Under the pieces are notes generated by a model that saw only the letters and a program-made list of their open reading frames with translations, did not search any database and was not told where the DNA came from. Shown here piece after piece: positions 1-64,000 of a stretch of 64,000 nt of DNA; the stretch's first letter is position 1; each line of letters begins with the position of its first letter. Source of the stretch: Ylistrum balloti (taxonomy: Eukaryota); the NCBI RefSeq assembly GCF_031769215.1, contig NW_026782097.1:434001-498000 (forward strand), written 5' to 3'. The position numbers and the translations under genes were made by a program.

Positions 1-860
1 AAGATATATACTATTGTGGAGTTGTATCAATCATATATTGTAAATTCAGCTGTCAATCTTGATTCGTCATGCGTAATTATTCTACGATATGAATAATCTC
101 TAACATTCCATTTATACTTTGATCACTTTTTTATAGTATATTACATCATGTATACTATGGTCAGTATATCGCGCTTTTGCATTTGACAACACCAACTCAG
201 CGGTTCCCTTTTAAACTCTTTCGTTGTCATCCTTCCGTCTGCTGGAGCTCACTTAACCTTCTGATCGATAGAGATCAAATAAGCACTGTTTCTACTATCC
301 CTCCTCCTACAATCTTACCCGTTATATCAGTATCCTCTCATTTTAACGTTCCTTCTATGCTATACTCATTTATTTATCTATTGTATTCCTCTTACCTTGA
401 TATTTTTTTATGTACCACTCCCCAATATAATCCATTGTATTGCTACCCTCTCACCATTATTACCCCTTTCTATTCCACCTTTCATGCAATCTAAATCGTT
501 ATATTCACACTTTCTCATTATTCTATCATTCCATTTTACCTCTTCTTTACATATCTATTGGGTGCATTTTACAATATTTTCATACTCTCCTTTCAGGACA
601 AAAGTATCCCTATTCCCATTTCAGAGAATGCCTTCAAGCCAGAGCTAACATGATATTTACTTTCGGAAGTCTCAAGAGTAATGTGTCATTCTGCAATCTA
701 TATTAGGTAAGCATTGTGACTTATCAAGGACAAACATATATCTAAAATAACATCAAATTAACCATTAAGATCCGAAAGATATATACTATTGTGGAGCTGT
801 ATCAGTCATATATTGTAAATTCAGCTGTCAACTTTGTTTCGTCAAGCGTAATTATTCTAT
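1..860. repeat. Direct repeat of ~85 bp (1-85 and 776-860) flanking a pyrimidine-rich, possibly LINE-derived segment
   Basis: aagatatatactattgtggag..tgtaaattcagctgtcaa..gcgtaattattcta occurs at 1 and at 776 with few mismatches. The intervening minus strand has stop-riddled, LINE-like reading frames. Confidence 0.6.
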
Positions 861-1004
861 GAATAAGTTTCAAATTCGATTCTAAAGCGTAAACAATTTT
901 ATATCTAATTTAGTTGCATACTATCATAAGGAGTTTAGAATTTCCTTTTATAAGTTAACTTTACCTTCACAAATTAAAGCAAAACAAATACATTTTCCGT
1001 TTTC

Positions 1005-2397
1005 GTGAAGATTTTTTGTCACGAGACAGCAGGTGACATTCACGTATGTTTTAGTCTCACTTACCTATATCTAGATTTTAGTCATATTTATACATACTTA
1101 GGGTGTGCTTGTAGTCAAGAGCTGGGTTATACGTTTATCATGTCAGGTAGCAATTCACAGTTTCTCGGTGTGGCCATAGGTGATATGTTTGTTCATTAGA
1201 TAACCCCATGATAAAGGTTTAAATCCAAATCTAAAAAATAAATCCTTGTCTTGTCATGATGAAGTGAATCATAAAGGGTTTCGTATTTTTTTAGGTGAAT
1301 ATTTTTACATTGTGTTGGATTACTATTGGAGCAGTCTCGAATCGGCGTCTACACGCCATAAGCTGGACTTACTGGAAGAAAATTTTACACGTTTACACGT
1401 GGTTATGTTGTGAATGCGTTGGAATTTGCTGAAAAGTACGTTGTTTGTTACACTGACAGTGCTGTTGGTTTTAAGACAGATGTTCAGATGTAAATTTCTT
1501 CTCTAAAGTTGGATTGTTAGGTTGAAAGTAGTTTTTTTTCCATTTTTTGCACTTTTGGAATTGGTAACCATGGCAATCACATATAAGATATCAGGGGAAA
1601 TTGTTTTTTTTTTCTCTACTGTTAATGTAATTGTTATGTATTTTATGAATATATATTTATACATATATACATGTAAGAGTGCATTTTTCATAACCAATCT
1701 AGTATACCTGTATGCCTTAAATATCTCCAATAGTTTCAGGGAAATGCAAATTCATGATGATGAGGGATCAGCAATCATACTGTCAAGAGGACCACGATTT
1801 AAGATATATAATGAATTGACTGGTTATGATCTTAAATACATCATATGATAGTTGTTAAATTTGTCGACATTACATTATATCATGTTTCCAGGTTGGAATT
1901 CCATTTAGAGAATGATTATTATTATTTAAGGAATCTCATATTTGATCGAAAGTAGGATATAACGTAATACATTGTACTTTGTTGTTTATATAATTTGCCA
2001 TTTATAATTGTATCTTTTGCAACCAAAGTTAAGCGTTGAATATATAATTTACTCGTGAACTACGTTTTGTATTTCCGATTTGGTATTTAATAATTTGAAC
2101 ATTTTTGTCTGTTGCTAGGATATTTTTCTTGTGCATAAATATGGAAATCTTGGTTGAATTCAACAAAATGTTATATGTTGATATGGAGGACAACTTTTTA
2201 AGCAACCGTAAGTAGTTTTTCCAATTTATTTATCATGATTAAAATGGGTATTTGGTTAAAGTTGCAAAAATGAAGTACAACGACCATGTCTTTTATAATG
2301 ATGAAAATAATCACTGTTATTTCTTCCAGAGTAAAATAGCTTTAAAAAATCAATTTTAGGACTTCAATGTAGGATTGAAGCATTTATTCAAAACTGA
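1005..2397 (+). pseudogene. Multi-exon protein-kinase-like (pseudokinase) remnant, frameshifted
   Basis: Candidate exons with AG/GT ends: ~1005-1032, 1295-1489, 1740-1822, 1892-1951, 2119-2207, 2360-2397. Most junctions are phase-compatible. Removing one copy of the TTTACACG duplication at 1384-1399 gives GEYFYIVLDYYWSSLE..GYVVNALEFAEKYVVCYTD..MEMQIHDDEGSAIILSRG..FNKMLYVD..RLQCRIEA, which resembles kinase subdomains V, VI, VII and XI by eye. The 1822/1892 junction is not phase-consistent. Confidence 0.4.
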
Positions 2398-2804
2398 CTT
2401 TTTCCATAAATAGCTTGTTTGTTTATAATTCAAGTACCGTCCTTTTTCATTTGAAAAAAGAAATTTGCTGGCAAAAATCACAGCATTGAAAATAAAAGAT
2501 TGTTATTAACGATTGAATGAAGAAAACAAGGTGAAAATGAATAGTTTCTGGCGACTGTAGCACAGAAAAACAATATGTTTATGCTTTCGTTACTTTGTCT
2601 TTTAAAATATCACTGGAACAAAACCTGAACTTAAGAGGTTTTGACTATCAGATCTTTAAAATTTTTAAGTGTGTATCAAAGGATAAGATTCATGTATAGA
2701 TCGTTGCTTAAATACATTACAAGTAACAGTTTAAACTTGTCGAATTATTGTGTATTCTATTGATGAAACATTTAGACCACTTACATGTGTACAATTGATA
2801 TAAG

Positions 2805-3100
2805 CTCTTACTGACATCAATGTGTATAATTAATATAACCTCTTACTGACATCAATGTGTATAATTAATATAACCTATTACTAACAACAATGTGTATAAT
2901 TGATATAACCTATTACTAACAACAATGTGTATAATTAACACAACCTCTTACTAACAACAATGTGTATAATTAATATAACCTATTACTAACAACAATGTGT
3001 ATAATTCATATAATCTCTTACTGACATCAATGTGTATAATTAATATAACCTTGTACTAACATCAACGCGCAAAATCGATATAACCTCTTACTAACGTCAG
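2805..3100. repeat. 35-bp minisatellite, ~8 copies
   Basis: Unit ctcttactgacatcaatgtgtataattaatataac; starts at 2805 and 2840 give a period of 35. Confidence 0.9.
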
Positions 3101-3169
3101 TGTGCATCCCGGTTGACCTCTGACCTCAAGTCTCTGCTTGACATCACTGGGTGTCCAATTGAAATCGAG

Positions 3170-3580
3170 TTTTATTATTGACATCAATGTGTAAATCTCG
3201 TTAGAACTAACATGGTGTTTTCTGATTGACATACATAATGTACTTGTATAAATGGCGTTTGAACTAAAATGGTATCTTATGATAAACATTAATGAGTAAG
3301 TCGCGTTGGAACTAAAATCGAGTCTTATGATTGACATCAATGTATAAATCACGTTGGAACTGACATGGTGTCGTACGATAAACATTAATTTGTAAATCGC
3401 GTTTGAACTAAACACGAGTCTTACGACTGACATCTATGTGTAAATCGCGTTTGAACTAGCATGTCGTCTTATTATTGATATCATTGTGTAAATCGCGTTT
3501 GAAGTAAAATAGTGTCTTCTGACTGACATCAATGTGTAAATCGCTTTCGAACTAACATCGTGTCCTTTTATTTACATCAA
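3170..3580. repeat. 44-48-bp minisatellite, ~9 diverged copies
   Basis: Unit ~tgacatcaatgtgtaaatcgcgtttgaactaaaatggtgtcttat(gat); shares the tgacatcaatgtgta core with the adjacent 35-bp array. Confidence 0.8.
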
Positions 3581-6565
3581 TTTCACAGGATGTTCACGAT
3601 AGATACCGGATATTTGTGATAGGAAAATGACAGTTTTTCAGAATATATCTTAATTTCATGACTCTTACTCTATCGAAGTTACTCTGATCAACCCTTTATA
3701 GTTTCAGTGTTTGTTTAAACCACAAAAATTAGCAAGATCCTGACCGACCTTATTTTCAAGAACACGAACGTATCGCATGGCAAATTATATAACCAAAACA
3801 ATGTATACTTTTGAAATATATAAACAGCAATTAGAAAACGTTCACGACCATCTGGTAGACAACCACAGTAACTTCGAATTAAAAAAAAAACATCGTTTGT
3901 AACAAATCAGCGGAATGGAATTCAATTTAATGATACAGTACGTCAGTAACACAAACTGAAATAATGTTTAGGAATTCCAAACATACTGAAAATTTTACAC
4001 CAATATATCTGCAAAAAAAAGTGTAGACAAATCTTGTCTTGTGCCTCCCTGGTGGCTTACAATTAGTAGAAACAAAATAAGACCATTTGTTCTAGAAGAG
4101 TAAGCTTTTTCTGATTCATCGACGGTACCTAACATATAAGTGTTGGTCAATTCAGGTAAGTAATGTCACGTTCTCAAATCATAACAGGTATACAGCATGT
4201 TGTAGTCTGGGCATGAATACCCAAGTTTCTTAGCAATCCACAATGTTTTCATAAGTACCATGTGGTGCATTTGTGTTCCTGAAAAGAATACCTGTCACGA
4301 TATTGATAGTCTTTGTAATTTAAACGCTGATTATGTAAGGATGATCTACATGGCACGAGAACCTTAAAACTCAGGAGAACTTGAAAGTGACCTTTCTACA
4401 AGTTTGTTTTTCAAGGATTGTCACTTGCCTTGTACGTTCTACCGCTGCCTGGTTTCGAGAGCCCAGTAATTGCACATCCCGTTTGATCTATCATCTTGAA
4501 CACTGCATGACACCATTGAATAGTCCTATAGTAATTACTTGATAATAATGTTTAATTAATTCATATCAAACTCTTCACCGTTGTAAGGAAACCTGTTCTT
4601 GTCATTTGAAGTTTAGCTCTTGGTGAAAGTTTAATTTCCGAGGATTTGGTGGAAATCTTTCCCAGCTGCTCACATCATTGTAAGAGTTATCTAGTAGTGA
4701 ATGAAAACAATAAATCGTTGCCACTGAAGCAAAACAAGGATAAACACTCCAAAAAAATATATAATAACGTTTCCTGTTACAGCAGTGAAAGACGTATGGC
4801 GTGTTACAGCATTATTCTACCTAACTGTGGCCAACAGTAAGATGGGAAAATGATTTTCCTTTTTCGATGATGTCGGATAGGTAATCTCAATGATTTTCGG
4901 AAAAAATAATTTGGATATAATGTCATTTGTTATTTTTATCAGGTTGTCAAAGTTGCTACCTGAATCAATATGTACTAAAACATGACGCTTCGTCGGCTTC
5001 AAATGCAATCAATTTTGACACAAAGCGCCACATGTACCTACTGAGCCTGATTCAGTGTGATAATATGTAACTTAAATCTTATCCTCGAAAATTAGTACCG
5101 AAAAATTGGAAAATAAATTTGGACCAAAAAGGAGTCCAATATTGAATTTTCAAAGAAAAAGTCGCTGATTCCAACACCAATGTCTATTGCAAAAACGGCA
5201 AGACGTTACCCCAATGTTACTCGATTTCATGGGGTCGTGCGTTTGATCTCAGCTTCAGACATCATGATATTATCAAATTATTGTTTCCTAAATACTAATA
5301 AACTACTAATGATAAACTAATTCATGTTGCGAATGCCATTTAAATCAAATATTCGTATCCATACGCATTGCGGCGATTACTGGCCAAACCCCCAATGCAG
5401 CCGATGAGTTGAATGATACTGCTAGTTACATGGAGTCCTACTTGGTGGTGTTGGAGATATGGTAGAATGTCATCTCAATGTTAAATGGAACTTCGGGATT
5501 ATAAAGGGTCATATAATAATGGGTAATCCAGCCAACTTTTTTGTTTTGCATTTTCTGATGGTTCACTATAAGCAAGCTTTGAGCAACATAGGCCTGGATA
5601 TTTGGATATTCCTTATAAATACATTTTGGTGACCGCGAGTTTTTTAACAGTTTTAGCAATTAGTTTTGGTACCATCTATAAACACACCTTAATCGATCTA
5701 GCTTCCAATTTTTGTTCATGACCTGCTGCCTTTCTTCCCTGCTTTGGAGTGAGATTCACTTAACGCTGTTCTCATTATGATTCATGAAGGGCCATCGACT
5801 CGATGAAGCTATTTAAGTTATTAATATAAAAGCCATTAGTATACTTTTCTAGTTTTCTAGAATAGAGAAAATTATTACCTTAACATTAATATGGCAGTCA
5901 CATACTAACAAATTATTTGAAATTCTAAATTCGACCAGTAACACAAAGATTACCGACTCATAATGACTGTTGACTGTGTTTATACATTATGCAAATGTCT
6001 TGGCTAATTTTATAGTTGATCATCACATGTTCTAGTTTGAACCTCCTTCAGGTAACAAGAAACAGGTGAATCTTAATTCAAACTCAAATTTAACAACACT
6101 AGGGGAAGATATGAATAAAAGAAAGATTTACGCGGAAAATCATATACATTATTGAAAAATTGGATATTTCTCATTGAGATCACTATGATTTACATAGTAG
6201 CGAAATCAACTTTTACCAAAATGCATGATGCGTGTGATGGTTTCAATTTTACTATTCTATATTTTGTCATTTTAATACCAAAAACATTGCCCTTTTTCTT
6301 ATTATTAATATTTTATGATAATCTATAGTGTTTATCGTCTTCTGTTCCTTTCTGAATTAACAATTTCCTAAACTTATTTAATTCTGCATGTTGTGGTGTA
6401 TTTTTTTTCTCAGTCAGTTTCATATATGATAGATATAGTTGTTACAAACAAACTAACATTTCAGTTTATTTCAAATGTCAATCAGTCCTATTTCTACTCA
6501 CTAACATTGTTCTATACACAGCACCAACATACATTCAACATTAATGATTATTACCATGAAATAAA

Positions 6566-7916
6566 ATGAAAGGTAAGTGAACTATTTCTCTTTTACAATT
6601 TTGGTTTGAGTTATCAACTTTGTTACAATAGATATACATATGTTTAGTTTCTATTTGGTTAATGTATGATAAGCAAGGATAATAGACGTCATTTTATGTA
6701 TGAAAAATAGTAATATTGCAAAATAAGCATAATAATGATCATTTGTTACATTCTCAATTTCAATTGCGTAAAATTCATAAAAAGATCAAATACTTACATA
6801 GATTAGATTGATATCTAAGAACAAAATTTATGCATTATCATGCAAAAAATTATATCTGTAAGGTTGAATAAGAAACAACTTTGACATAACAGTTGCAATA
6901 AGACAAAATACATTTGATTGCAATTTTCTACCTGTTCAAAGCTGCTGAATTATCTCCCTTTCCAATTTATATGAAATTCTGACATAGACAAGGGGCAATA
7001 ACTCTTTTAATGATAAGTAAATCAAAATGCTTTAAACAATACAGTAGGCATTTGTGCTATGACAAACACTTATAAAGAAGACTTAGCTACTTAAACAAAG
7101 TGCTGTATATAACTATTTGAAATATCATCAAAGGAAAATGCTCAATTAGAGAAAGATCCACTGCAGAAAAGATGTAATTATCAATACACAAGGGAAATGA
7201 CAACACGGTTTTACTAAAATGCCAAAGTGGAATGACGGAAGAAATTAAAGGACTATCTTTTTAATTGTTTGATCAAAAATAAAGTGCATCAAAACATCAC
7301 TACATGTCATTATAATTATGCTAAAATGTCAAAATATTATCATGATGTGTGGGTAGCAATAAACAAGACTTGATATATTAACAAACCATATATCTTAAAC
7401 AATAGAAATTAAATGCACTTGGCACAGGAATTAGTGATTTTAACAAAACATAATTTTGAACAAAAATATTTTGCCTGATATCGTATACTGATAGTGGTAA
7501 TATCTTTTGTCTGATACGGCAGTCGGGATTAGTCACTTTGGTATAACATAGGTGTTCCATCTTTTGTCACTGAAAATGACTAATATTTTCATGATGTCTG
7601 AGCTGAAAGCTAAATAACAGGATTACTAATGAGCAAATTTTCCTTGTATTTTGTATATCAGCAAACAATTAAGATAAATTGTAAATACATTCTAGATTCC
7701 AATCCCATTTAACTTGTCAATTTAATATAGACAACAGTTTTGGATGAAATCATATTTACTTTACTAGGATACTTTGTCAGCGCTGTAACATATATCAGAA
7801 ATGCATCCTGGACGGGTGGTTTTGAAGGACCAACCCAGTATTATCCACTCATACAACGGTACCATTATGTAATACAAACCAAACTACTTGTTCAGTCACT
7901 AATGTATGCGATGTAA
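6566..7916 (+). CDS. Candidate small spliced gene, 51 aa (MKGYFVSAVTYIRNASWTGGFEGPTQYYPLIQRYHYVIQTKLLVQSLMYAM)
   Basis: Exon 6522-6572 has a CACTAAC branch point, a cag acceptor, ATG AAA G and a strong AAG|GTAAGT donor. A phase-1 acceptor tttactttactag| at 7768 opens a frame to TAA at 7914-7916. No homology recognised. Confidence 0.3.
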
Positions 7917-10900
7917 AACAAAATTACAAAAAGTGTACCTGATGAGTACTTTGCAACATTTCAAATATATCAATCATATGGTTTTCCAAAATATCTTTTT
8001 AATCAACATGTATGGATTTGACTTCAGAAAATGCCAATATACTCCTTAATGTTGTTTTTTATATGAGTTTATAATCCTACATAATTAGATATCACGCCTA
8101 CGAATGTGTCGTGCAATTTTAGTGGTTAAAACTTTAATAAAGCATGGGAGTTTGAGGGATTCCGTGGAAACTATTATGGACGTTAAGATATTTATCTGCA
8201 AACTTAAAGAGCCAGTCCCACTCCGTTACAGATATTTTTCATGTTTTATTGACTGGAAATGTTGTTGTATACTAATAGATAATATGTGAATAAAGACTTG
8301 TATAAAGTTTTGAACTTGAAATTGACAGGGTAATGGAGATATCGGCGCCGGAATTAGTCTCATTAATCAACACCAGGATATGAATATTGATGAGGAAAAG
8401 TTATGTGATACGTTCAGACGCGGTCAGAACCAAGACGAAAATTGAGGAAGAGGTGAGTAGTACGTCCATGTGACATCGCTTGTAAAGAGATTTTACCGAT
8501 AAATGCAATCAATACTCTATATATTATGTATGGAAAGCATCTGACGTATGTATTGATCACATCTTTCAATGCTTAGATATGACACAAATACGTGTAGATT
8601 ACAAGAAAAACTACGATTAATTGCAAAGAGGCCCTCACATAGGGGCTACGATACAGTAACGAACATATAGAACATCGCGAAATGGATCTATCTAAAGCGA
8701 ATATTCGATGATAAGAGTTTTTATGAATATGAGTTTAGAGTGATACTACACGAGAGAGCCAAACAGAGAGCGATACAGAGTATGAACCAGCCATCTTCCT
8801 TCTTTTCGTCTCAGAGTCCGTCAAAACGCGTTTTCTTCATCGCTTCCCTCGCACGATTTCTGCCATGTTGGAAGACGGCAGATTTATTTACAGTTCTTCT
8901 CGCATAATTATGAATTAGAACTGAGTCGTTTCGAATTCTTTTTTAAAAAATATTTATTACGTTAGATTGGTAGCGTTTTACTTTAAAATTGCGGTATTAC
9001 AGGGTCAGTCAGAACTATTGCTACCAGAGAAAAATAGACAATCATGATTTTTTTAAATATATATAAAATAATATCGGTCGAGGAGTGGGTCTGGCTCTTT
9101 ATATATCCTACAATTCATACATCAATGAAGTCTACCTGATACATACCTTTATATAGATAGATCATATTTAGTTGAATCTAGAGGACAAACATGTTAATAT
9201 CTTCCCCACACCAGCTCGACAGTTTATCTCTCTTTATGTATGGTCCATTTCGTTGTGATCACTTCTGCATAGTAAATATATTGAATTGATTTTGAATTTT
9301 TATACAAATGGTTATGATCAACGATATAGTGATCATGTAAATAACGTAACTGCAAGTATATATATTTCGACCGGTAATCGCGAGTCTCAGACTGATTGAT
9401 AAGGCCAGAATGATTTTTAGTTCCATATTTCATTTTCAAGTAGAGTCTCGTTGCATTTCGGGAACAAAGTTTGAGATGCTAAATCAGTTGCTAGTTACTG
9501 AATCTTGGCTATAGATTCTATTGATTTTGTCACGTGTTCCTGTTGTCTGACAGCGCTTGCGCGGTTTTCTTTATGTTCGTGATCTGCCGGTCAAAGGGCA
9601 TCTTATGTCGTTAATCTCAGTTATTTCCCTCATTATGATAAAACAAACAATTTTCTACGCCAGAGAGATGGATTTGAACATACAATAATTTACCTTTTTC
9701 AATTCATTTCTCATCATTGTCACTTCGCTTTTCTGACAAAGTTATCCCCCTTAGACCAGTAACTTCTGAGTCGTTTAGACGATGTGCAATACAGACTCTT
9801 TCAAACACGCAAATGCTCTAGTGTATGACGTAACACTTTTAAAAAATGGCGGCAAAGTTTTTGGATTCAAAACCAAATATTTCTGCAAGTAAATCTTGTA
9901 CAGTGTAACTCTACTCAAGCCTTGGTGTACGTACATTAGTTGTTGTTTAGTCGCTACGGTCATTATCATTAAATTATTATATAACTACTTATTCAGTTAT
10001 TTTTACAGGTAAACAGAAATTAAATATCTATATATCATTTTCATGTTATGGGGACATAAGTGACACTTGATAAAGCGGTCTAGGTGAAATATTTTATAGG
10101 AAATAAACATAAACTGAATGAGCAAAAGATGCATAGCAAACAATCGATATATTAGATTAGAGAAATTATCTTTTGAACATTATTGTGTAGAAGCTTTGCA
10201 ATACTGACTCTTTCAAACGTTCAAACGTTACAGAGAACCGAAGCAATACGGCGACAGAGAAGCAGTCAATATAGGAAAGTTGGGCGTCAGATATGAGTAA
10301 ACTCTATACAATATGCCCCTGTGATCAGATCGAATTATCATTTTGACGTAACAGTACTTACTTACGGTAAGTACAATACTTGTAATACTTCTTTAATTAC
10401 AAACTAACCACTAAAATGTACTTATATATATATATAATTTGATACAATATATATATATATGTGTGTGTGTGTGTATTTAAAATGCAATTGTGTCTAAGAA
10501 ATGGCAGTTTTGTTAAAGTTTCCCTAATAATGGCCGAGGGGTGGAGTAACACGTGATACAGCGGTCGTGATGATGCAAAAAACAACTTTTTAATCCAATC
10601 ACTTAATCTAGTGTTTTAAAAACTCTTCCTACCTTGAATGTTGTATTTATAGTGTTCCTAACTCATAGGGTTGTGTTTTTCCTAGCTTATCCTTTCGTTT
10701 TTGTTTGCCGAGTAAGATACTATTTGTTGCTATTTTCGCCATTTCGCTCATAGACATTGGCGCAAAGTATTCCTTGGAATTCCACTTCCATGTCACAACT
10801 TCATGATTTCAATGATTTCAGTCTAGAATATTAACAAGATCAAAATGTGCTCATTTTTTATTTAAGTATTGCAAAACGGATATGAATATAAATCAGTAAT

Positions 10901-11454
10901 GAAATAGTATATAACAATATTTTAATCATGGAGTAGCAAGTCGCTGGTCTTCTTTTTCTGAAACACAAAAGAAATCATCGATGATAATATATAAATATAT
11001 ATCGATTTGAAAGGCTAGCGTTTTCGCCCACTATAGGTTTATTCAGCGGAATGTTTATGTTTATTGGTGACGTCACAGTATACGAAGGGGATGAATTTTA
11101 TACTAGACTATTTAGCTTAGGTTTAAAAAATTTGATACAATCCTTTGTATAAAAAGGAAATATTTTAAAGTTTTCTATCCACAAAGAAAACTAGATATTC
11201 TTGTATACGATTCATCCTCTCATAACTATATAATTATTGTTGAGCATCTGAAGATGTATACTAAAAGCACTTAACATCCTATATATATGTATATCACGTA
11301 GTTGAGCATATATCCTTTTGTGATACAAAACAAAATGATACGGTTTTACATCTTTATATATACACGTTATAACTGGTAATGTATTATATAAGATAAGGAT
11401 AAATAGTAAAATTCGAACTTACGATTGCCGTAACATCTTCTCGATTACTCAACC

Positions 11455-13050
11455 TTAATATCTTCTTATGTGAGTTGGAAAGCTTCTATAATAGCCGCCA
11501 TCCTGTTCCGGATACCTATCTGTGAGCCAATCATTGTCATAGATATCACTATCATCATAACGGTTCCAACTGTTCAAACCATATCTCCTAACTGGTAAAC
11601 CAAAATTTTGGAGTCCCCATACTCCGTTATGATAATCTGAAACAGAACAGAAGTTTTTCATTATCCAAAAGGTTCATAAACAATATGTGTTGATGGAAAT
11701 TTCTCACCATGAATTCAAAATATACCAAGACACACAAGTGTTTATTTATTACATACGTAGAATAATATACAACATAGCCAAATCAGGAACTGTATCGTAC
11801 AACAGTGTAGTCCTAATCCTAGACTCATTAGTGATGCCAAGTGCATTGATTGAAATATAGGTAATTTTAAAACACACTTTCGCGTATATCTTTTCTGTTC
11901 GTTAATCTTTTGAAGACAACTAATATTCATTGTTGTATGATTTGCGTTACACATGTGATGCTAGGAATACGCTGGAAGTATGGCCACGAAAACATTTACA
12001 AAAAAAAAGTAAAACAGAAACCTGGACCAATGGTTACTATGGTATCCTGTATGATCCGTACAGAAATACGCAACCTGATATATTGACAGTAGTCCGTACA
12101 GAAATAATTACACTGAAAATTTGCACAATGATCCGTACAGAAAAAAGGATCTGTACAGTAATACTCACACTGATAACCTACTCAATGATCTGTACAGTCA
12201 TACTTACACTGATAACCTACTCAATGATCTGTACAGTCATACTTACACTGATAACCTGCTCAATGATCTGTACAGTAATACTTACACTGATAACCTGCTC
12301 AATGATCTGTACAGTAATACTTACACTGATAACCTACTCAATGATCTGTACAGTAATACTTACACTGATAACCTGCTCAATGATCTGTACAGTTATACTT
12401 ACACTGATAACCTGCTCAATGATCTGTACAGTAATACTTACACTGATAACCTGCTCAATGATCTGTACAGTTATACTTACACTGATAACCTGCTCAATGA
12501 TCTGTACAGTTATACTTACACTGATAACCTGCTCAATGATCTGTACAGTAATACTTACACTGATAACCTGCTCAATGATCTGTACAGTTATACTTACACT
12601 GATAACCTACTCAATGATCTGTACAGTCATACTTACACTGATAACCTGCTCAATGATCTGTACAGTAATACTTACACTGATAACCTGCTCAATGATCTGT
12701 ACAGTTATACTTACACTGATAACCTGCTCAATGATCTGTACAGTAATACTTACACTGATAACCTGCTCAATGATCTGTACAGTAATACTGCTGCTTAGTG
12801 ATCCAAAATGATCCATATAATAATATTTTCCCTGCCATTCTGTCTAGTAATCCATACAGTAACAGGGATACTTGCCATGATATTCTACATAGTGCCTTGC
12901 ATGAATGTTTACACCTAGTTTAAATAAGCATACCCTTATATCTAGATTTTCTGATCCGTACACAACAATTCTACAAACCGTACATGAATACTTACATTGA
13001 CAGAATGTCGACGCCACCAGGCAAGACAACAGTAATAATACTTTCAGCAT
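11455..13050 (-). CDS. Gene A: small secreted Asp/Tyr/Trp/Arg-rich protein, 78 aa; divergent relative of the Gly/Tyr-rich family
   Basis: join complement(11455-11636,12996-13050), 237 nt, phase-1 intron with GTAAGTAT donor and tttcag acceptor. Protein MLKVLLLLSCLVASTFCQYYHNGVWGLQNFGLPVRRYGLNSWNRYDDSDIYDNDWLTDRYPEQDGGYYRSFPTHIRRY. The signal peptide is near-identical to that of the GY family. There is a 5'UTR acceptor at 13068 and a GTAAGT donor 32 nt after the stop (11422). Confidence 0.85.
12148..12789. repeat. 39-bp minisatellite, ~16.5 near-identical copies, inside the gene A coding intron
   Basis: Unit gatctgtacagtaatacttacactgataacctgctcaat; explains the repetitive ORFs 11930-12811, 12121-12798 and 12607-12816. 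Confidence 0.95.
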
Positions 13051-14465
13051 GTTTACCTCTAAGATGGTCTGCAACAATATTTGATATGACTATGGTTACA
13101 CATGTATACGACTTGCGTATGTATATTTCTGTATATATATATTACTGATCATAAAATGATTGTCTTTATCATGAAAATGAAAGATATAACTATATGTAGA
13201 CATACATATTCTTTATTTAATAACGATCAGGTTAGGAATGAAATACGCATGTTATTTTGTCTAAACAATCAAATATATGTCATGTTTTAATCACAACTCG
13301 TGATTGCTCACTCGTCAGGTATATTGAAGTTATTATATGTTTAGATGTCTATTTTCTATATTCTATTTATTTCATTGAAACTTTTTTTTAAAGACAAAAT
13401 CAATCGTGTTTCCCATGTCTTCTTAAACACAGGTAAAGTATCAAGCTGTCCATACCGCATTTTTCAAAAAAAAATTATGAAATAGATATTAGTGTGTTTA
13501 CACCATTTTTTTATGGTATATTACTTGACCATAAGTTTTCCAAAATATGATTTAAATGCTATAGTCTACTTGTGTTACCTTATCTTGATATATAATCACT
13601 TTTTCTTAGAGACGAGTACAACTGTGACAAAGTTACACCAAATTGATCAGTATAATAATTTTGTTTTCCCTTCTGTGAAATTTCCATTTCTTTATGGTAA
13701 CATTCATACTGTCCTCGCATGAAGTGTTCACCTTCCGCAGTGAATTTGATATTCATGGAAGTGTTGCCAATATCAAGAAAACTGTTAAAGATGTCGTCAG
13801 CTGACATACATAATTATAAGGATTTCAAAAGATTCATTTTGATGAACACTTTAAGGGTCGCTACCACCACCTCACTGAAAAACATTATTTTTCTTTGTGG
13901 GATATGAAGTTAGATTACTTTGATGCGCATTGGAAGTTTCCTTGTTTTGAACATGATCCAGGTAAACTTCGTCTACAAAGCAGACACATGAAATTTCGGA
14001 ACAGCTGGTCTTATTCTTCTAGTTCGCATTCAAATGGTCCTGTTTTATTGTTTCTCCCTTTTCCTATTCATCCCTTGTTTCTTTGCGTTTTAGATTAAAA
14101 CAGTATTTTTAATCTTTAATTTTATTTTTTAGATCGAAATTCTAAAATTGCCAGTTGATAATGAATCCAGTAGCAAATGTATATCCCTCAATAAGTAATA
14201 CCTTTATTTTATCAGTTATAAGTTAAATAATACTGTATACAGTACATGTTAATTGTATATCCTTGGGGTTTAATTTCGATCATGATAATTTGTTAGAGCA
14301 CCTCCTATAAATATCAATAGCAAAACCATTATAAAATGTAGGTCGAGAATACGACAAATATAAATCTTTACTGTATGGTTTAATATAATTATATACACTT
14401 GCATTTCTTAAAATCATAATAGTTTTCAACTCAAACCTTTCGTAATATACTGTTTGCACACATAC

Positions 14466-14558
14466 CTTACTCAACGGTAGTTCGATGGTGACTCTCCACA
14501 GCTTTTGTTGAAGTTCAAGCAATGGTTGTTGATATTAGATCCGATGTCCTTTTATATA
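14466..14558 (-). promoter_or_regulatory. Candidate TATA box and non-coding exon 1 of gene A
   Basis: TATATAAA at complement 14551-14558. The exon ends GAGTAAG|GTATGT at 14466 and contains GTCACCATCGAA, similar to GTCGTCATCGAA in exon 1 of the GY paralogs. Confidence 0.5.
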
Positions 14559-17532
14559 CTGAACATATGAGGAAGAAAGGTTAAATTTTCCAAATATAAT
14601 AAATATCCATATCTATCTTATGTACGTCACAATCGTACCAGTGAGAAAAGGAAATTCCCGTTCTGAAATAATTCAAACTACGACGGTGAATTACGTATAC
14701 AAGTAAACGACGCCTAAGAGTGACAGACAAACTTTAATGATTGATAGTATTTTCACAGCTATCGTTTACGTTGATCGATTAACTGAAACTCAATAATAGG
14801 TGGGCGCGTATAAAATATGTATGCTAATTAGAACTACTGTTATTTTGTAAGATTAAGTGTTTTCTTTTAACCAATCAGGTTTATTTCCTCGAACTTGATT
14901 ACGATCACGTACATCTATTTTTACCTAATTATACTTATTGCTGATGTAAGATGCGTTCAGATGTTATCATCGATAGCCCAGTCGGTTAGAAAGAAAAATG
15001 ACCTAGGTAACCTCGGGTGAAGTTCCATCCTAAGTACAAGTATATGTGGTTGTACGCTTCCTCTCAGTAGCAGTCTGTGTTTCTCAGAAAGCTATTAAGC
15101 TGTATTTCCTTGTTGTTTTCTCAATATAACGTCTTCCTATATCTTAAGTAAAAATGACCCTCCATAGTGAGTAGTTTTTTAAAATCTAGGTTATCGATCA
15201 AACATTATTTATTTTAAGGATGAATTGAAATACTATTTGTAGGCAAAGTTTATACTTGCCCTAACACATATTTCATAAGTAAATCCTGTTGTGCGATTTT
15301 GAAATCAGGTCACGACATACATGTTGTAAACTTGTACTAATTGTGCAAAAACCACACAAGAGAATAAGAGAAATTTAAAGTTGGATGCAGTAGAGCTAAA
15401 CTCAATGATACCACGGGCGTAAATCATGAAGCCTAGGAGGCAACTCACACTAACATGTGTCTTTAAGAAAAATACACCGACAAGATTAAATCAATCAAGA
15501 GAATCCCTCGCATAATGTTCTCTTTTAAGCCTCTATCTGCCAAACTTTTCTACGGAATTAATGAGAATTGTGCAAACTAAATTATGACAGGAAATTTTCG
15601 ATAGTTTGAACAGCGTTTGTAAACTTTGCAAACCGAAAATCTTTTTGCTTCTTCAGATGAATTATATTCGGCAAAACTGACAAACTGTTAATACGTGTAA
15701 TCACTTGTTAGTTCTGGAATACTAATCCCGCCAGCTCATTGGTGGTTAGAACCATTGTGTTTACCTTGAAAGTTTTTAGTGTGACAATATAAGTTTTATG
15801 AACATTGGTATATATATTGATATATTTCGAAAAATGGTGATTTCCAAACGTCCAAATGACACAGAACCGGTTATTGATTGCGGATTGCAGTACATCAGCT
15901 AAGCGGTTGATCCAAAACCTAAAGGACTCTTTGCATGGTGGGAGCTGGAGGTCGCACACCCCTGATCACACCTAGATACTTGTGGCACCTTTTACTTTTA
16001 TCAAATTAGATAAACCTTGTACCTAATTACAAAACAGCCTATAGCATTATTTAAATCTGTTAAAAGATCAAATTTCAGCATTTTCATCTGGCGTCTATTT
16101 AGGAGATTTTTAGTAAATTATACCAACAATTTTTCTACTGTTGTAGCATAAATATTATGATTAACTATTTGTTTTTATGTAAAGTTTTCTGTTTGAATTA
16201 GGACAGGAGATATGTTGGCATACTTGAAACAAAAAATATATTAGTAGTAGGACTAAACTGGATATTGATTGAGATAGGTCCTTAGTTAGATCAAATATAC
16301 TGATTTATGTTACAAAACAAATACACAAACAACTACAATGAAAGTAACACTACTATCAGGAACGTTTAGTTGAATTAATAACCAGGTTAATAATTATATA
16401 ACTGAAATCACACACCATGCATCAATACAAGTAACTGTTCACATCAATGCAATCTATGGATCAATAACATATGAAATTGATGCAATTGTGTGTTTGCAAC
16501 AGATGTATATGGCATGAGGCGAAATATAGTTTGAATTTTAAACACGTCAGGATTCTGTCCCTTTCTCTGATTAGTGGTACGTTGCTACTGAGAGATAACG
16601 ATATACAATTTATATTGACAGTCCATTTTTTATCCTAACGAAGTAATATCCTCCAAATTTCATTACTGGTTCATTACCGAATCAAATGGAATACTGAATA
16701 ATAAATGTAATTTTTTTCTGGGGTATTAAAAGATATTCAATATGATAACGTGGAGTCCCAAAATTCCCCATTGTTGAAATTAGCAAAACATATGAAATTC
16801 TATCCATATTTATGATAAAGAAAATATGGGGGAAAAAATGAAACATGTCATTATTTACTTTCTTCTGCAATAGATGTTTGAGTTGATTAAAGAAAACTTT
16901 ATTGCTGTATCTTATAAACTTTTGAAAATGATTATTGGTGATGATCTTAGGAATTTAGTCCATAGTAAACACGTGTGTATCTTAAAATATCCATAAAGGG
17001 CATAGGTAATGATTTTCAATCGTTTTATATATTTCATTTCAGGTTAATATGAAGCTCTGTTGTAATATGGAACACGTCGCCTCTCACCACCCATACGTAA
17101 GCGACCTAAGGGATACGCCACCTAACTGAATGTTCTCACGTACATATCTTCTGATTGATAACGAGGCTCACTGACTAAATAATCCCATGAAACGTTTGAT
17201 CATTTTTTTAAAACCAAATTCGTGTCCTATGTCTTTTAAGATAAATAATATGTATTTTCATTTTGCGATTTAAATATATCCTCATTTCACATTTTGTCAT
17301 CTAATAGCATTGCCCTCTGATGTTGACGTCTTTCGTTTTTTCCAGCATCCCAGCATCTACAGTGACAGGAATCCAGAAAAATAGAGACTTCCCAATGAAA
17401 CATTCCCCCTATTAATGGCTCCGTTTGACATGAAGACATAGTGGATGACACAGAAGCCGTCCATCTATCTAGGCCACTCAGGTTTGTACTCTGTATTTTT
17501 GACATGTAAACATATAAAGTTTCCTTTACTTA

Positions 17533-17609
17533 TACAGCCGAACCTTGTTGTCTTGAATTGGTATAACTCGAAGACCCCGCAGAGTTCGAGATAAGGAGGT
17601 TCAACTGTA
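17533..17609. mobile_element. 73-bp MITE with Tc1/mariner-type ends and TA target duplication
   Basis: TA|cagccgaaccttgttgtcttgaa...ttcgagataaggaggttcaactg|TA. Related termini occur at 33902 and 47640-47660. Confidence 0.7.
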
Positions 17610-17978
17610 TTTTAGTGAATTGTTAGTTGGAATTGCATTTTTTTAATTATCTTGTTGGCTCTCTTTCAATAACAAAAACATTATTCAAGCATTTAGTGAG
17701 AAACACAAATACATGTTCTTGTAAAAGGAAAGTTATTAGTCCTAGGACAATATATAAATAAGACATTTGTCTTTATATTTATTACACATTTCAATTTGTT
17801 TATCTTTTATAATTAGTAAAGAGGCACCTATCGTACAACACGGAGATACACTTCCATATGTGTATGTTTGTCGTTTAAAAATCATATCTCTCGCAAAACG
17901 TATATGGTAACATTAGGAGTACGTTCAATAATAAACCAATTGTAACGCTCTGGTAGACTTTATTAATGTTTTATCTAA

Positions 17979-18409
17979 CTAGTTATAAGATCTAACTGGT
18001 GCTTCAGGCCTAACTCCACGTCTGTTTGCCCACTGACTTCCTCTGGTGTCTCTCCAACTATCATCCCTTCTGTCTGTCCATCCACTGCTACCCTGTCTCC
18101 AGCGACGATCTACACGTCCTGTCACAAAGTCATCGTTAATCCTAGGGCCCACATTTCGTCCTCTAAAGCGACTCGCACTGTCTGAGCCGACTCCTCGACC
18201 TGTCACTAAATCGCCAAACCCAAAACCTGTTCCTCTTTCTCCAAATACACCTGCTCTTTTTTGGCCTGATACCTGACCACCAAACACAGCATCTCCTCTG
18301 CGTCCAGAAACCAGACCGGCAAAGGCGGACCCTTCTGCACGTCTGCCGAAAAATCCACCTCCATCACGTAGCGGACCAGTGGTTGCCACCCCGCCAACAT
18401 TCTCTGGGC
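17979..18409 (-). CDS. Gene B terminal exon: Gly/Arg/Trp-rich low-complexity protein with an RGD motif; 5' exon(s) unresolved
   Basis: Acceptor tttgtatag| at 18409 (phase 1), open to TAG at 17979: GPENVGGVATTGPLRDGGGFFGRR..SGRRGDAVFGG..VDRRWRQGSSGWTDRRDDSW..PVRSYN. It is a GC-rich island in AT-rich DNA, with AATAAA ~15 nt after the stop (complement 17959-17964). Confidence 0.75.
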
Positions 18410-21369
18410 CTATACAAATGATAAGATATCAATCGTCATACATTGCATTATCAATGTGTTTGTAACTATCTAAATAGGTTTTGTTGTATCACCATTTTAA
18501 TACATGTACATCGTTTAACGATAACATTTCAATTACATTTTTACTTTTAATTGAAACAGCAATAACAACTATCACCTCTCTGCTTAGTGCTAAGGAGTAT
18601 GGAACACACCTGTCATAATAAGTGTGTTAGTAATGCGTTTAGTTAAGATTAACAATGTGCTAACGTCATTTGATTGATAAAGACAAATTAATATTTCCTT
18701 GTGAACGTACCACGGCCTTTATAAATTGAAAACGTCGTGTTTCTGAGAGAATGATTAGATATCTCAGAAGACATTAGAACGTCACGATTTAACCAATGGT
18801 TTACTGTTTAATATTGTATTGTATGACAGAATATATCCACAGATTCTTCATGGTTTGAATGTAAATGAGAGAAAGCTAGAAATGTACATGGGAATTATTC
18901 GATGAAAACCCACTTTATTCCACCTTTGATTTCCTTGCGTCCGAACTGGAAAGTCGGTGAATTTGAATGCAGCGACAAGAAACCGTCGCTCTGATTGGTC
19001 AAAACGCCATATCATTATTGACGATGTATGGTTTCCTCAATGATGATCAAAGGATTAATAAATCACTATATTTCACTGGCAAGCAAAATATGATAAAACA
19101 TTTTTCTGATAGATGTGGTACTACTGATTATATCTGAAGCCTAGGATAGATATGGTTCATAAGCCCTTTCACTGATTCGATGTAGGATCGATATCGGTTC
19201 TGTAATATATTCATCACGTTGTATTCTTCTTACAGGTATGGGGAAATACAAAAAACACATTTCGTCAATAACCAATCAGTATCGACAATTGGAAAACATC
19301 CATATTATACCTGTCACAACACCGTCATTATGAATCAGATTACAGAATGAATGTTAGGAGTTTGACCTAGCTTTTATGTTATATGAACTTCCGGTAACAT
19401 CAGAGATTTGTCCAAAGTGACAACAACGCGTGAAATTTTCCGAAACGGCTAACCAGACAGACTGCTAGCTTGACAAGTCACACTGGATGAACTTTTGATA
19501 ACCTGACATGATGTATACTGTAACACAAGGTAACGCAAAGCACGTGGACAAAGACTAGCGAATATATCCTCAATATGATGTCACGCTCACCATATCATAT
19601 CTTCAAAATATCATATTCTAAATTGGAATTAATAAATTTAAGATGAATAATACATTATGAAACGATATTTTCCCAACTTCATGAGTAGTTTAAATACTGT
19701 CACTTTATTCCCGATAAAAAAGTCATATTTATCAGCCATGAAAAAAACGGTAAAACCCCGGTTTCAATGTGTTTCTAAAAGTAGATTCATGACATGATGA
19801 AAAGTGCATCGTCAACATTACACTGCTTACAAAACATTGGTATTTATTTTGCAATTATGAAGAAATTTTTAATTAGAAAACTCCTTATAGTACGTCTTTC
19901 CATGAGACGCAAATCAAACTATGATATGAACATATGCCTCTGAGTAAAAGCCAGTCTTCCAAATTTATTACATATTAAGGTGATTTGGAATGGATTTTCC
20001 TCTTAAATTATTATCTTGCCTTCTTTGCCTTGTTCTTGCCAAGACAGCTGCAAGTACACATACAATACGCAGTATATAACATTGATCATCCGGTGGTATG
20101 TTAATATTGTCTACACAATGTTTGGATCTCACCGTAGGATGGACGTAGGTAGGAGTTACACAAAACACATGATATCAGACAGGCGCTTGTAAACAGCAAC
20201 TGTATCATAGTGATGATCTGGGGAAAACTGAAATTATGCAAATCAAAAGTAATTATGCAATCAATAATGTGTCATTATCATTATGTTTACATGCCTTATT
20301 GTTAAAAAGATACCAACATGCTAACTTGAGCACAGTCCAAACTCAAATTCAATCAAACTAGTGTAAAATATGAACAGAAGAAAATTTTACACGAAGATTC
20401 TTGAAAACTACAAGCTGAATAAGACAAGGTGTTTCGGAAGGGTAAGCGTACTATTAATTCAAACCATACAGGTGCATTTATTGAGATAATTTATTTAAAT
20501 AATCTACTCCAATTACATGTATTCTTGTGATGGGAACGCCTATACAAAATGATCTGTTCCAAGAACAGGTATACATTTTACCCATGTAAGGATATACCTA
20601 AATAACCATCTACTTCAAACGGAAACAGGTAGGTATTGATTTACTTACTTTGACGACTTAAAGATACGAAATCCACTCCAGGTAAAACATCTGTTTTTGA
20701 ATCGGATTTGAGACATATTTATATCTATCCTATACCGGAAACTACTGTAATTATCGTTTAGTAAAATTAAGTATAAGGATATTTTCTTAAAGATACGATT
20801 GGATAAGATAGATATGTAATTAAATCAGAAATATGCGTCACTGCATGTGAAGACTTGAAAGCTACAACTTGTGGTCTAACCTCAAACAGACCGCGAAGGA
20901 AATGTTATAATTTAATAAATGGAGGTCTTCTTGCACTGGTCAGTGTTATAAATTGTGACATCATGTGTTGTCAGCATTACATTGATTCCTTTCAAATCCT
21001 TTTTATTTAATCACAGACGTGTTCTTTTGTTTTGCGGGTCCTTTGTGGTATAAATGTGTGTAGATTGCGTATCTTAATTGTGTATGCAAAATATTTGTGG
21101 CGATTTTTCAACTGAAATTTGATTCTTAATATCATTTCGAAAAGTCTTATTACAATTTTGGACTATAAGACAAATGATCAGTCACGATTTAGGTGAAATT
21201 ATAGTTACTTCATATACAAGACATCGTCAACTGATAGACAAATTCGTAACACAGAGTTTCAAACTATTCAGGTTAATCAAACATTTTGTGAAATTGTACG
21301 AACGTCTAAGTGATCTCATCGGGAAATATTCAATTTCCTTATACGATTTTAAGCTATATGTGTTTGATG

Positions 21370-21620
21370 TCCGTTAGTTTTCCTGTTGGTTTCGTTTTTG
21401 TATACCGTGTCCTCGTTTGAGACTGTGACTTTACTTTCTGGGATTGTCAAAGATTTACGGGTCATCGATAAAGCAGAAGATGCTTACGCTTTCGGAACAC
21501 CTGGTCTTATTCTCCCTGTACTTTTTTTCTGGAGTCTCCTCGTAAATCTTTCTTTTATCATATTTTGTCCTAGTTAAAATGAATTCTAGGTTGGATTGTG
21601 ATTGTCTTGACATGTTGCTT
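21370..21620. mobile_element. Short fragment of the terminal repeat of a Penelope-like element
   Basis: The gatgcttacgctttcggaacacctggtcttattctccc motif matches, in reverse, 26385-26435 at the end of the PLE remnant, and also 20418-20450. Confidence 0.4.
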
Positions 21621-21631
21621 TTCAATAGCTG

Positions 21632-21634
<3 letters not shown>

Positions 21635-21692
<58 letters not shown>
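21635..21692. repeat. (TC)n microsatellite, 29 units
   Basis: Pure TC run; produces the ERERE ORF 21455-21694. Confidence 0.98.
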
Positions 21693-21701
<9 letters not shown>

Positions 21702-22933
21702 CGCCGAATACTTCATGAAAAGGGAATACACCATGTTATACAGAATACTTAAAAGAGGATGATGAGATATAGAATAAGAATAATAAGGTTATCAGTTGTG
21801 AATTGAGCTACCAACACTTTTAGTATGGAAATCAACAGAAATATGAATGATTCTGAAAAAGTTCAACCCGTTTATGCCACACAATATTCATTCGTCAAAA
21901 CAACAGCCTTCAAACATAGCAGTTATGATGACAAATGATCGATGTGCAATATGTCACCGAGTTAATGGCGAGGTGACCAAGGACACATGAGGCCGTAAAA
22001 ACAACAATATACATATGAAAAGAGTAGGGGAAATAAACAATGATATACACAGGTTTGTACATCATAATCAACAGCATACATTAGTGCCATAGATGGCTTT
22101 GTAAGTAACAGAAAGTAGCCAGAACTAGGTTTTACTATGTTAATTATATAGTAGTTGCGTAATAGCATTGTGTCATATCATTACCAAACCAGAATTGTCA
22201 TCAAAGGAATGAAACAAAAAAAACATAAACCAAACAACATGGTACCCCAAGTAAATAACCAGCAGAAATGTCAATATAGATTTAGTGATCGTACAATGTA
22301 GATATTCATGATTGTACTACCACAGCAGAGTACGGTACAGTTATCAAACCGACAGGGCCTTTAAGCTCTACTCAGCGAGCTGTAATTAGGTATAAGATAT
22401 ATCTGAACGACCTACGGATTTTGATTCGGCTTTCCTTTGTTACATATATGTATATATATGTACGATGGTCTACAACCTCTTGCTGAATTAACGGATATAT
22501 CTGTATAATTTATATGATGTTGGTGACGTGATAAAGGGACAAATTGCCTCGAAAATTTGATAATTGACTTATCCGTGCTGGCAATATTATTTCACTGATT
22601 TACTGTTCAAATGTATAATCGAGATGAAATGTACTCATCGAAACGGCACACACGAATTTTGAAACTTCCGATTTATTAAAACATCTATTCACATATTTTC
22701 TATACACTCAAATGTACCACGCTGAGAAAAAACGATCGATGAAATTGTGTTGTTCTGATAAGGGTTTGGCAGCTCTTACAATTGATTTATATTAGGGATA
22801 ATGTAAAATCATTAGAATTGTGATATCTACTAACAAAGGAGTCACAACAATTATCACGTCAGTACCTTTCTATCATTATCTCCGTACTGCTTAGTTATCG
22901 CAGTTAAATACTACTTAAGTGGTAGTCACTGAA

Positions 22934-23884
22934 TAAACAATCTCAGACATGTCAGGTAAACTATCTCAGGTGTCAGGTAAACTATCTTAGGTGTCAGGTA
23001 AACAATCTCAGGTGTCAGGTAAACAATCTCAGGTGTCAGTTAAACAATCTCAGGTGTCAGGTAAACTATCTTAGGTGTCAGGTAAACAATCTCAGGTGTC
23101 AGGTAAACAATATCAGGTGTCAGGTAAACAATCTCAGACGTGCCAGGTAAACAATCTCAGACGTGTCAGGTAAACAATCTCAGGTGTCAGGTAAACAATC
23201 TCAGACGTGCCAGGTAAACAATCTCAGACGTGTCAGGTAAACAATCTCAGGTGTCAGGTAAACAATCTCAGGTGTCAGGTGTACAATCTCAGACGTGTCA
23301 GGTAAACAATCTCAGGTGTCAGGTAAACAATCTCAGGTGTCAGGTAAACAATCTCAGACGTGTCAGGTAAACAATTTCAGGTGTCAAGTAAACAATCTCG
23401 GATGTCAGGTAAACAATCTCAGGTGTCAGGTAAACAATCTCAGGTGTCAGGTAAACAATCTCAGGTGTCAGGTAAACAATCTCCGATATGTCAGATAAAC
23501 AATCTCAGGTGTCAGGTAAACAATCTCAGACGTGTCAGGTAAACAATCTTAGGTATCAGGTAAATAATCTCAGACGTGCCAGGTAAACAATCTCAGACGT
23601 GTCAGGTAAACAATCTCAGACGTGCCATGTAAACAATCTCAGGTGTCAGGTAAACAATCTCAGACGTGTCAGGTAAACAATCTCAGGTGCCAGGTAAACA
23701 ATCTCAGACGTGTCAGGTAAACAATCTCAGACGTGTCAGGTAAACAATCTTAGACGTGCCAGGTAAACAATCTTAGACGTGCCAGGTAAACAATCTCAGA
23801 CGTGTCAGGTAAACAATCTCAGACGTGCCAGGATAACAATCTTAGACGTGCCAGGTAAACAATCTCAGACGTGTCAGGTAAACA
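22934..23884. repeat. Minisatellite of interspersed 21-bp and 23-bp units, ~44 copies
   Basis: Units aggtaaacaatctcaggtgtc (21) and aggtaaacaatctcagacgtgtc (23); the 21-mers dominate on the left and the 23-mers on the right. Confidence 0.95.
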
Positions 23885-23898
23885 GAGGTTCCACAACA

Positions 23899-24983
23899 AG
23901 AGGTTCAATATGATTTACAGGGACGAGGACAGAGTCCGAGTCTCCAATACATTACTTACCCTCTATGGTTCTGCAGAGGTTCAGTATAATTTACAGAGAC
24001 GAGGACGGACCCCGAGCCTCCTATACATTACTGTCCCTCTATGGTTCTATAGAGGTTCAGTATAATTTACAGGGACGAGGACGGACCCCGAGCCTCCAAT
24101 ACATTACTTACCCTCTATGGTTCTATAGAGGTTCAGTATAATTTACAGGGACGAGGACGGACCCCGAGCCTCCTATACATTACTGTCCCTCTATGGTTCT
24201 ATAGAGGTTCAGTATAATTTACGGGGACGAGGACAGAGCCCGAGCATCCAGTACATTACTGTCCCTCTATGGTTCTATAGAGGTTCAGTATAATTTACGG
24301 GGACGAGGACAGAGCCCGAGCCTCCAGTACATTAGTGTCCCTCTATGGTTCTATAGAGGTTCAGTATAATTTACAGGGACTAGGACAAAGCCCGAGCATC
24401 CAGTATATTACTGTCCCTCTATGGTTCTATAGAGGTTCAGTATCATTTACAGGGAAGAGGGCAGAACCCGAGTCTCCAATACATTACTGTCCCTCTATGG
24501 TTCTATAGAGGTTCAGTATAATTTACAGGGACGAGGACAGAACCCGAGTCTCCAATACATTACTGTCCCTCTATGGTTCTATAGAGGTTCAGTATAATTT
24601 ACAGGGACGAGGACAGAGTCCGAGCCTCCTATACATTACTGTCCCTCTATGGTTCTATAGAGGTTCAGTATAATTTACAGGGACGAGGACAGAGCCCGAG
24701 TCTCCAATACATTACTGTCCCTCTATGGTTCTATAGAGGTTCAGTATAATTTACGGGGACGAGGACAGCCCGAGCCTCCAGTACATTACTGTCCCTCTAT
24801 GGTTCTATAGAGGTCCAGTATAATTTACAGGGACGAAGACAGACCCCGAGCCTCCTATAGAGGTTCAGTATAATTTACAGGGACGAGGACAGACCCCGAG
24901 CATCCAATACATTACTGTCCCTCTATGGTTCTGTAGAGGTTCAGTATAATTTACGGGGACGAGGACAGACCCCGAGCCTCCTA
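23899..24983. repeat. 76-bp minisatellite, ~14 copies
   Basis: Unit agaggttcagtataatttacagggacgaggacagagcccgagcctccaatacattactgtccctctatggttctat; starts at 24051 and 24127. Confidence 0.95.
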
Positions 24984-25408
24984 AATAATAACGATTTTCT
25001 ACGGTTAGTCATTTTGTGTTGTGGTCATCTTTTGTCGTCTGCCCAAACTTTTCCATTTTTGTTTACAGTCAATGTTGCCCCAATGCTGAAAGACCAATCC
25101 AAGATACCCCAGCTCGGCTTGTTATTTTTTGCGATGTAAGGGGGACAACTCTCATAAAACTGATCCAGTTCAATTTCACAATTTATATTTCACAAGCTTT
25201 TACCTTTTGAAGCGATGGAAATTGGCGCCGCCATTTTGCTCTCTACTGAAACAAACTGGCCCTTTAGAGAAAAGTAGAGGGTCACCTCGTGACGTCTCTA
25301 AACTAATAATAACATGACATGTTTGTGCGAGGTGCGATAGTGCGTATTATTTGTAGAATTGCACAAACTTAAGATATAGTATATAATAAAAAGGAGTTAA
25401 ACTTCGTC

Positions 25409-26216
25409 GCACGACTATACCGTTGTTCAGCAGCGGTGTTACGGACGACTATATCGTTGTTCAGCAGTGATGTTACGGACGACTATATCGTTCTTCAGCA
25501 GTGGTGTTACAGACGACTATATCGTTCTTCAGCAGTGATGTTACGGACGACTATATCGTTGTTCAGCAGTGATGTTACGGACGACTATGTCTTTCTTCAG
25601 CAATGGTGTTACGCACGACTATATCGTTCTTCAGCAGCGGTGTTACGGACGACTATATCGTTGTTCAGCAGTGATGTTACGGACGACTATATCGTTCTTC
25701 AGCAGTGGTGTTACAGACGACTATATCGTTGTTCAGCAGTGATGTTACGGACGACTATGTCTTTCCTCAGCAATGGTGTTACGGACGATTATATCGTTCT
25801 TCAGCAGTGATGTTACGGACGACTATATCGTTCTTGAGCAGTGGTGTTACGGACGACTATATCGTTCTTGAGCAGTGGTGTTACGGACGACTATATCGTT
25901 GTTCAGCAGTGGTGTTACGGACGACTATATCGTCGTTCAGCAGTGATGTTACGGACGACTATATCGTTCTTCAGCAGTGGTGTTACAGACGACTATATCG
26001 TTGTTCAGCAGTGATGTTACGGACGACTATGTCTTTCTTCAGCAATGGTGTTACGGACGATTATATCGTTCTTCAGCAGTGATGTTACGGACGACTATAT
26101 CGTTGTTCAGCAGTGGTGTTACGGACGACTATATCGTTCAGCAGTTTTGTTACGGACGACTATATCGCTGTTCAGCAGTGATGTTACGGACGACTATGTA
26201 TTTCTTCAGCAATGGT
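25409..26216. repeat. 34-bp minisatellite, ~24 copies, with higher-order duplication
   Basis: Unit acggacgactatatcgttcttcagcagtgatgtt; starts at 25441 and 25475. Variant units recur at a 272-bp (8-unit) spacing. Confidence 0.95.
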
Positions 26217-26339
26217 ACAGGTATAGGTTATGTAATTGTCTTTGTTATTCTTTATTGGGACGGACGTGTTTAAATAATACAAATAGTTTCCATTAAAAAA
26301 GACAAGAAAACAGGTGAACAGAATCTTCAAGCTTAAATT

Positions 26340-28480
26340 CAATGAAACTAGGACAAAATAAGGGGTACACCTTAACAAGTTTAAGGAGAATAAGACCGTG
26401 TGTTCCGGAAGTGTAAGCGTCTTCTGTTTAATCGACGACACATTTCATATAAACCAACATGCAAACTTACCAGCACCAAATGCAAACACGTCCCATAATT
26501 ACCTTCAGTTTGTATCTCTAGAGCACATGAATTTTTCTGACAGTTGTCGACATCTTGCTCGAAAAATATATTGGAGATGCAGGATTGTTGCTATATAGAA
26601 AAAGAGACATTCGTAATAGGAAATTTAACCAGCATTCTTGTCATACAACATGGTGGAAAGCTGCCCAAATTTTAAGAAAAGATTGAGGTAAGTGGCTGAT
26701 TTAGAACAGTCTATCGTGTTTTTGATTTCCAGTTCTTGTCGGTGTGTACCATAGTCTTGGTCAATAGATCTCTTAAAGACTTGACGTCATCAATACATCT
26801 TAAAATGAAAGGTTTTGACAAGGTCTTTGTGACCTGTTTTGATAATCTCTGTGATAAAATCAGTCTATTATGAAAACAAAACTAATTAGGCCAATATCTA
26901 TGCCTATAGTATGTCAGAAGATCTTACTAATAAACTCGACAAACATGTTATTAACAGGAAACTCGATCATTTTTATGATTTCGTCCTACGTTGGGCGTAA
27001 TTTTTTACGGAATACGCTTCAGTATATTTCACAACCATATATCTGTACCGCTTTTCTTGGAAGAAGGTGTTCTTTCACTTCTTTGGTATGGTGGTGTACA
27101 GAGTGAAAACTATCATTTTATAGAAGAAATATTTTAAAGAAGATGTTGAAGTTTGTTTTGAATTCTGTAAAAACTACATACTATTAATTCTATTTCTTGA
27201 GTAAACAGTATCATAATAAGACTGTAACCAAGATTTGATAGTACGGTGCATGGCAGTAAGAAGTTTTGGCAACTGTGCGGCTGAAGAGCTAGATGAAGTT
27301 TAGGAATCCAATATAAACGAGTGAGGTCCGTATCCTTATCATTAACAGGCAATCTAACTTATTGTATTACTGAAGCATAATTAGCCAATTCCAATTAATC
27401 GACGATGTTTTAGGATATTCAGGACATTGTATGAAAAGCTGCCGTAGCTTAAAATTTTTGATAATGCTTAAATTGAAAGTTACTATTTGCCCATTTGAAA
27501 ACAACCTCGATACTACAGAGGTCGCGATCACTTTCGCTCGCTGCAACTCTGGAACATCTCATGGTAAAATAGAAGGTGCATTATGCCACACCTTGTGGAG
27601 AAGACGAAAAGACTAGTTTGATCCTTTGATGTACATCAAACAAATTCTGGGGTCGCACAACGGTATATTGTAATGGCTTTGAAGTTGGGTGTTGCTGCTT
27701 GTTTTGAAAACAAAACTAATTAGGCCAATATCTATCTATAGTATGTCAGAAGATCTAATAAACTAATCTTCAAACGGAGCATAATCGCCCGTGATTGGTC
27801 AGTTATTTTCTCTTGAAACCAATCAAATCACTTTGCTTTTGCCTTCAATTTTGCCACGACATGTTCCAGGGGTGCACAGAACGAAAGTGATTGTAACCGC
27901 TGAAGTATCGAGGAAGAGTTGAAAACGGCGTTAAAGCACAGGCAGTTGTTGCAGTTTGTCTGTAGTTGAAAACTTCGGATATAATGGGCTTGGAGTAACT
28001 GTAGTAAATTAGAGAAATATATTTATGCATTGAAAGTATCATGAATAGATTTGTAAAATATTGCTATTACCTTCCAATACCTTATTCATTTCTGCCACAT
28101 CATCGGCAATTTTGTAAAATTTCGAAAGAAGTTTCCACAGGTAACCAGTATTACTACTATGTGACGCCCTTGTTGTTTCCGTAACACAGAGAGAGGAAGT
28201 GAATATAGCTTGTGTCGAACATGAGGGACACTTAATGATTTCCGTAAAGTTGTCATTAGATCTTCAAACATTATTTCATATCCACCAGATGTATTGTAAT
28301 GCCTCTGTTCGTGGCTACGTTAAGATATTCAACAAGTAAGAAAAGTAAAACTTGCCTTAATTCTTTAAGATACTCTTTCTTATCACGAGAAGCAAAGAAG
28401 ATCATATCGGTATGTCTATTGAATATTGATTTAAACTCAAATTTGTCGAAATCATAACATATGAACATCAGATTTACATG
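26340..28480 (-). mobile_element. Degenerate Penelope-like retroelement (RT remnant)
   Basis: Minus-strand fragments RLYWIPKLH (27134-27352), IEFPVNNMFVEF..KIF*HTIGI (~26880-26980) and SVPHVRHKLYSLPLSVL resemble the LYWIPKLHK and F.IDNIFVEF..IFQQ.IGIPMG motifs of PLE reverse transcriptases. Many stops and frameshifts. Confidence 0.65.
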
Positions 28481-29041
28481 AAATCTCGTGAAAAAATAAT
28501 CTAGGAAGTTCCGGAATTACCAGCGTCAGCAAATTCATCAATAATGTCACGTTCCCAAATGAGAACAAGGTAAACAACTAACTAAGAGCACCAAGTACGT
28601 CAAACTTCATAATATAAAGTTTTCACCAATCAGATGTTCGACCTTTTCAGAGTGTGCACTGTCGAGATATTTTGTTCATAATCGCACTTAATAAGTATAA
28701 GTACGTAGTATAATGTAAATTTCCCGTCACAATGGTGCCTACATAATGTACCATCATACACGATACAGGTTCATCCCAAACTATATTTGAAAACAAAATT
28801 ATTTAACTGATCTATACGAATATTGCCGCTCGAGTTAGAATTTCTCGTTCATACTTTCATATTGAAGACTGAATTCATCAGTTTCCTTAACATCAATAAA
28901 TTACAAAACACATCATACTGGTTACAAACGTTTTTATTACATGAAAAACAATATTGTCAATGTGGTGTAAATTATGCTAGGACAAATGGATCTGCAATGA
29001 GACATTGACAGGTTATTATTGGCAACAATTAATTTGATATC

Positions 29042-29536
29042 CTAATATCCACCAAATCTTGAGCTCCGTCTCATCCACCTGTTTCCGTATCCACGTCCGT
29101 AGCCTCCATATCCGTATCCTTCGAGTCCGTAGTCTCCACGACCGAAGTTGTTTCCATATCCGGACCCCAATCCCCCATAACCAATAAGTCCAATGTCATT
29201 TCCGTATCCGCCGTCTAATATTGATCCCAGACCATACTCATAGGAATTTCCTGCAAAAATGATGTATTTATAAAAACATATCATAACCATACAATCGAAC
29301 ACTATGGTAAAACACGGAGAAAATAAGACTTACTTTAACAAACATAAAAAATTGAACATGTATCAATTTCATAAATCGTCTTGCTAATGTTGTCATGGAT
29401 ACAAATTTGGTGATATAACAAAATTTTTGATGTTCGTCAATTTGCTTGTGGAAATTCTGTACATCCAGTACTTACCATAATAATGGCAGAGACCGCTAGC
29501 CACAAGGCAGGACAGGAGAAACATTACTTTCAGCAT
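29042..29536 (-). CDS. GY-family copy 1: secreted Gly/Tyr-rich protein, 89 aa (subtype A)
   Basis: join complement(29042-29250,29476-29536), 270 nt. MLKVMFLLSCLVASGLCHYYGNSYEYGLGSILDGGYGNDIGLIGYGGLGSGYGNNFGRGDYGLEGYGYGGYGRGYGNRWMRRSSRFGGY. Non-coding exon 1 at 30200-30241; AATAAA at complement 28933-28938. Confidence 0.92.
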
Positions 29537-30237
29537 GGTGTTGGTTAGGTGGCTACTGAAACATGGATATGTTATGAGATATCATTTTATTTGCTGTTTC
29601 ATTTCTTTTACATTGCATGGTCACACTAGACAGTAACAATGAATTTTCTGTATACTGAACATATTACCTTATTACACAGTACCCGACATTAGACAATAGG
29701 TTTGAGTTCTAAGTATATTGTATATTTGACCATTAGCCAATTATAGATAGATATCAGAAGTCAAGGTATTGAATACAAAGTAATGTATGTAATAACGGTT
29801 ATCAGATAACACATGACAAAATGACAAAATTATAAATTCTGATTCTCGAAACATATAGCTGGATATTTACTGTTAGTAACTGATGAGTGGGAATAATTAC
29901 CTAGTTGAAAATGCGAGAGATAGTATTCTGGAAAATGAATTGATATAAGCGCTAAACTTGTATTTTCATCCAATATGCAATATAAGTATATGTTATATTG
30001 TTGAATGTAATGAATAAGATATTGTATTAAATAAAACTAAGCATGAAAACAAAAGGGAACCAAGGAATATAGTAATATACTTTTGAACTCGGAGGACTTA
30101 ATTAAAAACATGTACAATAGTTTGACTCCCGATTCTCTTGGAAGCTATAATTAGCAGGTAATACAATCACATACAACTCACAATCGGACAGACACTTACC
30201 TAGAAATCAGTCCGATTCGATGACGACTTAGGATTAC

Positions 30238-30272
30238 GAATGACTTTTACCAGCTCCTCGAACATATTTATA
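30238..30272 (-). promoter_or_regulatory. TATA box + initiator of copy 1
   Basis: TATAAATA (complement 30265-30272) lies 31 nt upstream of the A of TCATTC (30241), followed by exon 1 and a CTAG|GTAAGT donor. Confidence 0.75.
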
Positions 30273-31157
30273 CAAGTTCCTAAAAAAATCCGGAAACATT
30301 TCTCAAACACGATTCGTTAAAATGACAAAAGATCACCATAATAAAATCGAATGACCAGTGACGAGTGTGACGTATCCTCACGAATAGTGACATGTGTCCA
30401 GTGCGTTATACTAATAAGAACCTGTCAGTAAAAGTGCTCGAGGCTAAACGGACAATTACCTCAGAGTTATATATTTATATATATATGCATATGTGTGTTT
30501 GTGTGTTTTTGTGTGGATACCTATGATTGAAATGGCTTCAATGTTCCATAACCATTATATACTTTTCTGTAGAATTCGCATATGCCGTTTTTAACACTGG
30601 TAACGTGAAAACAGTAAATACACAAGTATGGTAGTTTGTATGTATGAAGAAACGTCGGAGCGTCAACCTCAATTATTCACTGTAGTTGAGGATGATAAAA
30701 CGATCTAGCAGATATGTTGATGTTCATATTGTCGAGATATTTGGTCAACCACTAGCAAATAATGTTTCCTGTCTATTTCCAGTGATTCCATGAAAAATTC
30801 TCGCTAATTCCGGTCATAATGCTGTCTCTCGTTTTAGCAACGGCATATGCGAATTCTACAGAAAAGCATATACACTGATTTTCTACGGTTATTTCAAAAC
30901 AATGGTTAGGAAACATTGAAGCACATTTCATTCATATGTATCCACACACATGTATATATATAAATCTGAGGTAGTTGTCCGTTTAGCCCCGAGCACTTTT
31001 ACTGACCAGTTCTTATTAGTATAACGAACTGAACACATGTCACTATTCGTGAGGATACGTCACACTCGTCACTGGTCATTCGATTTTATTATGGTGATCT
31101 TTTGTCATTTTAACGAATCGTGTTTGAGAAATGCTTCCGGATTGTTTTAGGAACTTG

Positions 31158-31192
31158 TATAAATATGATAGAAGACCGAGCAAAAGTCATTC
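31158..31192 (+). promoter_or_regulatory. TATA box + initiator of copy 2
   Basis: TATAAATA at 31158 and TCATTC with A at 31189 (31 nt); donor CCAG|GTAAGT at 31221. Confidence 0.75.
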
Positions 31193-31894
31193 GTAATCCT
31201 AAGTCGTCATCTAATTTCCAGGTAAGTGTCCGTCCGATTATGAGTTGTATGTGATTGTATTACCTGCTAATTATAGCTTCTAAGAGAATCGGGAGTCAAA
31301 CTATTGTGCATATTTTTCATTTAGTCCTCCGAGCCAAAAAGAAGATTACTTGTATTCCTTGGTTCCCTTTTGCTTTTTTACAATATCTTATTAATTACAT
31401 TCAACAATATAATATATACCTATATTGCATATTGGATGAACACAAATGATTAGAGCTTATATCAGTTCATTTTCCAGAATTCTATCTCACCTAAATTGAA
31501 CAAGATAATTACTCCCACTCATCAGTTATTGTCAATATCAAGATACATTTTTTAATTAATCAGAATTTATAATTTTGTCATTTTATCATGCGTCATCTGA
31601 TAACCGTTATTACATACATTACTTTGTATTCAATACCTTGACTGTTGATATTGATCTATAATTGGGAAATGAATATATATATATATACATATATGTATAA
31701 TATAATATATATAATACTTAGACCTCAAACATATTGTCTAATGTCGGGTATTTTGTAATAAGGTAATATGTTTAGTATACAGAAAAAGACGTCTTTATTG
31801 TCAAGTATGCCCATGCAATGTAAAAGAAAGGAAACAGCAACTAAAATGATATTTCATAACATAACCATGTTTCAGTAGCCACTTAACCAACACC

Positions 31895-32366
31895 ATGCTG
31901 AAGGTAATGCTTCTCCTGTCCTGCCTTGTGGCTAGCGGTCTCTGTCAATATTATGGTAAGTACTGGATGTACAGAATTTCCACAAGTAAATTGACGAACA
32001 TAAAAAAAATTTATATCACCAAACTTGTATCCATGGCAATATTAGCAAGACGATTAATGAAACTGATACACATTCAATGATTGATGTTTATGAATGTAAA
32101 TCTTATCTTCTCCGTGTTTTACAATAATTCGATGGTATATGTTTTATATTATTGCAGGAAATTCCTATGTGTATGGTCTGGGATCAATATTAGACGGCGG
32201 ATACGGAAATGACATTGGACGTGTTGGTTATGGTGGATTGAGGTCCGGATATGGAAACAACTTCGGTCGTGGAGACTACGGACTCGAAGGATACGGATAT
32301 GGAGGCTACGGACGTGGATACGGAAACAGGTGGATGAGACGAAACTCCAGATTTGGTGGATACTAA
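31895..32366 (+). CDS. GY-family copy 2, 89 aa (subtype A)
   Basis: join(31895-31955,32158-32366). MLKVMLLLSCLVASGLCQYYGNSYVYGLGSILDGGYGNDIGRVGYGGLRSGYGNNFGRGDYGLEGYGYGGYGRGYGNRWMRRNSRFGGY. 3'UTR intron 32397-32672; AATAAA at 32736. Confidence 0.92.
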
Positions 32367-33642
32367 GTCAATTGTCGCCAGTAGTTAAAATTTCAGGTAA
32401 TATTCATTGTTAAATTGTAAATGTTTGATGTCAGTTGTTTAAGAGGAAAGTGTTACAGGATAGGGAACAAACATAGCGATAATAATAATACGTTACATCT
32501 AATCCGACTGTTTCGTTAGTAATTCCAGTATGTACGTTAATACACGTAGATATAACACAACCTGTAGATGTATAAGGAAATTTATTCTGAAATAACCTAC
32601 TCATATTCCGTTACGATGATAATAAGATGTTGATCTTGTCTATTGTCTAATGTTATTTCTCTTTCTTTGCAGATTCATTTTGTCAAGCATTATTTACCAT
32701 TACCATTAATTTATTACCAAAAATATGTTACAATTAATAAAAGGTATTTGTCGTTAAAAGATGTGTTTGTAATTAATTTCGTGATATTGAAACAACAAAT
32801 AGATTCTGATTCTATGATGCTATTCAGGGGCATTTCAATTTCTTGGGTTGAACCATCAAAATATTTTTGGATTTTCTTCCTGCTATAAAGATTTTACTGA
32901 GTTATCTCAACTTGAGTGTCGATATTTCCAGCGTATGGTTAAGTTAAAAGGAAATGTTTTTGTGGTCGACTTCGACATTGTCTGGAGTAAATCAGTTTTG
33001 ACGTTACATTACATGCATTTGAAGAACAATGATTACATAGTTTTACTGAGGACAAGCAATTATGGACAAAACCCTCCTACAGCTTACGCGTAGAGAATTA
33101 AAGAATGACTGTAGAATGGAGACCTTACTTTTACTGTTTCGCTCATGATTAAGCAAGTATACTGTAAATATCACTAAAGTAAATGTTACTTTTAATTCCA
33201 CATGGATATAGCATGGGAGGAATAATCATATCTACATTCACCGGTTGGTAATGGTCCATTTGGCCACAAATTAAACACATTGTGTTACAGTGACAATATT
33301 GAAAATAAGAAAAAGTATTGAACATCCATCAACTTTTGATTCATCGCAGCATTTCAATTACGTAGCATCACTGACGAAGACCTAGTGAACAAGACAGATG
33401 TATAACAATGTTAAGGTTTTTACTAATTTCTGAAATTTGAAAATTATCAAATACAAATGATATACGCCATGTCATACGTGTTTCTTACACCAAAAGATAA
33501 TTGAGTAGAACCTTATATAACACTACACAATTCAATTCATTTTGTTCGAAGCCGTAGATGCAATGTTTTATACACAACATTTATGAATTGAAACATCTAA
33601 ATCTGTACCTCAAACATGTACACACTTGATAAAAGCAGTATT

Positions 33643-33735
33643 TGATCACATAACGGTATTGATCACATAACGGTATTGATCACATAACAGTATTGATCAC
33701 ATAACGGTATTGATTACATAACAGTATTTGATGCT
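33643..33735. repeat. 16-17-bp minisatellite (tattgatcacataacgg/ag), ~5 copies
   Basis: Same unit as the arrays at 41055 and 47810. Confidence 0.85.
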
Positions 33736-35148
33736 CTGAAAGTATTTGTTTGCATTGAAGTATTTGTTTGATCACGGCGTTATGTTTGTTTCAGCTGGGT
33801 TATTGTGATGTGTTATTGTAATGGTTCTGTTTGGTATAGAGTAGTTAAACGGTCTTGAACTGGTTGAATGTTCGCATGTTTAGAACAACCACCATATCAA
33901 CTACAGTCGAACCTCGTCATCTCGAACTCGGCGGGCATGTTAAAACATCCAGTTGAGTATTCGAATTAAGTGAGATCAAATGATTGTGTAAAGGTTGGCA
34001 GGCACCGACGTTTTTATAAAGAAGTAGACATTTTATGTATCAGTAATCAGCTGATTTGCATTTTTCCTGGAATTATTTGTCATGTTTGAGATGTACAGGT
34101 ATAACAGTTGTGTAAATTTTTTAAACCAATCCTTTCCCCACATATCTGACATGTGATTGTTATGGTTACCAACTGAGAAGACAATAAATATACAAAAATA
34201 CTACTAATTTCAACATAACAGTGTAATTATATTATCTCTATGAATTATGTTCTGATGTCTAATGATAGAATGTCAGTCATCTGAAACAACAAAAATATCG
34301 GAGCACTGATCAACATTTTGGAAAACCAATTTGTTTTCCTCTGCATGATTCACTTTTATAAAGTATAACTTTTGTGATAACGGGAAAATATCGACAGGTT
34401 AGCGAGCTAAAATCGTCATCTAAACCAAAAGGAAAACAAACGAGGGCTAACAAAACAAAACAAAAACACGGAGACTTCTGAATAGAACAAAAAGTAAAAA
34501 TACAAGTATTCCAGTAGGCTAAAGTGTCTTCTGCTTCATCCGATCAGATGCAGATAAACTACACCACCACGGAACAACCATTCAAAAGGGGAAAAATGAA
34601 AAAAAAAACGAGCAACAAACACGTCCGATCTCAAAATGGGACTGTTCCATATGAGATCACATGACGTTCGTAAAACTTCTTAAAAATCTTTATCAGCTTA
34701 CATATCTCGACACAACATATCAAGAGAATCTTTCATATCGGAACAAGCTCTTTGATATTGAATCAACTGCACTATGTTAACATCATAGGCTGTGAATGCA
34801 GGGTAGATGATATCCAGAAATGGATAATTCACAGAGGAGATATTAAAACCACCACAAGACGGTAATCCGGAATATGCTGTATTAGGAGTGGTAGTGAGAA
34901 GCTTAGATAAATGTTTGGGTGAACTAGACGCGCCAGAAATACAATGTTGTAGAAGATTCGTATCGTAATGATGACTAAGCAGCCTGAATAATTGTTACAC
35001 TCCAGCTTGATTACTTTATGCTTCTTCTTTGCAATGTTTGAACATTTAAATGTGATTTTGACAGTTGAATCAAGGACACAGATATGTGTTTTACTTTCAA
35101 TTAAGATATGAACTTGTGCATGATTTTTGAAATATCAGGAAAGACAAA

Positions 35149-35206
35149 CCAGGAATCGAACCCGTATCACCGTCCTGATAATCGACGGACTCTACCAGCT
35201 GCGCCA
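35149..35206 (-). mobile_element. tRNA-derived SINE-like head / pseudo-tRNA
   Basis: Reverse complement TGGCGCAGCTGGTAGAG (A box)..GGTTCGATTCC (B box); no acceptor-stem pairing. Paralogous copies at 46370-46413 (+, internally deleted) and 61675-61732 (-). Confidence 0.55.
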
Positions 35207-35356
35207 AATAAGTTGGCTCCATCCGGTCAGTGACAGAGACCGAAGTTAACACTATTTACAGGCCACACAAGCTCATTTTACAATTCTACTGATTATAGAC
35301 CAAGTAGGTCGATTCTGAAAGTGAATCGATTACACTGTGATGATTCTTTCCATGCT

Positions 35357-35565
35357 ATATCCATGTGGAATTAAAAGTAATATAATATTCAAAGTATACC
35401 TGTTTAACGTGATCGAAACAGTAAAAGTAAGGTTTCCATTCTACATTCATTCTTTAATTCTTTACGTGTAAGCTGTAGAAGGGTTTTGTCCATAATTGCT
35501 TGTCCTCAGGAATAATATATAATCATTGTGTAAATTGTTCTTCAAATGCACGTAATGTACCATCA
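35357..35565. repeat. ~205-bp orphan piece of the GY-gene 3' flank, directly repeated at 37964-38172
   Basis: tatatccatgtggaattaaaagtaa..ttcaaatgcacgtaatgtac lies on both sides of the Tx1/L1 remnant. Confidence 0.85.
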
Positions 35566-35569
35566 AAAC

Positions 35570-37960
35570 TTTGTTTTTATTGGCCCAGAACATTTTAACA
35601 TAGACTACTGCCAGGGTTGGGATCCTGGATTCAGCATCTGTACAAATATGTCGTCATGCAAGAGAGCTCTCATTCAACACTGTGAAGACAATAATTCATT
35701 CATCGATTCATCAGATCTTTCTATAACTAATTTGTCCTTCACTCCTTCCTTCCTTCATTCATTCATCAGATCTCTGTAATTAGTATGCCATTCATTCTGT
35801 AATTCATTCATTCATTCTGTAATTTATACATTCTTTCTGAACTCATTCTTCACAACATTTTATTAATTGATATAAATTGACCCTGCAGTGAGTTGTATTC
35901 GAAAGCAAATATCAATTATTTCATAATATTGCTCTGAGATAACATAGACGACAACACAAAGACAATATATATAATCAAGTTTATTTGCCTTGTTGGTCTT
36001 TTATGTTTACATATATATATATATATATACATATATATATCTTAACACCATCTCATCACTATATTTTTCAAAAAATACCTTATTATGTTAATTGATTAAT
36101 GACATTTTGTGCTACATGTAGTGGAAATGTTTTCTTTTGCTTTGAGTTGATATATAAGTATATATTATCTATTAATGAATTACAAAATGTTTTACCTGTT
36201 TCTGCTATTGTATAAACCTGATTTTGGTATTTCAATTCGTTCCTTGTCTTCCAGATTATCCACTTTATAGTTATAGTTATCTTATCCTTATTTCCTTTAA
36301 AACCAAGCATTATGACTTCCTCAGAGATTTGGTCTCTGTATTCTGGAATAGCAAAATCTACTAGCTGACACCACATATTAATAATGTGTTTCACAGGTGC
36401 ACATCCATAAAAGAGATGGTAAATATTTTCATCGCAAACTTTAAAAAATGACATTTCCCATTAGAGTTCCCAAACTTGCTTATTTCAGATTCTGTATATA
36501 TTATATCATGAATGCATTTCCAATGAAATTCTTTCATTTTCTTGGTAGTAATCGATAAACCAATATTATTCCAAATCTGGTACCACTGAAAATGTTTTCG
36601 AAATTCGAATTCCCATTTAACTTGACAGTTTGGATTGTTGTTATTTAACTTCATCATCAAGGTTTTCAATTTAACTTTTATTAAACGGGTTTTTTCTATG
36701 GCTCTTATCAATTAAATCACAGTCAACATTAATTTTAGGATATGCACATTGCTCCATTTGATTTCCATTACTTCTCATTAATTTAAGAATCTTATCTGCA
36801 AATAATCGCTTTATTCTGGAAAGTTCCGCTTATACAATTGCGCTTATCTGTAAGTAAATTGTAAATTATCCTCTCTTCCTTAAAGTCGTTTTTTTCATTG
36901 TCCCAAATATCGTTGACAGTACAAAGCGCGCTTTTCGTAAATGAACAAAAGAAAATTGGATTTTTATTAAACTGAAATAAATGGTTTCCAAATAGGAACT
37001 GTTGAAGAGCTTCGGTTTTACACGTTGGCCAACTCGACCTTTGTAGTTCTGACCATGCAGATATGATAGACTTCTAAAAATCAGAGATATGTGACAGATT
37101 TAGATTCCTTAAATCTGACAGTTTGCAAAAAAAAGTATGGTACTCTGCATTTACTTTCAAATGAACATAACCAATGCTTACCTATTGCGTTCCATGTAGC
37201 GTTTTCACTTTTCATTATCGTATATTTAAGTTTAATTTTTTCGGCTTAATACATATGATGTTATATCAATAATATCCATCCCTACTTCACTCAAATTTAA
37301 AGACATTGACGCACGTTTAACCAGATCTTTCTTATCATTCCACACAAATTTCCAAATTAAAGAATCAATTTCCTTCAAATACTTTTCTGGGATACCACGA
37401 GTCTCTATTTCGTTACCTGTAAGTGAAATTAATAAAGACTTGATTAATATCCGTTTACCATAAAGTGTAAGATTTCTACTTTTCCATACATGGAGTTATT
37501 TTGTTGATTTTACTCTTCCATATGGCGTCATCGGCTCCAAAATATCCGTGATGGACTCCCAAAGTTTCCATAAAAGTACGCGACCAACTGATATTCCTAA
37601 AGATTGGTTCTTTATTTTTCCAGCTACCTAGATATATACCTGTTGTTTTATTAAAATTTATTTTTGAACCCGAAGCTTTTTCATATAAGTTAAGAATATT
37701 AAAAGAATTCACAGTAGATTGTTCATCATTATTAAAGAGCTGCGCGTCGTCCGCAAACATATAGATTTACGCCTCGTTATGATTTTGAAGTTGTACGCCT
37801 TTAATATTAGTGTTACTTCTTATAGAACATGGTTCAGCTTGTATAATGTACAGAATTGGTGCAATAGGGCATCCCTGCCTAGCTGAGCGAGATATATTGA
37901 AAAAATCAGAAATGTAACCAATTGTTTTAATACAAGTTTTTGCGTCTTTTAGAAGCATAG
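35570..37960 (-). mobile_element. 5'-truncated, degenerate Tx1/L1-clade non-LTR retrotransposon
   Basis: RT motifs SARQGCPIAPILY (37767-37973) and MFADDAQ..LYEKASGSKINFNKT (37476-37760). The C-terminal C..C..ENIYHLFYGC..IWKTRN zinc-knuckle region is at 36083-36711. (TGAA)n-like runs and AATAAA lie near the 3' end. Confidence 0.85.
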
Positions 37961-38818
37961 AAGCTATATCCATGTGGAATTAAAAGTAACATGATATTTA
38001 CAGTATACCAGCTTAATCATGAGCGAAACAGTAAAAGTAAGGTTTTCATTCTTCAGTCATTCTTTAAATCTTAATGTGTAAACTGTAGGAGGGTTTTGTC
38101 CATAATTGCTTGTCCTCAGGAAAAATATGTAATCATTGTGTAAATTGTTCTTCAAATGCACGTAATGTACTGTCAAAACTGATTTACTCCAGACAATGTC
38201 GAAGTCGACCACACAAACATTTCCTTTTAACAGATCCATACGCTGAAAACATTGACACTCCAGTGGAGATAACTCAGTAAAATCTTCATAGCAAGAAGAA
38301 AATCCAAAACTATTTTGATGGCTCAATCCAACAGAAATATTCCCAAGAAATTGAAATGCCCCTGAAAAGCATCACCATAGAATCAGAATCTATTTGTTGT
38401 TTCAATAACACGAAATTAATTACAAACACGTCTTTTAACGACAAATACCTTTTATTAATTGTAACATATTTTTGGTAATAAATTAATGGTAATGGTTAAT
38501 TATGCTTGACAAGGTGAATCTGCAACGAAAGAGAAATAACATTAGACAATAACAAGATCAACATCTTATTATCATCGTAACGGAGTATGAGTAGGTTCTT
38601 TCAGAACAAGTTTCCTTATACATAAACAGGTTGTGTTATATCTATGTGTATTAACGTACATACTGGTATTTCTAACGACTAACGTTTACGTCGGATCAGA
38701 TGTAATATATTTTCATTGTCGTTATGTCTGTATCTGGCATCAGACATTTACTAATGAAAACAAGAAAACAGTCCATAATGAATATTACCTGGAACTTAAA
38801 GAACTGGCGACAATTGAC

Positions 38819-39273
38819 TTAGTATCCACCAAATCTGGAGTTTCGTCTCATCCACCTGTTTCCATATCCACGTACGTAGCCTCCATATCCGTAGCCTTCG
38901 AGTTCGTAGCCTCCACGACCGAAGTTGTTTCCATATCCGGATTCCAATCCACCATAACCAACAAGTCCATTGTCATTTCCGTATCCGCCGTCTAATATTG
39001 ATCCCAGACGATACTCATAGGAATTTCCTGCAAAAATGATGTATTTTTAAAAACCATACAATCGAACACTATGGTAAAACATGGAGAACATAGACTTACT
39101 TTAACAAACATAAAACATTGCTAATGTTGCCAAGGATACAAATTTGGTGACATAACAATTAATATGATGTTCGTTAATTTGCTTGTTAAAATTCTGTTCA
39201 TCCAGTACATACCATAATAATGGCAGAGACCACTAGCCACAAGGCAGGACAGGAGAAACATTACCTTCAGCAT
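38819..39273 (-). CDS. GY-family copy 3, 89 aa (subtype A); ORF intact, exon-1 donor mutated
   Basis: join complement(38819-39027,39213-39273). MLKVMFLLSCLVASGLCHYYGNSYEYRLGSILDGGYGNDNGLVGYGGLESGYGNNFGRGGYELEGYGYGGYVRGYGNRWMRRNSRFGGY. The payload exon is not shown in the ORF track. The exon-1 donor reads CTAG|ATAAGT (39964). Confidence 0.85.
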
Positions 39274-40002
39274 CATGTTGGTTAGGTGGTACTGAAACAT
39301 GATTATGTTATGAAATATCATTTTATTTGCTGTTTCCTTTCTTTTACATTGCATGGTCAAACTGGACAGTAAAATCACTTTTTCTGTATACTAAACATAT
39401 TACCTTATTACAAAATACCCGACATTAGACAATAGGTTTGAGTTCTAAGTATTATATATACTACATATCTTTGGCCATTAGCCAATTTTAGATAGATATC
39501 AGAAGTCAAGGTATTGAATACAAAGTAATGTGTAGCCAATTGATATGAATGATGTGGGGAATAAGGTGAGTTGTTATGCATTCACGGTTATCAGATAACA
39601 CATGACAAAATTATCAATTCTGATTCTCGAAAAATATAGCTGGATATTTACTGTTAGTAACTGATGAGTGGGAATAATTATCTTGTTCAATGTGTGTCAG
39701 ATAGTATTCTGGGAAATGAATTGACACAAGCTCTATACTTGTATTTTCATTCAATATGCAATATAAGTATATATTATATAATTGAATGTTATTAATATGA
39801 TATTGTAAAAAAGCAAAAGGGAACCAAGGAATATAGATAATATTCTTTTGGCCTCGGAGGATTAAATGAAAAACATGCACAATAGTTTGACTCCCGATTC
39901 TCTTAGAAGCTATAATTAGCAGGTAATACAATCACATACAACTCACAATCGAACAGACACTTATCTAGAAATCAGTCCGATTCGATGACGACTTAGGATT
40001 AC

Positions 40003-40037
40003 GAATGACTTTTACCAGCTCCTCGAACATATTTATA
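40003..40037 (-). promoter_or_regulatory. TATA box + initiator of copy 3
   Basis: TATAAATA at complement 40030-40037; Inr A at 40006 (31 nt). Confidence 0.7.
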
Positions 40038-41054
40038 CCAGTTCCTAAAAAAATCCGGAAACATTTCTCAAACACGATTCGTTAAAATGACAAAAGATCA
40101 CCATAATAAAATCGAATGACCATTGACGAGTGTGACGTATCCTCACGAATAGTGACATGTGTCCAGTACGTTATACTAGAAAGAAGCGGTGAGTAAAAGT
40201 GCTCGGGGCTAAACGGACAATTTCATCAGAGTTGTAATATATATTTTCGTGTTTGTTTGTGTGTGGATACATATGAAAGAAATAGCTTCAATGTTCCCTA
40301 ACCAGTGTTTTGAAATTACCCGTACAAAATCATAGTATATACTTTTCTGTATAATTCGAATAAACCGTTGTTAACACTAGTAACCTGAAAACAGTAAATA
40401 CACAAGTATGGTAGTTTGTATGTATGAAGAAACGTTATAGCGTCAACCTCAATTATTCACTGTAGTTAATGATGATAAAACGATCTAACAGGTATGTCAA
40501 TGTTCAAACCGTCGAAATATTTGGTCAACCACTCGCATATAATGTTTCCTTTCTATCCCCAGTGATTCCATGAAAAATTCTCGCTAATTCCGGCCATAGT
40601 GCTGTCTTTCTAAGAAAAATAAAGCAAAGATATTGAAGCCATTTTGAATACACATATAACTGAATAAGATATGATTTTATTCCATTGCCCTATAATATGT
40701 ATTATCTAGATTATAAAAAGACTTTTAAAGTCATTTAATCTGGTGTCTCCTGCAATAAGCTCTTGGACCCATGCATGACCACACACTAGTTTACATACAC
40801 TAAAGGAACAGGAACATCTGAAAAACACCATGCAAATCCATGACTTCAAGAGAATGAACACTACCGGAAATGAAAGATTTTTTGGACAATTATCTTTTGC
40901 AATTCTCGATGTGAAATGTTTTGCATGACCTCATGAAAAGCGTAAAAGAAGCAATGCTGTGAAAGAATTTAGAAAATATGTTTTGAAATGCATCGATTTT
41001 CCAATTGAAATGTGCTTTTTATTTGTGTGTCATCTGTACATTAGTTATTGGTGT

Positions 41055-41792
41055 TATTTGATCACATAGCAGTATTGATCACATGGCAGTATTGATCACA
41101 TGGCAGTACTGATAACCTAGTAGTATTTGATTACATAACAATATTGATTACATAATTGTATTGATTACATAACAATATTTGATTACATCACAGTATTTTA
41201 TTACATCACAGTAATGATCACATGGCAGTATTGATCAAATAACAGCATTGATAACGAAGCAGCATTGATCACACAACAGTACTGATATCCTTACAGTATT
41301 TATTTCATAACAGTATTGATCACGTTGCAATATTTGATTACATCACAGTATTTGATCACATAACAGTATAGATTATATAACAGTATTGATAACGAAGCAG
41401 TATTGATCGCATAAAATTATTGATCACATAACAGTATCTGATTACACAACAATATTGATTACATAACAGTATTTGATAACATTATAGTGTTGATCGAGAA
41501 GCAATATTGATTACATAACAGTATTGATTACGTAACAGTATTGATTACGAAACAGTATTGATTACATACATTATTGATCACATAACAGTAATGATCACGT
41601 TGCAGTATTGATTACATAACAGTATTGATTACATAACAGTATTGATCACATAACAGTATTGATCACATAACAGTGCTGATTAAAAAACAATATTGATCAC
41701 GTAGCAGTATTAATTAAATAACAGTATTGATTACATAACAGTATTGATTAAAAAACAATATTGATTACATAGCAGTATTGATTACATCACAG
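41055..41792. repeat. 16-17-bp minisatellite, ~44 diverged copies
   Basis: Unit tattgat(c/t)acataacag; an expanded version of the 33643 array, lying in the spacer of the copy 3/4 palindrome. Confidence 0.92.
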
Positions 41793-42355
41793 TAGCTAAA
41801 CGGCCTTGAGCTTGTTGAGTGTTCGCATGTCTAGCACAACCACAATATCAACTACGGTCGAACCTGGTTTGCTAGTGGTTGACCAAATATTTCAACGATA
41901 TGACAATCAACTTATCTGCTAGATCGTTTTATCATCATCAACTACAATGAATAATTGAGGTTGCCAATATAACGCTTAGAACTTCATACATACAAACTAC
42001 CATACTTGTGTATTTACTGTTTTCACGTTACTAGTGTTAACAACGGTATATGCGAATTCTACAGAAAAGTATATACGATGATTTTCTACGGTTATTTCAA
42101 AACAATGGTTAGGGAACATTGAAGCTCGTTAATATGTATCCACACACATGTATATATATAAATCTGACGTAGTTGTCCGTTTAGCCCCGAGCACTTCTAC
42201 TGACCGGTTCTTACTAGTATAACGAACTGAACACATGTCACTATTCGTGAGGATACGTCACACTCGTCACTGGTCATTCGATTTTATTATGGTGATCTTT
42301 TGTCATTTTAACGAATCGTGTTTGAGAAATGTTTCCGGATTTTTTTAGGAACTGG

Positions 42356-42390
42356 TATAAATATGTTCGAGGAGCTGGTAAAAGTCATTC
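42356..42390 (+). promoter_or_regulatory. TATA box + initiator of copy 4
   Basis: TATAAATA at 42356; Inr A at 42387; donor CTAG|GTAAGT at 42428. Confidence 0.75.
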
Positions 42391-43144
42391 GTAATCTGAA
42401 CTCGTCATCGAATCGGACTGATTTCTAGGTAAGTGTCTGTCCGATTGTGAGTTGTATGTGATTGTATTACCTGCTAATTATAGCTTCCAAGGGAATCGGG
42501 AGTCAAGCTATTGTACATGTTTTTAATTTAGTCCTCCGAGTCCAAAATTATATTACCTGTATTCCTTGGTTCCTGTTTGCTTTCATGCTTAGTTTTATTT
42601 TATACAATAACTTATTCATTACATTCAACAATATAACATATACTTATATTGCATATTGGATGAACACACAAGTTTAGCGCTTATATCAATTCATTTTCCA
42701 GAATTCTATCTTACGTACATGGAACAAGATAATTACTCCCACTCATCAGTTACTTAAGTTAATATCGAGCTACAGTTTTTGAGAATCAGAATTTATAATT
42801 TTGTCATTTTGTCATTTGTTATCTGATAACCGTTATCACAAACCAAACCACGTTGTTTCCAGCATCATTCATATCCAATGGTTACACTCTACTTTGTATT
42901 CAATACGTTTACTTCTGATATCTATCTATAATTGTCTAATGGTCAAAGATATGTAATATATATAATACGTGGAACTCAAACCTATTGTCTAATGTCGGGT
43001 ATTTTGTAATGAGCTAAAATGTTTAGTATACAGAAAAGGGTATTTTACTGTCCAGTATAACCATGCAATGTAAAAGAAAGGAAACAGCAAATGAACTTAT
43101 ATTTCATAACGTGACCATGTTTCAGTAGCCACCTAACCAACACC

Positions 43145-43593
43145 ATGCTGAAGGTAATGTTTCTCCTGTCCTGCCTTGTGGCAAGCGGGCTCTGCCATTA
43201 TTTTGGTAAGTACTGGATGTACAGAATTTTCACAAGCAAATTGACGCATATCAAAATTTTGTTATGTATCCATGGGAACATATGCAAGACGATTTATGAA
43301 ATTGATACACGTTCAATGTTTTATGTTTGTTAAAGTAAGTCTATGTTCTCCATGTTTTACCATAGTGTAACATCATTTTTGCAGGAAATTCCTATGAGTA
43401 TGGTCTGGGATCAATATTAGACGGCGGATTCGGAAATGACATTGGACTTGTTGGTTATGGTGGATTGGGGTCCGGATATGGAAACAACTTCGGTCGTGGA
43501 GACTACGGACTCGAAGGATACGGATATGGAGGTTACGGACGTGGATATGGAAACAGGTGGATGAGACGAAAACCCAGATTTGGTGGATACTAA
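43145..43593 (+). CDS. GY-family copy 4, 89 aa (subtype A)
   Basis: join(43145-43205,43385-43593). MLKVMFLLSCLVASGLCHYFGNSYEYGLGSILDGGFGNDIGLVGYGGLGSGYGNNFGRGDYGLEGYGYGGYGRGYGNRWMRRKPRFGGY. 3'UTR intron 43624-43888; the polyA hexamer is changed to GATAAA. Confidence 0.92.
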
Positions 43594-44424
43594 GTCAATT
43601 GTCGCCAGTTCTTTAAGTTCCAGGTAATATTCATTATTGGCTGTTTTCTTGTTTTCTTTGGTAAATGTCTTATGCCAGTTGTTTAAGCGGAGAGTTACAG
43701 TACAGGATACAAACATAACGACAATGGAATATGTTACATTTGATCCGACTGTTTCGTTAGTAATTCCAGTATGTACGTTAATACACACATATATATAACA
43801 CAACCTGTAGATGTATAAGGAAATTTATACAGAAATGACCTATATTGATGTTGTCTTTTTGTCTAATGTTATTTTTCTTTCTTTGCAGATTCATCTTGTC
43901 AAGCATCATTTACCATTACCATTAATTTATTACCAAAAGTATGTTACAATTGATAAAGGTATTTGTCGTTAAAAGACGTGTGTGTAATTTATTTCGTGAC
44001 ATTGAAACAACAAATAGATTATGAATCTATGGTGATGCTATTCAGGGGCATTTCAATTTCTTGGGAATATTCCTGTTGGATTGAACCATCAAAATATTTT
44101 GGGATTTTCTTCCTGTTATGAAGATTTTACCGAGTTATCTCCACTTGAGTTTCAATGTTTTCAGCGTTTGGATCAGTTAAAATGAAATGTTTGTGTTGTC
44201 GACTTCGACATTGTCTGGAGTAAATCACTTTTGACGGTTCATTACGTGCATTTGAAGAACAATTTACACAATGATTATATATTTTTCCTGAGGAGAAGCA
44301 ATTATGGACAAAACCCTCCTACAGCTTACATGTAAAGAATTAAAGAATGACTGTAGAATGAAAACCTTACTTTTACTGTTTCTCTCATGATTAAGCAGGT
44401 ATACTGCCAATATCAGGTTACTTT

Positions 44425-45493
44425 CATTCGTTCGTCCAATCCTAGAGTATGCTGATATCGTATGGGCCAACTGTTCCCATAGAGAGAGTGCGACGTCTTA
44501 GAGTCAGTCCAACTTGAAGCATTACGAATTATTTCTGGATTAAGGCGTGGCACTAGCCAAAACATTTTATATAAAGAGACTGGCTTTGTTACACTTAGTC
44601 AGAGAAGACATTTACATCAAAATATTGTATTTTTTATTTTTTTTAACGGTATTTGTCCATCTCATGTATCAGAATTGCTGCTTCCCTTTTTTAACAACGC
44701 TGTTAATTACAACTTTCGACAAATAGGTTATTTGATGTTCCGTTATCAAGAACGCATTTATATCATTCTAGTTTTTTTCCAAAACTTATGTCGGAATAGA
44801 ACGAGCCAGACTGTCTGTTACCCACTATGACATCTCGTGGAGCACTAAAAAAGGAATGCTTAAACTCATCAGATATGGGTGCTTACCCAAAATGTAGTAA
44901 CATTTTTAAATATCATGAAGATTAATATAACATTATGTCAGTTACAAATTTTTTGCAAGTAATCTAAAATCTGATTTATTCAACTCATATCTTAATGATA
45001 GCCCTGTTTGTACATGTGGTGCTCCATTCGAAGATCGTGAACATTTTTTCATGCACTATCCTCTGTATACTAATCAAAGATATTATTTAACTCTTTCTTA
45101 GCGCTAAACTACTCTATACCGCTCAATATTCAAACTTTTATTTATGGTTTTCAGTCTCAAGACGTAAATATGAATATTATGGAGACGGTTCAGAAATACA
45201 TCAGAGACACCAAACGATTTTTCTAGACCCTTAACTAGCTTAATTTTACAATAATTTTGATATTTAAAATGTTTTTTGTCCATTGAAATTCACTGAAAAA
45301 CACAAATAATTTCCTGTCCAAACTCTATAATAATTTTATGAAATTTCTGTATAAGTAATATTCATATGTAATGTGCATGTATATACTGTTATATTTTGTA
45401 TGGAGACGGCTTATATATGCTTTGCCTGTTGCCCAATTCCTTTTGTTCATAGATCAGTACAATAAAATATTCTGAAATGAAATGAAAAATTAT
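44425..45493 (+). mobile_element. 5'-truncated CR1/L2-group LINE with 8-bp target-site duplication
   Basis: Frame FVRPILEYADIVWANCS..LESVQLEALRIISG..LYKETG..LSQRR, then C.CGAPFED.EHFF..MNIMETVQKYIRDTKRF. Tail aataaa..(tgaaa)n. GTTACTTT at 44417-44424 and 45494-45501 interrupts the copy-4 3' flank. Confidence 0.85.
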
Positions 45494-47809
45494 GTTACTT
45501 TTAATTTCACATTGATATAGCATGGAAGGAATCATCATATCTACATTCTCCGTTAAGTTTGGTAATGGTCTATTCGGCCACAAATTAAACACATTGTGTT
45601 ACAGTGACAATATTGAAAATCAGAAAATGCATTGAACATTCATAATTTTTTTATTCATCGCAGGATTTCAATTACGTAGCATCACTGACGAAGACCCAGT
45701 GAACAAGATAGTTGTATAACAAAGTTAAGGTTCTTAACCTTTTCTGAAATTTGAAAATGATCAAATACAAATAATATCCACTATGTCATACGTATTTCTT
45801 ACACCAAAAGATAATTGGGTAGGACCTTATATAACACCACACAATTCATTTTGTTCGAAGCCGTAAATGTAATGTTTTATACACAACATCTATGAATTGA
45901 AACATCTAAATCTGTACCTCAAACATGTACACACCTGATAAATACCATTCAGAGTCGAAACAAGAATACCAAAATTTGCACTCCCTGTATGTCGGATAAC
46001 TAGAATGTGGAGAAATTAATGTGATATGAGATACCTATTGTACATTGTAGTTTAATAGACATTTCGCGTTTAAGGACAGTGTTAGTAATGTGACCTGAAA
46101 TGAATAATTCACCCTAATTTCTGATCTGACGAAAATACATAATTCAAAGTGATGAAAACTACCTGATTTGGATGAATAGTTTTGAAAAGATCATATTAGT
46201 TGTTAGGTTATATGACAGAGTGGTTGAAAACGTAAGCATAGTGTAATCGATTCACTTTCAGAATAGACCCATTTGGTCTATAATCATTAGAATTGTAAAA
46301 TGAGCTTGTGTGGCCTGTAAATAGTGTTAACTTTTGTCTCTGTCACTGACTGGATGGAGCCAGCTTATTTGGCGCAGCTAGTAGAGCTCGTCGATTATCA
46401 CGCCGGTTCCTGGTTTGTCTTCGCTGATATTTCAAAAAATCATGCATATCTTAATTCAAAGTAAAACACATGTCTGTTTTCCTTGATTCAACTGTCCAAA
46501 CCACATTTAAATGTTCAAACATTGCAAAGAACAAATATAAAGTAATCAAGCTGGAGTGTAACAATTATTCAGGCTGCCAAGTCATCATTACGATACGAAT
46601 CTTCCACAACATTTTATTTCTGGCGCTTCTATTTCACACCAACATTTATCTAAGCTTCTCACTACCACTCCTAGTACAGCATATTCCGGATTACCGTCCT
46701 GTGGTGGTTTTAATATCTCTGCTGTGATGCATTCACAGCCTATGATGTTAACATAGTGCAGTTGATTCAATATCAAAGGGCGTGTTCCGATATGAAAGAC
46801 GTCGGTAACAACTGACAAACAATTTCTTGATATGTTGTGTCGAGATATGTAAGCTGATAAAGATTTTAAGGAAGTTTTACGAACGTCATGTGATCTCATA
46901 TGGAATAATCCCATTGTTATTGTGAGATCGGACGTGTTTGTTGCTCGTTTTTTTTTTTTTTTTTCATTTTTTCCCCTTTTGAATGGTTGTTCCGTGGTGG
47001 TGTTGTTTATCTGCCTCTGATCGGATGAAGCAGAAGACACTTTATCCTACTGGAATACTTGTATTTTTACTTTTTGTTCTATTCAGAAGTCTCCGTGTTT
47101 TTGTTTTGTTTTGTTAGCCCTCGTTTGTTTTCCTTTTGGTTTAGATGACGATTTTAGCTCGCTAACCTGTCGATATTTTCCCGTTATCACAAAAGTTATA
47201 CTTTATAAAAGTGAATCATGCAGAGAGAAACAAATTGGTTTTCCAAAATGTTGATCAGTGTTCGGACAGTTTTATTGTTTCAGATGACTGATATTCTTTC
47301 AATAGACATCAGTACATAATTCATAGAGATAATATAATTACACTGTTATGTTGAAGTTAGTAGTATTTTTGTATATTTATTGTCTTCTCAGTTGGTAACC
47401 ATAACAATCACATGTCAGATATGTGGGGAAAGGATTGGTTTAAAAAATGTACACAACTGTTATACCTGTACATCTCAAACATGACAAATAATTCAGGAAA
47501 AATGCAAATCAGCTGATTAATGATACATAAAATGTCTACTTCTTTATAAAAACGTCGGTGCCTGCCAACCTTTACACAATCATTTGATCTCACTTAATTC
47601 GAATACTCAACTGGATGTTTTAACATGCCCGTCGAGTTCGAGATGACGAGGTTCGACTGTAGTTGATATGGTGGTTGTTCTAAACATGCGAACATTCAAC
47701 CAGTTCAAGACCGTTTAGTTGGTGAAATAACACCATAATAACGCACCATATTAACACATCACAATAACACATCATAATAACCCAGCTGAAACAAACATGA
47801 CTTTCTGTT

Positions 47810-48025
47810 ATATGATAAAATACTGTTAAATGTGATCAATATTGCCATATGATCGATACTATTATGTGATCAATACTGCTTGGTTATCAATACTGTTATT
47901 TGATCAAATACTTCTAAGTTATCAACACTGTTATGTGATCAATACTGCCATGTGATCAATACTATTATGTGATTAATATTGCTTCGTTATCAACACTGTT
48001 ATGTGATCAATACTGTTATGTGATC
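47810..48025. repeat. 16-17-bp minisatellite, ~13 copies, inverted relative to 41055
   Basis: Unit ctgttatgtgatcaata. Confidence 0.85.
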
Positions 48026-49025
48026 CAATTACACCAATAACTATTGTACAAATGACACGCAAATGCAAAGCACATTTAGACTGGAATATCGATGCTTTCC
48101 AAAACACATTTTCGAAATTCATTCAAAGAATGCCTCTTTTACGCTTTTCATGAGGTCACGCAAAACATTTCACATCGAGAATTGAAAAAGATAATTGTCG
48201 AAAAAATCTTTAATTTCCGGTAGTGTCCAATCTCTGGAAGTGATGGACTTGCATGGTGTTTTTCAGATGTTCCAGTTGCTTTATTGTGTATAAACCATGA
48301 GTGTTTGGTCTAAGAGCTTATTGCTTTCGAATACAATTGCATGATACATGAGATTAAAATACAAGTCTTTTTATACTCTACAATGCATATTGCAGGGAAA
48401 TGGAATCAAATCATATATGATTTAGGCATATGTGTGTTCAAAATCGCTTCAATATTTTTGCTTTATGTTTCTTGGAGAGACAGCATTATGACCGGTAATT
48501 GTAAGAATTTTTCATGGAATCACTGGGGATAGAAAGTAAACATAACATGCTTGTGGTAGACCTAATATCTCGACGATATGAACATCAGCATATCTGCTAG
48601 AACATTTTATCATCATCAACTAGAGTGAATAATTGAGGTTGACGCTACGGCGCTTCTTCATACATACAAACTACCATACTTGTGTATTTACTGTTTTCAC
48701 GTTACTAGTGTTAACAACGGTTTATGCGAATTCTACAGAGAAGTATATACGATGATTTTCTACGGTTATTTCAAAACAATGGTTAGGGACCATTGAAGCG
48801 CATTTCATTCATATTTATCCACACACATGTATATATATAACTCTGACGTAGTTGTCCGTGTAGCCTCGAGCACTTCTACTGAACGGTTCTTACTAGACTG
48901 GACACATGTCACTATTCGTGAGGATACGTCACACTCGTCACTGGTCATTCGATTTTATTATGGTGATCTTTTGTCATTTTAACGAATCATATTTGAGAAA
49001 TGTTTCCGGATTTTTTAGGAACTTG

Positions 49026-49060
49026 TATAAATATGTTCGAAGACCGAGTAAAAGTCATTC
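49026..49060 (+). promoter_or_regulatory. TATA box + initiator of copy 5
   Basis: TATAAATA at 49026; Inr A at 49057; donor CTAG|GTAAGT at 49098. Confidence 0.75.
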
Positions 49061-49817
49061 GTAATCTTAACACGTCATCGAATCGGACTCATTTCTAGGT
49101 AAGTGTCTGTCCGATTGTGAGTTGTATGTGATTGTATTACCTGCTAATTATAGCTTCCAAGAGAATCGGGAGTCAAACTATTGTACATGTTTTTATTTAG
49201 TCCTCCGAGTCCAAAAGTATATTAATGTATTCCTTGGTTCCCTTTTACTTTCATGCTTAGTTTTTTGCTTATACAAGATCTAATTAATCACATTCAACAA
49301 TATGATATATACTTATATTGCATATTGAATGAAAATACAAGTTTAGAGCTTATATCATTTCATTTTCCAGAATACTATCTCACGTACATTGAACAAGATA
49401 ATTATTCCCACTCGTCCGTTACTATAAGTTAATATCCAGCTACATTTTATGAGAATAAGAATTGACAATTTTGTCATTTTGTCATGTGTTATCTGATAAC
49501 CGTTATTACATACCAAACCACGTTGTTTCCAGCATCATTCATATCCAATGGTTACACTCTACTTTGTATTCAATACCTTGACTTCTGATATCTATCTATA
49601 ATTGGCTTATGGTCAAAGATATGTCATATATATATAATACTTAGAACTCAAACATATTGTCTAATGTCGGGTATTTTGTAATAAGGTAATATGTTTAGTA
49701 TACAGAAAAAGACGTCTTTATTGTCAAGTATGCCCATGCAATGTAAAAGAAAGGAAACAGCAACTAAAATGATATTTCATAACATAATCATGCTTCAGTT
49801 GCCACCTAACCAACACC

Positions 49818-50311
49818 ATGCTGAAGGTAATGTTTCTCCTGTCCTGCCTTGTGGCTAGCGGTCTCTGTCATTATTATGGTAAGTACTTGATGTACAGAAT
49901 TTTCACAAGCAAATTGACGAACATCAAAAATTTTGTTATATCACCAAATTTGTATCCATGGCAACATTATCAAGACGATTTATGAAATTGATACACGTTC
50001 ACTGCTTTATGTTTGTTAAAGTAAGTCTATCTTCTCCATGTTTTACCATAGTGTTCGATTGTATGGTTATGATATGTTTTTATAAATACATCATTTTTGC
50101 AGGAAATTCCTATGAGTATGGTCTGGGATCAATATTAGACGGCGGATTCGGAAATGACATTGGACTTGTTGGTTATGGTGGATTGGGGTCCGGATATGGA
50201 AACAACTTCGGTCGTGGAGACTACGGACTCGAAGGATACGGATATGGAGGCTACGTACGTGGAGATGGAAACAGGTGGATGAGACGAAAACCCAGATTTG
50301 GTGGATACTAA
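49818..50311 (+). CDS. GY-family copy 5, 89 aa (subtype A)
   Basis: join(49818-49878,50103-50311). MLKVMFLLSCLVASGLCHYYGNSYEYGLGSILDGGFGNDIGLVGYGGLGSGYGNNFGRGDYGLEGYGYGGYVRGDGNRWMRRKPRFGGY. 3'UTR intron 50342-50640; AATAAA at 50694. Confidence 0.92.
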
Positions 50312-53300
50312 GTCAATTGTCGCCAGTTCTTTAAGTTCCGGGTAATATTCATTATTGGCTGTTTTCTTGTTTTCTTTGGTAAATGTCTTATGTCTGTTGT
50401 TTAAGTGGAAAGTGTTACAGTACAAGATACAAACATAGCGACAATTATAATATGCTACATCTGATCCGACGTATACGTTAATCATTAGTAATTCCAGTAT
50501 GTACGTAAATACACATAGATATAACACAACCTGTAGATGTATAAGGAAATTTATTCTGAAAGAACCTACTCATATTCCGTTACGATGATAATAAGATGTT
50601 GATCTTGTTATTGTCTAATGATATTTCTCTTCTTTTGTAGAATCATCTTGTCAAGAATTTACCATTAATTGATTACCAAAGATAATTTTAATTAATAAAA
50701 GGTATTTGTCTTTAAAAGATGTGTTTGTAATTTATTTCGTGATATTGAAGCTGCAGGTATATTCTGGCTCTATGGTGATGTTATCCAGGGGCATTTCAAT
50801 TCCTGGGGGATATTCTTGTTGGATTGAGCCATCAAATTGTTTCTGGATTCTGGATTTTTTTACTGCTATGAAGATTTTACCGACTTATCTCCACTAGAGG
50901 ATCGATGTATGGATCAGTTAAAAGGGAACGTTTGTGTGGTCGACTTCAACACTGTCTGGAGTAAACATGTATCTATTTTTAACGGTACATTTCGTACATT
51001 TGAAGAACAATTTACACAATGATTACAAATTTTTTACTTATGACAACCAATTATGGACAAAATCCGTCCTACAGTTTACACGATTTAAAGAATGACTGAA
51101 TAATTGAAACACTACTTTTACTGTTTCGCTCATGATGCTAAGTCATCATTACAATTAAAATCTTCCACAACATTTGATTTCAGGTGCGTCTAGTTCACCC
51201 AAACATTCATCTAAGCTTTTTACTACCACTCCTAGTACGTCATGTTCCGAATTACCGTCCTGTGTTGGTTTTAATATCTCTGCTGTGAATTATCCATTTC
51301 TGGATATCATCGACCCTCCATTCACAGCCTATGATGTCAACATATTGCAGTTGATTCGATATCAAAGCGTTGTTCCCGATATGCAAGATGTCAGTAACTG
51401 ACAAACAAACTCTTGACACGTGGTTTCGAGATATGTAAAGTGATAAAGGTTTTGAAGAAGTTTTAAGATCGTCATAAAAAAAAACAAAACAAAAACCACT
51501 GGGACTCCTGAAACGAACAAAGAGTATTAATCGAAGTGTACCGGTAGGGTAAAGTGTCTTCTGCTTAATACGATCAGAAGAAGATAAACAACAACGGAAC
51601 AACCAGTTTTAAAAAAAGGAAAAAACATAAAGCACGTCCGATCTCACATCGCAAATGACAATGTGATATTTCCAAATGAGATCACATGACGTCCGTAAAA
51701 CTTCCTCAAAATCTTTATCAGCTTACATATCTCGACAGAACATGTCAAGAGTTTGTTTACATAACGACATGCAATGTGGTTAAATTGGCTTTTCCTTGGT
51801 CGCTTTCAAACATTTTTTGGCACCAAGCATCACTAACGCATTCTAGAGCGACAAAACAGCTGTTGATGCTGTTCAAATCATTCTTTGGCTCTAATGTATT
51901 CTAATAATATATTGGTAAATGGTCGTTTATCGGGTGTTTTTCGTTCTAACCCCGTTTAATCTTGGCACATGGATATCAATTTGCATTTGTAGTTACATTG
52001 CATATTTTGTGATGACGTATTGTATTTAATAACACTTGGTATTTGATCATTAGCAGACTTCATATTGTTTTGACCTCTATGATAACAAATGAAAAGTATA
52101 CAAAAGTCACACAAATGATAAGTGTCTGTCAGTACCATTTTAGAATTCGATGCTTCAGAGTAAAGTAGTAAAGTAAACTATATGATTAAGTTTTTCTTTT
52201 AATATTCGTCAGTGATGCTGAGGGTCGTAAGGTTGAAACCGAGGAGGCGACAAAGTCAAATAAGAAATGAATCGAAAGAAATGTCGAAAAGACAATGTGA
52301 TGACTAACCAATTTATTCAATGAAATGTCTGTCATTGATGATAATTTTAGAAAAATGTCAGTTACGTCGTATATTTTCAAAGATGTCATTATTGGAATGA
52401 AGATGGCTTTCTCAAGTTATATCTCTTGTTTTCTGATGTCAGTTTCGCGATGTTGACTGAATTCAAGTGGTTTCAGATAGCTATTTGAAAGTCATTTATT
52501 TGAACAGTAAATCTTTTACATGAATTGGTCATATTGATCATCTTCCATGCTAACAAAACGGTCCGATTTCACAATTACAATAGCTAAGACCATGTATATA
52601 TTTTTACTCATCAAAACATTAAGATTCGAAGATTAAACAAATGTTTTGCAGTAGAAAGTTTATACGAGGTTCTAGTATAATAAAAATGAGCCAAAGAAGC
52701 TGGCTCCGTCAGGTCAGTGACAGAGACCGTAGTTAACACTATTTACAAGTCACACTCGCTCGTTTCACAATTTTGATTATTACAGACCAAACAGGATTAT
52801 TCTGAAAGAGAATCGAATGCACCATGCTTACTTTTTAACCACTCTCTTATATGCCTGAAAAATAATATAATCTTTCCGAGGCTATTCATCCAAATCAGGT
52901 AGTTTTCAACACTTGGAATTATATATTTTCGTCAGATCACAAATTACGGTTTATATGATGAATTATGTATTTTACATTACTAACACTGTCCTAAAACGCG
53001 AAATGTCTATTAAACTACAGTGTACAATAGGTATATCATATCACATTAATTTCTCCACATTCTAGTTATCCGACATGCAGGGAGTGCACATTTTGATATT
53101 CTTGTTTCGAACCTGAATGGTATTTATCAGGTGTGTACATGTTTGAGGTACAGATTTAGATTTTTCAATTCATAAATGTTGTGTATAAAACATTGCATCT
53201 ACGGCTTCGAACAAAATGAATTGATTTGTGTGGTGTTATATAAGGTTTTACTCAATTATCTTTTGGTGTAAGAAACACGTATGACATGGTGTATATTATT

Positions 53301-53538
53301 TGTATTTGATAATTTTCAAATTCACATGGTGTATATTATTTGTATTTGATAATTTTCAAATTCCAGAAAAGGTTAAGATCCTTAACTTTGTTATACATCT
53401 GTCTTCTTCACTAGGTCTTCGTCAGTGATGCTACGTAATTTAAATCCTGCGATGAATCAAAAGTTGATGAATGTCAAATGCATTTTCTAATTTTCAATAT
53501 TGTCATTGTAACACAATGTGTTTAATTTGTGGCCCAAT

Positions 53539-56500
53539 TAGTCCGGTGGCAGATACCATCAGGCGTGCATCGCTGTCCGTTCAAAGATTTTTTGCTGTTT
53601 CTATATCACTGATTTGTGCTCTTTCAAAATCTGTATGATGCCATTCTGTCGTCCTTGGGCAATCCGAACAATCTGCAAATGAAAGACGCCATTACCGAAA
53701 ATCTTGTTTTTATCAATTTTTCAGTAACAATGAATGGTATCGAAATAAATCTTGGTGTCTATCCCCGTGATTTGAGTCATTTCAGTGAAGAACGCACCAA
53801 TGGTTTTATTACTGAAAATCTTGTTTATGTCAATATCTCCATGATTACACGTGGTATCAAAATAACTTTTGTGTTCATACCTATGTTCTAAGAGGTAAAG
53901 CATCGGCTTGGGCCATTCCAGAATTGATCTTTCTGCAAAAGAATTAACAATCAACTTTAGCGTGTATGGGAATCGTCGAAGAACATTCCAATTACTTGTG
54001 CTGATACATGTTGTCGGTCACCAAAAACGTCAGAAACATTGTCGCTGTCAGCACTACGTCGGGTGTGCTCATTCTGGCAGTCTACTTCCCCGTGGCATAA
54101 ACAAAACATTGTGCACGGCTGGTGAGCTTTGTAGCATCCACACATTGTTGCGAATAGGTATTATCCGTAGCACAACGAAACACCTTATCATTTCCAGTAC
54201 CTCCAGTGGAGTAACAATGACGTCTGGTTGCACTGTTACTTGTGTCACGCATCGGGTACGGTCGTCACGTCCCCATTCGAACTGGACAGGATCCAATGCT
54301 GGAGGTTCTGAATCAAGAGCAGACTTCGAAATGACAGTTTGAATGTTCATCCGCGTTACGTTTTTTCTGCCCATCATTCTTGACCAGAACTCTCTCCGGG
54401 CCTCAGACATGTTCAACGTGACCGAGACTTTGACCCCGTAGCATGCAGCCATGAATGCTGTTGCTTCTTGAATTATGTCATCCATGTCTTCAGATAGTAC
54501 ACCCAATTTCTGCAGTGCTATACCATTCTTGAGAACTTTGATGACTTTGCTTTTCCCTATTCCGAAGCACTGAGCGACAGTGTCACACCCTGAAAGGCAG
54601 TTGTGAGAGCAAGTGTCCATTTTCATTTGCAGTGGCACCAATGTCTATAGTAGTTCGTTCAGCGTTTGATTCTTCCATTGTAAGACAACAAGTCAAGTTC
54701 AATCTGGAGGGTTGTGAATCTACCGCTTATGACATTTTAAACAATGTTTCCGATGAGAGCGGCTGGTAAAGTGTAATCCAACTTTGTGGAAAGTTGGACA
54801 GCAATGATAGTGGCACTAGCACAGTCAAGGGCAATGTTCATATTGAATCTTGTATGATACTTCTTTTCATCAACTAATGATTCCTTTACATCATGGACAA
54901 TCTGGTTGGCAACTTTGTCAAGTCCAATCCCAACATCTTCTTCATCACAGCTCGACACTAGCATCAACAAACTTGATGCTGTACTTCGAAACACAAGACG
55001 ACTAGTAACACCTGTGCCACTCAGCACTAATGCCTTCTCCGAACTGGTATAGGTCGTATAATTCGATGGAATTCCAAAATCGCGATGATTTTGCTCTCAG
55101 TGTATTGACTGTCGTTTCAAAAGAAACATCCACCTCCTCTTGACTGCTACTAGATGCTGCTGACGCTGACTTCACTGATTGAGATGAACAGAACTTCTTG
55201 TAGCAGTCTGTGTGGTATCTACCATCGGCTGCATGCAGATCACTCACTGCCCCAGTCAAACGTCAAACTTCGTGTCCCCAGTTATCCTTACGAGATCTGC
55301 AGATATCTAGAATGGTTTCCTTATAATTCTTTCTCCCCTCACCATGGTCTGATGTCCTACATAGAACAACACTTCTCCACCTATCTGGATCAATGTCGAA
55401 GCATTCAGAAAAGCCAATGCTGCCTGACGTTCAAGGTTGTCGATCCGGACCGACGCAAACGTTTTACTGCAGATGTCTCTTCGGAACATTTTGATGGGCT
55501 GAGCTTATTCAAGTGCCTCTTGATGTGAGGTCTGGATGTATATGTAGATACATAGTCTCTATGACAAAGAACCTCTAAATGTTTGTCTGCGGAAAGTCTA
55601 GTCTCGAGATCATCATGGAGAAAATCATATCTCCGTTTACTTGATTCAAAAATAGTCTGTATCCTATCAGTGCTTGCTTCGCTAAGTTTCTCCTTGCTTC
55701 CATCTCCATTACAGAGGAAGCAACACCCTTCCATCCCTAAACTCTACCTAGAAGATATATTTTTGTTTATATTCTGATTAACATTTGCTGATCAATTACT
55801 GATAGTGAAACAAAGAAGTCTGTTCTAACAAATATCTTTATACGATGTCCGAGTTCTACATACCATCTGAACGACCTGTTTCTCCACCTTCAGTTTATGT
55901 AACCGGGATGACACTGTGAGCTTGGGTGACTCTGTATGCATTGACGCGGTTTAACGTCTCATCCGAACAACGGTGCTTCAGTTCGTCTGCTCCTTCACCT
56001 TCATATAGGTTTTTTTTCAACTCTGTAGACCCTGTCAGCTTGGGCAACTCTGTACAAGTGTACACGGTTCAACGTCTCATGCGAACGACGGTGCTGCAGT
56101 TCGTCTGTTCCTTCCCTTTCATATCAGGATAGGCGCTTAACTATCAGAACAGTTTCTGCTTTACATGGTCGTTACAGCTGAGATTATCGATGATGGAGGT
56201 CTTCTTTTGCACATTCCACGGGAAACAGTTGTGTGGTTATTAATAGAATGGCCTAATTCTGTGCCCCTCAAAACATGGGATGGGACGTCCATTTTTTTTT
56301 TTTTTTTTTATACCACATGTTCCTTACTGAAATCGCTTAATCCGATTCTTTGCCCCTCATAACATGGGGGTAGAAACCAAAATCGTTTTGACACCATTTA
56401 TAAGCACTGTGAAATTGATGAAAGCAATGGCGGACTTCATTTGTACGGATTGACCAAGGATGACAGAGTGGCATTATACAGATTCTTGAAGAGCACACTT

Positions 56501-56565
56501 CAGAGAAATTGAAAAGGCAAAAAAACCTTTGTACGGACGGCATTGCAATGTTCTCGAAAAATCTT
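53539..56565 (-). mobile_element. Internally deleted Academ(X)-like DNA transposon remnant (XPG/H3TH-like nuclease motif + Cys-rich tail)
   Basis: Broken minus-strand ORF: CFLC..HRDYVSTYTS, HAADGRYHTDCY, SGCDTVAQCFGIGKSK (H3TH-like) and CGC..CTMFCLC..C (CXC-like). The left end starts TAGTCCGGTGGCAG. There is an imperfect inverted repeat between 53568-53601 and 56511-56545. The outer right terminus and ~100 bp of host flank are missing. The superfamily call is from remembered domain content. Confidence 0.6.
55915..56128. repeat. 117-bp (39-codon) internal duplication in the transposon 5' region
   Basis: Minus strand YEREGTDELQHRRSHETLNRVHLYRVAQADRV versus YEGEGADELKHRCSDETLNRVNAYRVTQAHSV. Confidence 0.75.
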
Positions 56566-57432
56566 TACAGTATACCTGCTTAATCATGAGCCAAACAGTA
56601 AAAGTAAGGTTTTCATTTTTCAGTCATTCTTTTAATCTTAACATGTAAACCGCTGGAGGGCTTTGTCAATAAATTGCGTGTCATAAGTAAAAATATGTAA
56701 TCGTGGTGTAAATTGTTCCTCAAATGTATGGAATGTACCGTTATAACAGATACGTGTTTACTTCAGACAGTGTTGAAGTCGGCTACACAAACATTTCCTT
56801 TTAACTGATCCATACGTTGAGAACATCGATCCTCAAGTGGAGATAACTGAGTAAAATCTTCATAGCACTAAGAAAATCCATAATCCAAAAATATTTTGAT
56901 GGTTCAATCCAACAAGAATAGGCCCGATGAATTGAAATGGCCCTGGATAACATCACCATAGAACCAAAATATATCTGCTGCTTCAATATCACGAAATAAA
57001 TTACAAACACATCTTTTTAAAGAAAAATACCTTTTATTAATTGTAAAACATTTTTGGTAATAAATAAATGGCAATGGTAAATTCTGATTGACAGGATGAA
57101 TCTGCAAAAGAAGAGAAATATCATTAGACATTAGACAAGATCAATACATTAATATCATCGTAACGGAATATGAGTAGGTTATTTCTGTATAAATTTCCTT
57201 ATACATCTACAGGTTGTGTTATATCTATATGTATTAACGTACATACTGGTATTTCTAACGACTAACGTATACGCCGTATCAGATGTATCATATTATAATT
57301 ATCGATATGCCTGTATCCCGTACTGTAACAATTTCCACTAACACAACTGGCATCAAACATTTACCAAAGAAAACAAGATAATAGTCAACAATGAATATTA
57401 CCTGGAAGTTTTTCTAATGGCGCACAATTGGC

Positions 57433-57907
57433 TTAATATCCACCAAATCTTGAGCTCCGTCTCATCCACCTGTTTCCGTATCCACGTCCGTAGCCTCCAT
57501 ATCCGTATCCACCGTGTCCGTAGCCTCCACGACCGTAGTAGTTTCCATATCCGGTTCCCAATCCCCCATAACCAAGGAGGCCAAAGTCGTTTCCGTATCC
57601 ACCGTCTAAAATTGATCCCAATCCATATCCATAGGAATTACCTGAAATAGATCGTTTTACATACAGACTTTAATTCCTGAACTCTTTTAATTAGTAAATA
57701 CATTTTTGATCAAGAAAACGGCATCTCAGAAACGTTGAATGAATTAATTTTCGAAATGATGTGACAAAATGTTCGTTGTTGATCATTTTATACGGTGAAA
57801 ATGTTGTGTAGTATATATCCGAAATTTCTGTTCATCCAGTACTTACCATAATAATGGCAGAGACCGCTAGCCACAAGGCAGGACAGGAGAAACATTACCT
57901 TCAGCAT
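57433..57907 (-). CDS. GY-family copy 6, 89 aa (subtype B)
   Basis: join complement(57433-57641,57847-57907). MLKVMFLLSCLVASGLCHYYGNSYGYGLGSILDGGYGNDFGLLGYGGLGTGYGNYYGRGGYGHGGYGYGGYGRGYGNRWMRRSSRFGGY. Exon 1 at 58438-58479; introns 1 and 2 largely unlike subtype A; 3'UTR intron 57102-57401. Confidence 0.92.
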
Positions 57908-58475
57908 GGTGTCGGTTAGGTGGCTACTGAAACACACCAAACATACGTTTACTCTAATTACACTGTGATTAAAGAGTGATCAGCAACTAAAACATACAAC
58001 ACTGTCCGAATGAATTGCTGTTAAATAAATAACATTATAATCGTTTATATTAGATAAAAATAAAACATCCTCTGTCCATGTCACTAGTTTTTCAAAAGGG
58101 CAATTGAGAAAACAACGGACCCTTGGTATATATTGAGTAGAGAGAACGACTTTCATTACAACATACGTGAAAAATATATGTTTGTCAGGAAGAAAGAAAT
58201 ATCCGGATGAACGTTGTTCATAGTTGCAAAAGTAGAAACGAAAAATAATTTATTTCGATAATTAGGTAACTTCGTTTACGGTAACCACGGAATTTTTATC
58301 ACAATCTCGTAGTTACAATAAATTTTACAAATAGACGCAGATTTAATATAAGATTTACAGATTGGAGCTTTACGCTAGAATGATCAGGTAATCTTATCAC
58401 ATACAGCTCTAAGATGATTGCAATGACAGACACTTACCTAGAAATCAGTGCGATTCGATGCCGAGTTAAGATTAC

Positions 58476-58510
58476 GAGTGACTTTTGGTCGGTTCTCAGA
58501 CATATTTATA
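58476..58510 (-). promoter_or_regulatory. TATA box + initiator of copy 6
   Basis: TATAAATA at complement 58503-58510; TCACTC with A at 58479 (31 nt). Confidence 0.7.
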
Positions 58511-59608
58511 CAAGTTGATCAAGGAAACAAGGAAATATATCTCAAATGCGATTCGTTAAAACGGCAAAGATGACAAATGACCAGAGTGTGACGCATCAGT
58601 ACCAATAGTGACCTGTGTCCAGTCATACTGCTACGAACAGGTCATAAAAACTGCCCTAGGCATACGGACAACTGCGTAAAAGCTACCTGTAAATATGAAT
58701 GAAAGGCATGTCAGGGTTCTTTTACTATTAAGTATTGTTTTTTTTGGGAAAATGACATTTTGGCACAATTCTGAGAACTTGCAATTTTTTATACTAGAAC
58801 CTCGTATAAACTTTCTACTGCAATCGTTTGTTTAATCTTCGAATCTCAATTGTTTTGATGGGTAAAAATATATCCATGGTCTTAGCTATTGTGATCGTGA
58901 AATAGGACCGTTTTGTTAGCATGGAAAATGATAAATCTGACGAATTCATGTAATAGATTTGCTGTTCAGATAAATTACTTTCAAATAGCTCTCTGAAACC
59001 ACTTGAATTCAGTCAACATCGCGAAACCGACACTAGAGAAAAAGATATAAATTGAGAAAACCATCTTCATTCCAATAATGACATCTTTCAGAATATTCAA
59101 CGTAACTGACATTGTTCTAAAGTTATTATAAATGACAGAAAAAATTATTGAATATTAAAAGAACAACTTAATCATACAGTTTACTTTACTACTTTACTCT
59201 GAAGTATCGAATTCTAAAATTGTACTGACAGACGCTAATCTTTTGTGTGAATTTTGCATACTTTTCATTTGTTATAGAGGTCGGCTAATGATCAAATACC
59301 AAGTGATATTAAATACATTACGTCATCACAAAATATGCAATGTAACTACAAATACAAATAGATATCCTTGTGTCAAGATTAAACGGGGTAATCGAGAACC
59401 CTATGTAGCCGAGGTAGGTTATCTGACACTGAAGAAGTCATGCGTATCATTACATGTCGGGTATTTTGTAATAAGCTAATATGTTTACTATACAGGAAAA
59501 AGACATTTTTTTACAGACCAGTATGCCCATCCAATGTAAAAGAAAGGAAACAGCAAATGAAATTATATTTCATAACATGACCATTTCAGTATCAACCTAA
59601 CCAACATC

Positions 59609-60099
59609 ATGCTGAAGGTAATGTTTCTCCTGTCCTGCCTTGTGGCTAGCTGTCTCTGTCATTATTATGGTAAGTACTGGATGTACAGAATTTTCACAAG
59701 TAAATTGACGAACATCAAAAATTTTGTTGTCACCAAATTTGCATTTTTGGCTACATCAGCAAGACGATTTATGAAATTGATACACGTTCAATGCTTTCTG
59801 TAAGTTTAATTTTCTCCATGTTTTACCAAAATTGTTTTATATCCACATTATTTTTGCAGGAAATTCTTATGTGTATGGTCTGGGATCAATATTAGACGGC
59901 GGATACGGATACGGACATTGGACTTGTTGGTTATGGTGGACTGAGGTCCGGATATGGAAACAACTTCGGTCGTGGAGACTACGGACTCGAAGGCTATAGA
60001 TATGGAGGCTACGGACTCGAAGAATACGGATATGGAGGCTATGGAGGTGGATACGGAAACAGGTGGATGAGACGGAGATCTAGATTTGGTGGATACTAA
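59609..60099 (+). pseudogene. GY-family copy 7: +1 frameshift, 30-nt internal duplication, lacks the family promoter and exon 1
   Basis: Exons 59609-59669 and 59860-60099 (240 nt = 209+30+1). ggatacggaTACGgacatt replaces ggatacggaAATgacatt, giving a premature TAG at 59997-59999. Homology to paralogs stops upstream of ~59454. Confidence 0.85.
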
Positions 60100-61674
60100 G
60101 TCAATTGTCGCAAGTCGCAGGTAATATTCATTATTGGCTGTTTTCTTGTTTTCTTTGGTAAATGTCTGATGTCAGTTGTTATAGTGGAAAGTGTTACAGT
60201 AAAGGATACAAACATAACGACAATTATAATATGATAGATCTGATCCGACGTAAACGTTAGTCGTTAGAAATACCAGTATGTACGTTAATACACATAGATA
60301 TAACACAACCTGTTTATGTATAAGGAAACTTGTTCTGAAATAACCTACTCAAATTCCGTTACGATGATATTAATGTATTGACCTTGTCTATTGTCTAATG
60401 ATATTTCTCTTCTTTTGCAGATTCATCCTGTCAATCAGAATTTACCATTGCCATTTATTTATTACCAAAAATGTTTTACAATTAATAAAAGGTATTTTTC
60501 TTTAAAAAGATGTGTTAGTGTTTTATTTCGTGATATTGAAGCAGCAGATATATTCTGGTTCTATGGTGATGTTATCCAGGGCCATTTCTATTCATCGGGC
60601 CTATTCTTGTTGGATTGAACCATCAAAATATTTTTGGATTATGGATTTTCTTACTGCTATGAAGATTTTACTCAGTTATCTCCACTTGAGGATCGATGTT
60701 CTCAACGTATGGATAAGTTAAAAGGAAATGTTTGTGTAGCCGACTTCAACACTGTCTGAAGTAAACACGTATCTGTTTTAACGGTACATTTCGTACATTT
60801 GAAGAACAATTTACACAATGATTACATATTATTATTTATGACATGCAATTATGGACAAAAAAACATCCTACAGTTTGCACATTAAGATTAAATGAATGAC
60901 TGAAGAATGAAAACCTTACTTTTACTGTTTCGCTCATGATTAAGCTGGTATACTGTAAATATCATGTTACTTTTAATTCTACATGGATAAAGCATGGAAA
61001 GAATCATCATATCTACATTCTCTGTTAGGTTTGGTAATGGTCCATTGGGGCACAAATTAAACACATTGTGTTACAGTGACAATATTGAAAATAAGAAAAA
61101 GTATTGAACATCCAGTAACTTTTGATTCATCGCAGGTTTTCAATTACGTAGCATCACTGACAAAGACCTAGTGTATGAGACAGATGTATAACAAAGTTAA
61201 GGTTCTTAACCTTTTCTGAAATTTGAAAATAATAATTTAATACAAATAGTATTGCCATAAGTGTTTCTTTCACCAAAAAGATATTTCAGCAGAGCCTTAT
61301 TAAATTCAATTCATTTTGTTGTTGAAACCGTAAATCCAATGTTTTACACACAACATTTATGAATTGAAAAATCTAAATCATGACCTTCATCATTTACACA
61401 CCTGATAAATACCATTCAGGATCGAAACAAAATTATAAAAATGTACACTCCCTGTATGACGGATAACTAGAAATTAACGTAATATGAGATATATATTGTA
61501 CACTGTAGTTTAATAGCCATTTCGCGTTTTAGAACGGTCTTAGTAATGTAAACTAAAGTACATAATTCATCATATAAACCGTAATTTGTGATCTGACGAA
61601 AATATATCAATATAATATTAATATATTATATATTCATCATTATACAAAGATATTGAAATATCAAGGAAAACAAA

Positions 61675-61732
61675 CCAGGAATCGAACCCGTATCACCGGC
61701 GTGATAATCGACGGACTCTAACAGCTGAGCCA
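61675..61732 (-). mobile_element. tRNA-derived SINE-like head / pseudo-tRNA (paralog of 35149)
   Basis: TGGCTCAGCTGTTAGAG..TCACGCCGGTGATACGGGTTCGATTCC; A and B boxes present, no acceptor stem. Confidence 0.55.
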
Positions 61733-62185
61733 AAGAAGCTGGTTCCGTCAGGTCAGTGACAGAGACCGTAGTTAACATTTTTTACAGGCCACACAAGCTC
61801 ATTTTACAATTTTGATTTTTACAGACCAAACAGGTTTATTCCAAAAGAGAATCGAATGCACCATGCTTACGTTTCAACCACTGTTTTTCTAACTTAAAAA
61901 CAAATATGATCTTTCATCCAAATCAGGTAGTTTTCAACACTTGGAATTATACATTTTCGTCAGATCACAAATTACGGTTTATATGATGAATTATGTATTT
62001 TACATTACTAACACTGTCCTAAAACGCGAAATGTCTATTAAACTACAGTGTACAATAGGTATCTCATATCACATTAATTTCTCCACATTTTAGTTATCCA
62101 TCATACCGGGAGTGCAAATTTTGATAATTTTGTTTCGACTCTGAATGGTATTGATCGGGTGTGTTAATGTTTGAGATAATGATGT

Positions 62186-62528
62186 AGATTTTTCAATTCA
62201 TCAATGTTGTGTGTAAAATATTGCATCTACGGCTTCAAACAAAATGAATTAAATTGTGTGGTGTTATATAATAAGGTTCTACTCGAGTATCTTTTTGGCG
62301 GAAGAAATACGTATGGCATGGTGTATATAATTTGTATTTGATAATTTTCAAATTTCAGATTTTCAATTCATATATGTTGTGTGTAAAATATTGCATCTAC
62401 GGCTTCAAACAAAATGAATTAAATTGTGTGGTGTTATATAATAAGGTTCTACTCAATTATCTTTTTGGCGGAAGAAATACGATTGGCATGGTGTATATAA
62501 TTTGTATTTGATAATTTTCAAATTTCAG
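62186..62528. repeat. ~170-bp tandem duplication in the copy-8 downstream flank
   Basis: agatttttcaattca..gataattttcaaatttc occurs twice (starts ~62186 and ~62357). Confidence 0.85.
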
Positions 62529-63660
62529 AAATGAGTAAGAACCTTAACTTTGTTATACATCTGTCTTGTTCACTAGGTCTTCGTCAGTGATGCTACCTTA
62601 TTGAAATCCTGCGATGAATCAAAAGTTGATGGATGTTCAATGCATTTTCTAATTTTCAATATTGTCATTGTAACATAATATGTTTAATTTGTGGCCGAAT
62701 GGACCATTACCTAACCTAACGGAGAATGTACATGTGATGATTCCTTCCAAGCTGTATCCATGTGGACTTGAAAGTAACATAATATTTACAGTATATCTGC
62801 TTAATCATGAGCGAAACAGTAAAAGTAAGGTTTTCATTCTTCAGTCATTCTTTTAAACTTAACATTAAACCGGTGTGGGGGCTTTGTCCATAATTGCTTG
62901 TCATAAGTAAAAATATGTAATAATTGTGTAAATTGTTCTTCCAATATACGAAATGTACCGTTATAACAGATACGTGTTTACTTCAGACAGTGTTGAAGTC
63001 GACCAGACAAACATTTCCTTTTAACTTATCCATACATGGAGAACATCGAGTGGAGATAAGTTAGTAAAATCTTCATAGCAGGACGAAAATCCAAAATCTA
63101 AAAATATTGTGATGGTTCAATTCAACAAGAATATTCCCGAGGATTTTAAATGCCCCTGAATAGCATCACCAGAGAACCAGAATCTATTTGTTTCTTCAAT
63201 ATCACGAAATAATTACAAACACATCCTTTTAAGGCAAATACATTTTATTAATTGTAACATATTTTTGGTAATAAATTAATGGAAATGGTAAATAATGCTT
63301 GACAAGATGAATCTGCAAAGAAAGAGAAATAACATTAGACAATAGACAAGATCAACATCTTATTATCATCGTAACGGAATATGAGTAGGTTATTTCTGTA
63401 TAAATTTCCTTATACATATACAAGTTGTGCTATATCTATGTGTATTAATATATACAATAATATATAATTACAAACTGGAATTACTTACGACTAACGTATA
63501 CGTTGGATCAGATATAGCATTTTACTGTAATCGTTATGTTTGTATCTTGTACTGTAACATTTTCCAGTTAAACAACGGGTTTCAGACATTTACCAAAGAA
63601 AACAAGAAAACAGTCAACAATGAATATTACCTGGAACTGTAAGAACTGGCGACAATTGAT

Positions 63661-63869
63661 TTAGTATCCACCAAATCTAGATCGCCGTCTCATCCACCTG
63701 TTTCCGTATCCACGCCCGTAGCCTCCATATCTGTATCCACCGTGTCCGTAGCCTCCACGACCGTAGTAGTTTCCATATCCGGTTCCCAACCCCCCATAAC
63801 CAAGGAGGCCAAAGTCGTTTCCGTATCCACCGTCTAAAATTGATCCCAATCCATAGCCATAGGAATTAC
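63661..63869 (-). CDS. GY-family copy 8 payload exon (subtype B); signal exon lies beyond the window end
   Basis: Acceptor ttttag| at 63869, 209 nt to TAA: GNSYGYGLGSILDGGYGNDFGLLGYGGLGTGYGNYYGRGGYGHGGYRYGGYGRGYGNRWMRRRSRFGGY. 3'UTR intron 63313-63630; AATAAA at complement 63244-63249. Confidence 0.88.
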
Positions 63870-64000
63870 CTAAAATAGATAGTTTGACATATAGACTTTA
63901 ATTCCTGATATTTTTTGATAAGTAAATACCTTTTTGATCAAGAAAACGGCATCTCAGAAACGTTGAATGAATTAATTTTCGAAATGATGTGACAAAATGT

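What the first reader, a model, noticed from the sequence alone, without database searches (positions are those of the whole stretch)
11455..63869. Unannotated cluster of small secreted low-complexity proteins: eight Gly/Tyr-rich paralogs plus divergent relatives on one gene scaffold
Seen: eight copies encode the same 89-aa design (17-aa signal peptide, GYG/GGY/GLG body, basic C-terminus RWMRRxxRFGGY). They share a four-exon plan, and the TATA-to-Inr spacing is 31 nt in all six copies whose promoter is visible. Gene A shares the signal peptide and plan. Known: Gly/Tyr-rich secreted proteins with basic tails are typical of molluscan shell-framework, periostracum and byssal secretomes (e.g. shematrins and KRMPs), which are often tandemly expanded, and their Tyr can be oxidised to DOPA for cross-linking. 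Inference: the signal peptide and C-terminus match none of the families I can recall, so this may be a new biomaterial protein family.
Basis: partly seen in the sequence, partly recalled or inferred. Interest (0 to 1): 0.88.

Follow-up and report, generated by a model that had tools for sequence, protein, structure and literature searches.

The report
Unannotated scallop Gly/Tyr-rich secreted-protein gene array
A saucer-scallop (Ylistrum balloti) locus holds eight copies, five or six apparently intact, of an unannotated gene for a small secreted glycine/tyrosine-rich protein with no detectable relatives; it shows signs of selection, but its role (shell or ligament material versus defence peptide) could not be tested.

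Summary
The observation largely holds. The window is Ylistrum balloti contig JAUZWB010000499.1. Eight exon-3 copies end in RWMRRxxRFGGY. Six splice into complete 89-aa precursors: a 17-aa signal peptide and a 72-aa, Cys-free, 31-39% Gly / 15-21% Tyr body. One copy (c60p) is a promoterless, frameshifted pseudogene, one is cut by the window end, and c38m has lost its exon-1 donor. TATA-to-Inr spacing is 31 nt in all six visible promoters.

The exons are conserved islands between the two subtypes (E1 91%, E2 95%, E3 86%) while introns 1-2 are unalignable, and dN/dS is 0.22-0.28. These look like real, constrained genes.

No RNA run could be found, so splicing and tissue of expression are unverified. 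No protein homologue or Pfam family was detected, and RefSeq does not annotate these genes.

New context:
- The "orphan RGD exon" belongs to annotated LOC132548950, which has its own signal exon.
- Gene A is the ortholog of an annotated 89-residue gene in Mizuhopecten yessoensis.

The locus therefore reads as a conserved pectinid signal-exon scaffold carrying unrelated payload exons. The GY proteins are not KRMP, shematrin, abductin or myticalin. A cross-linkable material protein is my preferred reading, and a Gly/Tyr-rich defence peptide is the main rival. I rate this a new member of a known kind, of moderate interest.

The parts
42356..43975 (+). GY copy c43p, the reference model. TATA at 42356 and Inr A at 42387. 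E1 42387-42428, E2 43126-43205 (ATG 43145), E3 43385-43623 (stop 43591-43593), E4 from 43889. The poly(A) signal position reads GATAAA.
   Evidence: The intact 89-aa ORF is shown.
28930..30281 (-). GY copy c29m. TATA at 30272. E1 30241-30200, E2 29555-29476 (ATG 29536), E3 from 29250 (stop ends 29042). Intron 3 is mostly deleted and AATAAA lies at 28938. This copy is closest to the type I consensus (7 synonymous, 2 conservative changes).
31158..32745 (+). GY copy c32p. TATA at 31158. E1 31189-31221 (9-nt deletion), E2 31876-31955, E3 32158-32396 (stop ends 32366), E4 from 32673, AATAAA at 32736. The ORF is intact but has 5 replacements, including L42R and G49R.
38450..40046 (-). GY copy c38m. 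TATA at 40037. E1 40006-39965 with the donor mutated from GT to AT. E2 39291-39213 (donor GTATGT), E3 39027-38789 (stop ends 38819), AATAAA at 38456. The ORF is intact but has 6 replacements, mostly at Gly. It is probably decaying.
49026..50700 (+). GY copy c50p. TATA at 49026. E1 49057-49098, E2 49799-49878, E3 50103-50341 (stop ends 50311), AATAAA at 50694. The ORF is intact, with replacements G72V and Y75D.
57030..58519 (-). GY copy c57m (type II). TATA at 58510. E1 58479-58438, E2 57926-57847, E3 57641-57402 (stop ends 57433), E4 from 57101, AATAAA at 57038. The ORF is intact and the body is richer in Gly and Tyr.
59590..60490 (+). GY copy c60p, a pseudogene. No promoter or E1 was found. 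E2 59590-59669. E3 59860-60120 carries a +1 frameshift near 59893 and a 30-nt duplication. E4 from 60421, AATAAA at 60484.
63240..64000 (-). GY copy c63m (type II), cut by the window end. E3 63869-63631 has an intact ORF (stop ends 63661). E4 from 63312, AATAAA at 63249. E1 and E2 lie beyond 64000.
11423..14558 (-). Gene A. TATA about 14556. E1 about 14523-14466, E2 13068-12996 (ATG 13050, MLKVLLLLSCLVASTFC), E3 11636-11423 (stop 11457-11455). The 78-aa precursor has a Tyr/Arg/Asp/Asn/Trp-rich payload unrelated to the GY body. Intron 2 holds a 39-bp x 16.5 tandem array.
   Evidence: Orthology of the promoter, E1 and E2 start to an annotated Mizuhopecten gene is shown.
17959..20732 (-). Gene B, which is the annotated LOC132548950 (XP_060068834.1, 168 aa). 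TATA at 20723. E1 about 20692-20649, E2 20227-20133 (ATG 20208, MIQLLFTSACLISCVLC), E3 18409-17979, AATAAA at 17964. The Gly/Arg-rich payload carries G-RR / G-QKR-flanked units.
41058..41794 (.). 17-bp minisatellite (TTGATTACATAACAGTA, about 43 copies) between the divergent c38m and c43p promoters. Related arrays lie at 33642-33728 and 47805-48025.
   Evidence: Contigs of all four DNA runs skip 40607-42037.

Best explanation
This is a tandem/inverted array in Ylistrum balloti of at least eight paralogous genes. Five or six look intact.

Each gene has four parts:
- a TATA+Inr core promoter and a short non-coding exon 1;
- exon 2, which encodes a 17-residue signal peptide and ends in phase 1;
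- exon 3, which encodes the rest of a 72-residue mature protein;
- a short 3'UTR exon.

The mature protein is about 7.8 kDa. It has no Cys, is 31-39% Gly and 15-21% Tyr, and is predicted to be unstructured. The Gly/Tyr body is neutral to acidic. It ends in a strictly conserved Arg/Trp-rich basic tail, GNRWMRRxxRFGGY.

The array sits in a conserved pectinid locus of small secreted-protein genes. These genes share the 5' scaffold (promoter, exon 1 and signal exon) but carry unrelated payload exons. Gene A has an annotated ortholog in Mizuhopecten, and Gene B is LOC132548950. The GY payload was then amplified as head-to-head pairs by birth-and-death duplication.

Shown here: the gene anatomy, the conservation pattern, the coding constraint, the absence of detectable homologues, the absence of annotation, and the synteny.

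Inferred: secretion, and the function. I take the most likely function to be an extracellular material or matrix component (shell organic framework, periostracum, hinge ligament or another secreted structure). In that reading the GYG-type tyrosines are oxidatively cross-linked, and the basic tail docks on acidic partners or mineral.

The confidence of 0.45 applies to the whole statement, including the material function. That at least some copies are real, constrained genes for secreted proteins I put at about 0.85.
For: Anatomy and copy number.

Exon-island conservation between c43p and c57m:
- E1 91%, E2 95% and E3 86% identity;
- introns 1 and 2 about 48%, which is effectively unalignable.

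Coding constraint:
- dN/dS is 0.22-0.28 between subtypes, with dS 0.35-0.45, and 0.10 for c57m versus c63m.
- c43p and c57m differ at 12 residues, against 19.5 expected from 29 random substitutions (P = 0.003).
- There are no indels in 209 coding nt, against 10 indel events in 594 flanking nt.
- The GY frame has the fewest amino-acid changes and no stops among the six frames.

Protein properties:
- AlphaFold gave no secondary structure, mean pLDDT 50.

No homologue or family.

Unannotated although the neighbour gene is annotated.

Scaffold shared with Gene A: (E about 1e-5). Gene A is orthologous to an annotated Mizuhopecten gene: (0 of 1000 shuffles reach the observed score). The payloads are not similar beyond composition (shuffle P > 0.1).

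The material reading rests on analogy. Gly/Tyr regions of pearl-oyster KRMPs, and a Tyr/Gly-dominated periostracal transcript, are interpreted as quinone-tanned (PMC3191542). Lineage-specific, rapidly duplicating low-complexity proteins dominate mollusc mantle secretomes (PMC4897951). Scallops use a small secreted Gly-rich protein, abductin, as hinge elastomer (PMC9999432).
Against: - No transcript, tissue or proteomic evidence exists. The only runs found are DNA, and RefSeq did not model these genes.
- Overall nucleotide divergence of E3 (14.4%) equals that of the adjacent intron 3 plus E4 (14.8%). Constraint therefore shows only in the kind of substitution.
- Within the younger type I copies dN/dS is about 1 or higher, with radical Gly/Tyr losses. 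One copy is frameshifted, one lacks a splice donor and one lacks a canonical poly(A) signal.
- Every feature cited for a material role also fits Gly/Tyr-rich antimicrobial peptides: small size, secretion, Gly/Tyr richness, clustering and a conserved signal exon.
- Adult Ylistrum is a free swimmer, so a byssal role is unlikely (own knowledge).
Confidence: 0.45

Rival explanations
1. Host-defence peptides. The GY proteins, or their released cationic Arg/Trp-rich C-terminal peptide, act as secreted antimicrobial effectors. The analogy is with the Gly/Tyr-rich NLP/CNC peptides of Caenorhabditis. The conserved signal exon with divergent payloads would then reflect effector diversification.
For: - The Atlas feature search lists nematode-specific Gly/Tyr peptides (PF07312) among the compositional look-alikes.
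- The C. elegans nlp-29 cluster is six Gly/Tyr-rich AMP genes in 12 kb, diversified by local duplication under selection (PMC2453101).
- The charge is split between a neutral-to-acidic body (0 to -4) and a +4/+5 tail that follows an RR site.
- A conserved signal peptide with hypervariable mature parts is typical of mollusc AMPs such as myticalins (PMC5577615).
- dN/dS is about 1 or higher among the recent duplicates.
Against: - There is no homology to any AMP family. Myticalin's signal consensus, three-exon plan and anionic C-terminal extension are not met.
- Net charge of the whole mature protein is only +1 to +4.
- Substitutions between subtypes conserve or raise Gly/Tyr content rather than diversify it.
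- The recent replacements look like decay, because they co-occur with a lost splice donor in c38m.
- Inducibility is untested.
Confidence: 0.25
2. Prohormone or bioactive-peptide precursor. The precursor is cleaved at the conserved RR (RWMRR|xxRFGGY), and in Gene A at two RR sites, to release signalling peptides.
For: - The dibasic RR is conserved in all eight copies.
- Gene A has two RR sites and an N-terminal Gln after the predicted signal cleavage.
- Neighbouring Gene B and its Mizuhopecten orthologs carry tandem units ending in G-RR or G-QKR, the classic amidation/cleavage layout.
Against: - The GY tail has no Gly-dibasic amidation signal.
- A 55-residue Gly/Tyr-rich body is atypical as a spacer.
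- Neither the Gene B-like nor the MLKV sequences appear in the text or held supplements of the Yesso-scallop ganglion neuropeptide survey.
- Eight copies of one identical peptide design is unusual for a hormone.
Confidence: 0.07
3. Largely dead array. The copies are recently amplified, unexpressed or decaying duplicates, and the apparent constraint comes from gene conversion or short divergence time.
For: - The genes are not annotated by RefSeq.
- c60p is frameshifted and has no promoter. c38m lacks the E1 donor. c43p lacks AATAAA. c32p, c38m and c50p have radical replacements.
- E3 divergence equals the flanking non-coding divergence.
Against: - Seven of eight E3 frames are open, although each copy has 11-14 Tyr codons one step from a stop.
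- dN/dS is 0.22-0.28 at dS about 0.4, and 0.10 between the two type II copies.
- E1 and E2 remain 91-95% identical inside unalignable introns.
- Promoter spacing and all but one splice site are preserved.
- The Y. balloti annotation probably had little RNA support, since no RNA run turned up.
Confidence: 0.12

Closest known systems
KRMP (lysine-rich mantle proteins) of pearl oysters
   Same: Both are roughly 10-kDa secreted mollusc proteins that combine a basic segment with a Gly/Tyr-rich segment. Both are multi-copy, lineage-specific expansions. The Gly/Tyr part of KRMPs is interpreted as quinone-tanned (PMC3191542; PMC4897951).
   Different: KRMP has a Lys-rich basic region with six conserved Cys directly after the signal peptide, followed by a C-terminal Gly/Tyr region. 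The GY proteins have no Cys and 0-1 Lys, their basic part is Arg/Trp-rich, and it lies at the C-terminus. No sequence similarity was detected.
Shematrins (glycine-rich prismatic-layer framework proteins, Pinctada)
   Same: Both are Gly-rich with Tyr, secreted, and form an expanded gene family. Shematrins have a short basic C-terminus ending in Tyr (RKKKY-type; own recollection of Yano et al. 2006, not checked here). Gene A ends in IRRY and the GY proteins end in RFGGY.
   Different: Shematrins are several times larger and built of long repeat domains. The GY proteins are 72 residues without a regular repeat. No sequence similarity was detected.
Abductin (scallop hinge-ligament elastomer)
   Same: Both are small, secreted, Gly-rich, unstructured scallop proteins (abductin is 116 aa mature). 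Tyr has been speculated as a cross-link site in abductin (PMC9999432).
   Different: Abductin is 58% Gly and Met/Phe-rich. [quoted passage not shown] The GY proteins are 31-39% Gly and 15-21% Tyr, with one Met, no decapeptide repeat and no Cys.
Caenorhabditis NLP/CNC Gly/Tyr-rich antimicrobial peptides (nlp-29 cluster)
   Same: Both are small secreted Gly/Tyr-rich peptides encoded by a compact cluster of recent duplicates (PMC2453101). They are compositional look-alikes in the Atlas search.
   Different: They come from a different phylum, and no homology is detectable. Inducibility and antimicrobial activity are unknown for the GY proteins. The GY proteins also have a distinct conserved Arg/Trp tail.
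Myticalins (Mytilus linear cationic AMPs)
   Same: Both have a conserved signal peptide with a hypervariable mature region, a non-coding first exon, a phase-1 intron, a multigene family and pseudogenes (PMC5577615).
   Different: Myticalins have a different signal consensus (MKGxxLLLLTI...) and three exons, with signal and mature peptide in one exon. They carry a KR site followed by a long anionic extension, and their mature peptides are Pro/Arg-rich.
Mizuhopecten yessoensis locus NEDP02001165.1 around 0.99-1.03 Mb ('glycine-rich protein 5-like' XP_021345868/XP_021345867 plus an 89-residue neighbour gene)
   Same: Gene B has a 51%-identical ortholog there. About 10 kb downstream lies an annotated 89-residue gene. 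Its promoter, exon 1 and exon-2 start (…TAGAGGTTAAC ATG CTG AAA GTA) align with those of Gene A.
   Different: No GY-type exon lies in the 33 kb of Mizuhopecten sequence that I could read. The 89-residue protein itself could not be fetched, so whether it is GY-like remains unknown.

Membership tests
KRMP | Lys-rich basic region with six conserved Cys directly after the signal peptide (PMC3191542) | tested here: not met
   The mature GY proteins have no Cys and 0-1 Lys, and the region after the signal peptide is HYYGNSYEYG.
KRMP | C-terminal Gly/Tyr-rich region | tested here: inconclusive
   A Gly/Tyr-rich region is present but forms the N-terminal and central body. The C-terminus is the basic tail, so the order is reversed.
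KRMP / shematrin | Detectable sequence similarity to family members | tested here: not met
   No hit at E <= 0.01 among proteins of 37-119 aa, none at E <= 0.001 in 1.84 billion representatives of any length, and none in Pfam. Low-complexity score correction lowers the sensitivity of these searches.
KRMP / shematrin | Expression in mantle edge or outer epithelium and presence in the shell matrix | not testable with these tools
   No RNA run was found. Runs X1-X4 behave as DNA.
Shematrin | Large protein built of Gly-rich repeat domains with an RKKKY-type C-terminus (own recollection of Yano et al. 2006) | tested here: not met
   The mature GY protein is 72 aa (7.7-8.0 kDa) with no regular repeat, and the tail is RWMRRxxRFGGY. 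The defining features themselves were not checked against the paper.
Abductin | [quoted passage not shown] | tested here: not met
   The GY proteins are 31-39% Gly and 15-21% Tyr, with a single Met, no Cys and no decapeptide repeat.
Myticalin | Signal consensus MKGxxLLLLTIxxALCMIxECEG, three exons with signal and mature peptide in exon 2, and a KR site plus anionic C-terminal extension (PMC5577615) | tested here: not met
   The signal is MLKVMFLLSCLVASGLC. The signal and mature parts lie in separate exons, and there is no anionic extension.
Pectinid 'MLKV signal-exon' genes (Gene A and its annotated Mizuhopecten 89-residue ortholog) | Homologous exon 2 (5'UTR end plus MLKV... signal peptide, phase-1 donor) behind a TATA promoter and a non-coding exon 1 | tested here: met
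   GY E2 against Gene A E2 gives blastn E about 1e-5 to 1e-4 within the window. The exon plan is the same. The Gene A promoter, E1 and E2 start align to the Mizuhopecten gene, with 0 of 1000 shuffles reaching the score.
Pectinid 'MLKV signal-exon' genes | Homologous mature (payload) region | tested here: not met
   Local alignments of the GY, Gene A and Gene B payloads do not exceed composition-preserving shuffles (P 0.10-0.70).
Nematode-type Gly/Tyr-rich AMPs (functional analogy only) | Induction by infection or wounding and antimicrobial activity | not testable with these tools
   No expression data are available. Only the compositional and cluster resemblance was seen.

The most novel reading that the evidence does not exclude
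The locus is a conserved pectinid secretory cassette, made of a promoter, a non-coding exon 1 and a 17-residue signal-peptide exon ending in phase 1. New, unrelated payload exons have repeatedly been installed on this cassette. In the Ylistrum lineage one such new payload gave rise to a genuinely new Gly/Tyr-rich protein family, which was amplified to at least eight copies. It would serve as a cross-linked extracellular material, for example in the shell framework or hinge ligament of this fast-swimming scallop.
Probability: 0.3. Interest if true: 0.65.

Novelty: new member of a known kind. Interest (0 to 1): 0.42.

Why it matters
If the genes are expressed, this adds a sequence-orphan family to the mollusc secretome: small, Cys-free, Gly/Tyr-rich secreted proteins in a scallop.

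It also gives a clean genomic example of how such families arise. A conserved promoter and signal-exon scaffold, shared with an annotated Mizuhopecten gene, carries unrelated payload exons, and local head-to-head duplication followed with birth-and-death turnover.

It further shows that RefSeq annotation of a non-model bivalve misses a whole array of short low-complexity genes.

For biomaterials work, a 72-residue GYG-rich chain with a conserved Arg/Trp tail is an easily synthesised candidate for cross-linking or coacervation studies. For immunology, it is an equally easy candidate to test as a defence peptide.

However, lineage-specific low-complexity secreted proteins are the rule rather than the exception in mollusc secretomes, so a specialist would be only moderately surprised.

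Tried and rejected
- RNA evidence. Two run searches returned only five runs. The four that were laid covered introns and intergenic DNA evenly and showed no intron-skipping joints.
- Protein homology. Exon-3 translations of GY and Gene A gave nothing, the exhaustive HMMER search gave nothing, and Pfam gave nothing. The Atlas returned only compositional look-alikes: KRTAP, cuticle, chorion and nematode peptides.
- Myticalin identity was rejected on the signal consensus and exon plan.
- The idea that the RGD exon borrows c29m's signal exon was rejected. It has its own signal exon at 20208, and the spliced product equals XP_060068834.1.
- Common origin of the GY, Gene A and Gene B payloads was not supported by shuffle tests.
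- Homology of the Gene B 5' region to the GY 5' region is only suggestive. They share GTTTCCGG…TATAAATATGT (P = 0.04; the motif occurs only in these promoters), plus one shared 10-mer in E1.
- Literature. No paper in the held library prints the signal or tail motifs or the accession numbers. The scallop byssal secretome paper lists larger Tyr-rich proteins of 20-29 kDa. The Yesso-scallop neuropeptide survey has no match in its text or held supplements. McDougall et al. 2013 on shematrin/KRMP evolution is not held.
- Rfam found no RNA family in the window.
- Left out: an exact-sequence look-up of the spliced 89-aa proteins in the cluster and contig tools. A spliced protein has no reference, and I did not type long sequences into a search tool.

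Full report
**What is there**

Six-frame translation finds eight open frames ending in GNRWMRRxxRFGGY-stop. They lie at 29.0(-), 32.3(+), 38.8(-), 43.5(+), 50.3(+), 57.4(-), 60.1(+) and 63.7(-) kb. A 20-mer from the putative signal exon occurs seven times, against 0.01 expected by chance, each time 0.2-0.5 kb upstream of one of these frames on the same strand.

In c43p the reading is unambiguous. The acceptor TTTCAG is followed by 19 nt of 5'UTR. Then comes ATG CTG AAG … encoding MLKVMFLLSCLVASGLC-HYF, and a phase-1 donor G|GTAAGT. After a 179-nt intron, TTTTGCAG|GA AAT TCC … continues the frame to the stop. Splicing gives exactly 89 aa in c29m, c32p, c38m, c43p, c50p and c57m.

**Promoter and UTR exons**

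Upstream, six copies carry GTATAAATATG. The A of GTCA[TC]TCG lies exactly 31 nt after the first T of the TATA box. A 42-nt exon 1 (33 nt in c32p) follows and ends at TAG|GTAAGT.

Downstream, a conserved donor CAG|GTAATATTC lies about 29 nt after the stop. An acceptor lies about 265 nt further on. AATAAA lies 63 nt after the acceptor in the four copies where both were located (c32p, c57m, c60p, c63m).

**Corrections to the observation**

- c60p has a +1 frameshift and a 30-nt duplication in exon 3. Its homology to the other copies starts only about 136 nt before exon 2, so it has no promoter or exon 1. It is a pseudogene.
- c63m is cut by the window end.
- c38m has AT instead of GT at the exon-1 donor.
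- c29m has lost the 3'UTR intron.
- c43p has GATAAA at the poly(A)-signal position.
- Relative to the type I consensus, c29m has 7 synonymous and 2 conservative changes. By contrast, c32p, c38m and c50p have 5-7 replacement differences against 1-2 synonymous ones, many of them G>R/E/V or Y>D.

The array is therefore a birth-and-death family, not eight equivalent genes. The copies are arranged mainly as head-to-head pairs (c29m/c32p, c38m/c43p, c57m/c60p).

**Are they real genes?**

No RNA evidence could be obtained. The two run searches yielded five runs. The four that were laid cover introns and spacers evenly and show no intron-skipping joints, so they are DNA. They do show that the locus exists in other samples under two organism labels.

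The case therefore rests on evolution. The copies fall into two subtypes: type I (c29m, c32p, c38m, c43p, c50p, and the pseudogene c60p) and type II (c57m, c63m).

- Between c43p and c57m, E1 is 91% identical, E2 95% and E3 86%. Introns 1 and 2 are about 48% identical, which is effectively unalignable. The exon boundaries coincide with the edges of conservation.
- dN/dS between subtypes is 0.22-0.28 at dS 0.35-0.45. It is 0.10 between the two type II copies.
- c43p and c57m differ at 12 residues, where 29 random substitutions would give 19.5 (P = 0.003).
- The coding part has no indel, against 10 indel events in the 594 nt that follow it.
- The GY frame is the one of six with the fewest changes and no stops.

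Two cautions apply. Total divergence of E3 equals that of the adjacent intron 3 plus E4 (14.4% versus 14.8%). Within type I, dN/dS is about 1 or higher on very few changes. I put the probability that at least some copies are functional protein-coding genes at about 0.85.

**Whose genome, and the locus context**

The 136-codon Gly/Arg-rich ORF at 17979-18389(-) was noted earlier as an orphan RGD exon. It has a phase-1 acceptor at 18410. I found its own signal exon at 20208(-), encoding MIQLLFTSACLISCVLC-NSYLRPSYG with a phase-1 donor. That exon sits behind TATAAATATG at 20723 and a short exon 1.

A protein search with the exon returned XP_060068834.1, an uncharacterized protein (LOC132548950) of Ylistrum balloti. 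It is 100% identical, and its 168 residues are exactly my spliced prediction. The 22-kb locus fetched for it is identical to window 30208-7979. This places the window at 434001-498000 of JAUZWB010000499.1 in GCA_031769215.1.

In those 22 kb only this gene is called. Neither c29m nor Gene A is annotated. The absence of any self-hit for GY or Gene A, in a collection that does hold this RefSeq protein, confirms that they are unannotated.

**Synteny with Mizuhopecten**

Gene B has 51%-identical orthologs in Mizuhopecten yessoensis: XP_021345868 ('glycine-rich protein 5-like') and XP_021345867. They form a tandem pair 11.4 kb apart.

Ten kb downstream of that pair an annotated gene for an 89-residue product begins. 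Its visible start, TTTGCAG|GCAATCCTAGAGGTTAAC ATG CTG AAA GTA, matches Gene A's TTGCAG|ACCATCTTAGAGGTAAAC ATG CTG AAA GTA. Its TATA region and exon 1 align with Gene A's over about 120 nt, and 0 of 1000 shuffles reach the observed score.

Gene A is thus the positional and sequence ortholog of an annotated Mizuhopecten gene, and the MLKV signal-exon scaffold predates the Ylistrum/Mizuhopecten split. I could not read that 89-residue protein, so whether it resembles GY, which is also 89 aa, remains open.

**One scaffold, different payloads**

- GY exon 2 is homologous to Gene A exon 2 (E about 1e-5).
- The Gene B promoter shares GTTTCCGG…TATAAATATGT with the GY promoters (P = 0.04). That octamer occurs in the window only in these five promoters. 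One 10-mer of exon 1 is also shared. This link is only suggestive.
- The three payloads (GY body, Gene A body, Gene B body) are not similar beyond composition (shuffle P 0.10-0.70).
- No further signal-exon-like sequence exists in the window.

**The protein**

The mature GY proteins have 72 residues and weigh 7.7-8.0 kDa, with pI 8.2-9.5. They are 31-39% Gly and 15-21% Tyr and have no Cys. The body has net charge 0 to -4, and the last 14 residues have net charge +4 or +5.

Type II differs from type I mostly by changes toward more Gly, Tyr and His. A single-sequence AlphaFold model has no secondary structure (mean pLDDT 50, pTM 0.11). This is weak evidence, but it is consistent with disorder.

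The RGD in FGRGDYG is absent from c38m and from both type II copies, so it is not a conserved feature.

**What it is not**

- KRMPs require a Lys-rich, six-Cys basic region after the signal peptide (PMC3191542). This is not met.
- Shematrins are much larger repeat proteins (own recollection). This is not met, although a basic C-terminus ending in Tyr is loosely echoed in RFGGY and in Gene A's IRRY.
- Abductin is built of Met/Phe-containing GGFGGMGGGX repeats at 58% Gly (PMC9999432). This is not met.
- Myticalins have another signal consensus, three exons and an anionic extension (PMC5577615). This is not met.
- No Pfam family matches, and there are no sequence relatives. HMMER's correction for biased composition, together with the very large databases, could hide moderate similarity in a 68-residue Gly/Tyr-rich query.

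**How it most likely works**

Shown: a secretory-type N-terminus on its own exon, a low-complexity Gly/Tyr chain under composition-preserving constraint, and an invariant Arg/Trp tail. The rest is inferred.

My preferred reading (about 0.45) is an extracellular material protein. Mollusc mantle secretomes are dominated by lineage-specific, rapidly duplicating low-complexity proteins (PMC4897951). Gly/Tyr regions there are read as substrates of quinone tanning (PMC3191542). Scallops already use a small Gly-rich secreted protein as hinge elastomer. In this model the GYG tyrosines are oxidised and cross-linked, and the basic tail binds acidic matrix proteins, chitin-associated components or carbonate.

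The main rival (about 0.25) is a defence peptide. Nematodes use clustered, duplicated Gly/Tyr-rich secreted peptides as antimicrobials (PMC2453101). In addition, the anionic-body/cationic-tail split after an RR site resembles a propeptide/peptide layout.

A prohormone reading (about 0.07) draws on the RR sites and on Gene B's G-RR-flanked repeats. The Yesso-scallop ganglion peptide survey shows no such precursor. A largely dead array (about 0.12) is argued against by the constraint data.

**Verdict**

The 'new family' claim stands within the limits of low-complexity searching. The 'biomaterial' claim is plausible but untested. This is a new, unannotated member of a well-known kind of mollusc gene, the lineage-specific low-complexity secreted protein. 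The instructive evolutionary twist is the shared signal-exon scaffold, which has an annotated ortholog in another scallop.

Noticed in passing
window 17959-20732 (-); P0001, P0002: Gene B (LOC132548950) and its Mizuhopecten orthologs contain tandem units ending in Gly plus a dibasic site. Examples are AEGSAFAGLVS-GRR and GDAVFGGQVS-GQKR, and four GGAVFDGVVS-GRR-type 13-mers in Mizuhopecten. This is the layout of an amidated multi-peptide precursor, although the automatic name is 'glycine-rich protein 5-like'. The repeat number differs between the two scallops.
   Followed up: partly
L003:21290-22169 (Mizuhopecten yessoensis NEDP02001165.1, about 993.3 kb): An annotated gene for an 89-residue product starts here. 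Its promoter, exon 1 and MLKV start are orthologous to Gene A. Only its first 14 coding nt were readable, so its payload is unknown. It has the same length as the GY precursors.
   Followed up: partly
window 12148-12789: Intron 2 of Gene A holds 16.5 near-perfect (97%) copies of a 39-bp unit. Each unit contains CAGTGTAAGTAT, which resembles the exon-2 donor CAATGTAAGTAT just upstream. It is therefore an array of decoy 5' splice-site-like sequences inside the intron.
   Followed up: no
window 41058-41794, 33642-33728, 47805-48025: Arrays of a 17-bp minisatellite (TTGATCACATAACAGTA) lie 0.6-1.3 kb upstream of GY promoters, and one lies between the divergent c38m and c43p promoters. Contigs of all four DNA runs join 40607 to 42037 and skip this 1.43-kb stretch. 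This is either a structural variant or a collapse of short-read assembly.
   Followed up: partly
window 20735-20742, 30290-30297, 40055-40062, 42331-42338, 49002-49009: The octamer GTTTCCGG (reverse complement CCGGAAAC, an ETS-core-like site) occurs only five times in the window. Every occurrence lies 12-18 nt upstream of the TATA box of Gene B or of a type I GY gene (0.6 expected by chance).
   Followed up: partly
window 22934-26216: A 3.3-kb block of adjoining satellites (21/44-bp, 76-bp and 34-bp units at 89-92% matches, GC up to 45%) lies between Gene B and the GY array. It had no Rfam match.
   Followed up: partly
window 39274-39275: c38m reads CAACATG ATG just before its start codon. Contigs of the four DNA runs carry the CACC ATG context seen in the other copies. 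This is either allelic variation or cross-mapping of paralogs.
   Followed up: no
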